NCBI GenBank assembly: GCA_963662985.1
Contig: OY760067.1
Span: forward strand, 1,071,838 to 1,135,837
Length of the DNA stretch: 64,000 bases
Origin: Anaerolineales bacterium
GTDB lineage: Bacteria; Chloroflexota; Anaerolineae; Anaerolineales; UBA11579
Direction of reading: 5' to 3'
Shown piece after piece: positions 1-64,000 of this stretch. Numbering within the stretch: the first letter of the stretch is position 1; every line of letters starts with the position of its first letter. The notes beneath the pieces were generated by a model that saw only the letters and a program-made list of their open reading frames with translations, ran no database searches and was not told the DNA's origin. The position numbers were made by a program, and so were the translations under genes.

Positions 1-676
1 CTGCCAAACCAGCCACAACACCAAGATCATGTGTAATCCAGATCAACGCCATGCCCAATTGATCACGCAAACGTTGCACCAAATCCACAATCTGTGCTTG
101 AATAGTCACGTCCAAAGCAGTGGTAGGTTCATCAGCAATCAACAAAGCAGGGTTACAAGCCAACCCCATTGCGATCATTGCGCGTTGGCGCATCCCACCA
201 GAAAATTGATGAGGATAATCGTCAAGTCTTTGACGTGCTTCAGGAATCCCAACCAAATTCAGCAACTCTTCTGCCCGTTTCATGGCTGCTTCCTCAGACA
301 TCCCCATATGCAATTTCAAGGGTTCGCATAATTGATACCCGATGGTTAAAACTGGATTCAAAGATGTCATAGGGTCTTGGAAGATCATGGCCAATTCACT
401 ACCACGAATTTTTTGCATCTCTTCTTTTGTGAATTGGGTAAGTTCTTTACCTTTGAATTTAATCGATTCCGCCTTAATTTCTGCGGGGGGCTCTTGGAGC
501 AATTTCATCACGGACATCATAGAAACACTCTTGCCGCAACCACTTTCTCCAACAATACCTAAAGCTTCGCCTTCATACAAATTATAAGTGATACCATTTA
601 CAGCATGTACGATACCATCATGGGTGTCAAAAGTTGTACGAAGGTCTTTTATTTCAAGAATCGCCTTTTTTTCCAA
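1..676 (-). CDS. ABC transporter ATP-binding protein, oligopeptide/dipeptide (OppD/DppD) type; C-terminus cut by window edge
   Basis: This ORF is not in the track because it runs off the edge. My - strand translation gives [52 protein letters not shown] (Walker A). Further on it gives [51 protein letters not shown] (signature plus Walker B). The TTG start at 674-676 is preceded by AGGAG at 683-687. Confidence 0.85.
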
Positions 677-915
677 TGTATACTCCTGTTTCGCAAATTC
701 AGCAAAATTTCGCCTCATTTGCTGTTCGGTGTTCTTATTATCAAATCCTTCTATTCTCTTTCATTAATAAAAAATGAGTTGAAAATAAGAAGCCTCTCAT
801 AATAAGATGGTTTATTATAAAACATCTTAGCAATTTTGTCAGTAAGAAAAATCAATATTAATATTTTAAGGTTTCTAAAATAGATGTATAATACTGCATA
901 CGGACAGAAAAACCT

Positions 916-1830
916 ATGGAAAAACTAATAAATGAACCAAAATTCAAACGATTTAGCAAAATTGCAATTGATATCATCCTCGAAACCAATAATCGATTTA
1001 ACAAAAATCGTGCCATCGATGGCGCCGCAGCAATTTCCTACTACGTCGTCTTTTCCATCTTTCCTCTAGTTTCATTACTAGTAGTTCTCGCCGCATCCTT
1101 CTTAGAACCTGATGCAGCCAAAGATTTTGTCTTCAACACCATCCAACAGCTCATCCCCGGCGCGCAAGATGGAATTCTCAATTATATTGAACAAGTTCTC
1201 ATGAACCCTCGCACGCTCTCCATCCCAGCTGGGATTGGTCTCGCTTGGTCTGCCAGTGGAATGTTCACCACACTTGGTATGCAACTCAACCGTGCTTGGC
1301 CAAATGGACAAAGCCGAGGCTTTATTAAACAAAAGATCATTGGCATTGCCATGATCGGCGTGCTTTTTATGATAATGATCTTGTCCCTTTTCAGCACCAC
1401 CCTACTCAAATTTGTGCCTTGGGATAAATTAGTATTTTTAGAGATCATCAACTTTGATCAAGCTAAATTGATTCAAAGCTTTTCTTTCATTATACCTTTT
1501 ATATTAAGAACAATCTTACTTTGGGCACTTTATTACTTTGTACCCAACCAAAACAATGTCATCCCTGGTGCCGCACTCATTGGAGCTACCTTTTCATCAA
1601 TCATTTGGGAGATCACCATCAAATTCTTCACTTGGTATCTCAGTAGCAGTTTCGCTAGATACGAAATTATCTATGGATCTCTTGGATCCATCATCGCCTT
1701 TATGTTCTGGGTCTTTATAATTAGCTATATCTTAATCATCGGGGGCTATTTAGTCGCCACCATCGATCTACACATCAAGAGAAATCGTTTTCCTTCTCAA
1801 ACAGTCAAGAAAGAAGTTTTCCCTGCATAG
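916..1830 (+). CDS. YihY/BrkB family membrane protein
   Basis: This is a 304-aa polytopic membrane protein. The N-terminal block RAIDGAAAISYYVVFSIFPLVSLLVVL is typical of the YihY family. A TGTATAAT extended -10 sits at 885-892. Confidence 0.75.
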   Translation: MEKLINEPKFKRFSKIAIDIILETNNRFNKNRAIDGAAAISYYVVFSIFPLVSLLVVLAASFLEPDAAKDFVFNTIQQLIPGAQDGILNYIEQVLMNPRTLSIPAGIGLAWSASGMFTTLGMQLNRAWPNGQSRGFIKQKIIGIAMIGVLFMIMILSLFSTTLLKFVPWDKLVFLEIINFDQAKLIQSFSFIIPFILRTILLWALYYFVPNQNNVIPGAALIGATFSSIIWEITIKFFTWYLSSSFARYEIIYGSLGSIIAFMFWVFIISYILIIGGYLVATIDLHIKRNRFPSQTVKKEVFPA

Positions 1831-3124
1831 ACCAAGGTCCTGTCCAAACAATTTCCACATCCACTAATTGACCTTGAAGATCTTCTTCACTTTCAGTGAA
1901 CACCAAACGCATTGTTTCCGTACGTCCACGCCATCGTCCACGCACCTTTTCTTCAAATAACACAGGAACTGTTTGTCCCAAATAAGCTTCATTCAATTCG
2001 CCAACAATTCGCTTTTGTTGATCTTCCAACAAACGGAATCGGCGCCATTTTTCTTCGTCAGTTACATTATCAACCATCTTACGAGTTGCCAATGTCCCCG
2101 GTCGGCTAGAATAACGCGCTAAATGAGCCACGTCCACGCGCAAATCTTCCAAAAGATCATAAGTTACTTGGAATTGTTCATCTGTTTCGCCCGGGAAACC
2201 CACAATAATATCAGTGCCAATCGACACGTCCGGAATGCGTTCTCGGATATTGTTCACCAAAGCACGATAATCCGCATTTGTATACCCACGGCGCATATTT
2301 TCCAAAACTTCATCATCGCCGGCTTGCACAGGCACTTCAATATGTTTCATCAATTTTGGCAAATCTGCCACTGCATCCAACAAATCATCTGTCATATACT
2401 TCGGATGAGAAGTCAAAAATCGCAACCGTTCCAACCCTGGCAGATCATGCACCTTGCGCAGCAACCAAGCCAACGTTTCTCCATTCTCCAAATCCAAACC
2501 ATAACGGTCTACAATTTGACCTAACAAAGTAATCTCTTTCACGCCTTGATCCAACAAAGCCTGACACTCTTCCAAAATCACATCTGCCGGACGGCTGATC
2601 TCTTTTCCGCGGCGATACGGAATAATACAATACGCACATGCATGAGAGCATCCCAAAACGATCGGCACATAATCGCTGACCAAATTTCCTTTAGTTTCTT
2701 CGGTCAACACCAAATCACCATCTAAAATTGCATTCCTTTTTTCAAGGTAATCCGTCTCGGAGGTAATTCCATCTTGAGTCAATAATGCATCAATTAAAGG
2801 GCTTGGATCAGAAGGAGGAGCAAAAACATCTACCCATGGCAATTTTTCCACCAAGGCATCATTTTTTCGGTTCCCCACCATACACCCCATCAAACAGATC
2901 GTCGCATTAGGATTTTCTTTTTTCTTAGCACGTAATGAATTTAAATAATTATAGGCCTTATCTTCTGCGCTCTGTCGCACCATACAAGTATTGACGACAA
3001 TCACATCTGCATCTGCTGCTTTTTCTTCTGCAGCAGTGTAGCCCATTTTTTCCAAAGCAGAAGCTGTTCTTCTCGAATCAGCCACATTCATCTGACAACC
3101 AGCAGTCCAAATATAATATTTCAT
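1805..3124 (-). CDS. miaB: tRNA-2-methylthio-N6-dimethylallyladenosine synthase (radical SAM methylthiotransferase MiaB)
   Basis: The protein has the KYYIWTAGCQMNVADS N-terminal MTTase motif, the radical SAM CSHACAYCIIPYRRG motif and a C-terminal TRAM-like region. The track start is a TTG at 3148. I prefer the ATG at 3122-3124 (MKYYIW...). Confidence 0.9.
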   Translation of the reverse strand: MKYYIWTAGCQMNVADSRRTASALEKMGYTAAEEKAADADVIVVNTCMVRQSAEDKAYNYLNSLRAKKKENPNATICLMGCMVGNRKNDALVEKLPWVDVFAPPSDPSPLIDALLTQDGITSETDYLEKRNAILDGDLVLTEETKGNLVSDYVPIVLGCSHACAYCIIPYRRGKEISRPADVILEECQALLDQGVKEITLLGQIVDRYGLDLENGETLAWLLRKVHDLPGLERLRFLTSHPKYMTDDLLDAVADLPKLMKHIEVPVQAGDDEVLENMRRGYTNADYRALVNNIRERIPDVSIGTDIIVGFPGETDEQFQVTYDLLEDLRVDVAHLARYSSRPGTLATRKMVDNVTDEEKWRRFRLLEDQQKRIVGELNEAYLGQTVPVLFEEKVRGRWRGRTETMRLVFTESEEDLQGQLVDVEIVWTGPWSMQGKLLS

Positions 3125-3287
3125 GAGGGTGATTATACCTGACATCAACTAAAAAACCTATATTGGATAAAACTTAGAATGATTAGAATTTACTCAAACA
3201 CCAAATTTCTCATATAAAATAGAAGAATTGTAAAAATCAAATTAAAAGATTGAAATAATTTAAAAAAATAAAAGTACAATAAGCACT

Positions 3288-4535
3288 ATGAAAAAAAGAC
3301 AACGCCAAACACAAATCCTACTCATAATCATCCTTTTTGTTTTACTCATCGCCACACTGCTCCTCATTCCCCGTACCCGTTCATTTATAGACTGGCAATG
3401 GATTAAAGCAAAAGTTTATATTCAAGATAAGATCAATCCCATCGAAGCTCCTCCCACCCCAAACATAGTGGCCTCATCCACACCACCAGTGCTTCCTACT
3501 TCAACGCTAGCTCCCCCCACCGCTACACCTGATCTCAGCACCCCCACACCGCTTCCCACAGCAACAGCCACACCTCTCCCTCAAAGTGTGCTCATAGATG
3601 CCACCTACCATGAATTTCAAGATATGAATAACTGTGGCCCCGCTTCACTCAGCATGTACCTTCATTACTATGGTTGGCAAGGCGATCAATTTGATGTCTT
3701 TGATTTCACCAAAACAGAACGTGCCGATCGCAATGTTAACATTGAAGAAATGGACTACTTCGTCCGCATGAACGCTGGTTGGCTCACCACTCAATTCCGC
3801 GTGGGTGGCACCATTGATTTACTCAAAAAATTCATCGCCAATGGCATCCCCGTACTCACTGAAACCTCATTCTCCTTTGATGAATCCTACTACTCCAACG
3901 ATGATCGCTGGGCTGGTCACTATCAATATCTCATTGGCTATGATGACAGCATTCAATCCTTCACCATTCAAGATTCCTATTATGGTCCCGACCAAGTTAA
4001 AACCTATCAAGATTTTAAAGATGAATGGCAAAGCTTCAACTACGTCTTTATGCTCATCTATCTCCCCACTCAAGCTGATCTTGTGACTGAGATTCTAGGC
4101 GAATACAACTCCATGGAAGCCAGCCGTAACATTGCTACCAATATTGCACTTAACGAAATTGAACAAGACCCAGAAGATGTGTTTGCATGGTTCAATCTTG
4201 CTACCAATCAAACTTATTTTGAAGAATACGCCACAGCCGCCGACACCTATGATCACGCCCGCTCACTCGGTTTACCGCAGCGCATGTTCCGCTATCAATT
4301 TGGTCCCTTCTTAGCCTATTACCACTCGGGTCGCACCGAAGACCTGCTTGACCTCTTAGACTACGCTCTCCAAGTCACTCCTAATTCAGAAGAAGCCCTC
4401 CTTTGGAAAGGTTGGGCAGAATACCGTCTCGGCAACAGCCAAGCAGCCGTAAACGCATTTTTAGAGGCCTATAAAAACAACAGCAAATCTACAGACGTAC
4501 TCTATGCCTTAGATTACATGGGCATTCCCTATTAA
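3288..4535 (+). CDS. Membrane-anchored peptidase C39-like domain protein with Pro/Thr-rich linker and C-terminal TPR-like repeats
   Basis: An N-terminal TM segment (ILLIIILFVLLIATLLLI) is followed by a PT-rich linker. NNCGPASLSMYLHYYGW is a C39-like Cys motif, with a later WAGHYQYLIGYDD His. The helical repeat tail reads LLWKGWAEYRLGNSQAAVNAFLEAY. Confidence 0.55.
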   Translation: MKKRQRQTQILLIIILFVLLIATLLLIPRTRSFIDWQWIKAKVYIQDKINPIEAPPTPNIVASSTPPVLPTSTLAPPTATPDLSTPTPLPTATATPLPQSVLIDATYHEFQDMNNCGPASLSMYLHYYGWQGDQFDVFDFTKTERADRNVNIEEMDYFVRMNAGWLTTQFRVGGTIDLLKKFIANGIPVLTETSFSFDESYYSNDDRWAGHYQYLIGYDDSIQSFTIQDSYYGPDQVKTYQDFKDEWQSFNYVFMLIYLPTQADLVTEILGEYNSMEASRNIATNIALNEIEQDPEDVFAWFNLATNQTYFEEYATAADTYDHARSLGLPQRMFRYQFGPFLAYYHSGRTEDLLDLLDYALQVTPNSEEALLWKGWAEYRLGNSQAAVNAFLEAYKNNSKSTDVLYALDYMGIPY

Positions 4536-4626
4536 TCTAGATTAAATAGAATTGAAAATCTTAATATGAGAGTTTTGTTCTTGTCTTTGAAAATCTCTTA
4601 TAATTTAGGAAAGAAGGGAAGAAATC

Positions 4627-4881
4627 ATGCAAGAAATAAATTTTGATCCAAACGCCAGTAAAGAAGAACGCCTTCAAAGCCTCTTAGAAAAAGTGAGCGC
4701 CTATATCGAGCAATACCACGGCGGTTCAGTCAGCATGGTAGGTTTCGATGGCAAGATCCTCAAGGTCAAGTTAGGCGGCGCTTGCGATGGTTGCGCACTC
4801 ACCAAAACCACTCTTCAAGGCTGGGTAAAAGGCACCGTCAAACAATTTTTCCCAGAAGTAGAAGACGTAATAGAAGCTTAA
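4627..4881 (+). CDS. NifU-like (Nfu-type) Fe-S cluster domain protein
   Basis: This is an 84-aa protein. GGSVSMVGFDGKILKVKLGGACDGCALTKTTLQGWV carries the CxxC motif of the NifU C-terminal domain. Confidence 0.8.
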   Translation: MQEINFDPNASKEERLQSLLEKVSAYIEQYHGGSVSMVGFDGKILKVKLGGACDGCALTKTTLQGWVKGTVKQFFPEVEDVIEA

Positions 4882-4892
4882 AAGCCTATTTA

Positions 4893-5840
4893 TTAAACTG
4901 TTACAATCCGTCCTTCTGCCAAATACTGTTGTTCTCGTCGCACAGTTTCCACAATCTTATCAGCCCGTAACTGATCAAGCGTATAAATTTGTGCCTTTAA
5001 ATGTTTTGCCAATTTTTTGGAATGTCCCTCATCAAATGAGAACCCTTCCATGTCCACCACCACGCTCTGAATATCATCTTTCGCAATTTCTTCAGCCAAG
5101 CGATGTGCTTCTTTTTCAGGAGCTTCTTTCCCAATCGCCACATTGCCAGCCCCATCTGTCAGCAAAATAATCAAAGGCATCACATCCGGATGTTTCATCC
5201 GTTCCAAACGCACAACCTCATGCGCTAAATAAAGCCCTGCGGATAAAGGCGTCTTTCCACCAATCGGAATATCAGCCAAAGCTCGCTCTGCTAATTGTGT
5301 AGAGTTTGTCGGTGGCAAAATTAAATTAGCCCGATCCTTCTGAAAAACGATTAACCCTACTCGGTCTCGGCGCTGATACGCATCAGTCAACAAAGAGAAA
5401 ATCGCACCCTTTGTGGCTTCCATACGCTCTGCCACCGCCATAGACCAGCTCGCATCCACCACAAACAGCACCAAATTGGCCGCCTTGCGCACCCGAACTT
5501 TTTCTTTAATATCACTCTTACGGATTTTAAACGCCACATTCTGATTAAAATCCTTTCGTGCCTGCTGATATGGTGCTGCAGCTCGAATTGTCGCATCAAA
5601 TGCCACATCCCGCACTTTTCCTCGTGGTTCTCGCGCCCGAATATAACGTCCCCGCTTCCGATCCGTTTTCGTACGCGAACGTTTTCCACCTTGTCGGCGA
5701 GAAAACTTATCTAATGGATTATCAATTTTTCTTGGAACAAAAGATTCCGTTGCATCTGCCTGAATACCCCCATCCCACCAGAACGCATCCGAATCATCAA
5801 AGACGTCTTCCTCCTGGGGTGTTTGTTCCCCAGGATTCAC
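4893..5840 (-). CDS. VWA domain protein resembling the C-terminal half of Mg-chelatase subunit D (ChlD/BchD)
   Basis: A basic segment reads KRGRYIRAREPRGKVRDVAFDATIRAAAPYQ, as in the BchD middle region. The VWA MIDAS motif is LVLFVVDASWSMA, followed by GGKTPLSAGL and LLTDGAGN. Confidence 0.75.
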   Translation of the reverse strand: MNPGEQTPQEEDVFDDSDAFWWDGGIQADATESFVPRKIDNPLDKFSRRQGGKRSRTKTDRKRGRYIRAREPRGKVRDVAFDATIRAAAPYQQARKDFNQNVAFKIRKSDIKEKVRVRKAANLVLFVVDASWSMAVAERMEATKGAIFSLLTDAYQRRDRVGLIVFQKDRANLILPPTNSTQLAERALADIPIGGKTPLSAGLYLAHEVVRLERMKHPDVMPLIILLTDGAGNVAIGKEAPEKEAHRLAEEIAKDDIQSVVVDMEGFSFDEGHSKKLAKHLKAQIYTLDQLRADKIVETVRREQQYLAEGRIVTV

Positions 5841-5851
5841 GTCAGAGCTAG

Positions 5852-6979
5852 CTACTTGGTGGTTATCTCCACTTTTTTTTTATCTTTTTTCTCTGCTTCT
5901 GTGCCTTCTTCATTATTAGAATTAGGTTGCGGCTTCCCCTTCAACTCATCTTCTGTTTCCATCTCAGCAATTTTCTCTTCCAAAGAACCAGCGCTCAAAT
6001 CCTTACTTTTCGTAAAGTTTTGTTTCACTCGATGAGGCAAAGCTAATTCAGCAGCAATCGCAATATCTAAATCATTAATCGCACGCCGTCCTTCATAAGC
6101 AGCATTGGCGCGTGCAGCCTTCAAAATCACCAAATCAGCTCGATGTCCATCCACGCCCAAATCTGTGGTCAACATCGCAATTTGCAACAAATTTCGTGAG
6201 GTATAACTCACCAAATCCACCAGATCACGCGCTCGCACAATCTCTTCTGCCAACGCATTTTCTTTTTCCAGCCATTGTGCGCGGAAAGCTTCTGGATCCT
6301 CTTCAAATGCAATATTCCGTTGCATAATTGCTACACGCTCACGTGCACCAGCGATCCCAAAAATATCCACAGCAAAAGCAAAACGATCTAACAACTGCGG
6401 TCGCAAATCCCCTTCTTCAGGGTTCATCGTCCCCACCAAAATAAAATGAGAAGGATGAGAAAATGAAATTCCTTCACGTTCCACAATATTCACGCCCATC
6501 GCAGCCGAATCCAACAACAAATCCACCACATGGTCGTCCAACAAATTCACTTCATCAATATAAAGCAACCCACGGTTTGCCGAAGCCAACACACCCGGCT
6601 CAAAATCTCGTTCCCCTTTTTGAATCGCCTTTTCAATATCCAAAGTCCCCACCACACGGTCTTCCGTCGCGCTAACAGGCAAATCAACAAAACGAATTTT
6701 TCGTCTTTCAATCTTCAATTCTTCGCCCTTGGCCTTCTTTTCCAAAACCCAGTCAGACCATGTTTCCGGTTTCTTCGGATCATCATTAAAAGGAGACCCT
6801 ACAAACACTTCCACTTCAGGCAAAAGTTCTGCCAAAGCACGCGCTGCGGTAGATTTTGCAGTCCCGCGTTCTCCACGGATTAAAACACCACCAATTCGTT
6901 GATCGATTGCACACAAAATTAATGCACGTTTCATCTGTGCCTGTCCAACAATAGCAGTAAATGGATAAGTTGTTCTCAT
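5852..6979 (-). CDS. AAA+ ATPase of the Mg-chelatase subunit I (ChlI/BchI) family with acidic/Lys-rich C-terminal tail
   Basis: YPFTAIVGQAQMKRALILCAIDQRIGGVLIRGERGTAKSTAARALAELLP carries the Walker A motif. LLYIDEVNLLDDHVVDLLLD carries Walker B. GTMNPEEGDLRPQLLDRF is also present. The gene ends 11 nt upstream of the VWA gene. Confidence 0.8.
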   Translation of the reverse strand: MRTTYPFTAIVGQAQMKRALILCAIDQRIGGVLIRGERGTAKSTAARALAELLPEVEVFVGSPFNDDPKKPETWSDWVLEKKAKGEELKIERRKIRFVDLPVSATEDRVVGTLDIEKAIQKGERDFEPGVLASANRGLLYIDEVNLLDDHVVDLLLDSAAMGVNIVEREGISFSHPSHFILVGTMNPEEGDLRPQLLDRFAFAVDIFGIAGARERVAIMQRNIAFEEDPEAFRAQWLEKENALAEEIVRARDLVDLVSYTSRNLLQIAMLTTDLGVDGHRADLVILKAARANAAYEGRRAINDLDIAIAAELALPHRVKQNFTKSKDLSAGSLEEKIAEMETEDELKGKPQPNSNNEEGTEAEKKDKKKVEITTK

Positions 6980-7093
6980 AGATTTCCTTATGATTTAATA
7001 GTATTTTTTGATTTTCCTTTGCGGATTCTATCATAAACTTGACATTTATTGTGCGATATAACTTACTTTTTTCATGATTTCATCATTTAAAGG

Positions 7094-7122
7094 TTGATAA
7101 ATAAGAATAAGCCCTTTATAAT
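7094..7122 (+). promoter_or_regulatory. Sigma70-type promoter candidate for rpsA
   Basis: The elements are TTGATA (7094-7099), a 17-nt spacer and TATAAT (7117-7122). GGAG at 7140-7143 precedes the ATG at 7153. Confidence 0.6.
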
Positions 7123-7152
7123 GATAAAATCTATTTATTGGAGTTGTAATTA

Positions 7153-8409
7153 ATGAAACAAGACGAAACCCTCAACGGGAACCCAGAAGTAACACCAGAA
7201 ACAAATGAGAATGAAACAATGTCCATGGAGGCGTTGTTAGCTCAAGAAGAATTTAGTCTTAATGTACCTCGCAAAGGTGAGGTTCGCACAGGTATGATCG
7301 CCAGCGTAAATGGTGATGAAATCCTTGTCAGCATTGGTGCTAAATCCGAAGGCATAATCCCATCTAACGAAATCTCACAACTTAGTGCAGATGAAAAAGC
7401 AAGTTTAAAAGTTGGCAACGAAATTAAAGTTTTAATTGTTAGCCCAGAAAACAAGCAAGGCACCGTGTTGTTATCCTACACACGTGCTCGTGAAGAAGAA
7501 GATTGGGTTGAAGCCGAGAATTTGATGAATGAAAACAAAGACTACGAAAGCAAAGTCGTTGGCTATAACAAAGGCGGCATTTTGGTAGGTTTGGGTTCAT
7601 TACGTGGTTTTGTACCCGCATCACAAGTCAGCTTACTCCGTCGCGCCGAACAAACTGGCCAAACACCAGAAGATCGTTGGGGCAGCATGGTTGGTGAACC
7701 AATCACAGTTCGTGTGATTGAAGTTGACCGCTTCCGCCGCCGCTTGATCATGTCCGAACGCGCAGCTGCAAGCGAATCTCGTGATGAAATCAAATCAAAA
7801 TTGATCACCATGCTCGAAATTGGCGAAACCTACAAAGGTCGCGTCACCAGCATGGCAAACTTTGGTGCTTTCATCAACATCAATGGTGTTGATGGCTTGG
7901 TCCACCTCTCAGAACTTTCCTGGGAACATGTGAACCACCCCAAAGATATCCTCAAGATTGGTCAAGAAGTCAACGCCAAAGTCATCAACATTGATGAAGA
8001 AACAAAACGTGTTGGTCTTTCCATTCGTTTGACAGAAAAAGACCCCTGGATGGAGAAAATTTCTGAATATCGCAATGGCCAATTGGTCGAAGGTGAAATC
8101 ACTCGCCTCACAAAATTCGGTGCATTCGCAAAAGTGGAAGACAACCTCGAAGGGTTGATCCATGTTTCCGAATTGAGCGACGCTCGAGTTGAACACCCCA
8201 AAGAGATCCTCGCAGTGGGTGACAAACTCACCTTGCGCATCATCAAGATCGACAAAGAACAACGTCGCTTAGGCCTCAGCTTACGCAAAGTTGACTCACT
8301 TGCTTATAACGACCTTGACTGGCAAATCGCTTTGGAAGATGTAGACGGTATCAATGTAACCCCTGCAGCAACCGAAGAAGAAAACGAATCTCCCGAAGCA
8401 GAAGCATAG
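7153..8409 (+). CDS. rpsA: 30S ribosomal protein S1
   Basis: This 418-aa protein has four repeated S1 motifs, for example GRVTSMANFGAFININGVDGLVHLSELS and GEITRLTKFGAFAKVEDNLEGLIHVSELS. Confidence 0.9.
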   Translation: MKQDETLNGNPEVTPETNENETMSMEALLAQEEFSLNVPRKGEVRTGMIASVNGDEILVSIGAKSEGIIPSNEISQLSADEKASLKVGNEIKVLIVSPENKQGTVLLSYTRAREEEDWVEAENLMNENKDYESKVVGYNKGGILVGLGSLRGFVPASQVSLLRRAEQTGQTPEDRWGSMVGEPITVRVIEVDRFRRRLIMSERAAASESRDEIKSKLITMLEIGETYKGRVTSMANFGAFININGVDGLVHLSELSWEHVNHPKDILKIGQEVNAKVINIDEETKRVGLSIRLTEKDPWMEKISEYRNGQLVEGEITRLTKFGAFAKVEDNLEGLIHVSELSDARVEHPKEILAVGDKLTLRIIKIDKEQRRLGLSLRKVDSLAYNDLDWQIALEDVDGINVTPAATEEENESPEAEA

Positions 8410-8430
8410 GGAAACCTCTTTTTCAAAAAC

Positions 8431-8462
8431 AAAGCGCATCAGTCAAATGATGCGCTTTTTAT
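8431..8462 (+). terminator. Rho-independent terminator after rpsA
   Basis: The stem pairs gcgcatc (8434-8440) with gatgcgc (8449-8455), followed by tttttat. Confidence 0.8.
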
Positions 8463-8636
8463 TTAACAGAACACTAAAGTAAAAAGCTTCTCCATGAAAC
8501 ACTCTATTATGTATTAACATTGCATAGGAACTTATTAAATTAACACTAAGTATCCCTTTCACATCAAATACTTTTTGGTAGAATCTTAATATGCAGAATT
8601 GGATTTATTTTTATTATTCAAGAAATGGAGGGTACC

Positions 8637-11150
8637 ATGTCAAATAAAGACAAACTAACCCAACGCGCCCGAAAAGTGCTCGCCATTGCGCATCAAGAAG
8701 CTGAGCGCATGAATCACAGCACTATTGGTAGTGAACACTTACTCATTGCCCTCATCCTAGATCAGGGAGGTGTCGCCTCACGTGTCTTATCAGATCTCGA
8801 TATCGAACTAGAACGTGTTCGCGAACTTGCCGAACTACTCAACAAACCCGGAGAAACGACTCCGCAAAGCATTGATCTTGGCTCCAGCACCCAAACCATC
8901 ATCCGTCTAGCCTATCAACAAGCAGAAGAACTCGACAGCGATGTGGTCAGCACAGAACACATCTTGCTAGGCTTAGTTGAATACCGCGATGGCATCGCCA
9001 TGAGCATTCTCCGTCGTATGGGCATCAACGAAGAAACCGTACGTCATCAAATTCGCAAAACATTACAACAAAGCTCCTCATTCCAAAGCGAACACAAACC
9101 CATCGAACGTCTTCCTCGCAAAGCACAAGCTGGATCCAGCAAAAAGAATGAAAAGACACCTCTTGTCGATCAATTAGCCACAGACCTCACCGCAAAAGCT
9201 CTCGAAGGCAAACTAGACCCTGTCATCGGCCGTCAAAAAGAGATCGAACGTGTCATTCAAGTGCTTGCCCGTCGCTCCAAAAACAACCCCGCCCTCATCG
9301 GCGAACCAGGTGTTGGCAAAACCGCCATCGTAGAAGGACTAGCCCAACGAATTATCGAAGGCGACGTTCCCTCACTTTTGGCAGACAAAAAAGTATTACA
9401 ACTAGATGTTGCTTCATTGCTCGCAGGCACCATGTACCGCGGTCAATTTGAAGAACGCCTCAAAAGAGTCATTGACGAACTCAAAGTATCAGAATCAATC
9501 CTCTTCATTGACGAAGTCCATATGATCGTTGGTGCCGGTGCAGGTGGCTCCTCAGTAGACGCCGCCAACATCCTCAAACCAGCCCTCTCTCGTGGAGAGC
9601 TTCAAGTCATTGGCGCTACAACACTAGATGAATACCGAAAAAACATCGAAAAAGATGCCGCTCTCGAACGACGTTTCCAACCCATCACAGTTGAAGAACC
9701 GTCCGAAGAAGAATCCATTGAGATCCTCAAAGGCATCGTAGACTCCTACGAAGAACATCACCGCCTCAACATCTCAGAAGAAGCCCTTGAAGCAGCCGTC
9801 AAACTCTCTTCACGCTATATCAGTGATCGCTTCCTGCCCGACAAAGCCATCGACCTCATCGACGAAGCATCCTCACGCGTACGCATGTACAAAAGCGACA
9901 ACGCCAAAATCACCAAAGAACTCACGCAACAACTTAAAAAAGTACGAGATGAGCTCATCATCGCCATTGAAGAAGATCAAGAAGCAAAGATCTTTAGCTT
10001 AGAAGAAAAAGAACGTGAAATAGACGAACAACTCAACGAATTCAAAGCAACCTGGGATCGCGCCACAAGCCCCACAGTCAGCAAACAAGACATTGCAGAA
10101 TTAATTTCCATGTGGACAGGCATTCCTCTCACTCAACTCGCGCAAGAAGAATCTGAAAAATTACTCAACTTGGAAGAAGAATTGAAAAAATCAATTGTTG
10201 GCCAAGAAGAAGCTATTTCCACCATATCAAAAGCAGTTCGTCGTGCTCGCGCAGGGCTCAAAGACCCACGCCGTCCAGTTGGTTCCTTCATATTCTTAGG
10301 ACCCACCGGCGTTGGTAAATCAGAACTCACCAAAGCGCTCGCTCGCCTCATGTTTGGTTCAGAAGACGCCCTCATCCAAATAGACATGTCCGAATTTATG
10401 GAACGTCACAACGTCAGCCGACTCACTGGTGCTCCTCCAGGTTATGTGGGCTACGAAGAAGCTGGGCAACTCACCGAAGCCATTCGACGTCGTCCTTATT
10501 CCATCGTAGTCTTTGATGAAATTGAAAAAGCACACCCTGAAGCACACAACATGCTCCTTCAGATCATGGAAGAAGGTCATCTTTCCGATTCATCTGGTCG
10601 CAAAGTAGACTTCCGCAACGCCATCATCATCATGACTTCCAACGTTGGTGCAGAGATGATTATCAACCAAACCAATGCTGGCTTTAACATCAAACGTGAT
10701 GAAGTCTTAGAAGAAAAACTTGCCTATCAAGATATGCAAAAGAAACTCAGCAATTCTCTCAAGCGAGTTTTCCGTCCAGAATTCATCAACCGTGTAGACA
10801 ACGTCATCGTCTTCCGCTCCTTGAGCAAACAAGATATTGAAGAGATTGTCCAAATTGAACTCGACAAAGTCTCAAACCGCTTAGTAGAAAACGACATCAC
10901 CATCAACTACACACCTGACCTTGTCTCATGGATTGCAGAAATTGGCTATCAAAAAGAATATGGCGCTCGCCCCATCAAACGTGTCATTCAAAGCCATGTA
11001 GAAGATACCCTCTCAGAGGCACTTCTCGCTGGAGAATTTACAGATGGTGACACCATCCTTCTTGATGTAACAAAAAATGATGAAGGTGAAAAACAAGTTG
11101 CCTTCACTCATGCAGAAACAACAGAAGAACCATTAGGTGAACCTATCTAA
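8637..11150 (+). CDS. clpC: ATP-dependent Clp protease ATP-binding subunit ClpC
   Basis: The protein has Clp_N repeats (TIGSEHLLIALI and VSTEHILLGLV) and two AAA modules (GEPGVGKTAIVEGLA and FLGPTGVGKSELTKALA). The ORF track starts at 8625. The ATG at 8637 is preceded by GGAGG at 8627-8631, so I prefer it. Confidence 0.9.
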   Translation: MSNKDKLTQRARKVLAIAHQEAERMNHSTIGSEHLLIALILDQGGVASRVLSDLDIELERVRELAELLNKPGETTPQSIDLGSSTQTIIRLAYQQAEELDSDVVSTEHILLGLVEYRDGIAMSILRRMGINEETVRHQIRKTLQQSSSFQSEHKPIERLPRKAQAGSSKKNEKTPLVDQLATDLTAKALEGKLDPVIGRQKEIERVIQVLARRSKNNPALIGEPGVGKTAIVEGLAQRIIEGDVPSLLADKKVLQLDVASLLAGTMYRGQFEERLKRVIDELKVSESILFIDEVHMIVGAGAGGSSVDAANILKPALSRGELQVIGATTLDEYRKNIEKDAALERRFQPITVEEPSEEESIEILKGIVDSYEEHHRLNISEEALEAAVKLSSRYISDRFLPDKAIDLIDEASSRVRMYKSDNAKITKELTQQLKKVRDELIIAIEEDQEAKIFSLEEKEREIDEQLNEFKATWDRATSPTVSKQDIAELISMWTGIPLTQLAQEESEKLLNLEEELKKSIVGQEEAISTISKAVRRARAGLKDPRRPVGSFIFLGPTGVGKSELTKALARLMFGSEDALIQIDMSEFMERHNVSRLTGAPPGYVGYEEAGQLTEAIRRRPYSIVVFDEIEKAHPEAHNMLLQIMEEGHLSDSSGRKVDFRNAIIIMTSNVGAEMIINQTNAGFNIKRDEVLEEKLAYQDMQKKLSNSLKRVFRPEFINRVDNVIVFRSLSKQDIEEIVQIELDKVSNRLVENDITINYTPDLVSWIAEIGYQKEYGARPIKRVIQSHVEDTLSEALLAGEFTDGDTILLDVTKNDEGEKQVAFTHAETTEEPLGEPI

Positions 11151-11241
11151 ACAAATAATTAAATCAAAAACACCTCCAAATTTGAAGTGCACTCAAAAAA
11201 GTAGGCAGAGAATAAAAAAGACCTAGAGAGAAATTAGGTAG

Positions 11242-11279
11242 ACAGGCATCGTAAATCAAACGGTGCCTGTTTTGTTTTC
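11242..11279 (+). terminator. Rho-independent terminator after clpC
   Basis: The stem pairs acaggcatcg (11242-11251) with cggtgcctgt (11261-11270), followed by tttgtttt. Confidence 0.7.
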
Positions 11280-11384
11280 AACTGAATGAGCTCATAATTC
11301 CAAATTTATAGGCTAAATATATCGAAAGAATATTGCTAAGTTACTTATAAATTGTTTCAAAAATATTAATAGATTTACTTAAAA

Positions 11385-11414
11385 TAAAAACTAACCATTC
11401 AGGTTAGTTTTTTC
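11385..11414. terminator. Bidirectional hairpin terminator downstream of the epimerase gene
   Basis: The sequence aaaaactaacc-attca-ggttagttttt has A/T runs on both sides. It lies 19 nt past the stop at 11433. Confidence 0.65.
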
Positions 11415-11432
11415 TCTTAATCACAAATTTTT

Positions 11433-12371
11433 TTATTTTTCATTCATCTCAAAACGATCATCATTTTCCAAAACCAACTTCAGTCCCTCTTCCAAAGAGA
11501 TCTCCGGCTCCCAATTTAACACCTTTTGAGCATGCGCAAGGTCTGCACACATATAAGAAACACCACCATCATTTCTCGGCGTATACAAAATATCAGATTC
11601 ACTGCGGGTTAACGCATGAATTTGCTCAGCCAACGTTTTCATAGACGTAGCCTCACCACTCCCCACATTCACAATCTCATGTTTCACATTCTCTGCAAAA
11701 GCAGCTTTTGCCATAGCCTGCACCACATCATCAACATACACAAAATCTCTTGTTTGGCTGCCGTCCCCATTCACAATCATCGAAGCAGAAGAACACGCTT
11801 GCTTAAAGAATTTTGCCACCACTGGCGGATGCGCCGGAGGAATCGGCTGTCCCTCTCCATACGCATTGAACACCCGCAAACTCAACGTTTCAATTCCCCA
11901 AAGTTCACCAATCGTACGTACATAATACTCTGCTGCTAACTTAGACACTGCATAAGGAGAACGAGGTTGCGGGCTATCCGTCTCCACAAATGGAGAATGA
12001 TCTTTCTGATCGCCATAGATTGCCCCAGAAGACACAAACACCACTCGTTGCACCCCCACATCTCGAATCGCCTCCATCAAGCTCACCGTCCCCCCCACAT
12101 TCACATCGTTATACTCTCGTGGATACAACATCGATTGTGGCACAAACACACGTGCTGCCAAATGATAAACACAATCCACCTCTTGCAACAACGTCCACAA
12201 CTTCGGGCGATCATTAATATCACCCTTTGTAAAATGAACTTGTTTGTGCAATAAAGAAGCATCCCCCGAAGATAGATCATCCAAACCTCTCACATGATGT
12301 CCGGAAACAACCAAATGATTTGCCAATGCAGACCCTAAAAAGCCTGCTGCACCTGTGATCAAAAATTTCAT
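11433..12371 (-). CDS. NAD-dependent epimerase/dehydratase (GalE-like extended SDR)
   Basis: MKFLITGAAGFLGSALANHL is the Rossmann GxxGxxG motif. The catalytic YAVSKLAAE is a YxxxK motif. Confidence 0.8.
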   Translation of the reverse strand: MKFLITGAAGFLGSALANHLVVSGHHVRGLDDLSSGDASLLHKQVHFTKGDINDRPKLWTLLQEVDCVYHLAARVFVPQSMLYPREYNDVNVGGTVSLMEAIRDVGVQRVVFVSSGAIYGDQKDHSPFVETDSPQPRSPYAVSKLAAEYYVRTIGELWGIETLSLRVFNAYGEGQPIPPAHPPVVAKFFKQACSSASMIVNGDGSQTRDFVYVDDVVQAMAKAAFAENVKHEIVNVGSGEATSMKTLAEQIHALTRSESDILYTPRNDGGVSYMCADLAHAQKVLNWEPEISLEEGLKLVLENDDRFEMNEK

Positions 12372-12488
12372 AAAAAATCTTCCTTTCGATGCAAACTAAC
12401 GAGTCAATTATAGCGCAAAACAATCTAATCAATCCAAAAATGTGAAATTAATATCCCCAAATCAGCCCATCCGTGCTAGTATTAATCT

Positions 12489-14132
12489 ATGGAAAAACAC
12501 ATAACAAAAAGAATCCTTTTAATTGAAAACAACCAAATATATCTTGAATTGATTGAAAATTCCCTCAAACAAGCAGGTTTCAAAATCAAAAATGCTGAAA
12601 CAGCATCTGAAGGATTACGTTATATGGATGATTTTAAGCCACATGTCATCCTCCTCAACGAAGATCTCCCCGATCTTTCCGGCAAAGACCTCATTGTTGC
12701 CCTCCGCTCCAATGGATATGAAAACCCCATCATCGTCATCTCAGATGACCTTCTCACCTCCGAAGCCATCCAATATTATCGCCTCAGCGCCTCGGATTTT
12801 ATCATCCCCCCCTATCGAGAAGCAGAGATTATCAACATCGTAGAACGAGTCTTAACCCAATCCAGCTACCTAGAGGAGCATCAAACCCAAACCCTACACC
12901 TCAATCAAAACATCAATGCCCTCAAGAAAAACATCAACGATCTCTCCATCGTCTTAGCCATTCAAAAAACATTTGAACTCCTTTCCAATGAATGTAAAAT
13001 CGTAGAATTTATGTATCGCGCCCTAAGTCGATATTTTAATACCTCAACCAGCTATATTGTCAGCATCGACGAAAAACAAAAATTCAGCCTCCAATTTAGC
13101 ATCGGTCTCGAAGTTTTTTCAACCAACACCCCCAATCAAGAATGGCACGATCTTTTCACCAACTACCTTTTTTTAGCCAAAGAACCCCTCATAATCAACA
13201 ACAACGAAAATCTCAAAAAATATAAATTAGACAATATTGGCAAAACAGCCCTTGGCTACCCCCTTGTTATCAACGAGCAACTAAAAGCCATCTTTGTATT
13301 CATCCGAAAAAATGGCGAAAATTTCAACAACGAAGATCTCCGCTTTATTAATCTCATCGCCGATCAAGCCATCTCAAACATAAATAACCTCACCGTCAAA
13401 AAGAAGCTCAAACAACGCACCCAAGATAAAAAATATCTTGAAAAGCGTCTTAATCTTCTCATTCAAGAAAACCAAAAGACCCATCATCGCCTCACCAATG
13501 CCATTGAGCCTCATCTTGCCCAAAATCAAATTTCTCTTTTTGAGCTCAAATCAAATCCCCATATCGATAACGAACGCATTGACTCCCTCCTAGACAATCT
13601 CCTTGAAATCGAAAAAAACATCAAGCTCTCCAAGCTCAACTTTGAATATCTTAATAATCTCTCTCTTCAAGAGGTCTGCCTCAACAATCTTTTAGAAGAA
13701 CTCATCGCCCCCTATGGGCAAGAAAACGTACTCTTTGTCTATGCTGAAGAACACAACCTCTACATAGCAGACAAAGAAGGAACCATTGAGCTTGTCATCG
13801 CAGAATTATTAGAAATCTCGCTCAAACACAAAGCGCACAAACCCATCGTCGTCAAATTAGAAACAACCAAAAACAATTTCGCCAAAGTCAGCTTCCTCAA
13901 CCCCAACAAAATTATCGACTACGAAGCCATGCTCATGCTCTTCAATCCCCTCTACGAAAAAGAAGTTCTTCCCCTTCCTTCTGAATCTGAGATTGAAGAA
14001 AGACAAAAAACTTCTACATTAAAACAAATTATTTACTTAAATCAAGGTCTCATCTGGGCAGAAAAAACCTTAGCGCAAGGCAATTCAATTCACCTCACGA
14101 TTCCTTTGTCGGTTGATTCATTTTCCAAATAA
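12489..14132 (+). CDS. Degenerate receiver domain plus histidine-kinase-like protein (pseudo-receiver/pseudo-kinase)
   Basis: The N-terminal CheY-like fold is recognisable, but the acidic pocket is EN (LLIENN). The phospho-acceptor position is N (VILLNEDLPDLSG) and the conserved Lys position is P (DFIIPPY). The C-terminus keeps an H-box-like HHRLTNAI and an N-box-like ELLEISLKH. I see no DxGxG/GxGxG ATP-lid motifs. Confidence 0.6.
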   Translation: MEKHITKRILLIENNQIYLELIENSLKQAGFKIKNAETASEGLRYMDDFKPHVILLNEDLPDLSGKDLIVALRSNGYENPIIVISDDLLTSEAIQYYRLSASDFIIPPYREAEIINIVERVLTQSSYLEEHQTQTLHLNQNINALKKNINDLSIVLAIQKTFELLSNECKIVEFMYRALSRYFNTSTSYIVSIDEKQKFSLQFSIGLEVFSTNTPNQEWHDLFTNYLFLAKEPLIINNNENLKKYKLDNIGKTALGYPLVINEQLKAIFVFIRKNGENFNNEDLRFINLIADQAISNINNLTVKKKLKQRTQDKKYLEKRLNLLIQENQKTHHRLTNAIEPHLAQNQISLFELKSNPHIDNERIDSLLDNLLEIEKNIKLSKLNFEYLNNLSLQEVCLNNLLEELIAPYGQENVLFVYAEEHNLYIADKEGTIELVIAELLEISLKHKAHKPIVVKLETTKNNFAKVSFLNPNKIIDYEAMLMLFNPLYEKEVLPLPSESEIEERQKTSTLKQIIYLNQGLIWAEKTLAQGNSIHLTIPLSVDSFSK

Positions 14133-14874
14133 GATAAAGCCCATTCATCGTCAACCAAGTATCAATCTCATCCACCACATTCGTGTGTTCTGAGATCACG
14201 CGCGCCAAACCGCCCGTAGCAATCACCTTCATCTTAGGACCCAACACTTCTCGAAAACGTCTTACCATCCCCTCCACAAGCCCCACATAGCCATATAAAA
14301 GCCCAGCTTGCATTGCATCAGGGGTATTTTGACCGATTACAGAATCAGGAAACACCAAATCAATCTTCGGCAGCTTAGAAGCATGTGAAGACAAAGCATC
14401 CGCAGCAATGCGAATCCCCGGAGCAATCGCCCCACCTAAATAACTCCCATCTTTCGTAATCGCATTAAATGTCGTTGCCGTCCCAAAATCAATCACACAT
14501 GCTGGCCCGCCATAAATATTATGAACTGCCACAGCATCTGCAATTCGGTCAGCCCCAACTTGTTTCGGGTTCTCATAAAGAATCTCAATCCCTGTTTTAA
14601 CCGTTGAAGAAACCACCAAAGGGCTCTGGCACAAATATCTCTCACAAGCCTCAATAATCTTGCTCGTCAAAGGTGGCACCACAGAAGACAAACAAATCCC
14701 GTCCACATCTGTACGATCAATCCCAGCTTGTTCAAAAAATGATAAAAATTGCACCCCATATTCATCAGGCATACGCTCATGCATCGTAGCCACTCGCCAA
14801 CGAGCGCCTAACTCATCATTTTCATAAAGCCCCAAAGTAACATTTGTGTTTCCAATATCAATAATTAAGATCAT
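14095..14874 (-). CDS. coaX: Type III pantothenate kinase
   Basis: The protein has MILIIDIGNTNVTLGLY, VIDFGTATTFN and ATGGLA motifs. The track ORF extends to 14925, but that would overlap the upstream gene. The ATG at 14872-14874 lies 1 nt after that gene's TAA (14876-14878). Confidence 0.85.
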   Translation of the reverse strand: MILIIDIGNTNVTLGLYENDELGARWRVATMHERMPDEYGVQFLSFFEQAGIDRTDVDGICLSSVVPPLTSKIIEACERYLCQSPLVVSSTVKTGIEILYENPKQVGADRIADAVAVHNIYGGPACVIDFGTATTFNAITKDGSYLGGAIAPGIRIAADALSSHASKLPKIDLVFPDSVIGQNTPDAMQAGLLYGYVGLVEGMVRRFREVLGPKMKVIATGGLARVISEHTNVVDEIDTWLTMNGLYLIWKMNQPTKES

Positions 14875-14875
14875 A

Positions 14876-15610
14876 TTACAGTTCATATCCCATCTTGATG
14901 ATTTCGTCACCAAATTTTTCTTCACAAAGAGCCAATTGTGTTGGGGTCATTTCAGTTCGGAATCGTTCTGGCTCTCCCTTATAAAAATGTAATCCGCGCA
15001 CATCTTCAGCACTTTTATTCGAAGCATATCTTCCGATCACTTCCAAAGTGCTTTGTGCCTCAGGATCAACGTCTAAGAAATCTACAATCTTCATTGCTTC
15101 AGCTTCATAATCAGCCAAAATATCTTCAAACCGCTGCACCAAAACACCTTCTTTTGCAGACCATTCTTTCCAGATATCCACATAAACAGCAATGAAATCA
15201 ATAGCCTTTTCAATCGTAGTCAAATCCGTAAACGCCTTATTCTTCATCCCTTGTGCGAGCTTGCTCATTCCAAAATTATGAGCAGATAAAGCAGCAGCAC
15301 GAGGATCACGATACACATATAAAGACTTTGCCAAACCTAATCTACTAATCAGGTCGTAAAATCTAGTCGACCCAGAATGGGTTTTAATTACAACATCATC
15401 TTTTATAGTATACGGTAATAAAGGAATCACGCGCTTATAGTTCACGATTCCTATATTACAATTCACCTCAGTCAAAATATGTTGATTCAATTTATTCTTA
15501 TTCCGAATATCAAGGGAAACTTTTCCGCCATTGCTAACAACCAAATCATGAATCAAACGATAATGCCTTGCTGAGCCCGCTCGAGGCATTCCAACAGCTA
15601 GATATAGCAT
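14876..15610 (-). CDS. Sulfotransferase family protein
   Basis: The 5'-PSB-like loop is GMPRAGSARHY and the 3'-PB-like motif is LYVYRDPRAAALS. The protein is 244 aa. Confidence 0.7.
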   Translation of the reverse strand: MLYLAVGMPRAGSARHYRLIHDLVVSNGGKVSLDIRNKNKLNQHILTEVNCNIGIVNYKRVIPLLPYTIKDDVVIKTHSGSTRFYDLISRLGLAKSLYVYRDPRAAALSAHNFGMSKLAQGMKNKAFTDLTTIEKAIDFIAVYVDIWKEWSAKEGVLVQRFEDILADYEAEAMKIVDFLDVDPEAQSTLEVIGRYASNKSAEDVRGLHFYKGEPERFRTEMTPTQLALCEEKFGDEIIKMGYEL

Positions 15611-15653
15611 AGGTCAACTCCATTACATTTTTATAAGAATCGTGCTTTACCTT

Positions 15654-15683
15654 TTGACTAAATAGGAATTTATCATCTATAAT
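15654..15683 (+). promoter_or_regulatory. Sigma70-type promoter candidate for the YtxH-like gene
   Basis: The elements are TTGACT (15654-15659), an 18-nt spacer and TATAAT (15678-15683). GAAGGAG lies upstream of the ATG at 15729. Confidence 0.55.
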
Positions 15684-15728
15684 AGGGAAAACAGCTGAGA
15701 AATTATACCATGTGAAGGAGTAAAAAAA

Positions 15729-15944
15729 ATGAAAAAACTATTTAGTTTCCTTGTAGGTGCAATGATGGGCGCTTTGGTCGGCAGCACAGCCGCCATCCTC
15801 CTAGCACCATCATCCGGAGATGACTTGCGCGACGAATTAGTTCAACGGGTAGAAAACTTCAAAAATGACATCATCGCCGCATCAGATAACAAACGTATCG
15901 AACTCGAAACGCAACTAGCCAATCTCAGGAACCCCAATGCTTAA
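15729..15944 (+). CDS. YtxH domain-containing small membrane-associated protein
   Basis: This 71-aa protein begins FLVGAMMGALVGSTAAILLAPSSGDDLRDEL, followed by a helical tail. Confidence 0.7.
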   Translation: MKKLFSFLVGAMMGALVGSTAAILLAPSSGDDLRDELVQRVENFKNDIIAASDNKRIELETQLANLRNPNA

Positions 15945-15946
15945 TC

Positions 15947-15980
15947 AAAAACACTCACCAAGGTGAGTGTTTTTCTTTCT
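15947..15980. terminator. Bidirectional terminator between convergent ytxH-like gene and dnaA
   Basis: The stem pairs acactca (15951-15957) with tgagtgt (15964-15970). It is flanked by caaaaa and tttttctttc. Confidence 0.75.
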
Positions 15981-15985
15981 TTTTT

Positions 15986-17341
15986 TCAAGAACCAGAATT
16001 CTGGTAAATCTTATCTCTTAATTCCATCATTTCTCTGCGGAAATGCTGATCTTGCTCCATTCGTTCCACCACTTTTTCATACCCATAACTAATCGTAGAA
16101 TGGTCTCGATTCCCTAATTTTTGCCCGATCTGGGGTAAAGAAAGCTCAGCTTCCTCTCTCAAAAAATACATCGCAATCTGTCGAGTCTCTGCAATCACCT
16201 TCGTTCGTCGTTTAGATTTCAAATCATCTGCGGTCACGCCAAAAGAATTCGCCACTGTTTCAATGATCGCATCCTTATCCAACACCTGTCGTTGCGGAAT
16301 CATATCAGCCAACGCAATTTGGATAATCTCTTCATCCGGCTCAACCCCGCGCAAATCCGCATATGCCATCACGCGATTCAAAGCACCTTCCAATTCCCGA
16401 ATATTCGAATTCAAATGCTTTGCAATCGTGCGCAACACCTCATCTGAAACAGATCGATGTGCCATAGCCATCTTTTCTTGCAAAATCGCAAAACGAGTTT
16501 CCATATCAGGAGATTGAATATCAGCGATTAACCCACCCTCAAAGCGTGAACGCAAACGATCTTCCAACGTGCTCATCGCTTTAGGGGATCGATCTGCTGC
16601 AATCACAATTTGTTTATTCTGTCCGTGTAACGTATTAAAAGTATGGAAAAATTCTTCTTGTGTTGATTCTTTCCCCGCAATAAATTGAATATCATCAATC
16701 AACAACACATCACACTCACGATATTTCTCACGAAAAGCCTGTGTCTTTTGCGATCGAATCGATTGAATCAAATCATTCGTAAATTCTTCAGAAGAAACAT
16801 AAAGCACATTTAATCCCTTCGCCTCACACTCATTGCCAATCGCGTGTAACAAATGGGTTTTCCCCAAACCAACCCCACCATAAATAAACAAAGGATTATA
16901 AGAAAAAGAAGGATTATCTGCCACAGCCATTGCAGCCGCATGTGCCAAACGATTACTAGGTCCCACCACAAAATTAGCAAAAGAATATCGCCCCATCGTG
17001 CGATTCTCATTTGTAGATTGGGTCGGAGGTGCAATCGACGTCGTCGGAGCAGCCTCACGTGTCGGCCGTGGTGCAGGAGCCACAAATTGTTTTGCTTCCA
17101 CCCAAAAAACAAATCTAACTTCAACAGAATCTTTCATCAATTCAGAAAGTTTCTTCGTTACATTCCCTGTCAAGCGACTTTCCAACCAATCACGAGCAAA
17201 AGAATTTTTTGTACCAATCACAAATGCATTATCTTCAAATGCAATAAACTTGGTATCACGAATCCAAGTGTCATAGGTAGCCTTATGAAATTCCATCTCC
17301 AGCTGTCCCAAAACAGCCTTCCAAGCGACTTCAGCTTGCAT
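15986..17341 (-). CDS. dnaA: Chromosomal replication initiator protein DnaA
   Basis: NPLFIYGGVGLGKTHLLHAIGNE is the Walker A motif and VLLIDDIQFIAGKESTQEEFFHTFN carries Walker B. The C-terminal DNA-binding domain reads IAMYFLREEAELSLPQIGQKLGNRDHSTISYGYEKV. The track starts at a TTG at 17380. The ATG at 17339-17341 (MQAEVAW) has AGGAG at 17349-17353. Confidence 0.95.
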   Translation of the reverse strand: MQAEVAWKAVLGQLEMEFHKATYDTWIRDTKFIAFEDNAFVIGTKNSFARDWLESRLTGNVTKKLSELMKDSVEVRFVFWVEAKQFVAPAPRPTREAAPTTSIAPPTQSTNENRTMGRYSFANFVVGPSNRLAHAAAMAVADNPSFSYNPLFIYGGVGLGKTHLLHAIGNECEAKGLNVLYVSSEEFTNDLIQSIRSQKTQAFREKYRECDVLLIDDIQFIAGKESTQEEFFHTFNTLHGQNKQIVIAADRSPKAMSTLEDRLRSRFEGGLIADIQSPDMETRFAILQEKMAMAHRSVSDEVLRTIAKHLNSNIRELEGALNRVMAYADLRGVEPDEEIIQIALADMIPQRQVLDKDAIIETVANSFGVTADDLKSKRRTKVIAETRQIAMYFLREEAELSLPQIGQKLGNRDHSTISYGYEKVVERMEQDQHFRREMMELRDKIYQNSGS

Positions 17342-17428
17342 CTCTTCTCTCCTAAATTGGTTTTTCTTTATAGACAACAAAAACTAGACCTCTCCTACTC
17401 TGAGTTTTAAGAGAGTCTTTAAGAAAAT

Positions 17429-17447
17429 ATTCAATTGCCTATTGAAT
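17429..17447. promoter_or_regulatory. Inverted repeat ATTCAAT-N5-ATTGAAT upstream of dnaA
   Basis: The perfect 7-bp arms lie at 17429-17435 and 17441-17447, about 90 nt upstream of the dnaA ATG. The function is unknown. Confidence 0.3.
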
Positions 17448-17581
17448 TTTGATAATCCTAAATCAAAACATCGCCCTGCCTTGATTATCTCATCATGGAT
17501 ATATTTTACAACAACTAATTTTTACCTTCAACAAACAAGTCCCCAAAAAAGTTAAAATTAACCAATTTTTTAAGAATTACC

Positions 17582-17616
17582 ATTGTTAAAAAATTAAGAA
17601 CAAATTGTTAAAAAAT
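17582..17616. repeat. Two direct copies of ATTGTTAAAAAAT (AT-rich 13-mers)
   Basis: The copies lie at 17582-17594 and 17604-17616, inside the 490-bp AT-rich non-coding region next to dnaA. Confidence 0.6.
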
Positions 17617-17818
17617 AACACAATTTTAAATGTAAATTCCCCTTACAATTATTGTATGAAACAAATGGACACTCCCATATATGGTACATAAACACTTATT
17701 TAATCTAAAAACCCCACATATGGGGGCATTAAATTTTGTAAAAAAATTAATAAAATTAAAATTAACTTTTGTCAACCAGTCAAAGCTTTACCCCTTTTTT
17801 TAAAAAATAATCAAATTC

Positions 17819-17868
17819 TTTAACGTTTAAATTTGTTTTAATCCGGATTAATTTTTTTAACGTTTAAA
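17819..17868. repeat. Symmetric array: TTTAACGTTTAAA, perfect palindrome TTAATCCGGATTAA, TTTAACGTTTAAA
   Basis: The 13-mer occurs at 17819-17831 and 17856-17868. The 14-bp palindrome sits at 17838-17851. A related TTAAACGTT occurs at 18754-18762, on the other side of the 17873-18658 gene. Confidence 0.6.
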
Positions 17869-17872
17869 AAAA

Positions 17873-18658
17873 TTACACTTTTTTAATCAAAATCGGTGCA
17901 TCCATCGTCAAACAAACCATCGCTTGCTTAAGGATCTTTGCATAACTTTCTTCGTCAACCATATCCGCCCATCCATGTTTCCGATTCAAGTCAAAAAACA
18001 CAATCCGAGGTGGCAAAATCTTCTCATAACACTGATAGTCAATCCCAATCATCACAGAAGGAATCTTACACAGCTCCAACCCTCTTGCCAAAAGCATCGC
18101 CGTCTGCACACTCAAATCTCCCGCAGGAATCAACAAAGCGGCTGTGGCACCTGTGGCCTCAATTCTTGCAATCACCTTAGGCAGCAGCTCTTTCTCCACG
18201 CGCAAAACATTCGGAAGATCCCCATTGATGCTCACAGTTTCAGCAATCAATTCCTCAATATAGCCTTCCTCTTTTAATTTTTCTAAAACATGAATAGGGA
18301 AAAAAGTTTCTTCAAGCACATTATGCGCCACATCTTTAGCCAAATTTTCTGGGAACGCAATTGAGCCACTTTCAATTGGGTGTTTAAAATTACGTACACT
18401 CAAATCACCTGGTAAAACAGCTTCATCAAAAGGTGCATGTTTATTCACGTCATATCCACCAGCCACACTGATCAAGATCAGACGAATATTTTCCTTATCA
18501 ATCCCCTCTCCCTTTGGCGGAAATTCATTTTTTAAATAGTTATAACGCGCCCAATCAACAATACCGGTATCTTCATAATATTGCAGCCAACCTGAGCGAA
18601 ATTCCAAAAACCACTGTTTGGGATGATCTACAATTTTGATTTCTTTATTAATCTTCAT
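17873..18658 (-). CDS. Hypothetical protein; weak resemblance to the glycine/sarcosine/betaine reductase component B (GrdB/PrdB-like) family
   Basis: GATAALLIPAGDLSVQTAMLLARGLELCKIPSVMIG resembles the ...LLTP-U/C-G-x-C...AR.LE..GIPTV.I core of that family. The redox Sec/Cys positions are not conserved here. This call rests on memory of the family only. Confidence 0.35.
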   Translation of the reverse strand: MKINKEIKIVDHPKQWFLEFRSGWLQYYEDTGIVDWARYNYLKNEFPPKGEGIDKENIRLILISVAGGYDVNKHAPFDEAVLPGDLSVRNFKHPIESGSIAFPENLAKDVAHNVLEETFFPIHVLEKLKEEGYIEELIAETVSINGDLPNVLRVEKELLPKVIARIEATGATAALLIPAGDLSVQTAMLLARGLELCKIPSVMIGIDYQCYEKILPPRIVFFDLNRKHGWADMVDEESYAKILKQAMVCLTMDAPILIKKV

Positions 18659-18800
18659 GCGTTAATAACACCTTTTCAATCTTCCCTTATACTCTTCCAC
18701 ATAAATTATAGTCGAAGACCTTCTTCATCTACCTTTCTCTTTTGAAAGCTAAATTAAACGTTTTTTAATAAAAATAAATTGTTTAAATGTTATCTAAACG

Positions 18801-18834
18801 CAAAAAAAGAGCGCGGATCAATATCCGCGCTCTT
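18801..18834 (-). terminator. Rho-independent terminator after pheT
   Basis: The stem pairs agagcgcggat (18808-18818) with atccgcgctct (18823-18833). The T-run on the - strand is the complement of 18802-18808. Confidence 0.8.
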
Positions 18835-18853
18835 CTATATGAAATTCATTAAA

Positions 18854-21385
18854 CTAGGCTCGCAATTTGGCACCCAATTCATATTCCAATCGTTTTACGA
18901 TTTTCTTACGAATCTTCGCCACATCCTTATCGCTCAAAGTTTTATCAGGCATCTGATAAGTCAACTTATACGCCAAGCTCTTCTTGCCCTTGCCCACTTG
19001 TTCCCCACGGAACACATCGAACAATTTGATCTCAACCAAAGCATCACCTGCTGTTTGTGTCAACATTTCAGTCACCGCACCCGCAGGCACATCTTCTTCC
19101 ACCACAAATGCAAAGTCTTCCAACACGGGTGGATAAGCAGAAATCTCTTTCACCACATGACGTTCAGGAGCCACTTCACGCAAAAGTCCCATATCCAACT
19201 CAGCAGCCATCAAAGGGGCACTGCCAAAGGCAAAATGTTCATGCACTTGCGGATGCACTTCCCCAAACACACCCAATTCCACATCACCAGCTAAAACTTT
19301 TGCACATTTCCCTGGGTGGAAAGTTGGATGTGCTGCCGCTTCATAACGCACATTATCCACATGCATCCCATGTAGTAAACCATCCACCATCCCCTTCATA
19401 TCATAGAAATCTACATTAGCAGTATCTGCCGCTTGCCAATTTGCTTTGCTACGAGGGCCTGTCATTGCAATTGCCAATTTATAATCTTCATTTGGCAGGT
19501 CATCTGGTTGCGCCAAAAACACCGGACCAATTTCAAACAATTGAATTTGAGCAGAATACTTCGCATTCAATTCCACCGTTTCAAAAATACTTGGCAAAAG
19601 TACTCGTCGCATCATCTCTCGATCAGCTGACAAAGGATTCGCCACATACACGCCTTCACGAGTGTCACGTGGTGCATCAGCAGCCATCGCGCTAGCTTCA
19701 CGGTCTGCACTGCTCAAACGATACGTGATTGTTTCATATAAGCCCAAATTCACCAAAAGATCACGCACCTTATCTTCGTGCATTAAATCAGTTTGATTCT
19801 TTTGTGGAGGGGTCTCATCATTGATCAAAGTTTCCGGAATCTTATCATACCCATAGATTCGAGCGATCTCTTCCACCAAGTCAGCACGTCCCACCACACC
19901 TGTGTCAATGTCCAAACGATGATCTGGCACTGTTGCCGTAATCGTTTCGCCTGTCACCTTCACTTCAAATTCCAAACGTTGCAGCAAGTCTGCGATCTCA
20001 TCTGCGCCTAAGCGCACACCTAGCAAGCGTTCCACATCATCCGTGGTCACTTCAACCGTCACAACTTCAGCCTTGTTGGGATATTCGTCAACAATCCCTT
20101 CACAAACCTTCCCATTGCTCCATTCACGCATCAATTCCAACCCACGTTTCAAACCACGTGGTGCCATCTCAGGGTGCACCCCACGAGAGAAGCGATAAGA
20201 AGCTTCCGAGTTTAATTTCAAATAGCCCAAAGTCTTGCGTAAATTAATGAAGTTCCATGAAGCTGCTTCTAACAAAACATTCTTCGTGCTCTCACTCACT
20301 TCACTTTCTGCACCACCCATAATCCCCGCGATTGATAAAGAACCTTTTTCATCACACACCAAAGTGGTGTAATCTTCCAAAGTGCGTTCCACATCATCCA
20401 AAGTAGTCAGTTTTTCACCAGCCGCAGCCGTACGCGTTAAAATCTTTGGGGTCTTTCCGCCAGCGCGTTCCACCAAAACATCATAGTCAAACGCATGCAA
20501 AGGTTCGCCCACTTCCATCATCACATAGTTGGTCACATCCACAATATTATTAATCGTGCGAATCCCGCACATGTTCAAGCGGCGTTGCACCCAACGTGGA
20601 GACGGTTTAATTTCCACATCTTTAATCAACCCAAGTGTGAAACGAGGGTTATTTTCAGGGGTTTGAATATCCAATTCAATATACTTAGATACTGCATCTA
20701 ACTCTGCCACAAAATCATAGCTAGGTTGTTTTAAGTCAGTATTCAACAAAGCCGCAATTTCACGTGCCACACCAATCACATTTGCATCGCGCGCAATGTT
20801 CGGCAAAATCGCAATGTCCAGCACCGCATCACCCAAATAATCTGCCAAAGGCATTCCAGTCGGAGCCTCAGAATCCAACAACATGATTCCTTCATGTTCT
20901 TCAGAAATGCCTAATTCTTTTTCAGAACACACCATTGAATAAGTTACCGTTCCACGGATTTTAGTGCGTTTTAAGATTTTTGTTTGATAGCCTTCTGCAT
21001 AAGCATCCACCAATTCAGCGCCTTCTTTTGCATAAGCCACTTTCAACGGAGGATCCAACACACCTTTGTCCTTATACGGGAACAAATTCGGAGCGCCAGT
21101 TAACACAATATGATCTTCTTTGCCATCATTCAACTTACACAACGTCAAACGATCTGCATCGGGGTGCCCATTCACTTCCGTGATCTCACCCACCACAATC
21201 TTCTCTTTGTCCCAAGCCAAGCCCTTAGACTTGAACTCGCGTTCATCTTCCGCAGGGATCGGCAGACCAATATAATTGATCTCTTCCACTTCCAAACCAG
21301 CCAAAGTCATCACACTGGCCAATTCTTCCACAGAAATGTCACCCAAATCTACATAATCTTTAATCCAAGAAAGAGGTAGTTTCAT
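18854..21385 (-). CDS. pheT: Phenylalanine--tRNA ligase beta subunit
   Basis: This 843-aa protein begins MKLPLSWIKDYVDL. It has the tRNA-binding, B3/4, B5 and FDX-ACB domain order typical of PheT. Confidence 0.95.
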   Translation of the reverse strand: MKLPLSWIKDYVDLGDISVEELASVMTLAGLEVEEINYIGLPIPAEDEREFKSKGLAWDKEKIVVGEITEVNGHPDADRLTLCKLNDGKEDHIVLTGAPNLFPYKDKGVLDPPLKVAYAKEGAELVDAYAEGYQTKILKRTKIRGTVTYSMVCSEKELGISEEHEGIMLLDSEAPTGMPLADYLGDAVLDIAILPNIARDANVIGVAREIAALLNTDLKQPSYDFVAELDAVSKYIELDIQTPENNPRFTLGLIKDVEIKPSPRWVQRRLNMCGIRTINNIVDVTNYVMMEVGEPLHAFDYDVLVERAGGKTPKILTRTAAAGEKLTTLDDVERTLEDYTTLVCDEKGSLSIAGIMGGAESEVSESTKNVLLEAASWNFINLRKTLGYLKLNSEASYRFSRGVHPEMAPRGLKRGLELMREWSNGKVCEGIVDEYPNKAEVVTVEVTTDDVERLLGVRLGADEIADLLQRLEFEVKVTGETITATVPDHRLDIDTGVVGRADLVEEIARIYGYDKIPETLINDETPPQKNQTDLMHEDKVRDLLVNLGLYETITYRLSSADREASAMAADAPRDTREGVYVANPLSADREMMRRVLLPSIFETVELNAKYSAQIQLFEIGPVFLAQPDDLPNEDYKLAIAMTGPRSKANWQAADTANVDFYDMKGMVDGLLHGMHVDNVRYEAAAHPTFHPGKCAKVLAGDVELGVFGEVHPQVHEHFAFGSAPLMAAELDMGLLREVAPERHVVKEISAYPPVLEDFAFVVEEDVPAGAVTEMLTQTAGDALVEIKLFDVFRGEQVGKGKKSLAYKLTYQMPDKTLSDKDVAKIRKKIVKRLEYELGAKLRA

Positions 21386-21404
21386 TTGTCATCAGCCTCC
21401 ATTA

Positions 21405-22448
21405 TTAAAATTGATCTAAGAAACGAATATCGTTTCGCCAGAAGTTTCGAATATCCGTAATCCGATGTCGCAACATCGTAATTCGTTCCGGCCCCATCCC
21501 AAACGCAAACCCAGAATAAACTTCCGGATCATAGCCACCATTGCGCAACACATTCGGATTCACCATCCCGCATCCCAAAATTTCCAACCACCCCGTATAC
21601 TTACACACCGGACAGCCTTCACCTTGGCACACAAAACATTCACAATCCATCTCAGCACTCGGCTCAGTGAATGGGAAGTAAGAAGCGCGGAAACGAGTCT
21701 TCACATTATCACCAAACAAACGTCTCGCAAAAGTAGACAAAGTCCCTTTCAAGTCGCTCATCGTAATATTCTTCCCCACAGCCAACCCTTCAATCTGCGT
21801 AAATTGCATCTCAGAGCGGTAGGTCACTTGTTCATAGCGATAGCACATCCCTGGCAACAACACCCGCACTGGGGGCGGATCATCTGGATTCATCGCATGC
21901 ATCTTCCACATCGCATGAATCTGCCCTGGGCTGGTATGTGTACGCAACAAATTTCCCGGTTGAGTAGTATGGAAAGTATCTTGCATATCCCGTGCAGGGT
22001 GATGCAAGGGGAAGTTCAACATTTGGAAGTTAACCTCATCTGATTCAACTTCTCGAGAACGAAAAACTTGAAAGCCCATCTCTGCAAAAATATCGATAAT
22101 TTCACGTGAAGTGCGTGTGAAGGGGTGCAAACCGCCCTTATGAATCGGACGACCCGGCAAAGTCACATCCAATTTTTCTGAAGCCAAAGAAGCTTGTAAT
22201 TTTTCTTCTTTGATTGCGGCTTGTTTCACTTCAAACGCAGCTTCAATATCTGTTTTGATCTCATTGGCGCGTTGACCCACAACAGGGCGTTCTTCAGCAG
22301 TCAACGCTCCCATTTGTTTAAACACACCCATGATTGGGGCATTTCGCCCAATATTTGCGGTTTTCCAAGCCATCAAGGCATCTTCATCCGCCACAGATTG
22401 AAGCGAAGCCAAGGCTTCTGCTTTGATTGCTTCCATCTTTTCAAGCAT
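21405..22448 (-). CDS. pheS: Phenylalanine--tRNA ligase alpha subunit
   Basis: The class II motifs are HPARDMQDTF, YFPFTEPSAEMD and GFAFGMGPERITMLRH. The gene lies 19 nt upstream of pheT. Confidence 0.95.
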   Translation of the reverse strand: MLEKMEAIKAEALASLQSVADEDALMAWKTANIGRNAPIMGVFKQMGALTAEERPVVGQRANEIKTDIEAAFEVKQAAIKEEKLQASLASEKLDVTLPGRPIHKGGLHPFTRTSREIIDIFAEMGFQVFRSREVESDEVNFQMLNFPLHHPARDMQDTFHTTQPGNLLRTHTSPGQIHAMWKMHAMNPDDPPPVRVLLPGMCYRYEQVTYRSEMQFTQIEGLAVGKNITMSDLKGTLSTFARRLFGDNVKTRFRASYFPFTEPSAEMDCECFVCQGEGCPVCKYTGWLEILGCGMVNPNVLRNGGYDPEVYSGFAFGMGPERITMLRHRITDIRNFWRNDIRFLDQF

Positions 22449-22469
22449 ACACTAACTCCTATTCAATAA

Positions 22470-22735
22470 AATAAAAAACCCGCCCCCACGAAGGGACGGG
22501 AAATTCCCGCGGTACCACCCGACTTAATCATGCTACCAAAATAGCACAATTCTCTCAAACCTCATAACGGCAGGCAACCGGTTCAAACTACAAGTCAAAT
22601 GAGGCACTCATTTGAACGTTCCCTTGAACTGCTCAGGAGAGAACTTCAACTCGCACATCTGCCAACACTCATCTCAATCCATGTGAATGTTTCCCTGTTG
22701 CTTGCCACCAGCCTACTTTGCTCCGTCATCGCATT
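22470..22735 (-). promoter_or_regulatory. T-box leader (tRNA-Phe-sensing transcription attenuator) of pheST
   Basis: On the - strand, the 5' GA/K-turn element is TGCGATGACGGAGCAAAGTAGGCTGGTGGCAAGC. The sequence GAAGUUCUCUCCUGAGCA carries a UUC triplet at 22641-22643. The T-box sequence is AAGTCGGGTGGTACCGCGGGAATTT (complement of 22501-22525). The terminator is CCCGTCCC-TTCGT-GGGGGCGGG followed by TTTTTTATTTT (22471-22500). Confidence 0.85.
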
Positions 22736-22821
22736 TTCTTCAATTGTTAAAAATACATCCTCTATTATAAACAAATCTCGCCCCCGCACAACCCCAAATA
22801 ATTTCCTTTAAAACAAATTAA

Positions 22822-22851
22822 ACAAAAAAGCATTGGCGCACCAACGCTTTT
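22822..22851 (-). terminator. Terminator after the SLT gene
   Basis: The hairpin is aagcattgg-cgca-ccaacgctt (22828-22849, one mismatch). The - strand T-run is the complement of 22824-22829. Confidence 0.6.
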
Positions 22852-22861
22852 AGAATCAATC

Positions 22862-23596
22862 TTATTTTGAATATCCAATCGCCATGCTTGCTTCGCACAG
22901 CGGATACCCCACCGCAAACCATTCCTCAAACCATTCCTCAAACCGTTCACTCTCATCCGCATCCGCGCTTGCATCCGCATACATCTGCACTCCCCAATAC
23001 ACATACCGCTGTGTCTCTTGTGGCCAATAAATCTCATCCCACGTCGAAGTACTCAATCCGCCATTATACGCCGCCAAAGCCAAACGCACATCGCCATCAT
23101 GATACTCCAACGCTTCCTTCAAATAGCTCAACCCTCGTTTTGCATTTGTGTCCGGGTCTTGCATCTTTTCCCCTACCGCAAAATGGAAAGGCATCACCTG
23201 AAACAATCCCTGCGCATTCGCCACCGAAACCGCCTGTGGATTCCCACAGCTCTCAATTTGCATCACTGTCGCCACCAAATTGGGGTCCAAGTCAAAATCA
23301 TCCGCCCAATCCAAAATTTCATCTTCCCAAGCCAACACACTGCTCGCAAAAAAGGGCGCCAATTCCTTTGGCATCACCTTGTTAGGATCAGATTGAGAAA
23401 CAATCACCACTGCATTTTCAGCATCCTTCGCCGCCATCATTGCTGCGTTGCTTTGCGTTGTACTGCGGATCTCCGGCAACAGGCCAATCGCCATCTTCAC
23501 CAAAAATCCAAACAACGCCAACACCACCAAACCAATCACGATCAAAGGAGAAAAGCCTTTTCTTTCTACTGCCTCATATGCATCATAGGTTCCCAT
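22862..23596 (-). CDS. Membrane-anchored lytic transglycosylase (SLT domain) protein
   Basis: An N-terminal TM segment (FSPLIVIGLVVLALFGFLV) is present. The SLT catalytic block is VATVMQIESCGNPQAVSVANAQGLFQVMPFHF and AAYNGG. Confidence 0.8.
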   Translation of the reverse strand: MGTYDAYEAVERKGFSPLIVIGLVVLALFGFLVKMAIGLLPEIRSTTQSNAAMMAAKDAENAVVIVSQSDPNKVMPKELAPFFASSVLAWEDEILDWADDFDLDPNLVATVMQIESCGNPQAVSVANAQGLFQVMPFHFAVGEKMQDPDTNAKRGLSYLKEALEYHDGDVRLALAAYNGGLSTSTWDEIYWPQETQRYVYWGVQMYADASADADESERFEEWFEEWFAVGYPLCEASMAIGYSK

Positions 23597-23627
23597 TTCT
23601 CAATCCTCTCCACAAACAAATTGGCAA

Positions 23628-24437
23628 TTATTTGAAACGAACTGAACCTTGAGAAGCAGAACCTTGAGAATTGGAACCTTTCACCGCATAAGGTTGTGCC
23701 CCATTGGGTTTCCCAGAAGTACGGCTATTTTGCACTGAAGAATAACTTGTTGCATTATTTGTCATCGGCGTGCGATAGGCAGACTTTTGCCCTTCAGTAA
23801 CACTCACCACAGGTCGCTCATCCGTCTTTTTCTCAAACACACTTACCAAACGATCCTTCAATTCATCCAACATGCCTGTTCGTCGTGTCTTTCGAGGAGC
23901 AACGCTTCGCACTTGCTGCACTGAAGTCTTCTTCACACCCAGTACATCATTCAAAGACAAAGATAATGAGCCAATCACCAACACGCGAATCAACCACACC
24001 ATCACCGCCACAAACACCGGCACCACTTTCAACATCGTCTCTTGTGACACCACTGATGCACCTAATGCCCCATGGCTAGCCAAAGCCACCGAAACACCCC
24101 ACCAGGTCAAAATTGCATTCATCCCTGCCGCCAACACCCAAGCGCCAAACAAAAACCACGTCTCTTTCACCATCCCCGCATTGTCATCCGGCGTGAACAT
24201 CTTTGCAATCCCCGCAAAATCAATCGCACAAAATGCCACTGCCAACATCGTAGACCAGCGCATTCCCAAGAATTTCAATTCACCCAACACATCTTGCAAT
24301 GCAAAATCCGTTGTACTGAAATTAAACACCTCAAATGCCAAAAAAGCACCCACAATGATCATTCCCAACACGCCAGAGCGGCTCATCTTGAATGATTTCA
24401 TTTCACCTGATTTTCGATTGCCAGTTATAGTTGTCAT
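23628..24437 (-). CDS. Hypothetical polytopic membrane protein with Ser/Asn/Gln-rich C-terminal tail
   Basis: The protein has about 4 hydrophobic helices and a disordered tail. The track starts at a TTG at 24452. The ATG at 24435-24437 has AAGGAG (complement of 24444-24449) 6 nt upstream. Confidence 0.6.
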   Translation of the reverse strand: MTTITGNRKSGEMKSFKMSRSGVLGMIIVGAFLAFEVFNFSTTDFALQDVLGELKFLGMRWSTMLAVAFCAIDFAGIAKMFTPDDNAGMVKETWFLFGAWVLAAGMNAILTWWGVSVALASHGALGASVVSQETMLKVVPVFVAVMVWLIRVLVIGSLSLSLNDVLGVKKTSVQQVRSVAPRKTRRTGMLDELKDRLVSVFEKKTDERPVVSVTEGQKSAYRTPMTNNATSYSSVQNSRTSGKPNGAQPYAVKGSNSQGSASQGSVRFK

Positions 24438-24495
24438 GTCAAACTCCTTCAAATTTGTTCTTTGAATCCTGCGCTCACAAGATGGTATTCAAAAT

Positions 24496-24543
24496 AAAAA
24501 CATTTGTTCTAAATAATAACCAAATTATAGAACAAATGTTTTT
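24496..24543. promoter_or_regulatory. Perfect 16-bp inverted repeat; each arm matches the GAACRNRYGTTY (Cheo/LexA-type) box
   Basis: The arms are AAAAACATTTGTTCTA (24496-24511) and TAGAACAAATGTTTTT (24528-24543), separated by a 16-nt spacer. Each arm contains GAAC-AAAT-GTTT. One arm fills the promoter spacer and the other lies just downstream of the -10. Confidence 0.5.
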
Positions 24544-24552
24544 TAAAAGCAA
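24524..24552 (-). promoter_or_regulatory. Near-consensus sigma70 promoter for the membrane-protein/SLT operon
   Basis: On the - strand the elements are TTGCTT (24547-24552), a 17-nt spacer and TATAAT (24524-24529). Confidence 0.65.
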
Positions 24553-24569
24553 GTCTTTAAAATATATTT

Positions 24570-24598
24570 AAACAAAAAAGCACTTTCTCAAGTGCTTT
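24570..24598 (-). terminator. Rho-independent terminator after msrQ
   Basis: The hairpin pairs aaagcact with agtgcttt (24578-24584 and 24591-24597) and encloses the stop codon. The - strand T-run follows. Confidence 0.7.
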
Positions 24599-25196
24599 GC
24601 AATTTCTTTCGTTTATGCCACCAGCGCAACAACACCGGGATCCGTCCCAGCATCAACACCACAAAAATGCTTCCATAAATCAGAAAAATCTCCTGATTGC
24701 CTTTCGAAGCCAGCAACGCATGCACCAACACCAACACCCCCGCCAAATACACAAACCGATGTAATCGTTGCCACCATTTCTTCATCTTCCGCACCGCAAA
24801 CTTATGTGAAGTCACCGCCATTGCCAGCAAAATCAACAAACCACCCAGCCCAAAGAAAATAAACTTCTGCTGTGGCAAAGTCATCAACACCAATCGCAAA
24901 TCCCCACCATAATTCCAAAACACATAGAAAAACAAATGCAATAATCCATAACCAAACGAAGCCAAGCCAATCGGCTTGCGAATCGTCATCCCAATTTGCA
25001 CGCCCAGTTCCTTCAACGGTCGTCCCGCCAAAGATACCAACAAAAAGATTATCGCCCAATTGCCTGAAATCTCAATCGCCCGCACAGGTGGGTTAAACCC
25101 CAACCATCCTCGTGGTGTCCCCACAAAAATATAAATCGCGGGCAAAGTCGCCAATCCAAATGCAATCCATTTCAGTGTGCTTTTTTTTAGTACCAC
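24588..25196 (-). CDS. msrQ: Protein-methionine-sulfoxide reductase heme-binding subunit MsrQ (YedZ family)
   Basis: This 202-aa protein has 5-6 TM segments and conserved His residues in the helices (GLLHLFFYVF and VLVHALL). It overlaps msrP by 10 nt. Confidence 0.8.
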   Translation of the reverse strand: MVLKKSTLKWIAFGLATLPAIYIFVGTPRGWLGFNPPVRAIEISGNWAIIFLLVSLAGRPLKELGVQIGMTIRKPIGLASFGYGLLHLFFYVFWNYGGDLRLVLMTLPQQKFIFFGLGGLLILLAMAVTSHKFAVRKMKKWWQRLHRFVYLAGVLVLVHALLASKGNQEIFLIYGSIFVVLMLGRIPVLLRWWHKRKKLQST

Positions 25197-26143
25197 TTTG
25201 TCAGGTCCATTCCATCATATAAATGTGCCACTTCTTCTTCGTAGCCATTGAACAAACGGGTTCCCACGCGTCCATTTTGTCCCACATATTGCTCCGTCGC
25301 TTGCGACCAACGCGGGTGAGAAACGCTTGGGTTCACATTTGCATAAAATCCATACTCATGAGAATTTTGTGCCATCCAAAAAGAAACCGGCATCTCTTCC
25401 ACAAACTGAATCTTCGCAATCGACTTAATACTCTTAAACCCATATTTCCACGGCACCACCAAGCGCAACGGCGCTCCATTTTGTGGCAACAATCGCTCTC
25501 CATAAAGGCCCGTAGACAACAAGGTCAGATCATTCATCGCCTCGTCCATCCGCAACCCTTCCACATACGGCCACATAAAATAGCTATTGCTCAAATTTGG
25601 CATCTGTTCTTCATCATACACAGTCTGGAAGCGAATATACTTCGCCTCACTCTTTGGCTCCACCATCTCAATCAGCTTACGCAGTGGGAATCCCAACCAA
25701 GGAATCACCATTGCCCATGTTTCCACACAGCGCAAACGATAGATTCGTTCTTCTTCATCAAATTGTTTATAAACATCGTCCATCGACAATGTCATCGGTT
25801 TGTTCACCAAACCATCAATTTCCACCGTCCATGGTTCCGTCACAAAATTTTCTGCTTTTTTCGCCACTGCTTCTTTCTGCAATGAAAATTCATAAAAGTT
25901 ATTGTAATTTGTCACCGCCTGAAAACTGGTCAACGCTGTCCCAAGTTCATCCGTAGTCGCACGGTTCGGGTCTGGCGTCAATTGCACCGTATCCTTCGGC
26001 AGTACAGTAGAAGCATCATCCAAATTCACCCCACATGCCCCCAACACAGCCGCCCCCGCAATAACACCGGCTTGTTTCATGAATTTTCGACGATTTTGAT
26101 ATACATCTTTAGGAGTAATTTCAGAGGAAAGAATTTTTTTCAT
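25187..26143 (-). CDS. msrP: Protein-methionine-sulfoxide reductase catalytic subunit MsrP (YedY-type molybdopterin oxidoreductase)
   Basis: The Tat-type signal is RRKFMKQAGVIAGAAVLGAC, which ends in a lipobox-like LGAC. The Mo-domain block is YRLRCVETWAMVIPWLGFPL. Confidence 0.85.
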   Translation of the reverse strand: MKKILSSEITPKDVYQNRRKFMKQAGVIAGAAVLGACGVNLDDASTVLPKDTVQLTPDPNRATTDELGTALTSFQAVTNYNNFYEFSLQKEAVAKKAENFVTEPWTVEIDGLVNKPMTLSMDDVYKQFDEEERIYRLRCVETWAMVIPWLGFPLRKLIEMVEPKSEAKYIRFQTVYDEEQMPNLSNSYFMWPYVEGLRMDEAMNDLTLLSTGLYGERLLPQNGAPLRLVVPWKYGFKSIKSIAKIQFVEEMPVSFWMAQNSHEYGFYANVNPSVSHPRWSQATEQYVGQNGRVGTRLFNGYEEEVAHLYDGMDLTKWY

Positions 26144-26297
26144 AGGGGCAACCTTTCAGGATTAATCTAGCTTAATAGTGCTCATTGGACGAAAAAATAG
26201 AATTGCTTCTTACACAGTTAATAATAGTATAATTTTCATCTAATTTAGTTAATATACAATAAATAGATTTTTAGTTGATCTATGTTAAAATTCGCCT

Positions 26298-27011
26298 ATG
26301 AAAAATATCACCACCATCCTTTTTGACTTTGACGGCACCCTTTATCATCACAACCTCAACAATGATCCTGAATATTGGCATTTTGTTGAATCCCTCGGTG
26401 TCCCCGTAACCCAAACCCTCATTGATCAAACCGAAATTTGGCGCAAAAACTACTACGCCAATTCCCCCGAATACATCAACGATCGCGAATCCATCAAACA
26501 CACCCATGCCTCTCTCTGGCGCATCTTCACCCGTCGCAAAATTGAGCTCTTTGGCGACTATCCTTCAGAAACCTTAGACCAATGGGCACAAATGATCTGT
26601 GACGATGTTGAATCCCGCATCAGTCGAGACGGCCACCTCGGCGAAAACGTCATCGAAACCCTCACCGCCCTCAAACCTCATTACAAACTGGGTCTCATCA
26701 CCAATCGCACTGTCCCCGTGGATTTCCTCTTAAAACAAGAGAACCTCTCTCACCTCTTCGACACTCACTACACCGCCGGTCAAGTCGGCTACTGGAAACC
26801 CAGTCCCCGCATCTTCGATCGTGCCCTCCAAGAGCTCAACGTCCAACCCAGCCAAGTTGCCTACGTCGGTGACAATGTTTTTGCCGATATCGGCGCCGCC
26901 CAACAAGCCAATCTCACTCCTATCCTCCTCGATTTAAAAGACAACAACCCAGAGGTAGAATGCCAAGTCATCAAAAACATCCAAGACTTGCTCCCCATTT
27001 TTCTTCCCTAA
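26298..27011 (+). CDS. HAD family hydrolase (copy 1)
   Basis: Motif I is ILFDFDGTLY, motif II is GLITNR and motif IV is YVGDNVFADIGAA. Confidence 0.8.
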   Translation: MKNITTILFDFDGTLYHHNLNNDPEYWHFVESLGVPVTQTLIDQTEIWRKNYYANSPEYINDRESIKHTHASLWRIFTRRKIELFGDYPSETLDQWAQMICDDVESRISRDGHLGENVIETLTALKPHYKLGLITNRTVPVDFLLKQENLSHLFDTHYTAGQVGYWKPSPRIFDRALQELNVQPSQVAYVGDNVFADIGAAQQANLTPILLDLKDNNPEVECQVIKNIQDLLPIFLP

Positions 27012-27108
27012 TCAAAGCTATTCAATTCCCCTGCCCCCCTTGCCAAAGGGGGGAGAGCGACGAAGTCGCTTGGGGGATTTCCCTCCAAAACTGTGTTAAA
27101 ATTCGCCT

Positions 27109-27840
27109 ATGAAAAAAATAACCACCATTCTCTTTGACTTTGACGGCACCCTCTATCATCACGACTACGACAACGACGGCCACTATTGGAAATTTCTCGA
27201 TTCTCTTGGCTATCCCACCACTCCCGCGCAACAACTCAAAGTCGAACAATGGACCCATTACTATTTCGCAAACTCCCCCGAAATTCAAGAAGACAAAGCC
27301 AACGTCCAACCCCTCAACACCTCGATGTTCCATCTCTTTAATCGTCGCAAACTAGCCCAAATCGCTACCTGTGACGATGCCACCCTCGACCAACTCGTCG
27401 AGCAGGTCACCCACTTTCTTGATCACAACGTCACCGGAAATTCCTATCTTGGCGAAGATGTCATCCAAACCCTCACCACCCTCCGCCCTCACTACAAACT
27501 CGGGCTCATCACCAACCGGTCCAATCCCGTCAACGAACATCTCGAAACCCTCAACATTGCCGAATTTTTTGACACGGCCTATGCCGCCGGAGAAGTAAAC
27601 GTCTGGAAGCCCAATCCCCAAATCTTCGACCGTGCCTTCCAAGAGCTCAACATTAACCCCGAAGAAGCCATCTACGTCGGAGACAATCACTTTGCCGATG
27701 TTGCCGCCGCCATCGAAGCCAACATGCTCCCCATCCTCATCGACCCCAAAGGCACCTTTGAAGACCCCGGTTGCAACGTCATTCACAAAATTTCCGATCT
27801 CCTCCCCATCCTAGAAACCCTCAACGCCCCCAACGCATAA
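27109..27840 (+). CDS. HAD family hydrolase (copy 2, tandem paralogue)
   Basis: The motifs are ILFDFDGTLY, GLITNR and YVGDNHFADVAAA. It shares the 15-nt leader TGTTAAAATTCGCCT with copy 1. Confidence 0.8.
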   Translation: MKKITTILFDFDGTLYHHDYDNDGHYWKFLDSLGYPTTPAQQLKVEQWTHYYFANSPEIQEDKANVQPLNTSMFHLFNRRKLAQIATCDDATLDQLVEQVTHFLDHNVTGNSYLGEDVIQTLTTLRPHYKLGLITNRSNPVNEHLETLNIAEFFDTAYAAGEVNVWKPNPQIFDRAFQELNINPEEAIYVGDNHFADVAAAIEANMLPILIDPKGTFEDPGCNVIHKISDLLPILETLNAPNA

Positions 27841-28499
27841 TGCAAATGCGTCTCTCCACCTTCCCCCAATCCTTCTACAATCGCTCCGCCCTCGAAGTAG
27901 CTCCCGATCTCATCGGCGCCCTCCTCATCCATCATGACCCTCAATCCCCACCCAACACACCTCCTCTCATTGGCGTCATCACCGAAACCGAAGCCTACTG
28001 TGGACAAGAAGATCAAGCCTGCCATGCCCGTGTCGGTCGCACACAGCGCACCGCACCCATGTTTGGCCCTCCCGGTCACGCCTATGTCTATTTCACCTAC
28101 GGCATGCATTGGCTCTTCAACTGCGTCACCCAACCCATCGGGGAGCCCCACGCCGTCCTCATTCGTGCCGTCGAGCCCCTCAATCATCATCCCCTCATCC
28201 AATCCCGCCGAGGCAAACAACCCCGCAAACAATGGACCAATGGCCCCGCCAAACTCACCCAATCCTTCAACATCCAAGTCGAACACAACAACTTAGACCT
28301 CACCACGCCCCACACCTCTCTCTATCTCGCTCCCTGCATCCAAACCAATCCCACCCAGCTCCTCACCAGCCCCCGCATCGGCCTCTTCACCGTTCCCGAA
28401 CCCTGGAAGTCACTCCCATGGCGCTTCAACGCCCCTCTTCCAGCCCAACTCGCTCAACAAGCCACAGATTCACTCACCCCAATACTTAACCTCCATTAA
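27840..28499 (+). CDS. mpg: DNA-3-methyladenine glycosylase (Mpg/AAG family)
   Basis: The motifs are FYNRSALEVAPDLIG, GVITETEAYCG, DQACHA, GHAYVYFTYGMHWLFNCV and AVLIRAVEP. The ATG at 27840 overlaps the TAA of the HAD gene (TAATG). The track's upstream extension from 27771 lies inside HAD copy 2. Confidence 0.85.
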   Translation: MQMRLSTFPQSFYNRSALEVAPDLIGALLIHHDPQSPPNTPPLIGVITETEAYCGQEDQACHARVGRTQRTAPMFGPPGHAYVYFTYGMHWLFNCVTQPIGEPHAVLIRAVEPLNHHPLIQSRRGKQPRKQWTNGPAKLTQSFNIQVEHNNLDLTTPHTSLYLAPCIQTNPTQLLTSPRIGLFTVPEPWKSLPWRFNAPLPAQLAQQATDSLTPILNLH

Positions 28500-28578
28500 T
28501 CCTCATCTTCCTCTTTGCAATTCCAAAATCCCCCAACTCACGGTACAATTTACAACACTTGATTGATAAGGACGGCAT

Positions 28579-29043
28579 ATGTTTAAAAGAAGAGAAGACC
28601 AACCCGAACAAAACGAAAACACATTTTCCCAACCCATCGAACGCATCACCTCAGTCATTGGGGAAGGCATCATGGTCACTGGTCGCATCTCAGGCGAAGG
28701 TGGCGTGCGCATTGAAGGCACCTTTGAAGGAGAAGTCAACCTCAATGGTCTCCTCGTCATCGGCCCCACCGGCAAGGTCAATTGCAAAGACCTCCAAACC
28801 AAATCCATCATCGTCGCTGGTGCCGTGCGTGGCAACATCACCGCCAAAAAAGTAGACATTCGTGAAACCGGTCGAGTCTGGGGCGATGTCCGCACCGAAG
28901 CCATCTCCACCGAAGAAGGCGCCTTTTTACGTGGTCAAATGATTATGGAAGAAGATCTCCAAATCGACTACTTTGATCAAATCGCCCTCGAAGAAATGCA
29001 AAACACAGCATCAATCGAGCAAGATACCCAATCTAAACAATAA
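28579..29043 (+). CDS. Bactofilin family cytoskeletal protein
   Basis: The repetitive beta-helix core is SVIGEGIMVTGRISGEGGVRIEGTFEGEVNLNGLLVIGPTGKVNCKDLQTKSIIVAGAVRGNITAKKVDIRETGRVWGDV. Confidence 0.85.
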   Translation: MFKRREDQPEQNENTFSQPIERITSVIGEGIMVTGRISGEGGVRIEGTFEGEVNLNGLLVIGPTGKVNCKDLQTKSIIVAGAVRGNITAKKVDIRETGRVWGDVRTEAISTEEGAFLRGQMIMEEDLQIDYFDQIALEEMQNTASIEQDTQSKQ

Positions 29044-29080
29044 AAAAAGCGGAGAAAAAATTCTCCGCTTTTATTTTTTT
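29044..29080. terminator. Bidirectional terminator between bactofilin and the convergent 29094 gene
   Basis: The stem pairs agcggaga (29048-29055) with tctccgct (29062-29069). It is flanked by A and T runs. Confidence 0.8.
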
Positions 29081-29093
29081 TAACTAAATAATA

Positions 29094-29849
29094 TTAATCG
29101 TCTTTTTCCGCAAAATTCAACAAAATCAAATTAGCATCACATTCCCCATAAGTCGTCACTTGGATTTTCGCTGATTGCAAATAATTCTCCTGATCGATCA
29201 TTGCCACGCTCAACAGCCCACTTGTGCCCACTGGCGCATCCGCAATCCGGAATTCATACGCTCCTGGTCCATAAATTGAATTAAGCGTTGGGTCACCCGT
29301 ACGCGTCTTCACCCACACATCATTGCCTTCCAAGTCACCAAACAAAATCATATCTTGTTGCACGATCGGTATCCCGTCTTTATTAAACACCTGACCCGCA
29401 ATAATCATCGTATTACAACCTAAATCTGGATAAAAAATCTCCGAGCTCAACGCCACAGGGCTTCCTTGTTGAGGTTCATATGCAAAATAAGAAGGAGTAG
29501 GGGTTTTTGTTGGCACAGCTGTCGGCACATCTTCTTCCACCGTCGCCGTATAAGTCGGTGGCACGAAGGTAGAAGTCGGTTGCAAGGTCGCCGTTGCGGT
29601 TGCAGGTGCATCCGTAGCAGTCGGCAACATCGTCACCACTGGCGCCAAAGTCACATCCACAGTCGCAGTCATCTCCGCCGGCACCGTCAAAGGGATCCCC
29701 GTCGGAGGAAATGGATTCAAATCAGAATCTGGAAAAATAAACACAAAACTATAAAACAACACCAAAGCAATCGCCAGCAACAAAACCCCCACAGTCAATG
29801 CAGAAAAGAAAAAATTTCCTAATCGAAAAGTAGTCTTGTTTTTCGCCAT
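29094..29849 (-). CDS. Hypothetical membrane-anchored exported protein with Pro/Thr-rich linker
   Basis: An N-terminal TM segment (FFFSALTVGVLLLAIALVLFYSFVFIF) is followed by a PT-rich spacer and a C-terminal beta-rich domain. I recognise no family motif. Confidence 0.5.
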   Translation of the reverse strand: MAKNKTTFRLGNFFFSALTVGVLLLAIALVLFYSFVFIFPDSDLNPFPPTGIPLTVPAEMTATVDVTLAPVVTMLPTATDAPATATATLQPTSTFVPPTYTATVEEDVPTAVPTKTPTPSYFAYEPQQGSPVALSSEIFYPDLGCNTMIIAGQVFNKDGIPIVQQDMILFGDLEGNDVWVKTRTGDPTLNSIYGPGAYEFRIADAPVGTSGLLSVAMIDQENYLQSAKIQVTTYGECDANLILLNFAEKDD

Positions 29850-29876
29850 CCGATCACTCCATCATTCAAAAACAAA

Positions 29877-30782
29877 TTATTGTGCTATTTGAATTGTACT
29901 GGAAACCTTTGTTTCGGCGAGCCAATCTTGCAATGCATTTTCTTGCAAAATCAACAGCAAATCATGCGAAACTTCCCGTTCCACATCACGTTCAATCACT
30001 TCCGCCACATGGAACCCATCGGCAGTCGTAATCACTTTGCTAAATTGCCCGGGTTGCAAAGCAAAAATTGCATCTTCCAAGCCTTGGTCAAACATCACCC
30101 CTCGCGGAAACCATCCCAAATATCCCAATCCTTGTGGATCATAATTATCCACGCGTGAATCAAAAGTAGAGCCATCCACCAATTGGTTATACACCCGCAA
30201 TGCATCCGCTTCATTCAGAAAGAAAATCTCTCTTGCCAAAACCTGTTCTTGCACTGCCGGCACACCTGTCACAATCTGATCACGCATCCAAGCCGCTTCA
30301 ATCTCGCGTCGCAACGCCGTTCGGAAGCTATCCGCAGAATAATAATTTCCTGCCAGCCAAGCATTAAATGCATCCTGTCCACCAGCAGATTCAATCGCTG
30401 CCAAAACTCGTGCATCTAATTCTTCTTCGCTCAACACAAATCCGCTTTGTTTTGCCCGTTGGCTCAACAAAACTTGTGCCACCAATTCATTGATCACCGC
30501 CATGCGCACATCATCCGTAGCCAAAAAATCACCCACTTCAGCTTGTGCCGCTGCATAACGTGCCACACCCGCTTCCACTTCAGACACACCCACTGCTTCG
30601 CCATTAATCGTCACCGCAGCTGGCTCTTGTGTCGGAGCCAATGTCGCCGTCGGTGCTTCCGTAGCCACTTCCACCACCATCGTTGCCGTTGGCACTTCCG
30701 TCACCACCACTTCTTCAGGGCCACAAGCCGTCAAAGCCAACATCATCAAGCTTAACATCAACAAGAATAAAAATTTTTTCAT
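29877..30782 (-). CDS. Lipoprotein peptidyl-prolyl cis-trans isomerase (SurA/PrsA-like parvulin)
   Basis: The signal peptide ends in the lipobox LALTAC. The parvulin block is QPGQFSKVITTADGFHVAEVIERD. Confidence 0.7.
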   Translation of the reverse strand: MKKFLFLLMLSLMMLALTACGPEEVVVTEVPTATMVVEVATEAPTATLAPTQEPAAVTINGEAVGVSEVEAGVARYAAAQAEVGDFLATDDVRMAVINELVAQVLLSQRAKQSGFVLSEEELDARVLAAIESAGGQDAFNAWLAGNYYSADSFRTALRREIEAAWMRDQIVTGVPAVQEQVLAREIFFLNEADALRVYNQLVDGSTFDSRVDNYDPQGLGYLGWFPRGVMFDQGLEDAIFALQPGQFSKVITTADGFHVAEVIERDVEREVSHDLLLILQENALQDWLAETKVSSTIQIAQ

Positions 30783-31417
30783 AGTTTTTCCATTATTTCA
30801 GTTTGATTTTCAACCAATGCATCCAAACGATCCAACAATTCCTTATAAGACTCCAGCAAATACCCACTCATTCGTTTCGAAAGCACAGCATACACTTCAT
30901 GATAATACCAAAGAGATCCTTTTTTACCGCCCGTGAACACCTGCCACAGTTCGTCCCCAATTCGCTCATAATCCCGATACACAGAGGTTAAATTGCTCAT
31001 CTTATCAGCAATCACAATCTCCAACACTTCCATCGGTGCCGTTTCCAAATGCTTCAAATAGACTTCTTTACGTCCGCGCCATGGTGGTTTCGGTTCCCCA
31101 ATCGAATCACTCAACGCAAGCACCAACTCCGCCACATGTTCCCCAAATTTCTCTCGGATCTTAATCAAAGTCGGTTCTCCGCCTTGATCTTCCACCGCAT
31201 CATGCAACAAAGCCGCAATCACTTGGTCTTCCGCCCCCCCATTATCCATCACCATATACGCCACCCCCATCAAATGCGCCACATAAGGCACCTTGCTTCC
31301 CTTGCGCAACTGCGTTCGATGCAGCTCCGATGCCATCAAAAATGCTTCATTAAATCGATCAATATTCATTAGTGTATTATAACGAATCCTCTCAAATCTG
31401 CCATCCAAGATTAACAA
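30779..31417 (-). CDS. HD domain phosphohydrolase (RelA/SpoT-hydrolase-like, HD_4)
   Basis: The defining block is ELHRTQLRKGSKVPYVAHLMGVAYMV...ALLHDAVEDQG. A likely alternative start is the ATG at 31367-31369 (MNIDRF). Confidence 0.75.
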   Translation of the reverse strand: MLILDGRFERIRYNTLMNIDRFNEAFLMASELHRTQLRKGSKVPYVAHLMGVAYMVMDNGGAEDQVIAALLHDAVEDQGGEPTLIKIREKFGEHVAELVLALSDSIGEPKPPWRGRKEVYLKHLETAPMEVLEIVIADKMSNLTSVYRDYERIGDELWQVFTGGKKGSLWYYHEVYAVLSKRMSGYLLESYKELLDRLDALVENQTEIMEKL

Positions 31418-31435
31418 ATCCTCCTTATCTCTTAA

Positions 31436-31465
31436 TCAAAAAAGCGAGTGGCAAAGCCACTCGCT
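31436..31465 (-). terminator. Rho-independent terminator after the 31474-32490 gene
   Basis: The stem pairs gcgagtggc (31444-31452) with gccactcgc (31456-31464). The - strand T-run is the complement of 31437-31443. Confidence 0.8.
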
Positions 31466-31473
31466 TACATTAT

Positions 31474-32490
31474 TTATAATGAATTCTTTTTATAATTACT
31501 ATAAAGAATTCTAGTAATCAACAATATCCCAATTAATGACAAAACAATAAGCAAAGGACTAAGATACTCAAATGAAATAATATACCAAGAAAACAATGTA
31601 TATAAGATAATAATAGAGAAAAAATACACTCCAATAAATTGCCAAATAACCTGTATTTCCTTATTATTCATCCATTCTTTTTTCTTCTTATCTTCACCCA
31701 TAGGGATATTCTTTTTATGTATATTTCTAAATTCCACTTTTATTTTATGGAAAAAGTAAAAAATTGAATTAGATATATTTCTAGTAAAAAATCTTAGTTC
31801 ATCAAATTCATACTTTTTGTCCAAAAACATAGCTTCAAACAAATACCCCAAAAATAAAATTGCAACAGGAAAGATAGCAGTAGAAAATGGAGATAATAAA
31901 AGAAACGGAAGTAGTTCCATTTTTATTGAATTATTTTTATCCTCATAAATGTCAAATCCTTGAACAGATTCAAAAATGTACAACCAATCTTCTCCTGAGA
32001 ATTCCATTTCAAAAGAATAATTAGAAAAAGATTCTCCAAAAACATGAATCTTTTGCAAAGCTTCTAATCCTGGCTGTAAATCATAAATAATGTTTTTTTT
32101 AAATTTTTCATCATAATTACTTTCAAGTATTTCAGATAGTAATAAACCATGATCAATTAAATCTTTTTCCCTAAATGTTGAATACGTTTGAAAATCATCA
32201 AACTCATTTACATACATTTTTAACTTCTTTAAATCATGTTGAGAAATATTTTTTACTTGCAAATATATATAATTCAAATCCTCAAAGTTCTTATAGAGTG
32301 GAACTATTATTTCATATTCAAGCATATCTTCAATCGAACCATCAAAAGTTACAAAAAACTGTTCAATTGATTTTTCATACATTCCATATCCCATTGAATC
32401 AAATCGATAATAAACAAATAAAAACAAAATAGTAAAAAATATCGAAAAAAACCATGTAATTCTTTTATTGGGTATTGGTAATTGAAACAT
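31474..32490 (-). CDS. Hypothetical membrane protein in a markedly AT-rich island
   Basis: This is a 338-aa protein with 1 N-terminal and about 3 C-terminal TM segments and a Lys/Asn/Phe/Tyr/Ile-rich composition. A strong AGGAGGG lies upstream of the ATG. I recognise no motif. Confidence 0.5.
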   Translation of the reverse strand: MFQLPIPNKRITWFFSIFFTILFLFVYYRFDSMGYGMYEKSIEQFFVTFDGSIEDMLEYEIIVPLYKNFEDLNYIYLQVKNISQHDLKKLKMYVNEFDDFQTYSTFREKDLIDHGLLLSEILESNYDEKFKKNIIYDLQPGLEALQKIHVFGESFSNYSFEMEFSGEDWLYIFESVQGFDIYEDKNNSIKMELLPFLLLSPFSTAIFPVAILFLGYLFEAMFLDKKYEFDELRFFTRNISNSIFYFFHKIKVEFRNIHKKNIPMGEDKKKKEWMNNKEIQVIWQFIGVYFFSIIILYTLFSWYIISFEYLSPLLIVLSLIGILLITRILYSNYKKNSL

Positions 32491-32544
32491 ATTTCCCTCC
32501 TAACTCTAAATTAATGATTAATTAAAGTATAACATTTCTTTTAA

Positions 32545-32580
32545 TCAAAAAAACAGCCCTTTTCTCAAAGAGCTGTTTCA
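32545..32580 (-). terminator. Terminator after the aldo/keto reductase gene
   Basis: The hairpin pairs aaacagc with gctgttt (32551-32557 and 32572-32578). The - strand T-run is the complement of 32545-32551. Confidence 0.6.
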
Positions 32581-32600
32581 AAATCAAATCTAATAAGCAT

Positions 32601-33557
32601 TTACGCCAAGATTTCTTCGATCTTCACCAACACTTCCTCATCCAACTTACCCGCCAATTCGCCGGCTTTCACATTAGATTCCAACTGAGACACCTTGCTT
32701 GCGCCAGTAATCACACTGCTCACTTCGTCTCGGCGCAAAATCCACGCAATCGCCAACTGAGCCGCGGTCATTCCCAAATCCTTCGCCAAAGCGCTCAACG
32801 CACGCGTTTTCACCAAATGCGCTTCCGTCAAATAGCGGTTGATAAACTCAGGGTTCGACACAGCTCGGCTATCTTCCGGCACGCCGTTATTATACTTCCC
32901 AGTCAACACACCTTGTGCCAATGGGCTAAACACCGTCAATCCAATCTTCTTATTCTCTGTTACCGTCAGCAAATCATCTTCCACTAACTCACGGGAGAAC
33001 ATATTATACAAAGGTTGTTCCATTGTAGGCCCGATCAAATTTCGTTCCTTCGCAATCCCATTCGCCTTTGCAATTTGCGCCGCTTTCCACATAGAAGTTC
33101 CCCAATAGAGAATCTTCCCCTGTTGGATCAAAATATTCATCGTCTCCACCACTTCCTCAATCGGCGTGTCTGGGTCATAACGATGTGCAAAATACAAATC
33201 CAAATAATCCGTGTCCAAGCGTTTCAAACTGCCATGCACACTTTCCATGATATGTTTCCGAGAAAGTCCACGTCCATTTGGTCCCTTTTGCGTCGGCCAA
33301 AACACCTTGCTCGAAATCACCAATTCGTGTCGCGGAATATCTTTAATCGCCTTCCCCATCACTTTTTCAGATTCACCCAATGCATAAACATCAGCATTAT
33401 CAAAATAATTGATTCCTTTTTCATACGCCAATTTCAACAAATCTGTTGCAGTGCGCACATTCACCGAATCCCCAAAAGTGATCCAAGAACCAATTGAAAT
33501 TTCACTAACCTTCAAGCCCGAACGGCCTAACTTACGATAATTCACTATTACCTCCAT
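32601..33557 (-). CDS. Aldo/keto reductase (Kv-beta/YajO-like)
   Basis: The protein has YRKLGRSGLKVSEISIG, FDNADVY (Asp/Tyr), SSKV (Lys) and AHRYD (His). A possible true start is the GTG at 33543-33545, after GGAGG. Confidence 0.85.
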   Translation of the reverse strand: MEVIVNYRKLGRSGLKVSEISIGSWITFGDSVNVRTATDLLKLAYEKGINYFDNADVYALGESEKVMGKAIKDIPRHELVISSKVFWPTQKGPNGRGLSRKHIMESVHGSLKRLDTDYLDLYFAHRYDPDTPIEEVVETMNILIQQGKILYWGTSMWKAAQIAKANGIAKERNLIGPTMEQPLYNMFSRELVEDDLLTVTENKKIGLTVFSPLAQGVLTGKYNNGVPEDSRAVSNPEFINRYLTEAHLVKTRALSALAKDLGMTAAQLAIAWILRRDEVSSVITGASKVSQLESNVKAGELAGKLDEEVLVKIEEILA

Positions 33558-33561
33558 TAAT

Positions 33562-33593
33562 TAAATAATAAAACTGTCTTTCTTAAGACAGCT
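33562..33593 (-). terminator. Terminator after the NmrA-like gene
   Basis: The stem pairs ctgtctt (33574-33580) with aagacag (33585-33591). TTTTATTATT follows on the - strand. Confidence 0.7.
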
Positions 33594-33665
33594 TTATTTG
33601 ATTTCATCTTTCGTCAAAAATTCAGAAAGAGTATTCTATTTATCTAAGAGAGGAAAGTAACCGAC

Positions 33666-34541
33666 TTATAACAACCCTGCTACATAGTCCTTCATAGAGG
33701 TCAGGTTTTCTTCACCAATCAAGTCCACCAAGTCTGTGCTCACATTTTCAGCCCATCCCTCAGCATACCCAAATTGCATGCTAATCGAATCCCACATCTG
33801 ATATTGTTTCGGAACACCCAACTCCGTCAAATAAGCCTTCACAGCATCAGGTGTAGATTCTTCAAACGTCATCGACTTACCAGAAAGCTCATTCAACACC
33901 TCCACCACATCCTTCACCGTGAAAGTATCCGGTCGTGTAAAAGTATAAGTCTGATTCTCATGCCCATCCGTTCGCAAAGCCACAGCCGTCGCGCGTGCCA
34001 TGTCATCACGAGAGACCAAATTTAATCCTCGTCCTTTTGTCAGGCTCAACACCTTCCCCGTTGCAAAAGCGCGCTTCACATCCTTTTCAGTGAAAAAGAC
34101 CTCCAAATAGAAAGTATTCCGCAAAAATGTAAAAGGCATCCCCGAAACACGAATCGCGCTTTCAGTCGCAATATGCACATGCCGCAAATCAAACAAAGCA
34201 CTTTCAGGATAGGCCAAACTAGTATAAAAAATATGCTTCACTCCAGCTTCGCGAGCCGCCTTCACCACCCCCACATGGTCCACAATCCGCCCAAACGAAT
34301 CCATATTACTGCTCGAGACAAACAACAAACGATCAATTCCAGCCAAGGTATCCTTTTCATACCCATTCCCAGAATAATCACCATAACGCAATTCCACCCC
34401 TTGTCCCTTCAAATTTGCAGCCTTTTTCTCATCACGATAGAACGCCACAATATCTTTCGGGTTCACCCCATCTTCCAACAAATAATCCACAACCTTGCCA
34501 CCCAAATGGCCTGTTGCCCCAATCACACCAATTTTTGTCAT
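33666..34541 (-). CDS. NmrA-like / atypical SDR NAD(P)-binding oxidoreductase
   Basis: The N-terminal Rossmann motif is IGVIGATGHLGGKVV. The protein is 291 aa and is divergently paired with an HxlR regulator. Confidence 0.75.
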   Translation of the reverse strand: MTKIGVIGATGHLGGKVVDYLLEDGVNPKDIVAFYRDEKKAANLKGQGVELRYGDYSGNGYEKDTLAGIDRLLFVSSSNMDSFGRIVDHVGVVKAAREAGVKHIFYTSLAYPESALFDLRHVHIATESAIRVSGMPFTFLRNTFYLEVFFTEKDVKRAFATGKVLSLTKGRGLNLVSRDDMARATAVALRTDGHENQTYTFTRPDTFTVKDVVEVLNELSGKSMTFEESTPDAVKAYLTELGVPKQYQMWDSISMQFGYAEGWAENVSTDLVDLIGEENLTSMKDYVAGLL

Positions 34542-34567
34542 TATTCAAACTCCTTATTCAGATATAT

Positions 34568-34596
34568 TTGACCTTATTTAGTAAATATACTATAAT
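34568..34596 (+). promoter_or_regulatory. Sigma70-type promoter candidate for the HxlR gene
   Basis: The elements are TTGACC (34568-34573), a 17-nt spacer and TATAAT (34591-34596). Confidence 0.6.
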
Positions 34597-34613
34597 ACGA
34601 AAATAAATTCAAG

Positions 34614-34633
34614 TACGATATTTTTCTATCGTA
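34614..34633. promoter_or_regulatory. Inverted repeat TACGATA-N6-TATCGTA, candidate HxlR operator
   Basis: The perfect 7-bp arms lie at 34614-34620 and 34627-34633. The repeat sits in the NmrA/HxlR divergent region, just downstream of the predicted hxlR promoter. Confidence 0.45.
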
Positions 34634-34668
34634 TATATCTTAAATGAAACTAATAAAGAGGTTCTTAT

Positions 34669-35043
34669 ATGACCACCAACATCACTGTCCAAGATTTCGA
34701 CTGCCCCTTCACCACATCTCAAAAAGTTCTCTCCGGCAAATGGTCCCTCCCCATCATCTTCTACTTAAAAGACGGCCCCCTGCGCTTCAACGAACTCCTC
34801 CGCCAATTCAACATCACCCACGCCACCCTCACCAAGCAGCTCAAACAGCTCGCTAGCTATGGCGTCATCCAACGCAAATCCTACGATCAAGTCCCGCCCA
34901 AAGTAGAATACTCCCTCACCGACCTTGGTCAAAAGCTGATCCCCACCATCCAATCCCTCGCCGATTGGGGCAAAGAATTCATCACCTATTGTGAAGATCA
35001 TCCTCACGTCATTGAGTTTGAACGTCCCCCTCTCTACAAATAA
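34669..35043 (+). CDS. HxlR family transcriptional regulator
   Basis: The winged-helix block is CPFTTSQKVLSGKWSLPIIFYLKDGPLRFNELLRQFNITHATLTKQLKQLASYGVIQRKSYDQVPPKVEYSLTDLG. Confidence 0.85.
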   Translation: MTTNITVQDFDCPFTTSQKVLSGKWSLPIIFYLKDGPLRFNELLRQFNITHATLTKQLKQLASYGVIQRKSYDQVPPKVEYSLTDLGQKLIPTIQSLADWGKEFITYCEDHPHVIEFERPPLYK

Positions 35044-35070
35044 AAAAGCTACCTTCCTAGGTAGCTTTCT
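35043..35070. terminator. Bidirectional terminator between hxlR and the metH activation-domain gene
   Basis: The stem pairs agctacct (35047-35054) with aggtagct (35059-35066). A and T runs lie on either side. Confidence 0.75.
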
Positions 35071-35076
35071 ACTCAA

Positions 35077-35916
35077 CTAATCTTCTTCTAAATCATTTTC
35101 TTTCATCTCATTCACCAACATCGAAATCCGCGTCTCACCCACATTAAAGTAGATCGCCTCCGGATGGTGAATAATAATTGCCCCCGTAGACTGCTCCGGC
35201 ACAAATTGATCTGCGGAAGTTAACTCCGCCCCAATAGTCTCCGTAATTGGTAAAATATCAAACAACTTGCGATGTTCCTTCAAATCAGGCAATGCCGGGT
35301 AGCCCCAAGAATAGCGCTTCCCTTGTTTCGGGCCAATCCCCATCATTCGCCGCACATGCTGGTGCAAATACGCCGCCGTACCTTCCGCAGATTGCACAGC
35401 CAGTCCATGTGCAAAATACGCTTCTGAAAACAATTCTCGCCGATTCAATTCGTCAATATGCTCCGTTGCCCCTTTTCCCACAGTCACAAATTGCAGCGCC
35501 ACCACATCCCGTTGTCTCGCTTCTTCCGCTGTTGCAAAATAATCAATCAAACTACGGTGCGGCTCTCGAATCTGTCGCGGAAAATCAAACGTAGTCAGCA
35601 GCTTATCATGGTCCTCAGGATCAAACACCTGCAAAGATTCGCCTACCGCCTGTGCCGGAAAAACCCCATAAACACCTTTCGGCTCCAACCAACCCGTCTG
35701 CCGTGCTTCCCGCATCATCCGGTCCAAACGTTTGTCAAACTCAGCCGAAAGTTTCTGCCATTCTTCCCCTTTTGCATTTCCAGCGCCCCAATTCATGCGA
35801 TAAAGCGACTTCATCGCCATATTCTCAAATACATATTCCAACGGGATCGCATCCACTACCCCAATCCCAAATTTCACTGGGGTCGGGATCGTCGCCTTAG
35901 TTAATGCTTTTTCCAT
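35077..35916 (-). CDS. Methionine synthase reactivation (AdoMet-binding) domain protein, encoded separately
   Basis: The sequence aligns to the C-terminal activation domain of MetH (PTPVKFGIGVVDAIPLEYVFENM and KRYSWGYPALPD). The ATG at 35914-35916 is preceded by AAGGA. The track ORF extends to 35967. Confidence 0.8.
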   Translation of the reverse strand: MEKALTKATIPTPVKFGIGVVDAIPLEYVFENMAMKSLYRMNWGAGNAKGEEWQKLSAEFDKRLDRMMREARQTGWLEPKGVYGVFPAQAVGESLQVFDPEDHDKLLTTFDFPRQIREPHRSLIDYFATAEEARQRDVVALQFVTVGKGATEHIDELNRRELFSEAYFAHGLAVQSAEGTAAYLHQHVRRMMGIGPKQGKRYSWGYPALPDLKEHRKLFDILPITETIGAELTSADQFVPEQSTGAIIIHHPEAIYFNVGETRISMLVNEMKENDLEED

Positions 35917-38578
35917 ATTCCTTCTCAACTTCTGCCAAATGTTCTTGCATAAAGCCTGCCTTTGCATCCTCGTCCATCAAAATATTCAATAACTCCAAAG
36001 ATTCAAATGCATCCTTACAATAGAACACACCCGGCTTAAAATGTTTTTCTTCTTCGATCAAATTCAAACGCCAACCAAATCGGCGGTTAATCGCAGCGCC
36101 CCCAATCAACACCGGAATATTCAATCCGCGCCGTTCCACTTCCGCCACCACCAACGGCATTTGTTTACTCGTCGAAACCAACAAGGCACTCAATCCAATC
36201 GCATCTGCCCCAATCTCTTCCGCCTTGTCCACAATCACATTCACTGGCACTTGTTTGCCCAAATCCACAATCGTATACCCATTATTGGATAAAATTGTTT
36301 TCACCAAATTTTTGCCAATATCATGCACATCGCCATACACCGTCGCCAGCACCATCGTGCCTTTGGTCACGCCTTCTTTCTGTGCCAAATAATTTTCCAA
36401 GTGATTCACCGACTTCTTCATCACCTCTGCAGATTGCAACACAAACGGCAAAATCAATTCCCCAGCCCCAAACTTGTCCCCCACCTCTTTCATCGCTGGC
36501 AGCAGCACATTATTCAACACATCCACCGCCGCCGCATCTTCATTCGGAAACGCGCCGCTCTCCACTTTCGCCTGTACCAAGCTGTCAATGTCAACTTCCA
36601 CCATTTCTTTGTGTCGGTGCACAATCGACCAGTGCAATCGTTCTGCCGGGGTCATATCCTTTGTCGGGTCTTCTTTTTCTTCTTCCGGCACATCAGCCTT
36701 ATTTTCATAAAACTCAATCACCCGTTGCAACGCATCTTCCCGCGTATTCCAGATCAAGTCATTCATCAATTGCTGTTCTTCATCAGGAATCTCGCTCAAA
36801 GGTCGCACCTTTGAAGCATGCACAATCGCCATGTCCAACCCTGCTTCCACACAATGGTGCAAAAACATCGAGTTCAACACCGGGCGTGCATTTTTGCTCA
36901 ATCCAAACGAAACATTGCTAACGCCTAAAGAAGTCAGCACTTCCGGATATTTCGCCTTCAACTGTCGAATCGATTCAATCGTATTAATTGCCGAATCCGC
37001 AAATTCCGGATCCCCCGTAGAAAGTGGGAAAGTCAACAAGTCAAACACCAAATCCTGATGCTCAAACCCAAACTCATCCACCGCAATCCCAATCATTCGG
37101 TCCGCCACTGCCAGCTTACGTTCAATCGTCTTCGCCATCCCCTCTTCGTCGATCACCAACATCATGACTGCCGCGTTATAATCCTTCCCCAATCGCATCA
37201 CACGGTCAAACTTTGCCCGTCCGCTTTCCAAATTGGTAGAATTCAACAAACAGCGCCCGGGGGTCACCTTCAAAGCCGCTTCCATCACATCTGGTTCCGT
37301 AGAGTCGATCACCAATGGTGCATCCACTCCCATCTCCAAACGTTTCACCAACAGTGCCATCAAATAAGCCTCATCATTACGTTCTGTCACTGCCACATTC
37401 ACATCTAGCGTATGTGCCCCGCCATTAATTTGCTCACGTGCAATTTCCACCATTGCGTCCACGTCTTCTTCCAACAGCAAACGTTTGAACTTTCGGCTCC
37501 CAGTTGCATTCAAGCGTTCCCCAATCAACATCGGGCGTGGCTCTTGCGCCATCGAAACCGCCTTGATGGGTGAGCTCAACATCGGCTCTTTTTTCTCTGC
37601 TTTTTTCGGAGCAGGTCGCTTACCCACTTTTTCCACCAACAATTTCAAATGTTCCGGTCGTGTCCCACAGCAGCCCCCCACAATCGACACATTTTGTTTT
37701 TCCACAAATTCAGCCAGCGCGTTTGCAAATGGTTCTGGTTCCAAGGGGAACACAGCCTCGCCATTCACATTCATCGGCAACCCCGCATTCGGAGAGCACC
37801 CCACCGGAATCGTCGCATGTTCACCCAAATAAGAAATATTCTGGCGCATATGTTCCGGTCCTGTCGAACAGTTCATCCCCACAATATCAATCGGCATTCT
37901 TTCCAAAATCGTCAAAGCCGAAGCAATGTCCGTTCCCAAAAGCATTCGTCCCGTCGTGTCCATCGTAATATGGCATTGTAAAGGAATTTGAATCCCAGTT
38001 TCTTCAAATGCCAACTGAATTCCCTGAATCGCAGCCTTCACTTCCAAAATATCCTGTGAAGTCTCCACAATCAAAAGGTCAGCTCCCCCGCTAATCAAGC
38101 CAGCCGCTTGTTCACGGAACACATCCACCAACGTGTCATATTCAATATTAGACAAATCAGGGTCATCTGCCGAAGGGAGCTTCCCCGTTGGGCCAATCGA
38201 TCCCGCCACAAAACGCGGGTGATCCGGTGTAGAAAATTCATCCGCCACAGAACGTGCCAGAGCAGCACCTTTCTGATTAATTTCAAAAGTCTTATCCTGC
38301 AACCCAAACTCAGCCAAGGTCAACCGATTCGATCGAAACGTATTCGTTTCAATCACATCCACGCCCACTTCCAAAAAGGAGCGGTTTACAGTCGCCACAG
38401 CTTCAGGCTTGCTCAAAATCAAATGGTCATTGCACCCATTCAATTTTTCTCCACCATAATCCTCAGGTGTCAAATTCAACAGATCCAAATTGGTCCCCAT
38501 CGCCCCATCATAGATCAAAACGCGTTCTTCCAACGCATCCAAAAATGCTCGTTTAAATTCAATTTTTTTATCTGTCAT
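35897..38578 (-). CDS. metH: Cobalamin-dependent methionine synthase (Hcy-, pterin- and B12-binding modules; no activation domain)
   Basis: YDGAMGT and VGGCCGTRPEH mark the Hcy/Zn module, and GERLNATGSRKF marks the pterin module. The B12 module is marked by GDVHDIGKNLV (DxHxxG), SALLVST and IGGAA. The track starts at a TTG at 38593. The ATG at 38576-38578 (MTDKKIEF) is more plausible. Confidence 0.9.
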   Translation of the reverse strand: MTDKKIEFKRAFLDALEERVLIYDGAMGTNLDLLNLTPEDYGGEKLNGCNDHLILSKPEAVATVNRSFLEVGVDVIETNTFRSNRLTLAEFGLQDKTFEINQKGAALARSVADEFSTPDHPRFVAGSIGPTGKLPSADDPDLSNIEYDTLVDVFREQAAGLISGGADLLIVETSQDILEVKAAIQGIQLAFEETGIQIPLQCHITMDTTGRMLLGTDIASALTILERMPIDIVGMNCSTGPEHMRQNISYLGEHATIPVGCSPNAGLPMNVNGEAVFPLEPEPFANALAEFVEKQNVSIVGGCCGTRPEHLKLLVEKVGKRPAPKKAEKKEPMLSSPIKAVSMAQEPRPMLIGERLNATGSRKFKRLLLEEDVDAMVEIAREQINGGAHTLDVNVAVTERNDEAYLMALLVKRLEMGVDAPLVIDSTEPDVMEAALKVTPGRCLLNSTNLESGRAKFDRVMRLGKDYNAAVMMLVIDEEGMAKTIERKLAVADRMIGIAVDEFGFEHQDLVFDLLTFPLSTGDPEFADSAINTIESIRQLKAKYPEVLTSLGVSNVSFGLSKNARPVLNSMFLHHCVEAGLDMAIVHASKVRPLSEIPDEEQQLMNDLIWNTREDALQRVIEFYENKADVPEEEKEDPTKDMTPAERLHWSIVHRHKEMVEVDIDSLVQAKVESGAFPNEDAAAVDVLNNVLLPAMKEVGDKFGAGELILPFVLQSAEVMKKSVNHLENYLAQKEGVTKGTMVLATVYGDVHDIGKNLVKTILSNNGYTIVDLGKQVPVNVIVDKAEEIGADAIGLSALLVSTSKQMPLVVAEVERRGLNIPVLIGGAAINRRFGWRLNLIEEEKHFKPGVFYCKDAFESLELLNILMDEDAKAGFMQEHLAEVEKEYGKSIN

Positions 38579-38608
38579 TTTTTCATGCTCCAATTTTGTT
38601 CACAAAGT

Positions 38609-38661
38609 CGAAAAACGAGAGGGTCATTAAACCATCAAATTCTCACACACCCTCGCTCGTT
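38609..38661 (-). promoter_or_regulatory. Terminator-like hairpin plus T-run in the metH 5' leader (possible attenuator/riboswitch expression platform)
   Basis: On the - strand, AACGAGCGAGGG is followed by a 26-nt loop, then CCCTCTCGTT and TTT. It lies 30-85 nt upstream of the ATG. A candidate promoter (TTGACA, 17 nt, TACACT) lies about 165 nt upstream of the ATG. Confidence 0.4.
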
Positions 38662-38863
38662 TCACATTTTCGTAAACTTCGTGCTTAACAGATGAGATGA
38701 GAACCTAAAATCTTCTCTTATTTACCTGATTTGAAGTGTAACATACGCAAAAATGAGTGTCAATTTCAAGCTTTAAGTTATAATTAAGCAAGGTTTTCTT
38801 CCCCAACCTAATTCTCAAATCACAATTGAAGAACAAGCCAAAGCAAAACTGAGGAGTAGAACA

Positions 38864-39553
38864 ATGCTTAATACCTATCAATTAGTGATGCACGCTGGGC
38901 CAACCCCCGGCAAAACTTATCTCATCGACCAACCGGAGATTATCATCGGTCGTGATTTGCGCAGCAACATTGTTATCAATGATGTTGAAGTTTCGCGCTC
39001 TCATTGTCGTGTCTCCACCTATGAGAACGGCATCTATATCGAAGATCTCAATTCCACCAACGGCACATTTATTAATGGAAACCGCATCAACAAATCCACT
39101 TCGATTAAATCTGGTGACATCCTAAAAATTGGAGAAACGGTCACCATGGTCATGGAGAAGATCGTCGTAGAAGAAGAAAAAACTATCGCCTCACCGCAAT
39201 CTCCTGCCTATATCCCTGTCGCTGTCCAACCACAGCAATCTGTCGCCGAGCCACACATCACCACCACTCCTCCCCCCAACCAAGCCGAATACATCACCCC
39301 CATCCCTGATCCAATCTACGACGAACACACCCCCATGGTTAAAGAACGCAGCATGCCCGAAGAAATCGCAGAAGATCAATTTGTCACGCAACAACCAGAA
39401 AAATCAAAAGTCTCCAAAGGCAAAGCCATCCTAATCACCATCCTCTTTATGCTCATCCTGCTAGCCATCATCGTTGGCGCCTTCCTCTGGTATGTGGATG
39501 CCAACTACCTCTGGTGTGACTTCTTTGGTTTCTTAATCAACGGTTGTTACTAA
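38864..39553 (+). CDS. FHA domain protein with C-terminal transmembrane anchor
   Basis: The FHA block is IIIGRDLRSNIVINDVEVSRSHCRVSTYENGIYIEDLNSTNGTFINGNRI. A Pro-rich spacer follows, then the TM segment ILITILFMLILLAIIVGAFLWYV. Confidence 0.8.
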   Translation: MLNTYQLVMHAGPTPGKTYLIDQPEIIIGRDLRSNIVINDVEVSRSHCRVSTYENGIYIEDLNSTNGTFINGNRINKSTSIKSGDILKIGETVTMVMEKIVVEEEKTIASPQSPAYIPVAVQPQQSVAEPHITTTPPPNQAEYITPIPDPIYDEHTPMVKERSMPEEIAEDQFVTQQPEKSKVSKGKAILITILFMLILLAIIVGAFLWYVDANYLWCDFFGFLINGCY

Positions 39554-39572
39554 CCAATCAATTTCTAAAAAC

Positions 39573-39609
39573 AAAAAAGGCTGCGGATTTTTCCACAGCC
39601 TTTTATTTT
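39573..39609. terminator. Bidirectional terminator between the FHA gene and udp
   Basis: The hairpin is aaggctgcgga-tttt-tccacagcctt (39577-39602, one mismatch), followed by TTTTATTTT. Confidence 0.7.
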
Positions 39610-39624
39610 ATAGATAGATAAATC

Positions 39625-40437
39625 CTATTTACCTGCCGCGCGGTCTTGTTCAATCATCAACTTAATCGCTTCCACCGCCACCACAATCGCCCCATCTCCA
39701 TGGAACAATTTCTTACCTTCATCGTCCTTTGGCAGTCCTTCCCCTTCTGCCACCATCATCATCACACCCCCCGCACGCTTGCGGTGAATCCCCGCCACAA
39801 TGAACAAAGCCGCAGCTTCCATCTCAGAGCACACCGCTCCACCAGCCCGCCATGCTTCCCAGCGCTCTTTCAAGCGATTTGGCATCGGCATCCGTTCCGG
39901 TTCCGTCTCGCTATAAAAAGCATCCTTAGATTGAGAAACACCCAAGCGGAAAGGCTGATTCAATTGTTTCGCAGCTTCTCGCAATGCCACCACCACATCC
40001 GTGTCTGCCACTGCCGGATATTCAATCGGCAAATATTGTCGGGTAGTCCCTTCATCGCGGATCGCACCAGTCACAATTGCCACTTCCCCTGTCTTCGTAT
40101 CAGGTTGAATCCCACCAGAAGTACCCACTCGAATAAACGTGTCCGCACCAATCTTCACCAACTCTTCCACAGCAATCGCCGTAGACGGGCATCCGATCCC
40201 TGTCGAAACCACAGAAACCTTTTCACCCAACAACGTACCCGTATAAGTCGTATATTCTCGGTTTTGCGCAATCTTCACTGCTCCATCAAAATACTTAGCA
40301 ATTCGCTCACAACGTCCCGGGTCACCTGGCAACAGCACATAACGTCCCACATCACCCGCTTTCAACTTAATATGATACTGCAAATTACCATCGCTCATCA
40401 AAGCCTCCAAGTTTTTATCGTTCCATTCAAATGTCAT
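39625..40437 (-). CDS. udp: Uridine/purine nucleoside phosphorylase (PNP_UDP_1 family)
   Basis: The motifs are LPGDPGRCERIAKYF, TGIGCPSTAIAVEEL, IRVGTSGGI and SEMEAAALF. Its start overlaps the stop of the upstream protease gene (ATGA at 40434-40437). Confidence 0.75.
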   Translation of the reverse strand: MTFEWNDKNLEALMSDGNLQYHIKLKAGDVGRYVLLPGDPGRCERIAKYFDGAVKIAQNREYTTYTGTLLGEKVSVVSTGIGCPSTAIAVEELVKIGADTFIRVGTSGGIQPDTKTGEVAIVTGAIRDEGTTRQYLPIEYPAVADTDVVVALREAAKQLNQPFRLGVSQSKDAFYSETEPERMPMPNRLKERWEAWRAGGAVCSEMEAAALFIVAGIHRKRAGGVMMMVAEGEGLPKDDEGKKLFHGDGAIVVAVEAIKLMIEQDRAAGK

Positions 40438-42443
40438 CGAAACTCAATTTTATACCCTGCCTCATCAGTCACAAACAAAGTCGTTCCCGTGATCACAAAG
40501 GTAACACTTTCTGCTTCCCCTGCACCGATCGAAAAATCAAACTGATTGCCCGCATCCAAAGTTAGATATTCTACCATTTTTTCTTCCCCATCGTCAATAA
40601 CCGCCGCCACCGCAAACCCCTGCGGTAACAAGTCATTAACTCGCACAAAACCATTCGTTATCCACCTTCCGCCCTCATTTTCAAATCCATCCGAAAACCT
40701 AATCGCATTCAATCTAACATTATCCAAACACATCCCCATAGTTTCCAACTGTTCTGAAAACAAACTTTCAAATCTCACCAAAACTTTCTCGCCAGAAAAT
40801 TGAGTCAAATCAATTTTCTCTCTCTTCCAACCCTCAGAGTTACCTGCCCAATAATAAAAATCATCATCAGAATCTACTTCATTATATAAAGATCTTACAG
40901 AAGTCCAATTCTCACCTTCATCTGTTGAAATCATCAACATCACAAATTCATCCGATTCATCCAAATCATACCAAATATCAAAATCTAACGTCACCCTACC
41001 TTCAACATCACTCAAATCAAATTCCTTCATTAAACGAGAAACTGAATAAGCTTCATGCATCGACCACATAACAAAGTCACCTTCAGTCGCAGGCACGTCT
41101 AACAAACGAATCAAATCATCCCCGTCAAAATGCATCTCAAAACCATCCACCGCATTCACCTTCAAATAATCCGCTCCAAATTGATGCACAGTCAAAAGTT
41201 TTTCCTCACCAGCCATCGGAATAATTTCAGTCCCCACTTCCACTTGAATCGCATTTGCATAATTATCGTAGTAAAACCGTCCATCCATCACATCTTCATC
41301 CAAAATCAAATTCGTAATCATCCAATCCAACACCAAATCTTCCATCACCAAATCTCTCTTACGCAATTCATCAAAAACAGGTTGCTCTTCCAACAAAAAT
41401 GTCACACTTTGCAAAGAATTTGCTGAAGATTGCAACAAATCAAAAATTTTATCTTTACCCAAACGATCAAAAAGGGTTTTTGAAAACAAAAAACTTGCAT
41501 CATAATGCTCAGTTTCAAGATCAACCGACCAATCATTCAACTGCATATCAGGTTGATCAACATAATAATTATCAATTAAAGTATTCCCCGAATATCCGCT
41601 AAGATAATTTGCCAACTCAGCAAATCCTTCATCAAACCACAAGTCCTCATTCTGATCCGCATACCATTGAATCAAATGTAAATGCTCATGCGCCAAAACC
41701 CCCAACATCCCTTCATCGTTCAAATCCAACACATCCGCATTAACAATGAACATCTCCGTACCATTTGATTCATTAAACACTTTCTTTGAATATTCATTAC
41801 CTCTTTGAAAAAAAGCAGCAGAATCAACAAACTTAACCTCAGTAAAAAGAATATTGATCCGCTTATCGCCATCAATCCCTGGACTCCATTCTGAACCAAA
41901 CAACGCCAAATTCATCGGATAAATTTCCAATTCAAATTTTTCCACCAAATCCGTCACAACTTCCTCATCAAACAACAACCCCTCTTCCACCCAAAAATAT
42001 AAATGCTCACTTTTTCCAGCTAAAACTGCTTTAATCATAGAATTACCATCATCATCTGGAATATAAAAATATCGCTTTTGACCAATCCCGTAATAAATCT
42101 GCGGTTTTTTCTGGGGAGTCGGATAACTATATAAATAGTCCATCTCAACCATCAACTCAACTAGATCACTTTCCTCAACAACCTCATTCAACAATCGTTC
42201 ATAAGATTCTTCGGCAACCTCAACCGTTTTTTTCAACACATTTGGCACCAAGTTAAAACTCTTCAAATCATCTCGATTCTCCAAACCCTCCACTTGAATC
42301 TCCCAATAATTAATCTCATAAAGCAGCTCATCAACAAAATCAGAATGAGCCACCAAATAAATCCCCGCACCAATCAACATCGCCCAACAGCACAACATCA
42401 ACAAAAAAACAATTATCAAAATCCAAACAATATTTTTATTCAA
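40434..42443 (-). CDS. Membrane-anchored HEXXH (gluzincin-type) metalloprotease, paralogue 1
   Basis: An N-terminal TM segment is present. The conserved blocks are FGSEWSPGIDGD, LAHEHLHLIQW (HEXXH codons at 41676-41690) and WFDEGFAELA 15 residues later. The C-terminal module reads DFDIWYDLDESDEFVMLMISTDEGENW...VRFES...GFVRVN. The start is a TTG with upstream AGGGG. Confidence 0.7.
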   Translation of the reverse strand: MNKNIVWILIIVFLLMLCCWAMLIGAGIYLVAHSDFVDELLYEINYWEIQVEGLENRDDLKSFNLVPNVLKKTVEVAEESYERLLNEVVEESDLVELMVEMDYLYSYPTPQKKPQIYYGIGQKRYFYIPDDDGNSMIKAVLAGKSEHLYFWVEEGLLFDEEVVTDLVEKFELEIYPMNLALFGSEWSPGIDGDKRINILFTEVKFVDSAAFFQRGNEYSKKVFNESNGTEMFIVNADVLDLNDEGMLGVLAHEHLHLIQWYADQNEDLWFDEGFAELANYLSGYSGNTLIDNYYVDQPDMQLNDWSVDLETEHYDASFLFSKTLFDRLGKDKIFDLLQSSANSLQSVTFLLEEQPVFDELRKRDLVMEDLVLDWMITNLILDEDVMDGRFYYDNYANAIQVEVGTEIIPMAGEEKLLTVHQFGADYLKVNAVDGFEMHFDGDDLIRLLDVPATEGDFVMWSMHEAYSVSRLMKEFDLSDVEGRVTLDFDIWYDLDESDEFVMLMISTDEGENWTSVRSLYNEVDSDDDFYYWAGNSEGWKREKIDLTQFSGEKVLVRFESLFSEQLETMGMCLDNVRLNAIRFSDGFENEGGRWITNGFVRVNDLLPQGFAVAAVIDDGEEKMVEYLTLDAGNQFDFSIGAGEAESVTFVITGTTLFVTDEAGYKIEFR

Positions 42444-42455
42444 ATCAAACCCCTT

Positions 42456-42492
42456 TCAAAAAAGAGCCCCTCTACTATTTAGAGGAGCTCTC
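42456..42492 (-). terminator. Terminator after protease paralogue 2
   Basis: The stem pairs agagcccctct (42463-42473) with agaggagctct (42481-42491), with one mismatch. The - strand T-run is the complement of 42457-42463. Confidence 0.7.
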
Positions 42493-42514
42493 ATCTTCTT
42501 TCAGATCAATCCCC

Positions 42515-44533
42515 TCATTCAAACCAAACAGAATAACCTGCCACCTTAGTAGTATACCGTGTCGCACCCGAGATCACAAACGTAACTGTATCCGCTTCAC
42601 CTGCATCGATTGAAAAATCAAACTGATTTCCATCCCCCATCTCCACATATTCCACCTGCACATCATTACCATTCTCAATCACAGCTGCCACATTGAAAAG
42701 TTGCGGCAAATACCCATTCACCCGCACAAATCCTTCCGTGGTCCAACCAGCATCATCATTCTCAAAACTTGTTTTATATCCAATCGCATCAATCACCACA
42801 TCATCCACCAAAAATCCAGAATAACTCACCACACTATCCGTCAAAGCTTCAAAACGCACCAAAATCTTCTTCCCAGCATAATCCGTCAAATCCACTTCTT
42901 CTTGCAACCAACGCTGTGAAGCCCCCGTCCATCCAATCGCTTCTTCATATTCTGAATATTCACCATACTTCGTCTCAATCACATCCCAATTCACGCCCCC
43001 ATCATCTGAAACCATCAAATACACATAATCATAATCATCTTCCACATCATACCAAACCGCAAAATCCATCCACACATCCCCGCTCACATTACGCAAATCA
43101 AACTCGCGCATCAAAACCGAGCTAGAATTATTCATTGATTGAGACCAAAATGCCAAATCGCCATCTCTCATATCAACCGGCACCAATTCCATCAAATCAT
43201 CCCCATCAAAATACAACGCAAATCCATCCCCTGCATCCACCTTCAAATAATCTGCCCCAAACTGCTTCACAGAAAAATCATATTCATCCCCAGCACATGG
43301 CACCATCACATCATCCACACTCACTTGTGGTGCATTCACATAATTTTTATAATCAAATCGTCCGTCGCTCACATTTGCATCCAACAAATAATTTGTCACC
43401 ATCCAATCCAAAACCAGGTCTTCCGCTGTCAAAGTTTCACCACGCACCCAATCCGTCATTCCATTAGCCTTCAAAACCGCATCAATGCTCGCAAACCCAT
43501 TTTCCTTAGATTGCACAATCTGACGAATCAATCCTTCCCCCACCCGGTTATACACATAATTCATAAAAGAAAAACTTGCCCCATAATGTGGAAAAGAATT
43601 ATCGTCATCCCATGTATTCAATTGGAAGTCTGGCGTTTGCAAAAATTCATAATCCAACCCTTCCAACTCATAATCACCCAAAAATGCAGCCAATTCAGCC
43701 AATCCCTCATCCAGCCACAAATCCTCATTGCTGTCCAAATACCAATGAATCATATGTTGATATTCATGCGCCAAAGTTCCAAATGTATATTCCTCATTCA
43801 AATCCACCACATTCGCATTCAACACAAACATCTCTGCCATATTCGAAACCTCCGAAACTTCAACCGGAAGCTCATCATCTGCAGAAAAATACCCAGCCGT
43901 ATCTTCCCCCACATCTTTTGCATACAAAATCACAATTCTGCGATCCCCGTCGATGCCTGGGCTCCATTCAGAGCCAAACAAACGTTGATCCAAAGTATAA
44001 ATCTTAGAATTAAATTCGTTCAACAAAGCATTCAAATCAGCTTCATCAAAATAAACCCCATCTTCCACCCACACCATCACATGCGCAGCGCTTGCCTCCA
44101 AAGTGGCCGTAATCGTAAAATCTGAATCATCATCAGAAACCAAAAAATCTCTTTGATCTCCCACTTGATAATTTACAATCGGCGCACTAGGCAAACTCGG
44201 AGCCGCATCCAAATAACCAAATTGAACAGCCACATCCACAGCATCATTTTCTGGCATCACCTCATCACTAATCGCCACATATCGTTCATCAGTCAATTGC
44301 AAAACATCAGCATCTTCTCCATCTTCCAAATAGATTGATTCACTTTTCTCATCATTTGAAAAAACATCATCAAAAATCGGCGCCACATCTTCTTCAAAAT
44401 TCCATTCTTCCAAAACACCATCCACAGTGTCCGCATCAATCACAAAAAAAGCAGCCACACCAATGATTAAACACGCACACAAACACACCAGCAAGATTCC
44501 CACCAACAAGATCACAATAATTTTCTTGTCCAT
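42515..44533 (-). CDS. Membrane-anchored HEXXH (gluzincin-type) metalloprotease, paralogue 2
   Basis: The conserved blocks are FGSEWSPGIDGD, LAHEYQHMIHW (43754-43768), WLDEGLAELA and WYDVEDDYDYVYLMVSDDGGVNW...VRFEA...GFVRVN. The track start is a TTG at 44536. The adjacent ATG at 44531-44533 is preferred. Confidence 0.7.
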   Translation of the reverse strand: MDKKIIVILLVGILLVCLCACLIIGVAAFFVIDADTVDGVLEEWNFEEDVAPIFDDVFSNDEKSESIYLEDGEDADVLQLTDERYVAISDEVMPENDAVDVAVQFGYLDAAPSLPSAPIVNYQVGDQRDFLVSDDDSDFTITATLEASAAHVMVWVEDGVYFDEADLNALLNEFNSKIYTLDQRLFGSEWSPGIDGDRRIVILYAKDVGEDTAGYFSADDELPVEVSEVSNMAEMFVLNANVVDLNEEYTFGTLAHEYQHMIHWYLDSNEDLWLDEGLAELAAFLGDYELEGLDYEFLQTPDFQLNTWDDDNSFPHYGASFSFMNYVYNRVGEGLIRQIVQSKENGFASIDAVLKANGMTDWVRGETLTAEDLVLDWMVTNYLLDANVSDGRFDYKNYVNAPQVSVDDVMVPCAGDEYDFSVKQFGADYLKVDAGDGFALYFDGDDLMELVPVDMRDGDLAFWSQSMNNSSSVLMREFDLRNVSGDVWMDFAVWYDVEDDYDYVYLMVSDDGGVNWDVIETKYGEYSEYEEAIGWTGASQRWLQEEVDLTDYAGKKILVRFEALTDSVVSYSGFLVDDVVIDAIGYKTSFENDDAGWTTEGFVRVNGYLPQLFNVAAVIENGNDVQVEYVEMGDGNQFDFSIDAGEADTVTFVISGATRYTTKVAGYSVWFE

Positions 44534-44560
44534 CAATTTCCATCCTTCACCATTGATTTA

Positions 44561-44593
44561 TAAAAAACCCCACCCAAAATGAGTGGGGTTTTG
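44561..44593 (-). terminator. Terminator after protease paralogue 3
   Basis: The stem pairs aaccccac (44566-44573) with gtggggtt (44583-44590). A and T runs lie on both sides. Confidence 0.75.
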
Positions 44594-44603
44594 TTATTAT
44601 ATT

Positions 44604-46658
44604 TTACTCAAATGACACTGAATAGGTAGCTCGTTGCCGTGTAAAGCGTGTAGTTCCCGAAATCACAAACGTCACACTATCCGCCTCACCTGCATCCATT
44701 GCATATTCAAATTCATTACCATCCAAACTCAAATATTCAACAGTCACAATCCCATCTTTTTCCACCAAAGCTGCCACATTGAAGGTTTGCGGTAACAAAT
44801 GGTTCACGCGTACAAACCCTTCACTCACCCACACATCATCTTCGGTTTCAAAGCTCGTTGCATATCCAATTTCAGGAATCGCCAAAGAATCAATCAGCAT
44901 CCCCTCATTGTTCACTGCTGCATCCGTCACATATTCAAAACGAATCATCACATCTTTGCCAGCCAATTCAGAAATATCAATCTCTTCGTCAATCCAACCA
45001 TCAGAAGTGGAGCTCCACCCAAATCCATAATTATTACCTTGCGGATCATAATCAGTTCCATTTTCAGATTTCAAATAGTTCCAACTCGCCCCATCGTCAT
45101 CGGAATAAAGCAAATACACATAATCCCAACCTTCCTCAATATCAAACCAAGTAGAGAAAGTCAAAGTCAAAGGACCATCCACATCGCCAAAATCAAAATA
45201 GCCCGTCAAACGCATATCGGAAGCATCACCCTTATTAGACCAATACGCAAAATCGCCATCTTGAATCGTAGTCGGTAGCAAAGTTGTGAATTCGCCCCCA
45301 TCAAATGCCATCCAAAAACCATTCGTAGCATCCACTTTCACATAATCCGCACCATACTGGTTTACATCATAATCATAACTACCACCAGCCACTGGATCCA
45401 AGAACACCGTAGAATTTGCCTGAGGAGCATTCACATAATTCTCATACACAAAACGACCATCTGCCACATATCCATCTTGCAGATAGTTAGCAATCATCCA
45501 ATCCTGCACCAAATCATCCGCTGTCAAAGCGCTCCCTCGCAAATCATCATCTGTCCCAAAAGTTTGCAACACATCATCAATGCTATCAAATCCATTCGCT
45601 TCATTCGCCACAATCGCGCGGGTCATCTCTTCTCCCAAACGATTCAACAAATAATCAGCAAACAAGAAGCTCGAACCATAGTTTTTAGAAGTGTTCCCAT
45701 CTGCCGGCCAATTATTCAATTGATAATCTGGACTGTGCATAAAGCTATAATCAAATCCACCCGGATCATACCCATTCAAAAACGCTGCCAATTCAGAGAA
45801 TCCCTCATTTAACCAGCTCGTTTCATTTGAATCCAAATTCCAATGAATCATATGTTGATATTCATGTGCCAACACACCTTTGGTATATTCCTCGTCCAAA
45901 CGCACCGCATCCGAATTGAACACAAACAACTCCACCATATTCGAATAAGGATTGCTCAAAATGTTTGATTCATCAGCAGATGAATAATACCCCGCCACAG
46001 TGTTCCCCAAACCACTTGCATATAAAATATAAATATGCCCGTCTCCATCAATCCCAGGGCTCCACTCTGAGCCAAAGAACTCTTGATTCGTTGGATAAAT
46101 TTGATTTTCAAATTCACTCGCCAGATCATTCAAATCTGCTTTATCAAAAGAGATCCCATCTTCGATCCAAAAATACGCATGCTCAGTAACCTTTTCCAAA
46201 CGTGCCGTAATCGTAAAATTGACATTATTATCACTGTTCGACACATTAAAATCGCGCAAGTCACCTTCCACATAGAATTTCACCGGCGAAGTTGGCGGTG
46301 CAGGCACTTCCCCCACCCCGCGCAAACGTACTGCCAAATCATCAAAATTACCAATCGGCACCACTTCCACCTTCAAATTCTCCAATGTCAATTCAGCCAC
46401 ATCCAAAGAACTATCCATTAAATCCGCATCCACCACCACGGGTGTTGTCACCGGATTATTTGAATCACTATCGTATTCAAAATAAAAATCACCATCGGAA
46501 ACATCGGCCAAAAATTCATCGATTTGTTCGGCAATAGCACCAACATCACCGTTCTCCAATATATTTGTGCCCACCACAACACCAATCAATGCGCATGTCA
46601 AAGACACACACAAGCACAAAAGCACAATCGCTATAATCACACCTAAAACCTTATTCAT
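44604..46658 (-). CDS. Membrane-anchored HEXXH (gluzincin-type) metalloprotease, paralogue 3
   Basis: The conserved blocks are FGSEWSPGIDGD, LAHEYQHMIHW (45852-45866), WLNEGFSELA and WFDIEEGWDYVYLLYSDDDGASW...IRFEY...GFVRVN. Its ATG overlaps the stop of the O-antigen-ligase-like gene (ATGAATAA, 46651-46658). Confidence 0.7.
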   Translation of the reverse strand: MNKVLGVIIAIVLLCLCVSLTCALIGVVVGTNILENGDVGAIAEQIDEFLADVSDGDFYFEYDSDSNNPVTTPVVVDADLMDSSLDVAELTLENLKVEVVPIGNFDDLAVRLRGVGEVPAPPTSPVKFYVEGDLRDFNVSNSDNNVNFTITARLEKVTEHAYFWIEDGISFDKADLNDLASEFENQIYPTNQEFFGSEWSPGIDGDGHIYILYASGLGNTVAGYYSSADESNILSNPYSNMVELFVFNSDAVRLDEEYTKGVLAHEYQHMIHWNLDSNETSWLNEGFSELAAFLNGYDPGGFDYSFMHSPDYQLNNWPADGNTSKNYGSSFLFADYLLNRLGEEMTRAIVANEANGFDSIDDVLQTFGTDDDLRGSALTADDLVQDWMIANYLQDGYVADGRFVYENYVNAPQANSTVFLDPVAGGSYDYDVNQYGADYVKVDATNGFWMAFDGGEFTTLLPTTIQDGDFAYWSNKGDASDMRLTGYFDFGDVDGPLTLTFSTWFDIEEGWDYVYLLYSDDDGASWNYLKSENGTDYDPQGNNYGFGWSSTSDGWIDEEIDISELAGKDVMIRFEYVTDAAVNNEGMLIDSLAIPEIGYATSFETEDDVWVSEGFVRVNHLLPQTFNVAALVEKDGIVTVEYLSLDGNEFEYAMDAGEADSVTFVISGTTRFTRQRATYSVSFE

Positions 46659-48123
46659 CTTTTAACTCACCTTCCTCTGAATTCCAAGATTGAACTGTGC
46701 TCAACAAACTGACCACAATTCCCAAAGTAACCCAAATCGTCGGAGACGCAAACGAATCGAACGTAAAGAATCGAATCACGATCCCTGTCACGATCAAAAA
46801 TGCTGCCCCGCCCACAAATTGAACATTCTGATTCTCATTCTTTCGCAAACGCCACACCAGCCCCATCACACTCGCCAAAAACACCAAAAACACCACCAGC
46901 CCAAAAATCCCCGTCTCACTCGCCATCCGCACATACATATTTTTTGCATTCATAAAATGGAAACGTCGCCCGCCATTAAAGCGTGCAATCTCAATCGACC
47001 CATCCATCAACCCAGTCGGGAAAACAAACGGCATATGGAACCCTAACGCCCCAAAGCCAACCCCAAACCAGAAATTCTCTAAAAAGATCTTTATGCCCAT
47101 CAAAGCATAGACCACCCGTGAATTCACATTATTGCTTTGCAGATAATTCAACAATCCCTTATTAAGGCTTGTGCTCCACAATTTTGCAAAATAATTATTA
47201 TGTGAAAAAATAATCCCCACAATAATCACAATCAACGCCACCACCATAATCATAAAAAATCGTAGCAAAATCGCACCAATTTTTTTGTCTTTTTCTTTGA
47301 ATGGCAAAAAATACCATCTGAAAAAATCTTTATAATACCGCGGAGCATAGATCAAAAAGAACAATCCCACCACAATCACCAAAGAGAAAATCCCGCTTCT
47401 TGAATAGGTAAATAAAAGCAAAACAAACCCTGCCACCACAATACCTAATTCAAGCCACCATTGTTTCAAAATTCGCTTTCCAGTCAACAGCGCCATCAAA
47501 AACCAAGGAATATACACAAAGATTAATTGATCTGCAAACCACCCCGGTTCATACGCAAACCCAATGATTCTCCGAATACGTAATCCCTTAATCATAAAAA
47601 ATTCATGAAAAATATTGTAATCCCAGCGATCAATTGGCAATGGCAAAAACAACACAGCCCATTGAATCGCCCCTGCAACCATCAAAGGAAGAAAAGAAAT
47701 AAAAATCCATTTCAATGTAAACTTCATCTCTTCCTCAGAACGATTCATTTGCAATCCTACAAAAAAGAACACCACGCCAAATCCAATCGTAATCAAAGAG
47801 ATAGCAGAACGTGTCCAATAAGATTGTCCAATATAATCATCAGGGGGATAAATCCCATTAATTAATACAGACCCCACTACAACAAATAACAAGATCAAAA
47901 AAATAGTAGAAGTTGGTTGTGGAAAATATAATTTTTTCCCATTAAATAGCTGTAAAACCAACAAACCTGCCAAAATAATAGCAGGGAAAATTGCCAAGGG
48001 ACGCCAAATCGAATCACCTGGGAAAAATCGAAAAGAAGTCACCGGCATACATACTAACACCAACGCCCAAAAGAATTTAAGCGTTTTTTGGTTTGTGAAT
48101 AATTTTAATGTCTTTTGGATCAC
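46651..48123 (-). CDS. O-antigen ligase/polymerase-like (Wzy_C domain) polytopic membrane protein
   Basis: This 490-aa protein has about 11 TM segments. The loop block FTYSRSGIFSLVIVVGLFFL and the periplasmic-loop architecture are typical of the family. Confidence 0.7.
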   Translation of the reverse strand: MIQKTLKLFTNQKTLKFFWALVLVCMPVTSFRFFPGDSIWRPLAIFPAIILAGLLVLQLFNGKKLYFPQPTSTIFLILLFVVVGSVLINGIYPPDDYIGQSYWTRSAISLITIGFGVVFFFVGLQMNRSEEEMKFTLKWIFISFLPLMVAGAIQWAVLFLPLPIDRWDYNIFHEFFMIKGLRIRRIIGFAYEPGWFADQLIFVYIPWFLMALLTGKRILKQWWLELGIVVAGFVLLLFTYSRSGIFSLVIVVGLFFLIYAPRYYKDFFRWYFLPFKEKDKKIGAILLRFFMIMVVALIVIIVGIIFSHNNYFAKLWSTSLNKGLLNYLQSNNVNSRVVYALMGIKIFLENFWFGVGFGALGFHMPFVFPTGLMDGSIEIARFNGGRRFHFMNAKNMYVRMASETGIFGLVVFLVFLASVMGLVWRLRKNENQNVQFVGGAAFLIVTGIVIRFFTFDSFASPTIWVTLGIVVSLLSTVQSWNSEEGELKDE

Positions 48124-48135
48124 GGTCGTTCTCCT

Positions 48136-48915
48136 TTAATTTTCTTCTTTCAAAAAGAACAATCCCAACCCCAAAACAAACAAAATACCTAAAAACACAC
48201 CCATTAGATCAACCACTGCATTTATTGGTGTTTCATTCACAATTAGATTTTCCAAGCTCACAGGATTAATTTCAACATAAGGAGAAATTCCTTTTGAATT
48301 TCTAACAATCTCTTTAAACAAAGCAACATTCTTATCTAAATTATCCCAATTTTCCTGTGATTCAGTTCCATTCTTCTCAATTTCACATAATTCTCGGTCT
48401 TGAAGCACCAAAAATTCTGCCCGAGCTTCTTCCAATTCTTTTTCAAATTCAAGAGACCCCATCACTTCTTCTGTAAATGCCACAGCCCAAACTTTTACCA
48501 CATCTTGAGAAAGTTGTGCATCATTGCTGCTCACATGTAATTCCCAAATTCCCTCATACTGTTTCACAATCCGTAACATGCCATCCCGTAACTCCACCAC
48601 AGAAATACCTGGCACTTCTTCCACCACACGTTGAAGCACATCATCTCCAAGAGCAACTGCTTCCAACTTACGATTTTCAATATCATAATAATAAGCAATA
48701 CTCTTATCATTAACATTCACCCAAGCTTGCTCTCGATTATGATCCACAATCACCGTCGCAAAGGTCTCATAGTGCTTAGGCAACACAAAGCTCAACACCA
48801 CACCCAAAATCGCGCCTATTACAGCACCCACCAACCACAAACGCCAACTAAGCAAAACGCGCACAAAAGTGCTGTCTCCTTTTTGCCAACTTAAGTTTTC
48901 AAAGAATTTTTTCAT
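48136..48915 (-). CDS. Wzz-like polysaccharide chain-length determinant (PCP) protein
   Basis: The N-terminal TM segment followed by PKHYETFATVIVD resembles the Wzz motif. A coiled middle region is followed by a second TM at the C-terminus (VVDLMGVFLGILFVLGLGLFFL). Confidence 0.6.
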   Translation of the reverse strand: MKKFFENLSWQKGDSTFVRVLLSWRLWLVGAVIGAILGVVLSFVLPKHYETFATVIVDHNREQAWVNVNDKSIAYYYDIENRKLEAVALGDDVLQRVVEEVPGISVVELRDGMLRIVKQYEGIWELHVSSNDAQLSQDVVKVWAVAFTEEVMGSLEFEKELEEARAEFLVLQDRELCEIEKNGTESQENWDNLDKNVALFKEIVRNSKGISPYVEINPVSLENLIVNETPINAVVDLMGVFLGILFVLGLGLFFLKEEN

Positions 48916-48928
48916 CTTGAGCTCCTGT

Positions 48929-49726
48929 TTAACTATTTAACGAATTTTGTGCTTTTTTGTTGCGTCGGTAGGTCACCAAAGGTGCCAACACCTTTCGCAA
49001 ATAATATTTCGCATTCATCACAGATAACCACTTTCCGCCATCTCGATAATGAATCGTCATCATATCCCGCCAGCAGCGGTCATCTTCTGCAATTGTCTTC
49101 GCATCCATATGCAAGCGGAACGCACCCCAATCTCGCCCCGGCAAATATTTCACTTCACTCACTTCTGCCAAGCGACACCACAAATCATAATCCATCGCAA
49201 AATAAATCGAATCATCCAATGGACCCACCTCGCGCCACAGCTCAGCTCGCCAATAAGCGCTCTGTTGCGGCACATGCACATAGCCCTGTCGCAATTTTTT
49301 CGCATCCGTCTGCGCTGCCGGGAACTTCCCAATCACCTCATCATTCGCATCAATGAAAGTTGCGTCGCCATAGACCAAGCCCACCTCAGGGTGCGCCATC
49401 AAATAGTCCACCGCCTCGGCCACCGCATTCGGCTTCAACACATCATCCGAATTGATCCACGCCAAAATCTCCCCATTCGCTCGTGCAAATCCCTTATTAA
49501 TCGCATCCGTCTGCCCCTTATCTTTTTCAGATACCCAGCCTGCAATCCGATCTTCATATTTTTCCAAAATAGACACCGTCTCATCCGTCGAGCCGCCATC
49601 CATCACCCAATACTCAACATTCGCATAACTCTGCCCCAACACCGACAAAATTGTGCGTTCAATATACTTACCCTGATTAAAAGAAGGAGTCACAATCGTC
49701 ACAAGGGGAGTCTTCTTTTCAGTCAT
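48929..49726 (-). CDS. Glycosyltransferase family 2
   Basis: The defining block is LVTIVTPSFNQGKYIERTILSVLGQSYANVEYWVMDGGSTDETV...NSDD. Confidence 0.85.
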   Translation of the reverse strand: MTEKKTPLVTIVTPSFNQGKYIERTILSVLGQSYANVEYWVMDGGSTDETVSILEKYEDRIAGWVSEKDKGQTDAINKGFARANGEILAWINSDDVLKPNAVAEAVDYLMAHPEVGLVYGDATFIDANDEVIGKFPAAQTDAKKLRQGYVHVPQQSAYWRAELWREVGPLDDSIYFAMDYDLWCRLAEVSEVKYLPGRDWGAFRLHMDAKTIAEDDRCWRDMMTIHYRDGGKWLSVMNAKYYLRKVLAPLVTYRRNKKAQNSLNS

Positions 49727-49762
49727 TCTTTCACCTCATCCTTATAAAAATGGTGTCCGTGC

Positions 49763-50653
49763 TTATTTTCGCACCAACACCACAAAAAATTTCACAAACC
49801 ATTTCCAATATCGCACCGCATACCCAAAGTCAAAGCGGAACGCTCGCAAAAACACCCGCCAAAAGCGCCCAAACTGACGCGCCAACAACGAATAATAGCC
49901 ATCCACAATCAGCGCCCCTGCCATCACTTTCGCATAGTTTTTTTGCACTGAAGGAGCTAAGTCATCTTGCGTTTTTGCCCACTCAATCACTCGCCAAACC
50001 TCATCTGCAAATTTCCCCGCTTGGGCCACATTCTTCGCATCTTCGTGATATTTTGCTTCTGCCAAAAACTGGTCTATATAAATAATCGGCGCATTACGTG
50101 CCAACTGAATCCATAATTGATGATCTAGCAAAAAATGAAAATCTAAATTTAATCCATCACTCGCGTCAAACGCGCTCTTGCGCATGAACACCGCCGGCTG
50201 CGAAATTATCCGCATCGCCAACAAATCCACCACATCATACGCCTCAAATTGATGTGTTGCAATCACCTTTCCCTGTCCATCCACTGAGCGATCCTTGCCA
50301 TAGACAAACGCTGCATCAGGGTTTTCCTCAAGCGCAGCCACAGCCGTCGCCACCGCACCCGGCAAATATACATCATCCGAATTCAACCACGCCACATACT
50401 TCCCCGTCGCTATCGCAAATCCCTTATTAATCGCATCTGCCTGCCCCGCATCCGGTTCAGACACCCAATACGCCAATCGATCTGCATAACGCTCCAAAAT
50501 CGCCACACTACCATCCGTAGACCCCCCATCAATCACAATATACTCAATCGCCGGATAGTCCTGCCCCAACACAGACAACAACGTTTCTTCTAAAAACGCT
50601 GCCTGATTAAAAGAAGGGGTAATAATCGAGATTAACGGCGCACGATCGCTCAT
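49763..50653 (-). CDS. Glycosyltransferase family 2 (tandem paralogue of the previous gene)
   Basis: The defining block is LISIITPSFNQAAFLEETLLSVLGQDYPAIEYIVIDGGSTDGSV...NSDD. Confidence 0.85.
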   Translation of the reverse strand: MSDRAPLISIITPSFNQAAFLEETLLSVLGQDYPAIEYIVIDGGSTDGSVAILERYADRLAYWVSEPDAGQADAINKGFAIATGKYVAWLNSDDVYLPGAVATAVAALEENPDAAFVYGKDRSVDGQGKVIATHQFEAYDVVDLLAMRIISQPAVFMRKSAFDASDGLNLDFHFLLDHQLWIQLARNAPIIYIDQFLAEAKYHEDAKNVAQAGKFADEVWRVIEWAKTQDDLAPSVQKNYAKVMAGALIVDGYYSLLARQFGRFWRVFLRAFRFDFGYAVRYWKWFVKFFVVLVRK

Positions 50654-50668
50654 TCGTCCAACTTCATC

Positions 50669-51490
50669 CTATTTTTCAAACAAAGTGTTGTAATCCACTT
50701 TGGGGAAAACTTGCAGCTTCCCACCCACAGTTGCATCCACCACTTTGCGGCCTGCTTTTTCATAATGATACTTCGCCATATGATAGCCCACTTCAGAAGT
50801 ATCCAAATCGGGCAATTGCCAACGGAACCCTTTTCCAAAATATTGCGCATTAAAGTGATTCGGATCATCGCCTTCAGACGTAATCGTCTTGTTTGCTTCG
50901 CCCTTCGACGCAAAGCTATGATCCACCCCAATTAAAATTGCTTCTTCAAATCCCATATGAAATGCCAATTGCAAACACACATACGTCACCGTTGCCCCTT
51001 CCCACATGCGCCCACGGCAATCTTCAGAGAACTTCTCCCCATCATAAGTTGTGTGCAAAAACGCCATCTTCTCTCGCATTTCCAAATAGTCCCGTGAACG
51101 CCAAGAGAAAAATTTCGGCATCGGTTGTGCCATCAAATCCACTGCACATTGTTCAATCACCAACGTATTCACACACACCAAAAAACTGGTCATAAAATCC
51201 CATTCATCAAATGCCATATAAATGCGATTCATCCCAAACGTATATTCATCTTTTAACTTAGAAACATCCGTATTCTTCAAACTCGGACCATTCCCAATAA
51301 TAAAACATCGTTCACCCTTATACTGATCCTTCAACTCCGCCAACATCGCCTTGCTTTGTCGTCGCCAAGGGTGAAACGTTGCATTCGGCCATTGCGCCAA
51401 ATGGTTCAAGCGCATCTTGCTCTGGCTCGCCGCCCGCCACAATCCTTCTGGGGCCACATTTTTAATCGCACGCTTCAAGTCGCTCATCAT
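50669..51490 (-). CDS. DUF115/MptE-like protein with GT42 (Cst-type sialyltransferase)-like N-terminal motif; putative CMP-sugar-dependent glycosyltransferase
   Basis: ERCFIIGNGPSLKNTDVSKLKDEYTFGMNRIYMAF parallels the IIAGNGPSLK...FRCNQFYF motif of Campylobacter Cst enzymes and Maf/DUF115 proteins (from memory). Confidence 0.55.
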   Translation of the reverse strand: MMSDLKRAIKNVAPEGLWRAASQSKMRLNHLAQWPNATFHPWRRQSKAMLAELKDQYKGERCFIIGNGPSLKNTDVSKLKDEYTFGMNRIYMAFDEWDFMTSFLVCVNTLVIEQCAVDLMAQPMPKFFSWRSRDYLEMREKMAFLHTTYDGEKFSEDCRGRMWEGATVTYVCLQLAFHMGFEEAILIGVDHSFASKGEANKTITSEGDDPNHFNAQYFGKGFRWQLPDLDTSEVGYHMAKYHYEKAGRKVVDATVGGKLQVFPKVDYNTLFEK

Positions 51491-51495
51491 TCACC

Positions 51496-52257
51496 TCATT
51501 CTGTGCTCAAGCGAGTCGTTGCCCCGCCATCCACAATCAGCGGTTGCCCAGTCATGAAAGAAGACTGTACATTATCCGCTAAGAAGTAAATCCCATGCGC
51601 TAATTCTTCCGTCGTCCCCACGCGTCCAATCACCGTTTTTTGTGCCAAGGCATCCAAGCGCTCATCAATCGTTCCCCCACTCACATGTCCACGGTTCATT
51701 CCATCGCGCAGCAAAAATGTATCCACAGCCCCTGGCAAAATTGCATTCGCGCGCACCCCATCCGGTGCAAATTCAATCGCCATCGCTCGCGTCAATGCCA
51801 GCAATGCGCCTTTGCTCGCTGCATAAGAAGACACCCCCGCAGAAGTTGCCACCGCATGCACAGAAGACACATTCACCACCGCCCCTTTGGCTGCCTTCAA
51901 CAATCCATAAAGTTCGCGCACCAAAATATAAGGCGCCCGCACATTCACTTTAATCAAATTATCCCATTCATCATTCGTGGTTTCCACCAAAGGTTTATTA
52001 TATTGAATCGCCGCATTATTCACAATCGCATCCAAAGCAGGTGTAAACGCCTTCACCTCAGCCACAATTGTTTCCAAATCATCATCCATTGAAATATCAT
52101 ACGTTAAAAATAAGCCATCTGTCGGAAAATCCTCTGGTGCCCCCGCGCGATCCACACCAATCACCGTCCATCCTTTTTCCGCAAACAATCGCACCGAAGC
52201 ACTCCCAATCCCACCAGCTGCCCCAGTAATCAAAACAGTTCGTTTAGTTTCACTCAT
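51496..52257 (-). CDS. Short-chain dehydrogenase/reductase (classical SDR)
   Basis: The motifs are VLITGAAGGIGSA (TGxxxGIG), NNAA and YAASKGAL (YxxxK). Confidence 0.85.
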   Translation of the reverse strand: MSETKRTVLITGAAGGIGSASVRLFAEKGWTVIGVDRAGAPEDFPTDGLFLTYDISMDDDLETIVAEVKAFTPALDAIVNNAAIQYNKPLVETTNDEWDNLIKVNVRAPYILVRELYGLLKAAKGAVVNVSSVHAVATSAGVSSYAASKGALLALTRAMAIEFAPDGVRANAILPGAVDTFLLRDGMNRGHVSGGTIDERLDALAQKTVIGRVGTTEELAHGIYFLADNVQSSFMTGQPLIVDGGATTRLSTE

Positions 52258-52274
52258 CTTCTTCCTCCGCCCAT

Positions 52275-53261
52275 TTAGTCAATGGAATAGTTCTTCAGGT
52301 CTAATTTTTCAGCATCCAAACCCAACCCCACCAACAAATTGCGAACGGTGCTCCAATGCACACGTTCCCAAGCCATCGGGCTAGAATTTGAGTTATGGGG
52401 CGCCAACAACACCTGATCCATTTTCTTCAATGGGCTGTCCACTGGCAACGGTTCAAATTCAAACACATCCAAGCCAGCTCCCGCAATTTGTCCGCTTTGC
52501 AAAGCCGCAATCAAATCCGCTTCCTTAACCACCGGTCCGCGGCTAGTATTAATCAACACTGCATTCGGCTTCATCAATTTCAATGCATCCGCATTCATCA
52601 TTCCCACACTGCTCGGGTTCAAATCCGTGTTCATGCTCACAAAATCAGATCGTTTCAAAAGATCTTCATAGCTCGTCATCTCAATTCCCGTTTCCACCAC
52701 AAAAGAAGGAGACGGCTCTTTCGGGTCACAACCCAACAAAGTCATTCCAAATGCCTTTGCCTTACGTGCCACCGACTGGCCAATATTGCCTACACCCACA
52801 ATCCCCAAAGTAGATTCACACAATGCTTTACCGGGGATTTTCTTCCATTCCCCAGATTTCATTGCCTTGTCCATCCACAATTGGCGGCGAGAAAATGCCA
52901 AAATATACGCCAACACCGAATCAGAAACAGGAATCGTAAATGCATCAGGGGTGTTCCCCACCATCACGCCCATTTCATTCGCAGATTTTTTATCAATCGA
53001 ATCAATCCCCGTCCCCCATTTAGAAATCACTTTCAAACGTGGCAAACAAGCCGCAATCACGTCCGCACCATAGCGGTCGTCCCCACAAATCGTACCGTCA
53101 AATTGACCTGCATAGCGCAAAATATCTTCTGCCTCAAAGCGTTCATTCACCTCAGGCACAATCACTTCCAAATCAAAATCATCAAAAACTGGTTTAAATC
53201 GATCCACAAATGGGATCATATAAGGGGCGGTCAACAAAACCACGTTCTTAGCCATTTTCAA
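52275..53261 (-). CDS. D-isomer-specific 2-hydroxyacid dehydrogenase (phosphoglycerate-dehydrogenase-like)
   Basis: The motifs are LGIVGVGNIGQSVARKAKAFGM (GxGxxG), LINTSRGPVV, AGLDVFEFEP and APHNSN. Confidence 0.85.
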   Translation of the reverse strand: MKMAKNVVLLTAPYMIPFVDRFKPVFDDFDLEVIVPEVNERFEAEDILRYAGQFDGTICGDDRYGADVIAACLPRLKVISKWGTGIDSIDKKSANEMGVMVGNTPDAFTIPVSDSVLAYILAFSRRQLWMDKAMKSGEWKKIPGKALCESTLGIVGVGNIGQSVARKAKAFGMTLLGCDPKEPSPSFVVETGIEMTSYEDLLKRSDFVSMNTDLNPSSVGMMNADALKLMKPNAVLINTSRGPVVKEADLIAALQSGQIAGAGLDVFEFEPLPVDSPLKKMDQVLLAPHNSNSSPMAWERVHWSTVRNLLVGLGLDAEKLDLKNYSID

Positions 53262-53272
53262 GTCTCCTAAAA

Positions 53273-53971
53273 TTAGTAGAGGTTTTTTTCTCGTTTTAAT
53301 TTCAACATCAATTCCACCATCAAAAAATCCAATTCCACGTCAATGTCCATTGCTTCTTCTGCCGCAATCGGGAACATCATCGCCTTCGGACTAATTCGAT
53401 GTCCATGTTTCACCAATGTCTCACGTTCAAACAAATAAATACACGAATTTTCTTCATATACCGGAGGCAAATCCTGCGTACGTAACAATTCCTTCGGATT
53501 ATGATTAATCGCCGTGCCATCTTCCCAATAAAGTCGTGTCTGCAAACCCGTCACCGAAAACAAAGAAGTCTTCTCCGGATACTGCGCAACAAACGTCTGA
53601 ATCGCTTTTGAAATTGTCTCCGCCTTCAAAAGGGGGTTCGTGCTATGCGTCTGCAAATAGAAATCCGCCTCAATCAATCCCGTATCATGCAACAAAATCG
53701 TATTCATCGGAATTTCGCCATCGCGCAATTCCGCAGGGCGTTCCACCACCACAATGCGCGCATCCTTGCCTTGCAAGCCAGCCATCACATCTGGGCTGTC
53801 CGTATCCACCAAAATTTGGTCAATCTCTTCACACGCCAACAACGTATCCACAATATGTGCATACAAAGGTTTGTCATCCATCATCCGATAATTTTTCCCC
53901 GGCACACGTTCCGAAGAATGACGCATCGGCACCAACGCCACAATTTTTTTTCCTTGATAGGCCATTTTCAC
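53273..53971 (-). CDS. Acylneuraminate/CMP-sugar cytidylyltransferase family protein (CTP_transf_3)
   Basis: The defining block is KIVALVPMRHSSERVPGKNYRMMDDKPLYAHIVDTLL. The protein is 232 aa. Confidence 0.8.
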   Translation of the reverse strand: MKMAYQGKKIVALVPMRHSSERVPGKNYRMMDDKPLYAHIVDTLLACEEIDQILVDTDSPDVMAGLQGKDARIVVVERPAELRDGEIPMNTILLHDTGLIEADFYLQTHSTNPLLKAETISKAIQTFVAQYPEKTSLFSVTGLQTRLYWEDGTAINHNPKELLRTQDLPPVYEENSCIYLFERETLVKHGHRISPKAMMFPIAAEEAMDIDVELDFLMVELMLKLKREKNLY

Positions 53972-53989
53972 GTCCTCAATTTTCTTTAA

Positions 53990-54949
53990 TTATAAATCAT
54001 CATACCGAATCGGCTGCACATCTCTAATTTCCGCATCACCTGTCCCAATCCCTGGTGGATAATAGAAAACCTTGCGCAAGCGTTCTGTCACCGAGCTAGG
54101 TTGGCGATATCCCTGAAAAGTCCCCCAAAATTGCATAAAACGGAACCACACAATGCTCCACCCCACTCGAAAAAATTTCCGTTCCCGCATCGCTGTGCCC
54201 ATATCACTCAAAACATTTTTGAAAAACAATTCCAAAAAATGTCCAAATCCAAATTTTTCTTCCGGATAAATCTGCTTAAACGTCATTGCTTCTCGACGAT
54301 AGCGATTATATACTTGCTTCGGCACTTCTTCATGCACATGAATGATCTCCGCCTCCGCCGCATACGACACAAAATACCCCTCGCTCATCGCCCACTTCGC
54401 CCACACCAAATCTTCCAATCCCGTCACTTCTTCATCATAGGGATGCACTTCCCACAAAGCTCGTCGAATCGCCGAATTAGCATTATTACAAAATGGAATG
54501 GATTGTCTTGCTACGGATTGGTCCGGAAACCATTGTCGGAAAAATTGATGTTCCGAATATTTATTACTTTCATTCCCCCGTTGTTTGCCATAGGCACACG
54601 CCACTTGCGCATCCTCAAACGGTTGCAACAACTGCTCCAACCAATCCGGATAAACAGGATACACATGCGCACTCGCCATCACTACAAATTCACCTGTCGC
54701 CGCCTCAATCCCACGATTCAGCGAACGTCCAAACGTAAATTCTTTTGGATCAATATGAACAACCTTTACTCCAAACCCTTCGGCAATCGTTCGTGTATCA
54801 TCTGTAGAACCAGAATCCACCAAAATCACTTCAAAATCGCGCATCGTCTGTTGCTCAATCCCCTTCAACAGCTTGCCAATGTGTTTGCCTTCATTGAAAG
54901 CTCGAATCACAATTGAACATCTAGGAGTCATTCTTTCAAACCTCACCAA
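53990..54949 (-). CDS. Glycosyltransferase family 2
   Basis: The defining block is CSIVIRAFNEGKHIGKLLKGIEQQTMRDFEVILVDSGSTDDT. Confidence 0.8.
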   Translation of the reverse strand: MVRFERMTPRCSIVIRAFNEGKHIGKLLKGIEQQTMRDFEVILVDSGSTDDTRTIAEGFGVKVVHIDPKEFTFGRSLNRGIEAATGEFVVMASAHVYPVYPDWLEQLLQPFEDAQVACAYGKQRGNESNKYSEHQFFRQWFPDQSVARQSIPFCNNANSAIRRALWEVHPYDEEVTGLEDLVWAKWAMSEGYFVSYAAEAEIIHVHEEVPKQVYNRYRREAMTFKQIYPEEKFGFGHFLELFFKNVLSDMGTAMRERKFFRVGWSIVWFRFMQFWGTFQGYRQPSSVTERLRKVFYYPPGIGTGDAEIRDVQPIRYDDL

Positions 54950-55806
54950 TCCATGTTTTCTTCATAGCCCAACCGAACCACGAGATCCCCAGCTTCTTCT
55001 TTAAAAACGTGTTTATTTTCTTCTGTGAACGCTTCTTTCCAACCACCCGGTTGGCCTTTTCGGAACGTACCTGATTTTTTCGGTTGCACTGCTGCATGCA
55101 TCGAAGCAATTGCTTCTTCATCGCTGGTCATCAATACCAACCCGCGTCCCTTCAAAAATTCCAAAATCCGCACAAATGTTGCATCTCGATCCAAGATCAA
55201 ATCTTCAAATTTCACTGGCAACACATTTGGTAAATTAATCCAACCTGCATAGCCATCATAACGCACTTTGATCGAAGAAATTCCATATAACTCATCATCA
55301 ATCCCACGAATGGCCGCATTAATCCGCGCTTCATCCGTATCAAATTTTTCATTGTAATATAGATGCAGATGATGATCTTCCTTCATATAAGTTGCATATT
55401 GTACTTGCGATACCACCACATCTCGAGGATCACGATAAAGGAAAAAGAGTGAATATTTATCTTGTCCTAATTCAGCTAAAAAGTCGGGCTTAGATTTTAA
55501 ATAACCATACGCCACATCCCCTGCGTTCAACTCATGTAATCGAGCTAATTTGTCTTGATCATCTCGCATTTTCAAATTATTTTCAGCGCGATTAATCGGC
55601 GGATAACCACTGTCAATCAATGGACTAACTGCAATTACCCCATCAATCACTTGAGTAAGCAAATGAGATCCAGCCTTAGGTATGGAATTAACAATAATAA
55701 TTGGTTGCGAGTCCAAAACTTTTTTTCCAAATCTCCGCGCAGAGTTCAACCGCCGTACTTGCCATCGCGCTTTTTTGAAAATTCTTTTTAATTCATAATA
55801 CGCCAT
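54943..55806 (-). CDS. Sulfotransferase
   Basis: The 5'-PSB loop is NSIPKAGSHLL and the 3'-PB motif is FFLYRDPRDVVVSQ. The gene overlaps its neighbours by 7 nt and 1 nt. Confidence 0.8.
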   Translation of the reverse strand: MAYYELKRIFKKARWQVRRLNSARRFGKKVLDSQPIIIVNSIPKAGSHLLTQVIDGVIAVSPLIDSGYPPINRAENNLKMRDDQDKLARLHELNAGDVAYGYLKSKPDFLAELGQDKYSLFFLYRDPRDVVVSQVQYATYMKEDHHLHLYYNEKFDTDEARINAAIRGIDDELYGISSIKVRYDGYAGWINLPNVLPVKFEDLILDRDATFVRILEFLKGRGLVLMTSDEEAIASMHAAVQPKKSGTFRKGQPGGWKEAFTEENKHVFKEEAGDLVVRLGYEENMDW

Positions 55807-57431
55807 TAGGAAATTCCACCTTGCTCATAAAATTTATCAACCGGCCGTTCAAACGATTCACCCTGCAAAATCCCAGCTTGAATTCGCTTCATCACCTTGC
55901 TGTTTTCTGATTTTAACGCCTTTGCATCAAAATCTTTCAACACCACATAGCCATCGGTCGGATGTGCTTTCAAATAATCCGCAAACGACTGAGATAAATG
56001 ATGATTTTGGTAATACACATATCGCAATGCATTCTCATAGAATACATCTGGCGTATCAATTTTCTCTTCTCTAAAAAATTTCTCCACCATTGCCAAATGT
56101 GCGTCTCGGCTCTCCGGCACAAACACCGTCTCATATCCCGTATAACGCGATTTCCCCGCACTAATCACAGGCACTCGCATTAGGCTGCCTTCCAATCCTA
56201 TAGAAGAATTATACACCAGCACAAACTTTGCTTGCAGCATTAAAGCATAAGAACTCACATACTCATTGCTATTAATAAACACCACATTCTCTTTTTCCAA
56301 CAGCCCTTGCGCTTTCACCCAATCCGCCACCGATTCCAACGAGCGTTTTCCTTCGCGTAATTCATCCGGATGTGCTCGCAGCACAAACAACACCTCTGGA
56401 TGTGCTTCAATCATCTCTCTAATATCTTCCAACCACGCAAACATATCCGCATAAATCACGTTCGCATGCATCTGGCTCGTATCAAAAATCACATTCGTAA
56501 ACACTGGCACCATCGCTTCATGTGCTTCAATCTTCGCCAGCAGTTCTGCATCCAACCCCTGCATATCTTTCCAAAATGTAATCCCCGCCATCGTGAAATC
56601 GCCCTGAAAGCGCTTCTTCAAATACGCCTGAATCGTCTCACGTTGTTCTTGGGTCAATTCAAAATCAGCCGGCATTGCCGTCGGATAAGCGGTTGCTTCT
56701 CCCGCCACAAAAAAGCCAGAAAATGGTTCAAAGCCCACTTCATGCGTCACCACTCGAATCCCCTGTGCTTCCGCAAAATAGCGCACCACTGCTTCCGGAT
56801 AGGAGGTCCCATTAAACACCACCACCGCTTGTGGTTGAATCCGCGCCAACGCAAGTTCCGCCTGTTGTCCCAACGCCACCGCTGAAACCAAAAAATCTGC
56901 AAACACCCCCCGCGTATCCGCATCGTCTAATAAGTTATGTCGTCGCAAACGCCAGCGCACCGCCGGCAGCACCATCGCCCCATAAGGCACATCGTCCACC
57001 ACCACATCGCTCAATTCGTCCACACTCTTCGTTGCCAATTCACTCGTCAAAGTTTCATCAAAGCCATCTTCCAACCACACCACTTCATCTGCTCCCGCAA
57101 ACAAGCGCTCTGATTGCGCCACACATGCTTCGCATGGCATCGGCTTATTCAAATCATTCAAATCCAAACCCAACACACATCTCTTCATCCCTCTTCGGCA
57201 AGCCATCTGCACCACGCGCACGCCATCCATCCCCAAGCTCCACGCCACCAATTGCTGGAAAGCGGCATTCAAGCTCATCCCATAGATCCGCGTCGACGCA
57301 TTAAATAACACCACCGTTCCCTTTGCAGCGTCTTTTTCCACCGCCTTGGCTTGTTTCGCCAACTGCGCCATCCGCCAGCGATTCTCCACCGTATTCAATT
57401 TCACTTTCACAGCATCAAACATCATTCGCAT
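55806..57431 (-). CDS. Capsule-synthesis-like protein (KpsS/KpsC-type, putative CMP-sugar-dependent transferase)
   Basis: VVVFNGTSYPEAVVRYFAEAQGIRVVTHEVGFEP, FVLRAHPDE and FVLVYNSSIGLEGSLMRVPVISAG resemble the Capsule_synth pattern (from memory; not searched). Confidence 0.45.
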   Translation of the reverse strand: MRMMFDAVKVKLNTVENRWRMAQLAKQAKAVEKDAAKGTVVLFNASTRIYGMSLNAAFQQLVAWSLGMDGVRVVQMACRRGMKRCVLGLDLNDLNKPMPCEACVAQSERLFAGADEVVWLEDGFDETLTSELATKSVDELSDVVVDDVPYGAMVLPAVRWRLRRHNLLDDADTRGVFADFLVSAVALGQQAELALARIQPQAVVVFNGTSYPEAVVRYFAEAQGIRVVTHEVGFEPFSGFFVAGEATAYPTAMPADFELTQEQRETIQAYLKKRFQGDFTMAGITFWKDMQGLDAELLAKIEAHEAMVPVFTNVIFDTSQMHANVIYADMFAWLEDIREMIEAHPEVLFVLRAHPDELREGKRSLESVADWVKAQGLLEKENVVFINSNEYVSSYALMLQAKFVLVYNSSIGLEGSLMRVPVISAGKSRYTGYETVFVPESRDAHLAMVEKFFREEKIDTPDVFYENALRYVYYQNHHLSQSFADYLKAHPTDGYVVLKDFDAKALKSENSKVMKRIQAGILQGESFERPVDKFYEQGGIS

Positions 57432-57460
57432 TCGCTCTCAAAAAAAGATAAATTCTTTTA

Positions 57461-58237
57461 TCAACTCAATTTTTCAATCGTATAACCCAATTCTTCAAAG
57501 GTCAGCTCACCGCTTTCCAACAACAATTCTGCCCGTTTCCAATCTGCCATCGAATCAATATCAACCCAATCGCCATCATTCATAAACATCGGCAAAATCT
57601 TCTTCCCCGTCAAAGATTTTTGTTCCGTCACCGTCTTCGTCCAAAACGCATCCACATACCCCACCTGCCAATACACTTCCGGCAAGGCTTGCCGTGGCAT
57701 ATTATACGCTTCTGCAAACTCGGTCTCAATCAACGGTTCCATGAAGCCATCTGCCCCAATCTTCCACATCTTAAACGGATTCTGAAATGGCACAATCACC
57801 CCACGCACAGAATCTGCTTCCGGTTTTTCTAGCAAATTCTCCACCGCCTTGTCCACATGCCAAAGCCGACGAAACGGGCTCGTTGGGCGCAATTGCACAA
57901 TCATATCCGGGTGATAATCTTCATGCTCCGCCAACCACTCCACTGCATGGGCAAACACCGGAAAGTCCGGTGTACCATCTTGCGCATGTTCATCCGGACG
58001 CATAAAAGGCGTCTCCGCCCCATAAAGTCGTGCTACTTCTGCAATTTCCGCATCATCCGTAGACACAATCACTCGGGTCACCCACTTTGAGGCACGTGCC
58101 ACCGCAATGCTATAAGCAATCATCGGATACCCGCCCAGCGCTAAGATATTCTTATGCGGAATGCTCTTCGAGCCCCCCCTTGCAGGGATAATCGCCAAAA
58201 CTTCAGGTTTTTTGTTCAAGTTTGCTGACTCACTCAT
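57461..58237 (-). CDS. Acylneuraminate/CMP-sugar cytidylyltransferase family protein (NeuA/KdsB-like)
   Basis: The defining block is VLAIIPARGGSKSIPHKNILALGGYPMIAYSIAVA. Confidence 0.8.
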   Translation of the reverse strand: MSESANLNKKPEVLAIIPARGGSKSIPHKNILALGGYPMIAYSIAVARASKWVTRVIVSTDDAEIAEVARLYGAETPFMRPDEHAQDGTPDFPVFAHAVEWLAEHEDYHPDMIVQLRPTSPFRRLWHVDKAVENLLEKPEADSVRGVIVPFQNPFKMWKIGADGFMEPLIETEFAEAYNMPRQALPEVYWQVGYVDAFWTKTVTEQKSLTGKKILPMFMNDGDWVDIDSMADWKRAELLLESGELTFEELGYTIEKLS

Positions 58238-58265
58238 CGCAAAATCTCCATATTCAAAAGCCCGT

Positions 58266-59714
58266 CTAGCGAGCCAATTCTTTCAAATATCCAGCCGCTT
58301 TCAAAGCCGCCACCACTTCATCCGCACATTCCTGCGGGGTTTTGCCGGCCGTTGGCACCACAATCTCTGCCTCCAACGGAGCTTCATAAGGCGAATCAAT
58401 CCCCGTGAAATTCTTTAATTCACCCGCGCGTGCCTTTGCATAAAGCCCCTTCACATCGCGAGCTTCTGCTTCCGCTAAAGTTGTCGCCACATAAATCTCC
58501 ACAAATTTATCCGTGCCCACCATCGCGCGCACTGCTTCCCGTGTCTTTCGAAAAGGGGAGATTGCCGCACACATCACCGTTCCACCGTGTTTGGCAATTT
58601 CTGCCGCCACATAACCAATTCGCAAAATATTCGTATCGCGATCTTCCGCACTAAAGGTCAATCCCTTTGATAAATGCGTTCGCACCACATCGCCGTCCAA
58701 CACCGTCAATTGCCGACCATGTGCCAACAATTGTGGGGCCACCAAATTTGCAATCGCGCTCTTCCCAGAGCCACTCAAACCCGTGAACCACAACACCAAC
58801 CCTTGTTTTTCTTTCGGCGGGGCCACATCTTCCAGCATCGTCCGCACCGCAGGCAAATAGTCCGTCTCATGGATAGTTTCGCGCCAATCTTGGTCACTTT
58901 CTTCCAAATCCACAAACACAAATTGCATCGCCAATGCATCCGCCACCAAGCTCACTTCTTCTTCCCATTTTTCATCCAACACCAAATGCGTCACCCCAAA
59001 ATTCTTCGCCACCACAGCTCTTAATAACACATCCGCTAGGCTAGCTTTGCGCATAGCTAAATCAGATAACACCACATCCCAATCCCCCAACAGCCAACTG
59101 CGCACCTTCGTATAATACGCCAAATCTTGTTTCGAATCCCAGCCAAACACGGGCAACACCATCCCGCTCACCAAGCCATCCACTTCATCCATCGCCGCAT
59201 GCATCACCAACGCATCCAACTTACGCATTGGTCCATCCGCAAACATCCCCAACACTACATCATCTCCAGCCACAGCCTTTTGCATCATCGTCGGGCTTTT
59301 GCGTAATTCCAAAAAATCCACCTGCTTGGGCAAGTTCACCACCTGCAAATCCCCCGCCAAACACGCCGCTTCAGGGCTTTCTTCAAACTGAAACACTTCT
59401 TCCACGTCCATCACTGCAATCGTATTAAAATATTCATCCCGCAACACCACTGCATCAAATTCGTCTGCCAAATCTGCCAACAACACTGGCAACACCAACG
59501 GGGCAGGGAAGAAACTACCATCCAACAATTGCATCGTTTCCGTCACCGCCATCACTTCATCCGCTCCCATAAAATGATCCAACGGTGCCAACCCACCTTC
59601 TGCCAACAACACCACATAACTCAACACTTCTTTGCTCAATTGCACCGAAGGCAAATTCACCGCGCGTGCCAAAGTCGCTTCTCGTTCTTTTCCTGTCAAA
59701 ATCAAGTTCACCAT
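58266..59714 (-). CDS. cysC: Adenylylsulfate (APS) kinase fused to a degenerate N-terminal ATP-sulfurylase-like domain
   Basis: The C-terminus is GLVLWFTGLSGSGKSAIANLV...LDGDVVRTHLSKGLTFSAEDRDTNILRIGYVAAEIAKHGGTVMCAAISPF. The N-terminal roughly 290 aa align to Sat, but QTRNPMHRAH is MFADGPMRKLD and GRDHAG is LDEKWE. Confidence 0.85.
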   Translation of the reverse strand: MVNLILTGKEREATLARAVNLPSVQLSKEVLSYVVLLAEGGLAPLDHFMGADEVMAVTETMQLLDGSFFPAPLVLPVLLADLADEFDAVVLRDEYFNTIAVMDVEEVFQFEESPEAACLAGDLQVVNLPKQVDFLELRKSPTMMQKAVAGDDVVLGMFADGPMRKLDALVMHAAMDEVDGLVSGMVLPVFGWDSKQDLAYYTKVRSWLLGDWDVVLSDLAMRKASLADVLLRAVVAKNFGVTHLVLDEKWEEEVSLVADALAMQFVFVDLEESDQDWRETIHETDYLPAVRTMLEDVAPPKEKQGLVLWFTGLSGSGKSAIANLVAPQLLAHGRQLTVLDGDVVRTHLSKGLTFSAEDRDTNILRIGYVAAEIAKHGGTVMCAAISPFRKTREAVRAMVGTDKFVEIYVATTLAEAEARDVKGLYAKARAGELKNFTGIDSPYEAPLEAEIVVPTAGKTPQECADEVVAALKAAGYLKELAR

Positions 59715-59729
59715 CCTCAGCTCACTTTC

Positions 59730-60737
59730 TTATTTCGATCGCAAGATCGACCAATCTTTCACAATTGTTTCATGTTCCGCAGACCACAGCGCCCCCAAGG
59801 CCAATTCCTGTGCCCGAATCCCGTCCTGCAACGTACATCCTGACGGCATCCCATCCCGCACCATTGCCACAAAATGTGCCGTCTGCGCCATGAACAAGTC
59901 ATTCCGCTCAAATCCATCTTTCATCGGATACTCCGTCCATGTTTTCTTTTCCCCATCAAAAACACGCACCATCCCATCCGCATTATCCCAAAAAATCGAC
60001 CCCTTCGTACACACCACTTCCAAAGAATGTTGCGCTGGGCGTTGCACATAATCCAAATGCACATTCCCAATCATCCCATTCTCAAATCGCAATCCAATCT
60101 CCGCCGTGTCTTCCACGTCCATTTCCAAGTCGCTCACTTTGTCCGCAAACGCCCATTCTGCGGTCACTTCGCCAAACATCATCCGCAAATAGTCCAACGG
60201 ATGCGTCAAGGTCAACACCACGCCGCCCCCCAAGTCCTTGCGCGCCGCATATCCCTTGCGATAGTCTTCCCACGGATGCCAATCCGGCAAATATTCTCCC
60301 CAGCGCACCCGCACCGAAGTCGCCCGTCCCACTTCCCCCATCTCCACCAAATTTTTAATCCCCCGCAAACCCGGATGCCAGCGAAACTGAAAGCCCACCA
60401 ACACCGGCACGTCATTTTCTTCCACAATTTGCAAAAACTCATCCATCCCCGTCATCGAATCCGAAACGGGCTTTTCCATCAAAATCGCCACGCCTGCTTT
60501 CGCCGCCGGAATCGCCACATCCAAATGCAGCGCCGTCGGGTTCGAAATCACAATCGCATCGGGTTTATGTGCCAAAGCCGCTTCAATCGACGTCTCCACT
60601 GGCAATCCTGCCAATTCATCATCGGATAAAGTCGCCCGATGAGAACGTAGCAACACAAACTCTTCCACCCCACAAGCCCGCAAATTGCGCAAATGTCGGC
60701 GGCCAATCGAGCCTAACCCAGCGATCACAACCTTCAT
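59730..60737 (-). CDS. Gfo/Idh/MocA family oxidoreductase
   Basis: The N-terminal Rossmann motif is MKVVIAGLGSIGRRHLRNL. The block AILMEKP and a C-terminal alpha/beta domain are also present. Confidence 0.85.
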   Translation of the reverse strand: MKVVIAGLGSIGRRHLRNLRACGVEEFVLLRSHRATLSDDELAGLPVETSIEAALAHKPDAIVISNPTALHLDVAIPAAKAGVAILMEKPVSDSMTGMDEFLQIVEENDVPVLVGFQFRWHPGLRGIKNLVEMGEVGRATSVRVRWGEYLPDWHPWEDYRKGYAARKDLGGGVVLTLTHPLDYLRMMFGEVTAEWAFADKVSDLEMDVEDTAEIGLRFENGMIGNVHLDYVQRPAQHSLEVVCTKGSIFWDNADGMVRVFDGEKKTWTEYPMKDGFERNDLFMAQTAHFVAMVRDGMPSGCTLQDGIRAQELALGALWSAEHETIVKDWSILRSK

Positions 60738-60748
60738 CGTCCCGTTCC

Positions 60749-62188
60749 TTACTTTCCTTGCACCAAGCTCAATAAATATTCACCCGTACGGCGCCCAGCG
60801 CTCCCATCGGTGAACGTACATTCATCTTCAATAAATTTTTCTTGTGCGGCCGCATCATGGGTCGGATTTTGCAAATACAAATTCAACGTATCCTTCAAAC
60901 TTTCTTTGTCCAACACCACCGTACCCGCCTTCGCTTCAATAAAGCGTCGGTGTGTTTCCCAATCCGAAATTTCCGACAACGGCAAATAGAAATTCTCCGT
61001 CCAGCCCACCTCATGGTCAATACACTCCGCAATAATCGGCGTGCGATGAATCGCCGTTTCCACCACCATCGTAGAATACACCGTCACAAACACATCCGAG
61101 TGCGCCATCATCGACGTCTTCTCTGGCATATCTTCCCCAGAATAATGGCCCAATTCGCCCCCCAAGGCCACCGGTTCCACCAAATGCACATGTGGCATCG
61201 TCTTCACCATCTCCCGCACTGCTTCACGTTCCGCCGCAAAGCGTCCCGTATTCATAAAATGGTTCGGGTGCAAACGCACCAACAATTGGCTCGGTTCTGC
61301 CAAAGCATCCTCATTCACCAATTCGGCCAATGCCTCAATATTCTGAATATTTGGCGAAAAGCTCACAAAACTGCTTGCATAAGAAATCAACTTCCGCGTA
61401 GAGTCCAAGCCATGCAATTCAAAATACTCTTCCTTCGGCATTACCCATTCATTCAAAAAATATCCATCATAAGAGGGGATCCCGCCAATATTCACCTTCT
61501 TTGGGTCCCAATCCGACCCCAACACCAATTCTTGCTTCTGCAATTCAGACCAACACGTCGCATAATCCATGTCCGCCCCACTCAAATTATACGAACAAGA
61601 ATTATCCCATCCCACAATCACAGTCGTAGTAGTAATTCCACGTGCTGCCGCTTCTCGCAACAAATACTTATCAAAGCGCCAACCCGGCGTACTCGCCACC
61701 ACCATCTCTGGTTCATATTTTTCAAACAAATCATCATAGAGATGTGGCACAAACTGTCGTTGCATGCTTTGCATCAACTTACGCGCCAACTTCGAATAAT
61801 GCATCACCGTCACCGCCAGCTTCATCACCGGCATCAACAGCTTGCGTTTCCCCGTCGCTTCCACTTGCACCTGCTCAATATAATTCTCCACCGGCACCAA
61901 ATTAATCTTATGGGAGGCCCCCGCTCGGCGCAAAAAATCCAACCAAAATTGCATCGAAGGTTTATAGGAATTAAAATAATCTCTCGCTTCTTTAATCCGC
62001 AAATCTTCCACAATCAAGCCTTCTTGACCAAAACGTGCCTCGATCTGTTCTTTCAACACCGCATCCGTCAACAAAACCACACGCACCCCACCCTCAATCA
62101 TTGTTTTCACCACATCGCTTTGCAAAAAATAAACGATCGCCAACCCATGATCTGCACTAATAAAAACAGTCTTTTGTTTATCCGTCAT
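60749..62188 (-). CDS. Hypothetical GT-B-like polysaccharide biosynthesis protein (distantly similar in pattern to the 55806-57431 product)
   Basis: LLVRLHPNH and SDVFVTVYSTMVVETAIHRTPIIA follow the same pattern as FVLRAHPDE and FVLVYNSSIGLEGSLMRVPVISA. I cannot name a family with confidence. Confidence 0.4.
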   Translation of the reverse strand: MTDKQKTVFISADHGLAIVYFLQSDVVKTMIEGGVRVVLLTDAVLKEQIEARFGQEGLIVEDLRIKEARDYFNSYKPSMQFWLDFLRRAGASHKINLVPVENYIEQVQVEATGKRKLLMPVMKLAVTVMHYSKLARKLMQSMQRQFVPHLYDDLFEKYEPEMVVASTPGWRFDKYLLREAAARGITTTTVIVGWDNSCSYNLSGADMDYATCWSELQKQELVLGSDWDPKKVNIGGIPSYDGYFLNEWVMPKEEYFELHGLDSTRKLISYASSFVSFSPNIQNIEALAELVNEDALAEPSQLLVRLHPNHFMNTGRFAAEREAVREMVKTMPHVHLVEPVALGGELGHYSGEDMPEKTSMMAHSDVFVTVYSTMVVETAIHRTPIIAECIDHEVGWTENFYLPLSEISDWETHRRFIEAKAGTVVLDKESLKDTLNLYLQNPTHDAAAQEKFIEDECTFTDGSAGRRTGEYLLSLVQGK

Positions 62189-62199
62189 TCCATCATCCT

Positions 62200-63165
62200 C
62201 TAATTTCGATACAATATCTCAAAGCTCTTATCATAGACCTTCTGCACCAACTTACGCAACGGTCCCCTTTGCCAAATGCTAGGCTTCTTCACAACTTGTG
62301 TCCCTGCTTCTTTCGCATCCAACAAGTCCTCTTCCAGCAAAAATCCCTTCACTGGCACCGTATTCCCCATATGTTGCACATACCACTGATCCAAGCACAA
62401 CCGCAAATAGCCCGCCGCATTGATCGCTTCATCCAACAAACGCACTTGCCCCATCGGACGGTTCGACGCGATCGGTGTCATCTCGCGCAACACATCCGTG
62501 CGCGCCACAAACTGAAAATGCGAAGCCCCAATGAAATAATGTTTCCCTTCATAGCTCACCCGCAAACTGTCATTCTCTTGCATAAAAGCCCGTGCCTTTT
62601 CCTCATCGCCCCCCAAGCTAATCGCATGTCGCCAAAAATCTTCCCATGCAAAATCATAGCCCCGTTCCAGCAAACCATTTTCTTCTGCCCAAGTCACTGT
62701 CGCCGTAGAAAATTTCTCCGGCGTCATCATCGGCATCCCCGTCACCATTCCCAACTTCGGGAAGGTCTTCAATGCATCCACCTGTGCCGTCAACCATCCT
62801 TCATAATGATAGACATCGCTGTCCGCAAACGCCACAAATTCACCCGGTGCCGCACGGAACATAAAGTTCCAAGCGCCAGCCTTGCCCACATTCTTATCAG
62901 ACAAAACCAAATAGTCAATTTTGCCCGCTTCATGCAATTCATTCAAATACGCCCGCACTTCCGGGCAGCTCGCATTGTCAAACACCATCAAATCAAATTC
63001 CATCTGGGTATTCTTCAAAATGCTCCCCAAGCACAACTTCAACACATCCAAACTCTCTTCATAGTACCCCCCGATCATTGGAATATAGGTCACCACCGCC
63101 ACCGTCACCGGCGCAGGTTGCACCACATCTTGCATTGCTTTTGCAGGGTTTTGTCCAACGCGCAT
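62200..63165 (-). CDS. Glycosyltransferase family 2-like
   Basis: VTVAVVTYIP...FDLMVFDNASCPEV...FADSDV shows a GT-A DxD-type arrangement. Confidence 0.7.
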   Translation of the reverse strand: MRVGQNPAKAMQDVVQPAPVTVAVVTYIPMIGGYYEESLDVLKLCLGSILKNTQMEFDLMVFDNASCPEVRAYLNELHEAGKIDYLVLSDKNVGKAGAWNFMFRAAPGEFVAFADSDVYHYEGWLTAQVDALKTFPKLGMVTGMPMMTPEKFSTATVTWAEENGLLERGYDFAWEDFWRHAISLGGDEEKARAFMQENDSLRVSYEGKHYFIGASHFQFVARTDVLREMTPIASNRPMGQVRLLDEAINAAGYLRLCLDQWYVQHMGNTVPVKGFLLEEDLLDAKEAGTQVVKKPSIWQRGPLRKLVQKVYDKSFEILYRN

Positions 63166-63173
63166 CAGTCCAC

Positions 63174-64000
63174 CTATCCTCTACTTAAATTTCGTTTACG
63201 TTTCTGTCGCAGCATTCTGGTCAATCGCCATTGTAGCGTAGTATCAATCGGGCGATTGGGGGTCAACCAACGCTCAATTCGGCGCCAAAATCGCATCCAT
63301 GAGAAGTGTGGCCACACCACCTTCCCCTCTCGCAATTCTCGGTTGGTGTCCAACACCAAATACATATTACGTGTCCCGCCGCCTTTTTGTTCATTAATTC
63401 GGGATTCCGGCAATGTATAATGTTTCTGTCCCCCCTGCAAATGATGATAATCATGGTTCTGGTGCACAATGTCAATCGCAAACGTGCCATCAATCGTCGG
63501 CCACGTTTCCGTCACACCTTTCCAAATCATCCAATTATCCCATCCAGCACGCCCCACCGTGAAATCAGGAATATCCTCCATCACATTATTCGACAGCAAA
63601 AAATAATCACTCCCCGTCGGCTTATGTAGCACACCTTCAGTTTGCATCTTCTCTCGCAAACGTGTTTCCCATCCATCTGAAAAGTCCACCAATTCGGTCA
63701 CATCCACATCATAGCGTTGTCCCACCACCATAAACTTTTCATGTTGCGCCGCCACATCTCGCGCCGCCTGAATCATATCTGGGAAAATCAAAATGTCCGC
63801 ATTCAAATACAAAATCACATCGCTGTCAAAAGCCTCACGCCCAATCTTGAACAACGAGCTAATATAAGGAATCCCCTTCTCATTGCTCTCCACTTCCTTA
63901 ATGTGTGTCACCCCATATTCAGCCGCAACTTCCGCCATCCCCTCTTCATCGCCAATCATCACCACATTCACATCTTCGCCAAATTGCGCCCAATTTCGAA
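63174..64000 (-). CDS. Hypothetical glycosyltransferase-like protein, 5' end beyond the window
   Basis: The track starts at a GTG at 63971, but the frame stays open to 64000 (...RNWAQFGEDVNVVMIGDEEG). The block VILYLNADILIFPDM is GT-A-like. The family is not recognised. Confidence 0.4.
   Translation of the reverse strand, partial: RNWAQFGEDVNVVMIGDEEGMAEVAAEYGVTHIKEVESNEKGIPYISSLFKIGREAFDSDVILYLNADILIFPDMIQAARDVAAQHEKFMVVGQRYDVDVTELVDFSDGWETRLREKMQTEGVLHKPTGSDYFLLSNNVMEDIPDFTVGRAGWDNWMIWKGVTETWPTIDGTFAIDIVHQNHDYHHLQGGQKHYTLPESRINEQKGGGTRNMYLVLDTNRELREGKVVWPHFSWMRFWRRIERWLTPNRPIDTTLQWRLTRMLRQKRKRNLSRG

Follow-up and report, generated by a model that had tools for sequence, protein, structure and literature searches.

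A strand asymmetry of extreme size was confirmed in the window, i.e., the whole 64,000-nt stretch analyzed here, which belongs to the main chromosome (~2.4 Mb) of an uncultured Anaerolineales bacterium (Chloroflexota). The asymmetry is tied to the DNA strand regardless of gene orientation. The new result is that relatives with a shared gene order range from no skew to a third-position strand component of 0.85. We consider it probable, though not proven, that a bias between replication strands underlies the asymmetry and was amplified by a spectrum of substitutions in which replication errors predominate; this is the best reading of the data.

Base composition and codon usage of the two strands

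The plus strand of the window contains 19216 A, 18581 C, 16618 T and 9585 G residues (fractions of.30,.29,.26 and.15), which corresponds to a G+C content of 0.440, a GC skew of −0.319 and an AT skew of +0.073. The GC skew was negative in 63 of the 64 one-kb windows. The first-pass annotation, which had described the plus strand as rich in C and A and poor in G whatever the gene direction, was thus borne out. The minimum (−0.54) was found at 42–43 kb, and the only non-negative value (+0.03) at positions 7001–8000, inside the plus-strand gene rpsA (7153–8409; four Pfam S1 domains). In this gene, the skew is +0.40 at first, −0.01 at second and −0.48 at third codon positions, and the value near zero arises because the first-position skew offsets that of the third position.

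At four-fold degenerate sites, the GC skew of the minus strand was +0.76, with about seven G per C at neutral sites, while the TA skew averaged over both gene orientations was −0.01, i.e., T equals A. The asymmetry is therefore almost wholly one of G versus C; of the earlier term "G+T-rich" for the minus strand only the G part holds, and "G-rich" is the better name. The intergenic skew (−0.22) lies far below that of four-fold sites. The asymmetry is of mutational origin. It peaks at four-fold sites, declines at first positions and disappears at second positions.

In plus-strand terms, the third-position GC skew is −0.69 in plus-strand genes and −0.61 in minus-strand genes; hence, the strand component is about 0.65 (0.64–0.69 over identical orthologous codons) and the coding-sense component is only about 0.04 in size (−0.02 to −0.08). 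First positions are G-rich in the coding sense in every genome compared (coding component of about +0.26). When the third-position G+T content was tabulated per gene, the plus-strand (0.24–0.40) and minus-strand (0.60–0.78) genes separated with zero overlap. The strand asymmetry drives opposite synonymous codon choice, and the strand-specific codon usage noted in the first-pass annotation is real, the codon strings quoted there being found at 26298, 62188 and 17341. In minus-strand genes, the preferred codons are TTG for Leu (72%), GTG for Val (78%), GAT for Asp (83%) and ACG for Thr (42%); the corresponding codons in plus-strand genes are CTC (51%), GTC (46%), GAC (47%) and ACC (60%). Protein composition is affected as well: minus-strand genes have Val in place of Ile, and plus-strand genes Asn in place of Asp.

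Gene orientation and the position of dnaA

The curated gene set includes 56 genes, 12 on the plus strand and 44 (79%) on the G-rich minus strand; the minus-strand majority reported earlier is correct, with this count in place of 45 of about 58. The set has Pfam support except for six genes without a match and a capsule-like gene (55806–57431) with a sub-threshold match alone, and about 50 ORFs of the window have full-length Pfam matches. Two curated genes were accepted on other evidence, namely a small YtxH-family gene (gene calls of relatives) and an OppD-like fragment (translation).

The genes on the C-rich plus strand, presumptively the lagging one, were identified by Pfam, and all of them follow the polarity of the strand. 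They encode a BrkB/YihY-family protein (916–1830; third-position skew −0.55, G+T 0.40), a Peptidase_C39_2/TPR protein (3288–4535; −0.64), the ribosomal protein S1 mentioned above, ClpC with C/A-ending codons (8625–11150; Clp_N, AAA_2 and ClpB_D2-small; −0.69, G+T 0.29), a response-regulator/GAF protein (12489–14132; −0.73), an HxlR-type regulator (34669–35043; −0.73) and an FHA-domain protein (38864–39553; −0.58). The YtxH-family gene (15729–15944) lies on the same strand; its counterparts at the corresponding position in the relatives L003, L004, L006 and L011 were called with a Pfam YtxH match and have a tblastn identity of 66–90% to it. A block at 26298–29043 (third-position skew of −0.73 to −0.81, G+T 0.24–0.29) consists of two HAD genes (26298–27011 and 27109–27840), an intact methylpurine-DNA glycosylase gene (about 27870–28499) and a bactofilin gene (28579–29043).

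On the minus strand, a Pfam-supported block at 17873–26143 (a hypothetical gene, pheT, pheS, an SLT gene, a second hypothetical gene, and MsrQ-like and MsrP-like genes) has a third-position skew of −0.36 to −0.73 and a third-position G+T content of 0.64–0.74; a pheS T-box leader was found at 22489–22738 using Rfam. An uninterrupted run of 24 genes with Pfam support (39625–63971; −0.44 to −0.78) includes a PNP gene, a cluster for polysaccharide synthesis and sulfation, and three InhA-like paralogs (40434–46658), where the skew of the window peaks at about −0.5, with one-kb values down to the minimum given above.

The very long antisense ORFs described earlier on the plus strand are real. Antisense stop-free stretches of at least 100 codons occur at 19.7 per 10 kb on the plus strand versus 5.3 on the minus strand (3.7 times denser), and TGA triplets number 612 on the plus strand against 2197 on the minus strand, a 3.6-fold deficit. 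The longest stretch (475 codons, 60776–62200, plus strand) was rejected as a gene, since TGA is scarce on this strand and a Pfam search with the ORF at 60842–62203 gave no match; it is a side effect of the low G content of the strand. The second longest (418 codons, 62164–63417, plus strand) lies opposite a GT2 gene with Pfam support (Glycos_transf_2, 62200–63165, minus strand), and its ORF at 62269–63420 had no Pfam match either.

The dnaA gene (15986–17341, minus strand; 451 aa; Bac_DnaA, Bac_DnaA_C and DnaA_N) starts with ATG at 17341, as in P0001, P0003 and P0004, and its third-position skew in plus-strand terms is −0.65. Upstream of it, an AT-rich spacer (17381–17872; 25% G+C) has a skew of −0.32 with no inversion and carries a 37-nt tandem direct repeat (17795–17868) of the repeat family D19. 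No match to TTATCCACA with at most one mismatch was found in 16327–19127 in the search for a DnaA-box cluster, and the search for a parS site was also negative. The same polarity had been claimed for both sides of dnaA, and the computed skew indeed keeps its sign over positions 1–64000, including 17.4–17.9 kb beside dnaA. In neither the 64-kb window nor about 43 kb of the L001 species (contig positions 295.6–317.0 and 323.1–345.1 kb) was a skew switch, an origin or a terminus seen. Any switch must lie at a distance of over 46 kb from dnaA on its upstream side and over 16 kb on its downstream side, and the origin would be found beyond those 46 kb upstream rather than beside the gene. The E. coli origin is located about 42 kb from dnaA, and that of Caulobacter is also apart from the gene. 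In those bacteria, as here, dnaA lies within one replichore with no switch at the gene; the distance is of the same order and nothing in it is unusual. According to the SkewDB paper, dnaA is no more than 5% from the skew shift in more than 80% of chromosomes. Since 5% of ~2.4 Mb amounts to ~118 kb and reaches outside the window, the absence of a switch near dnaA is no anomaly, and the statement that dnaA is not at a skew switch is valid only at the scale of the window.

Relatives with the same gene order and the substitution pattern

A comparison of relatives with the same gene order revealed that the third-position strand component climbs together with the G+C content, from 0.00 in L004 (37.5% G+C) through 0.48–0.52 in L003 (41%), 0.64–0.69 in the window (44%) and 0.67–0.69 in the L001 species (45%) to 0.85 in L011 (47.6%). 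Gene orientations in L004 are those of the window, with no skew, and in three more distant Anaerolineales loci the component was −0.08 to +0.06. The skew recurs in independent assemblies (L001/L010, L006 and L011; ENA and Logan). This gradation among relatives with the same gene order indicates a recent, lineage-specific shift in the substitution pattern.

From L004 to the window, leading-strand frequencies at four-fold sites change from.38 to.22 for A, from.17 to.07 for C, from.15 to.49 for G and from.30 to.22 for T. Purines thereby rise from 53% to 71%, for which transitions alone are insufficient. Synonymous substitutions were polarized on the tips L001 and L006, two sister genomes. On the G-rich strand, C>T exceeded G>A (0.090 versus 0.036 per site; 2.5-fold, p = 5e-4), T>G exceeded A>C (10 versus 1 events, p = 0.03), and A>G was 1.55 times as frequent as T>C (0.043 versus 0.028), this difference not being significant. 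When the polarized changes were normalized over all sites, transition rates appeared symmetric. On the presumptive leading strand, G is probably gained from A and, with less certainty, from T, and C is lost. The ratio (G/A)/(C/T) of 7.1 in the window implies a bias of about 2.7-fold per transition class; for L011 (only 519 sites), the simple model needs about 7.6-fold, which exceeds any measured bias.

Origin of the asymmetry

Neither an origin nor a terminus was seen, and the attribution of the asymmetry to replication, which appears to be its source, rests on analogy with known systems. The minus strand would be the leading strand, the fork would move toward lower coordinates, and a single replichore would hold the entire window. 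The leading-strand and one-replichore reading, already proposed in the first-pass annotation, is supported by the strand component, the C>T excess and the co-orientation of 79% of the genes. It is also consistent with mutation-accumulation lines of mismatch-repair-defective E. coli and Pseudomonas (Lee et al. 2012; Foster laboratory, 10.1101/346874). In such E. coli, transitions are 2.44 and 2.34 times commoner with A and C on the lagging-strand template (10.1101/346874), and the agreement in direction was counted in favor of the leading-strand assignment. The dominance of A:T>G:C changes, which pushes G+C up, and the A:T>C:G changes added through C misinsertion opposite T under excess dCTP (10.1101/346874) match the window in direction too. 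However, these spectra come from the laboratory and do not represent a genome composition at equilibrium, and the 5'-NAC-3' hotspot seen in E. coli without mismatch repair was not reproduced here, the AC context showing the smallest A->G shift.

The signature had been compared with those of Borrelia, Treponema and Chlamydia, and the comparison holds in kind but not in degree. Like that of Borrelia (and of Treponema pallidum, Chlamydia and Lawsonia), the asymmetry does not depend on gene orientation, gives the leading strand more G than C, peaks at third positions, sorts genes by strand according to codon usage and affects amino acid composition, and most genes lie on the leading strand. Borreliaceae were named the most extreme bacterial outliers in surveys (PMC6042203). 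Nevertheless, against the Borrelia afzelii values given in Table S1 of PMC2031905, the skew of the window is about twice as strong: the replication-associated component in coding sequence is 0.299 versus 0.141, and the whole-sequence skew is 0.32 versus 0.189. The window also differs in its moderate G+C (44%), in the absence of T enrichment at four-fold sites, in coming from an organism that is not known to be a reduced pathogen, and in having a skew-free relative with the same gene order.

Deamination of C to U and of A to hypoxanthine on an exposed lagging-strand template, following the loss of deaminated-base repair (ung, nfi) or unusually long single-strand exposure as proposed for Borrelia and the mitochondrial H strand, would give the correct polarity (G over C on the gene-rich strand) and the 2.5-fold excess of C>T. 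In vertebrate mitochondrial DNA, with its A+C-rich L strand and G+T-rich H strand, asymmetry is ascribed to deamination in a long single-stranded phase, and T is enriched. The plus strand is indeed nearly equal in composition to the human L strand, with a similar GC skew and a single polarity along a long stretch. Yet the window, from a bacterial chromosome of megabase scale with dnaA (2.37 Mb contig), lacks the T enrichment, and G+C among the relatives rises with skew; cytosine-dominated deamination should reduce G+C, and the rise agrees instead with a spectrum in which A:T>G:C prevails. Nor can deamination give the rise in purines or the excess of T>G over A>C, and the methylpurine/hypoxanthine glycosylase gene is intact, which makes this origin of the skew unlikely. 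Still less probable is a polarity that does not follow replichores, with one-way, very asymmetric or strand-displacement replication, a single skew along the greater part of the circle or its full length, and dnaA uncoupled from the origin. A skew as large as in mitochondria, its constant sign in the window and the L001 species, the lack of DnaA boxes beside dnaA, and the roughly 100 chromosomes with arms differing at least 3-fold in length in the SkewDB paper speak for it; but the sampled sequence is only about 3% of the genome, the 5% range that holds dnaA and the shift in most chromosomes extends past the window edge, and a 2.5–3-fold bias per substitution class explains the magnitude with no new replication mode.

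An effect of transcription or translation, through a coding-strand base preference or codon selection in co-oriented genes, would agree with the gene majority on one strand and with the G-rich first positions. It is refuted by the third-position skews, which have the same absolute polarity in plus-strand genes, by the small coding-sense component and by the skew-free L004 with its identical gene orientations; moreover, one tRNA pool serves genes with opposite synonymous codons, and this explanation can hardly be credited. The use of metagenome-assembled genomes is the only point in favor of an assembly or sequencing artefact, whose probability is negligible: this reading is refuted by the full-length Pfam matches, the repetition of the skew in independent assemblies and its dependence on codon position.

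Under replication-strand bias, the substitution spectrum of a genus-level clade would have come to be dominated by strand-biased replication errors. The trigger may have been a lost or weakened fidelity function, i.e., mismatch repair, proofreading or dNTP-pool balance. Leading-strand sequence would gain G from A, and also, though with weaker support, from T, through C misinsertion in lagging-strand synthesis, and C would be lost through C>T more often than G through G>A. A bias of about 2.5–3-fold in gain and loss would suffice for the observed G:C ratio, and measurements in mismatch-repair-deficient E. coli gave a bias as large as this. Thus, a clade with both high-skew and skew-free close relatives could help to reveal the cause of GC skew.

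Base composition and strand-sorted codon usage

The + strand of the window contains 19216 A, 18581 C, 16618 T and 9585 G residues, which corresponds to a G+C content of 44.0%, a GC skew of -0.319 and an AT skew of +0.073. Expressed as (G-C)/N, the measure used in the SkewDB paper, the value is -0.14; a typical effect in that paper is ~0.025. The asymmetry of one polarity described in the first-pass annotation was found along the whole window: 63 of the 64 one-kb windows were negative, with a minimum of -0.54 at 42–43 kb. The sole non-negative one (7001–8000, +0.03) is not an inversion. It lies inside rpsA (+ strand), and its value is near zero because the third-position skew of -0.48 is balanced by the richness in G of first codon positions (+0.40).

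The curated gene set comprised 56 genes, 12 on the + strand and 44 on the - strand. The latter represent 79% of the genes and 81% of the coding bases, in line with the earlier estimate that 45 of about 58 genes lie on the - strand. A Pfam hit was missing for six of the 56 genes, and a capsule-like gene (55806–57431) had a sub-threshold hit only; the YtxH gene was accepted via gene calls in relatives and the OppD-like fragment via its translation, the remaining genes being supported by Pfam. The window genes are chromosomal housekeeping genes, namely dnaA, pheST with a T-box leader, rpsA, clpC, miaB, coaX and a split metH, and a long gene cluster for polysaccharide synthesis and sulfation is also present. 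DnaA is 98% identical to that of the Anaerolineales MAG CAXXOS010000001.1 (1.50 Mb contig, identical in sequence to ERZ22147072 ctg24665l, with dnaA near 306 kb), and an InhA-like protein is 100% identical to a protein encoded on a 2,366,799-nt contig. The source of the window is therefore a ~2.4 Mb chromosome of an uncultured Anaerolineales bacterium.

Several features of these genes should be mentioned. The T-box leader (22489–22738, - strand; Rfam RF00230, 95.7 bits) is located upstream of pheS-pheT. MetH (35077–38593, - strand) is split into an 898-aa main body and a 296-aa activation domain encoded by ORFs that overlap by 71 nt, and the same split was called in a closely related species (L010:16862–20366). 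A tandem duplicate of a HAD-family hydrolase gene (26298–27011 and 27109–27840, + strand) shows 71–80% nucleotide identity over the repeated segments found and is directly followed by a methylpurine-DNA glycosylase gene (~27870–28499). An OppD/DppD-like ABC-transporter ATPase gene (1–750, - strand) is truncated by the left window edge. Three tandem InhA-like/MAM paralogs (669–684 aa; 40434–46658, - strand) are located at the strongest skew of the window, with first-position skew down to -0.63 to -0.70; in the related species, a small HTH gene and a 141-aa opposite-strand ORF lie between two InhA-like copies (L010:7877–14996). An ORF at 31474–32490 (- strand, 338 aa) without a Pfam match has a G+C content of 24% (20% at third positions), a foreign-looking composition, although its third-position skew (-0.59) agrees with that of its surroundings.

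The claim that the skew is irrespective of gene orientation was borne out by third codon positions, at which the GC skew in + strand terms was -0.69 for + strand genes and -0.61 for - strand genes. The third-position G+T fraction per gene, proposed earlier as a check, was 0.24–0.40 for + strand genes and 0.60–0.78 for - strand genes, with zero overlap. Codon tables of both gene sets agree with the strand-specific choices named previously: in - strand and + strand genes, respectively, the codons were TTG (72%) and CTC (51%) for Leu, GTG (78%) and GTC (46%) for Val, GAT (83%) and GAC (47%) for Asp, and ACG (42%) and ACC (60%) for Thr. The codon strings quoted in the first-pass annotation were all located in the sequence. 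The long antisense ORFs that it had noticed on the + strand are also real as stop-free stretches: those of 100 codons or more occur there at a 3.7-fold higher density, and the longest has 475 codons. TGA is 3.6 times rarer on the + strand than on the - strand, and no match was obtained for the + strand ORFs tested against Pfam.

Skew belonging to the strand and skew following gene direction were separated on the same orthologous codons by comparing co-oriented and counter-oriented genes. The strand component was 0.64–0.69 at third, 0.12–0.14 at first and 0.01–0.04 at second codon positions, and the corresponding coding-sense components were -0.02 to -0.08, +0.26 to +0.27 and -0.19 to -0.22. 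Thus, the skew is greatest at the least constrained sites (0.76 at 4-fold sites, then third, first and second positions), which is the profile of mutational pressure filtered by protein selection. This profile rules out transcription and translational selection as the source. In addition, the sign of the skew does not follow gene direction, and a relative with the same gene orientations (L004) has no skew, as would not be expected if it were transcription-coupled; translational selection would have to favor opposite synonymous codons in two gene sets served by one tRNA pool. Protein composition shifts in the same direction as the strand bias: compared with the L004 orthologs, leading-strand genes show Val +2.0% and Ile -2.2%, and lagging-strand genes show Asn +1.2% and Asp -0.7%.

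Skew gradient among relatives with the same gene order

DnaA homologs were used to reach loci of relatives that share the gene order of the window. In two separate assemblies, L004:1–18970 (Logan SRR35213552) and L005:1–6825 (SRR35213523), with gene orientations as in the window and 81% DnaA identity, the third-position strand component was 0.00, the G+C content 37.5% and the locus GC skew 0.03–0.05. These two loci are a natural zero-skew control for the clade. The locus L003 (BORC21-1_SAMN14087008; 87% DnaA identity) had a strand component of 0.48–0.52, a G+C content of 41% and a locus skew of 0.15. For the window, with its strand component of 0.64–0.69, the G+C content was 44% and the whole GC skew 0.32; the close species group L001/L006/L010 (98% DnaA identity) gave 0.67–0.69, 42–45% and 0.29–0.39, respectively. 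The locus L011:1–3939 (Logan SRR24635347; 89% DnaA identity) was even more skewed than the window over the 3.9 kb available, with a strand component of 0.85, a G+C content of 47.6% and a locus skew of 0.43; G and C at its 4-fold sites were.75 and.03. Three more distant Anaerolineales dnaA loci had strand components of -0.08 to +0.06.

The main new result is the recent origin of the skew and its stepwise variation between close relatives. At identical 4-fold codons, the leading-strand GC skew was -0.20 in leading-strand genes and +0.06 in lagging-strand genes of L004, compared with +0.58 and +0.88 in the window. The coding-sense component is constant across the relatives, so the strand component alone has changed. 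Distances from the window at 4-fold sites were 0.32 for L001, 0.54 for L003 and 0.67 for L004, with ~0.75 corresponding to full randomization; therefore, synonymous sites have turned over about once at most since the change of regime. For the root of the clade, DnaA alone gave 6 sites versus 5; 4-fold-site and protein distances favor grouping the window with L001/L006, then L003, with L004 outermost.

Two further observations concern individual loci. The window and L004 share a sulfotransferase gene (14876–15610 in the window, - strand) located between coaX and dnaA, whereas L001, L006, L003 and L011 lack it at this position; with -0.39, its third-position skew in the window is one of the weakest values there. 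The distant locus L002:1–8014 (Anaerolineaceae, 58% DnaA identity, G+C content 51%) has a sizeable skew of +0.19, and all five of its ORFs have one orientation, which makes the strand and coding components inseparable. Within the order, strong skew may have evolved repeatedly.

The size of the skew was compared with a table of 185 chromosomes (PMC2031905). In the notation of that paper, the coding sequence of the window has a replication-associated GC-skew component of 0.299 and a transcription-associated one of 0.045. Among the values compared, which do not include the Clostridia rows of the table, the replication-associated component is 0.141 for Borrelia afzelii, 0.100 for Bacillus cereus, 0.096 on average for the phylum Spirochaetes and 0.043 for Dehalococcoides, listed as the only member of Chloroflexi. 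Borreliaceae were the most extreme outliers in a survey of 7738 assemblies (PMC6042203). On these measures and for the table values compared, the skew of the window is roughly double that of Borrelia. The likeness to Borrelia, Treponema and Chlamydia suggested in the first-pass annotation is justified in kind, as the testable defining features of their replication-strand asymmetry were found in the window. However, unlike in those bacteria, G is favored over C while T is not enriched and the G+C content is moderate, and the asymmetry was turned on inside a genus-level clade with gene order unchanged. Full-text literature searches gave no description of extreme skew in Anaerolineae or Chloroflexota.

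The dnaA locus and the presumptive replichore

It had been proposed that the polarity does not invert at dnaA (15986–17341, - strand), and a sign change was looked for at 17.4–17.9 kb. None was found there or elsewhere in the window, the skew at 16–19 kb being -0.27 to -0.31. One skew sign was also seen on both sides of dnaA in L001 and L006, and no inversion was present in contig positions 295.6–317.0 and 323.1–345.1 kb of the related species, as extended by L010. Since the sign does not change across the window, any skew switch must lie beyond 46 kb on the upstream side of dnaA or beyond 16 kb on its downstream side. According to the SkewDB paper, dnaA and the skew shift are no more than 5% apart in slightly over 80% of chromosomes. 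As 5% of the genome in question is ~118 kb, these minimum distances are unexceptional, and the dnaA aspect of the finding is nothing unusual.

No TTATCCACA-like box with at most one mismatch occurs in the AT-rich spacer of 492 nt that precedes dnaA (17381–17872), and a search of 16327–19127 with the same threshold gave zero matches to this consensus, which is of the E. coli type only. No parS site was found in the window, the single match with three mismatches being at chance level. The flanking spacer has no cluster of DnaA boxes of the E. coli-type consensus, and the skew does not change sign at the locus; both results argue against an oriC adjoining dnaA. The spacer contains a 37-nt tandem direct repeat (17795–17868, two copies with 73% identity) that adjoins the end of a hypothetical gene (17873–18658). 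Over the whole window, TTATCCACA with at most one mismatch had 34 matches versus 20.5 expected, and no shuffle preserving base and dinucleotide content reached 34; the matches were not clustered anywhere, and 22 of the 34 were on the + strand, which is rich in C and A like the motif.

It is a universal rule that G exceeds C on the leading strand. The location of the window on one replichore, also supposed earlier, is inferred from this rule, from the G-rich strand carrying 79% of genes and from the asymmetry of the substitutions. Genome-specific repeats usable as probes were not found in the window, and a query of the joined leftmost and rightmost window proteins retrieved only 35–51% relatives and zero orthologs.

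Substitution pattern and possible causes

Frequencies at 4-fold sites were determined for the G-rich strand as the mean of both gene orientations. They were A.38, C.17, G.15 and T.30 in L004, A.22, C.07, G.49 and T.22 in the window, and A.06, C.03, G.75 and T.16 in L011 (519 sites). Between L004 and the window, G was gained at the cost of A, C and T, and purines rose from 53% to 71%, which cannot result from transitions alone. T is not enriched at the 4-fold sites of the window (TA skew -0.01), and G+C content increases together with the skew across the relatives, from 37.5% to 47.6%.

Substitutions were polarized on the sister tips L001 and L006 with the window as the outgroup. At synonymous sites, C>T (0.090 per C) was 2.5-fold more frequent than G>A (0.036 per G; p = 5e-4), and the 1.55-fold excess of A>G (0.043) over T>C (0.028) was not significant (p = 0.12). 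At all sites, T>G exceeded A>C by 10 to 1 (p = 0.03). All-site transition rates appeared symmetric but were set aside, because most bases are constrained and the denominators are therefore wrong; the synonymous-site version shows the asymmetry. On these recent tips, G>A (n = 42) was more numerous than A>G (n = 25), as expected near equilibrium. A strand-biased substitution pattern of this direction and size arose recently in the clade, and it is probably tied to replication.

Classical cytosine deamination agrees with the polarity of the pattern; it is at odds with the rise in G+C content, the missing T enrichment and the purine excess. The depletion of C is strongest where the preceding base is T or C, but this is not taken as a deaminase-like context signature, since it is confounded by CpG and TpA avoidance and by the preferred GGC and CGC codons. 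The favored hypothesis is that the substitution spectrum has become dominated by strand-biased replication errors that would no longer be diluted or corrected, as in mismatch-repair deficiency, which would make an exotic process unnecessary. In mismatch-repair-defective E. coli, A:T>G:C dominates the spectrum, and transitions are 2.44 and 2.34 times commoner with A and C, respectively, on the lagging-strand template, which has the leading-strand sequence (10.1101/346874). Excess dCTP adds C misinsertion opposite A and T, mostly in lagging-strand synthesis (10.1101/346874). The agreement with these data is partial: the 2.5-fold C>T to G>A ratio is of similar size, while the 1.55-fold excess of A>G is not significant, and G+C content climbs with the skew as A:T>G:C dominance would push it, while G>A outnumbers A>G on the recent tips. 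At a transitions-only equilibrium, (G/A)/(C/T) equals the product of the two strand biases. This ratio was 0.7 in L004, 4.4 in L003, 7.1 in the window and ~10–11 in the L001 species; the last three values correspond to a 2.1–3.3-fold bias per class, which is the laboratory-measured range, so that the extreme skew can be obtained without an exotic process. Against a spectrum of replication errors, L011 would need a ~7.6-fold bias per class (519 sites), the intergenic GC skew is only -0.22, and the E. coli 5'-NAC-3' hotspot of A>G was not reproduced, the shift in A/G ratio being 1.9-fold in AC and 4.4–5.1-fold in other contexts. This hotspot may be a peculiarity of the E. coli polymerase.

It is conceivable, although we would put it forward only tentatively, that the loss of one fidelity function turned a zero-skew genome into the most skewed bacterial chromosome known. 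This reading is less radical and likelier than a change in the chromosome replication of the clade to a one-directional or grossly asymmetric mode, or to a strand displacement like that of mitochondria, in which a single strand persists for long, which we consider very improbable. Under such a change, the extreme skew of one strand would extend with the same sign over most of the circle, of which the sequence seen is ~3%, and dnaA would no longer mark the origin.

Strong skew generates many long false ORFs on the G-poor strand, and the two gene sets differ in codon usage and amino-acid composition. Both effects can mislead gene callers, the detection of horizontal transfer and composition-based binning. 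The cause of bacterial GC skew has been under debate since 1996, with deamination of exposed single strands, polymerase error asymmetry, repair and selection as candidates. The finding is of real interest for this unsettled question: one genus-level clade with conserved gene order covers the full range at neutral sites, from zero asymmetry to a G:C ratio of more than 20:1, and G+C content shifts in step with it. A comparison of repair, replication and dNTP-pool genes, or population SNP spectra, could point to the responsible function. If a fidelity function was indeed lost, the clade would be a natural experiment able to identify the determinant of GC skew.
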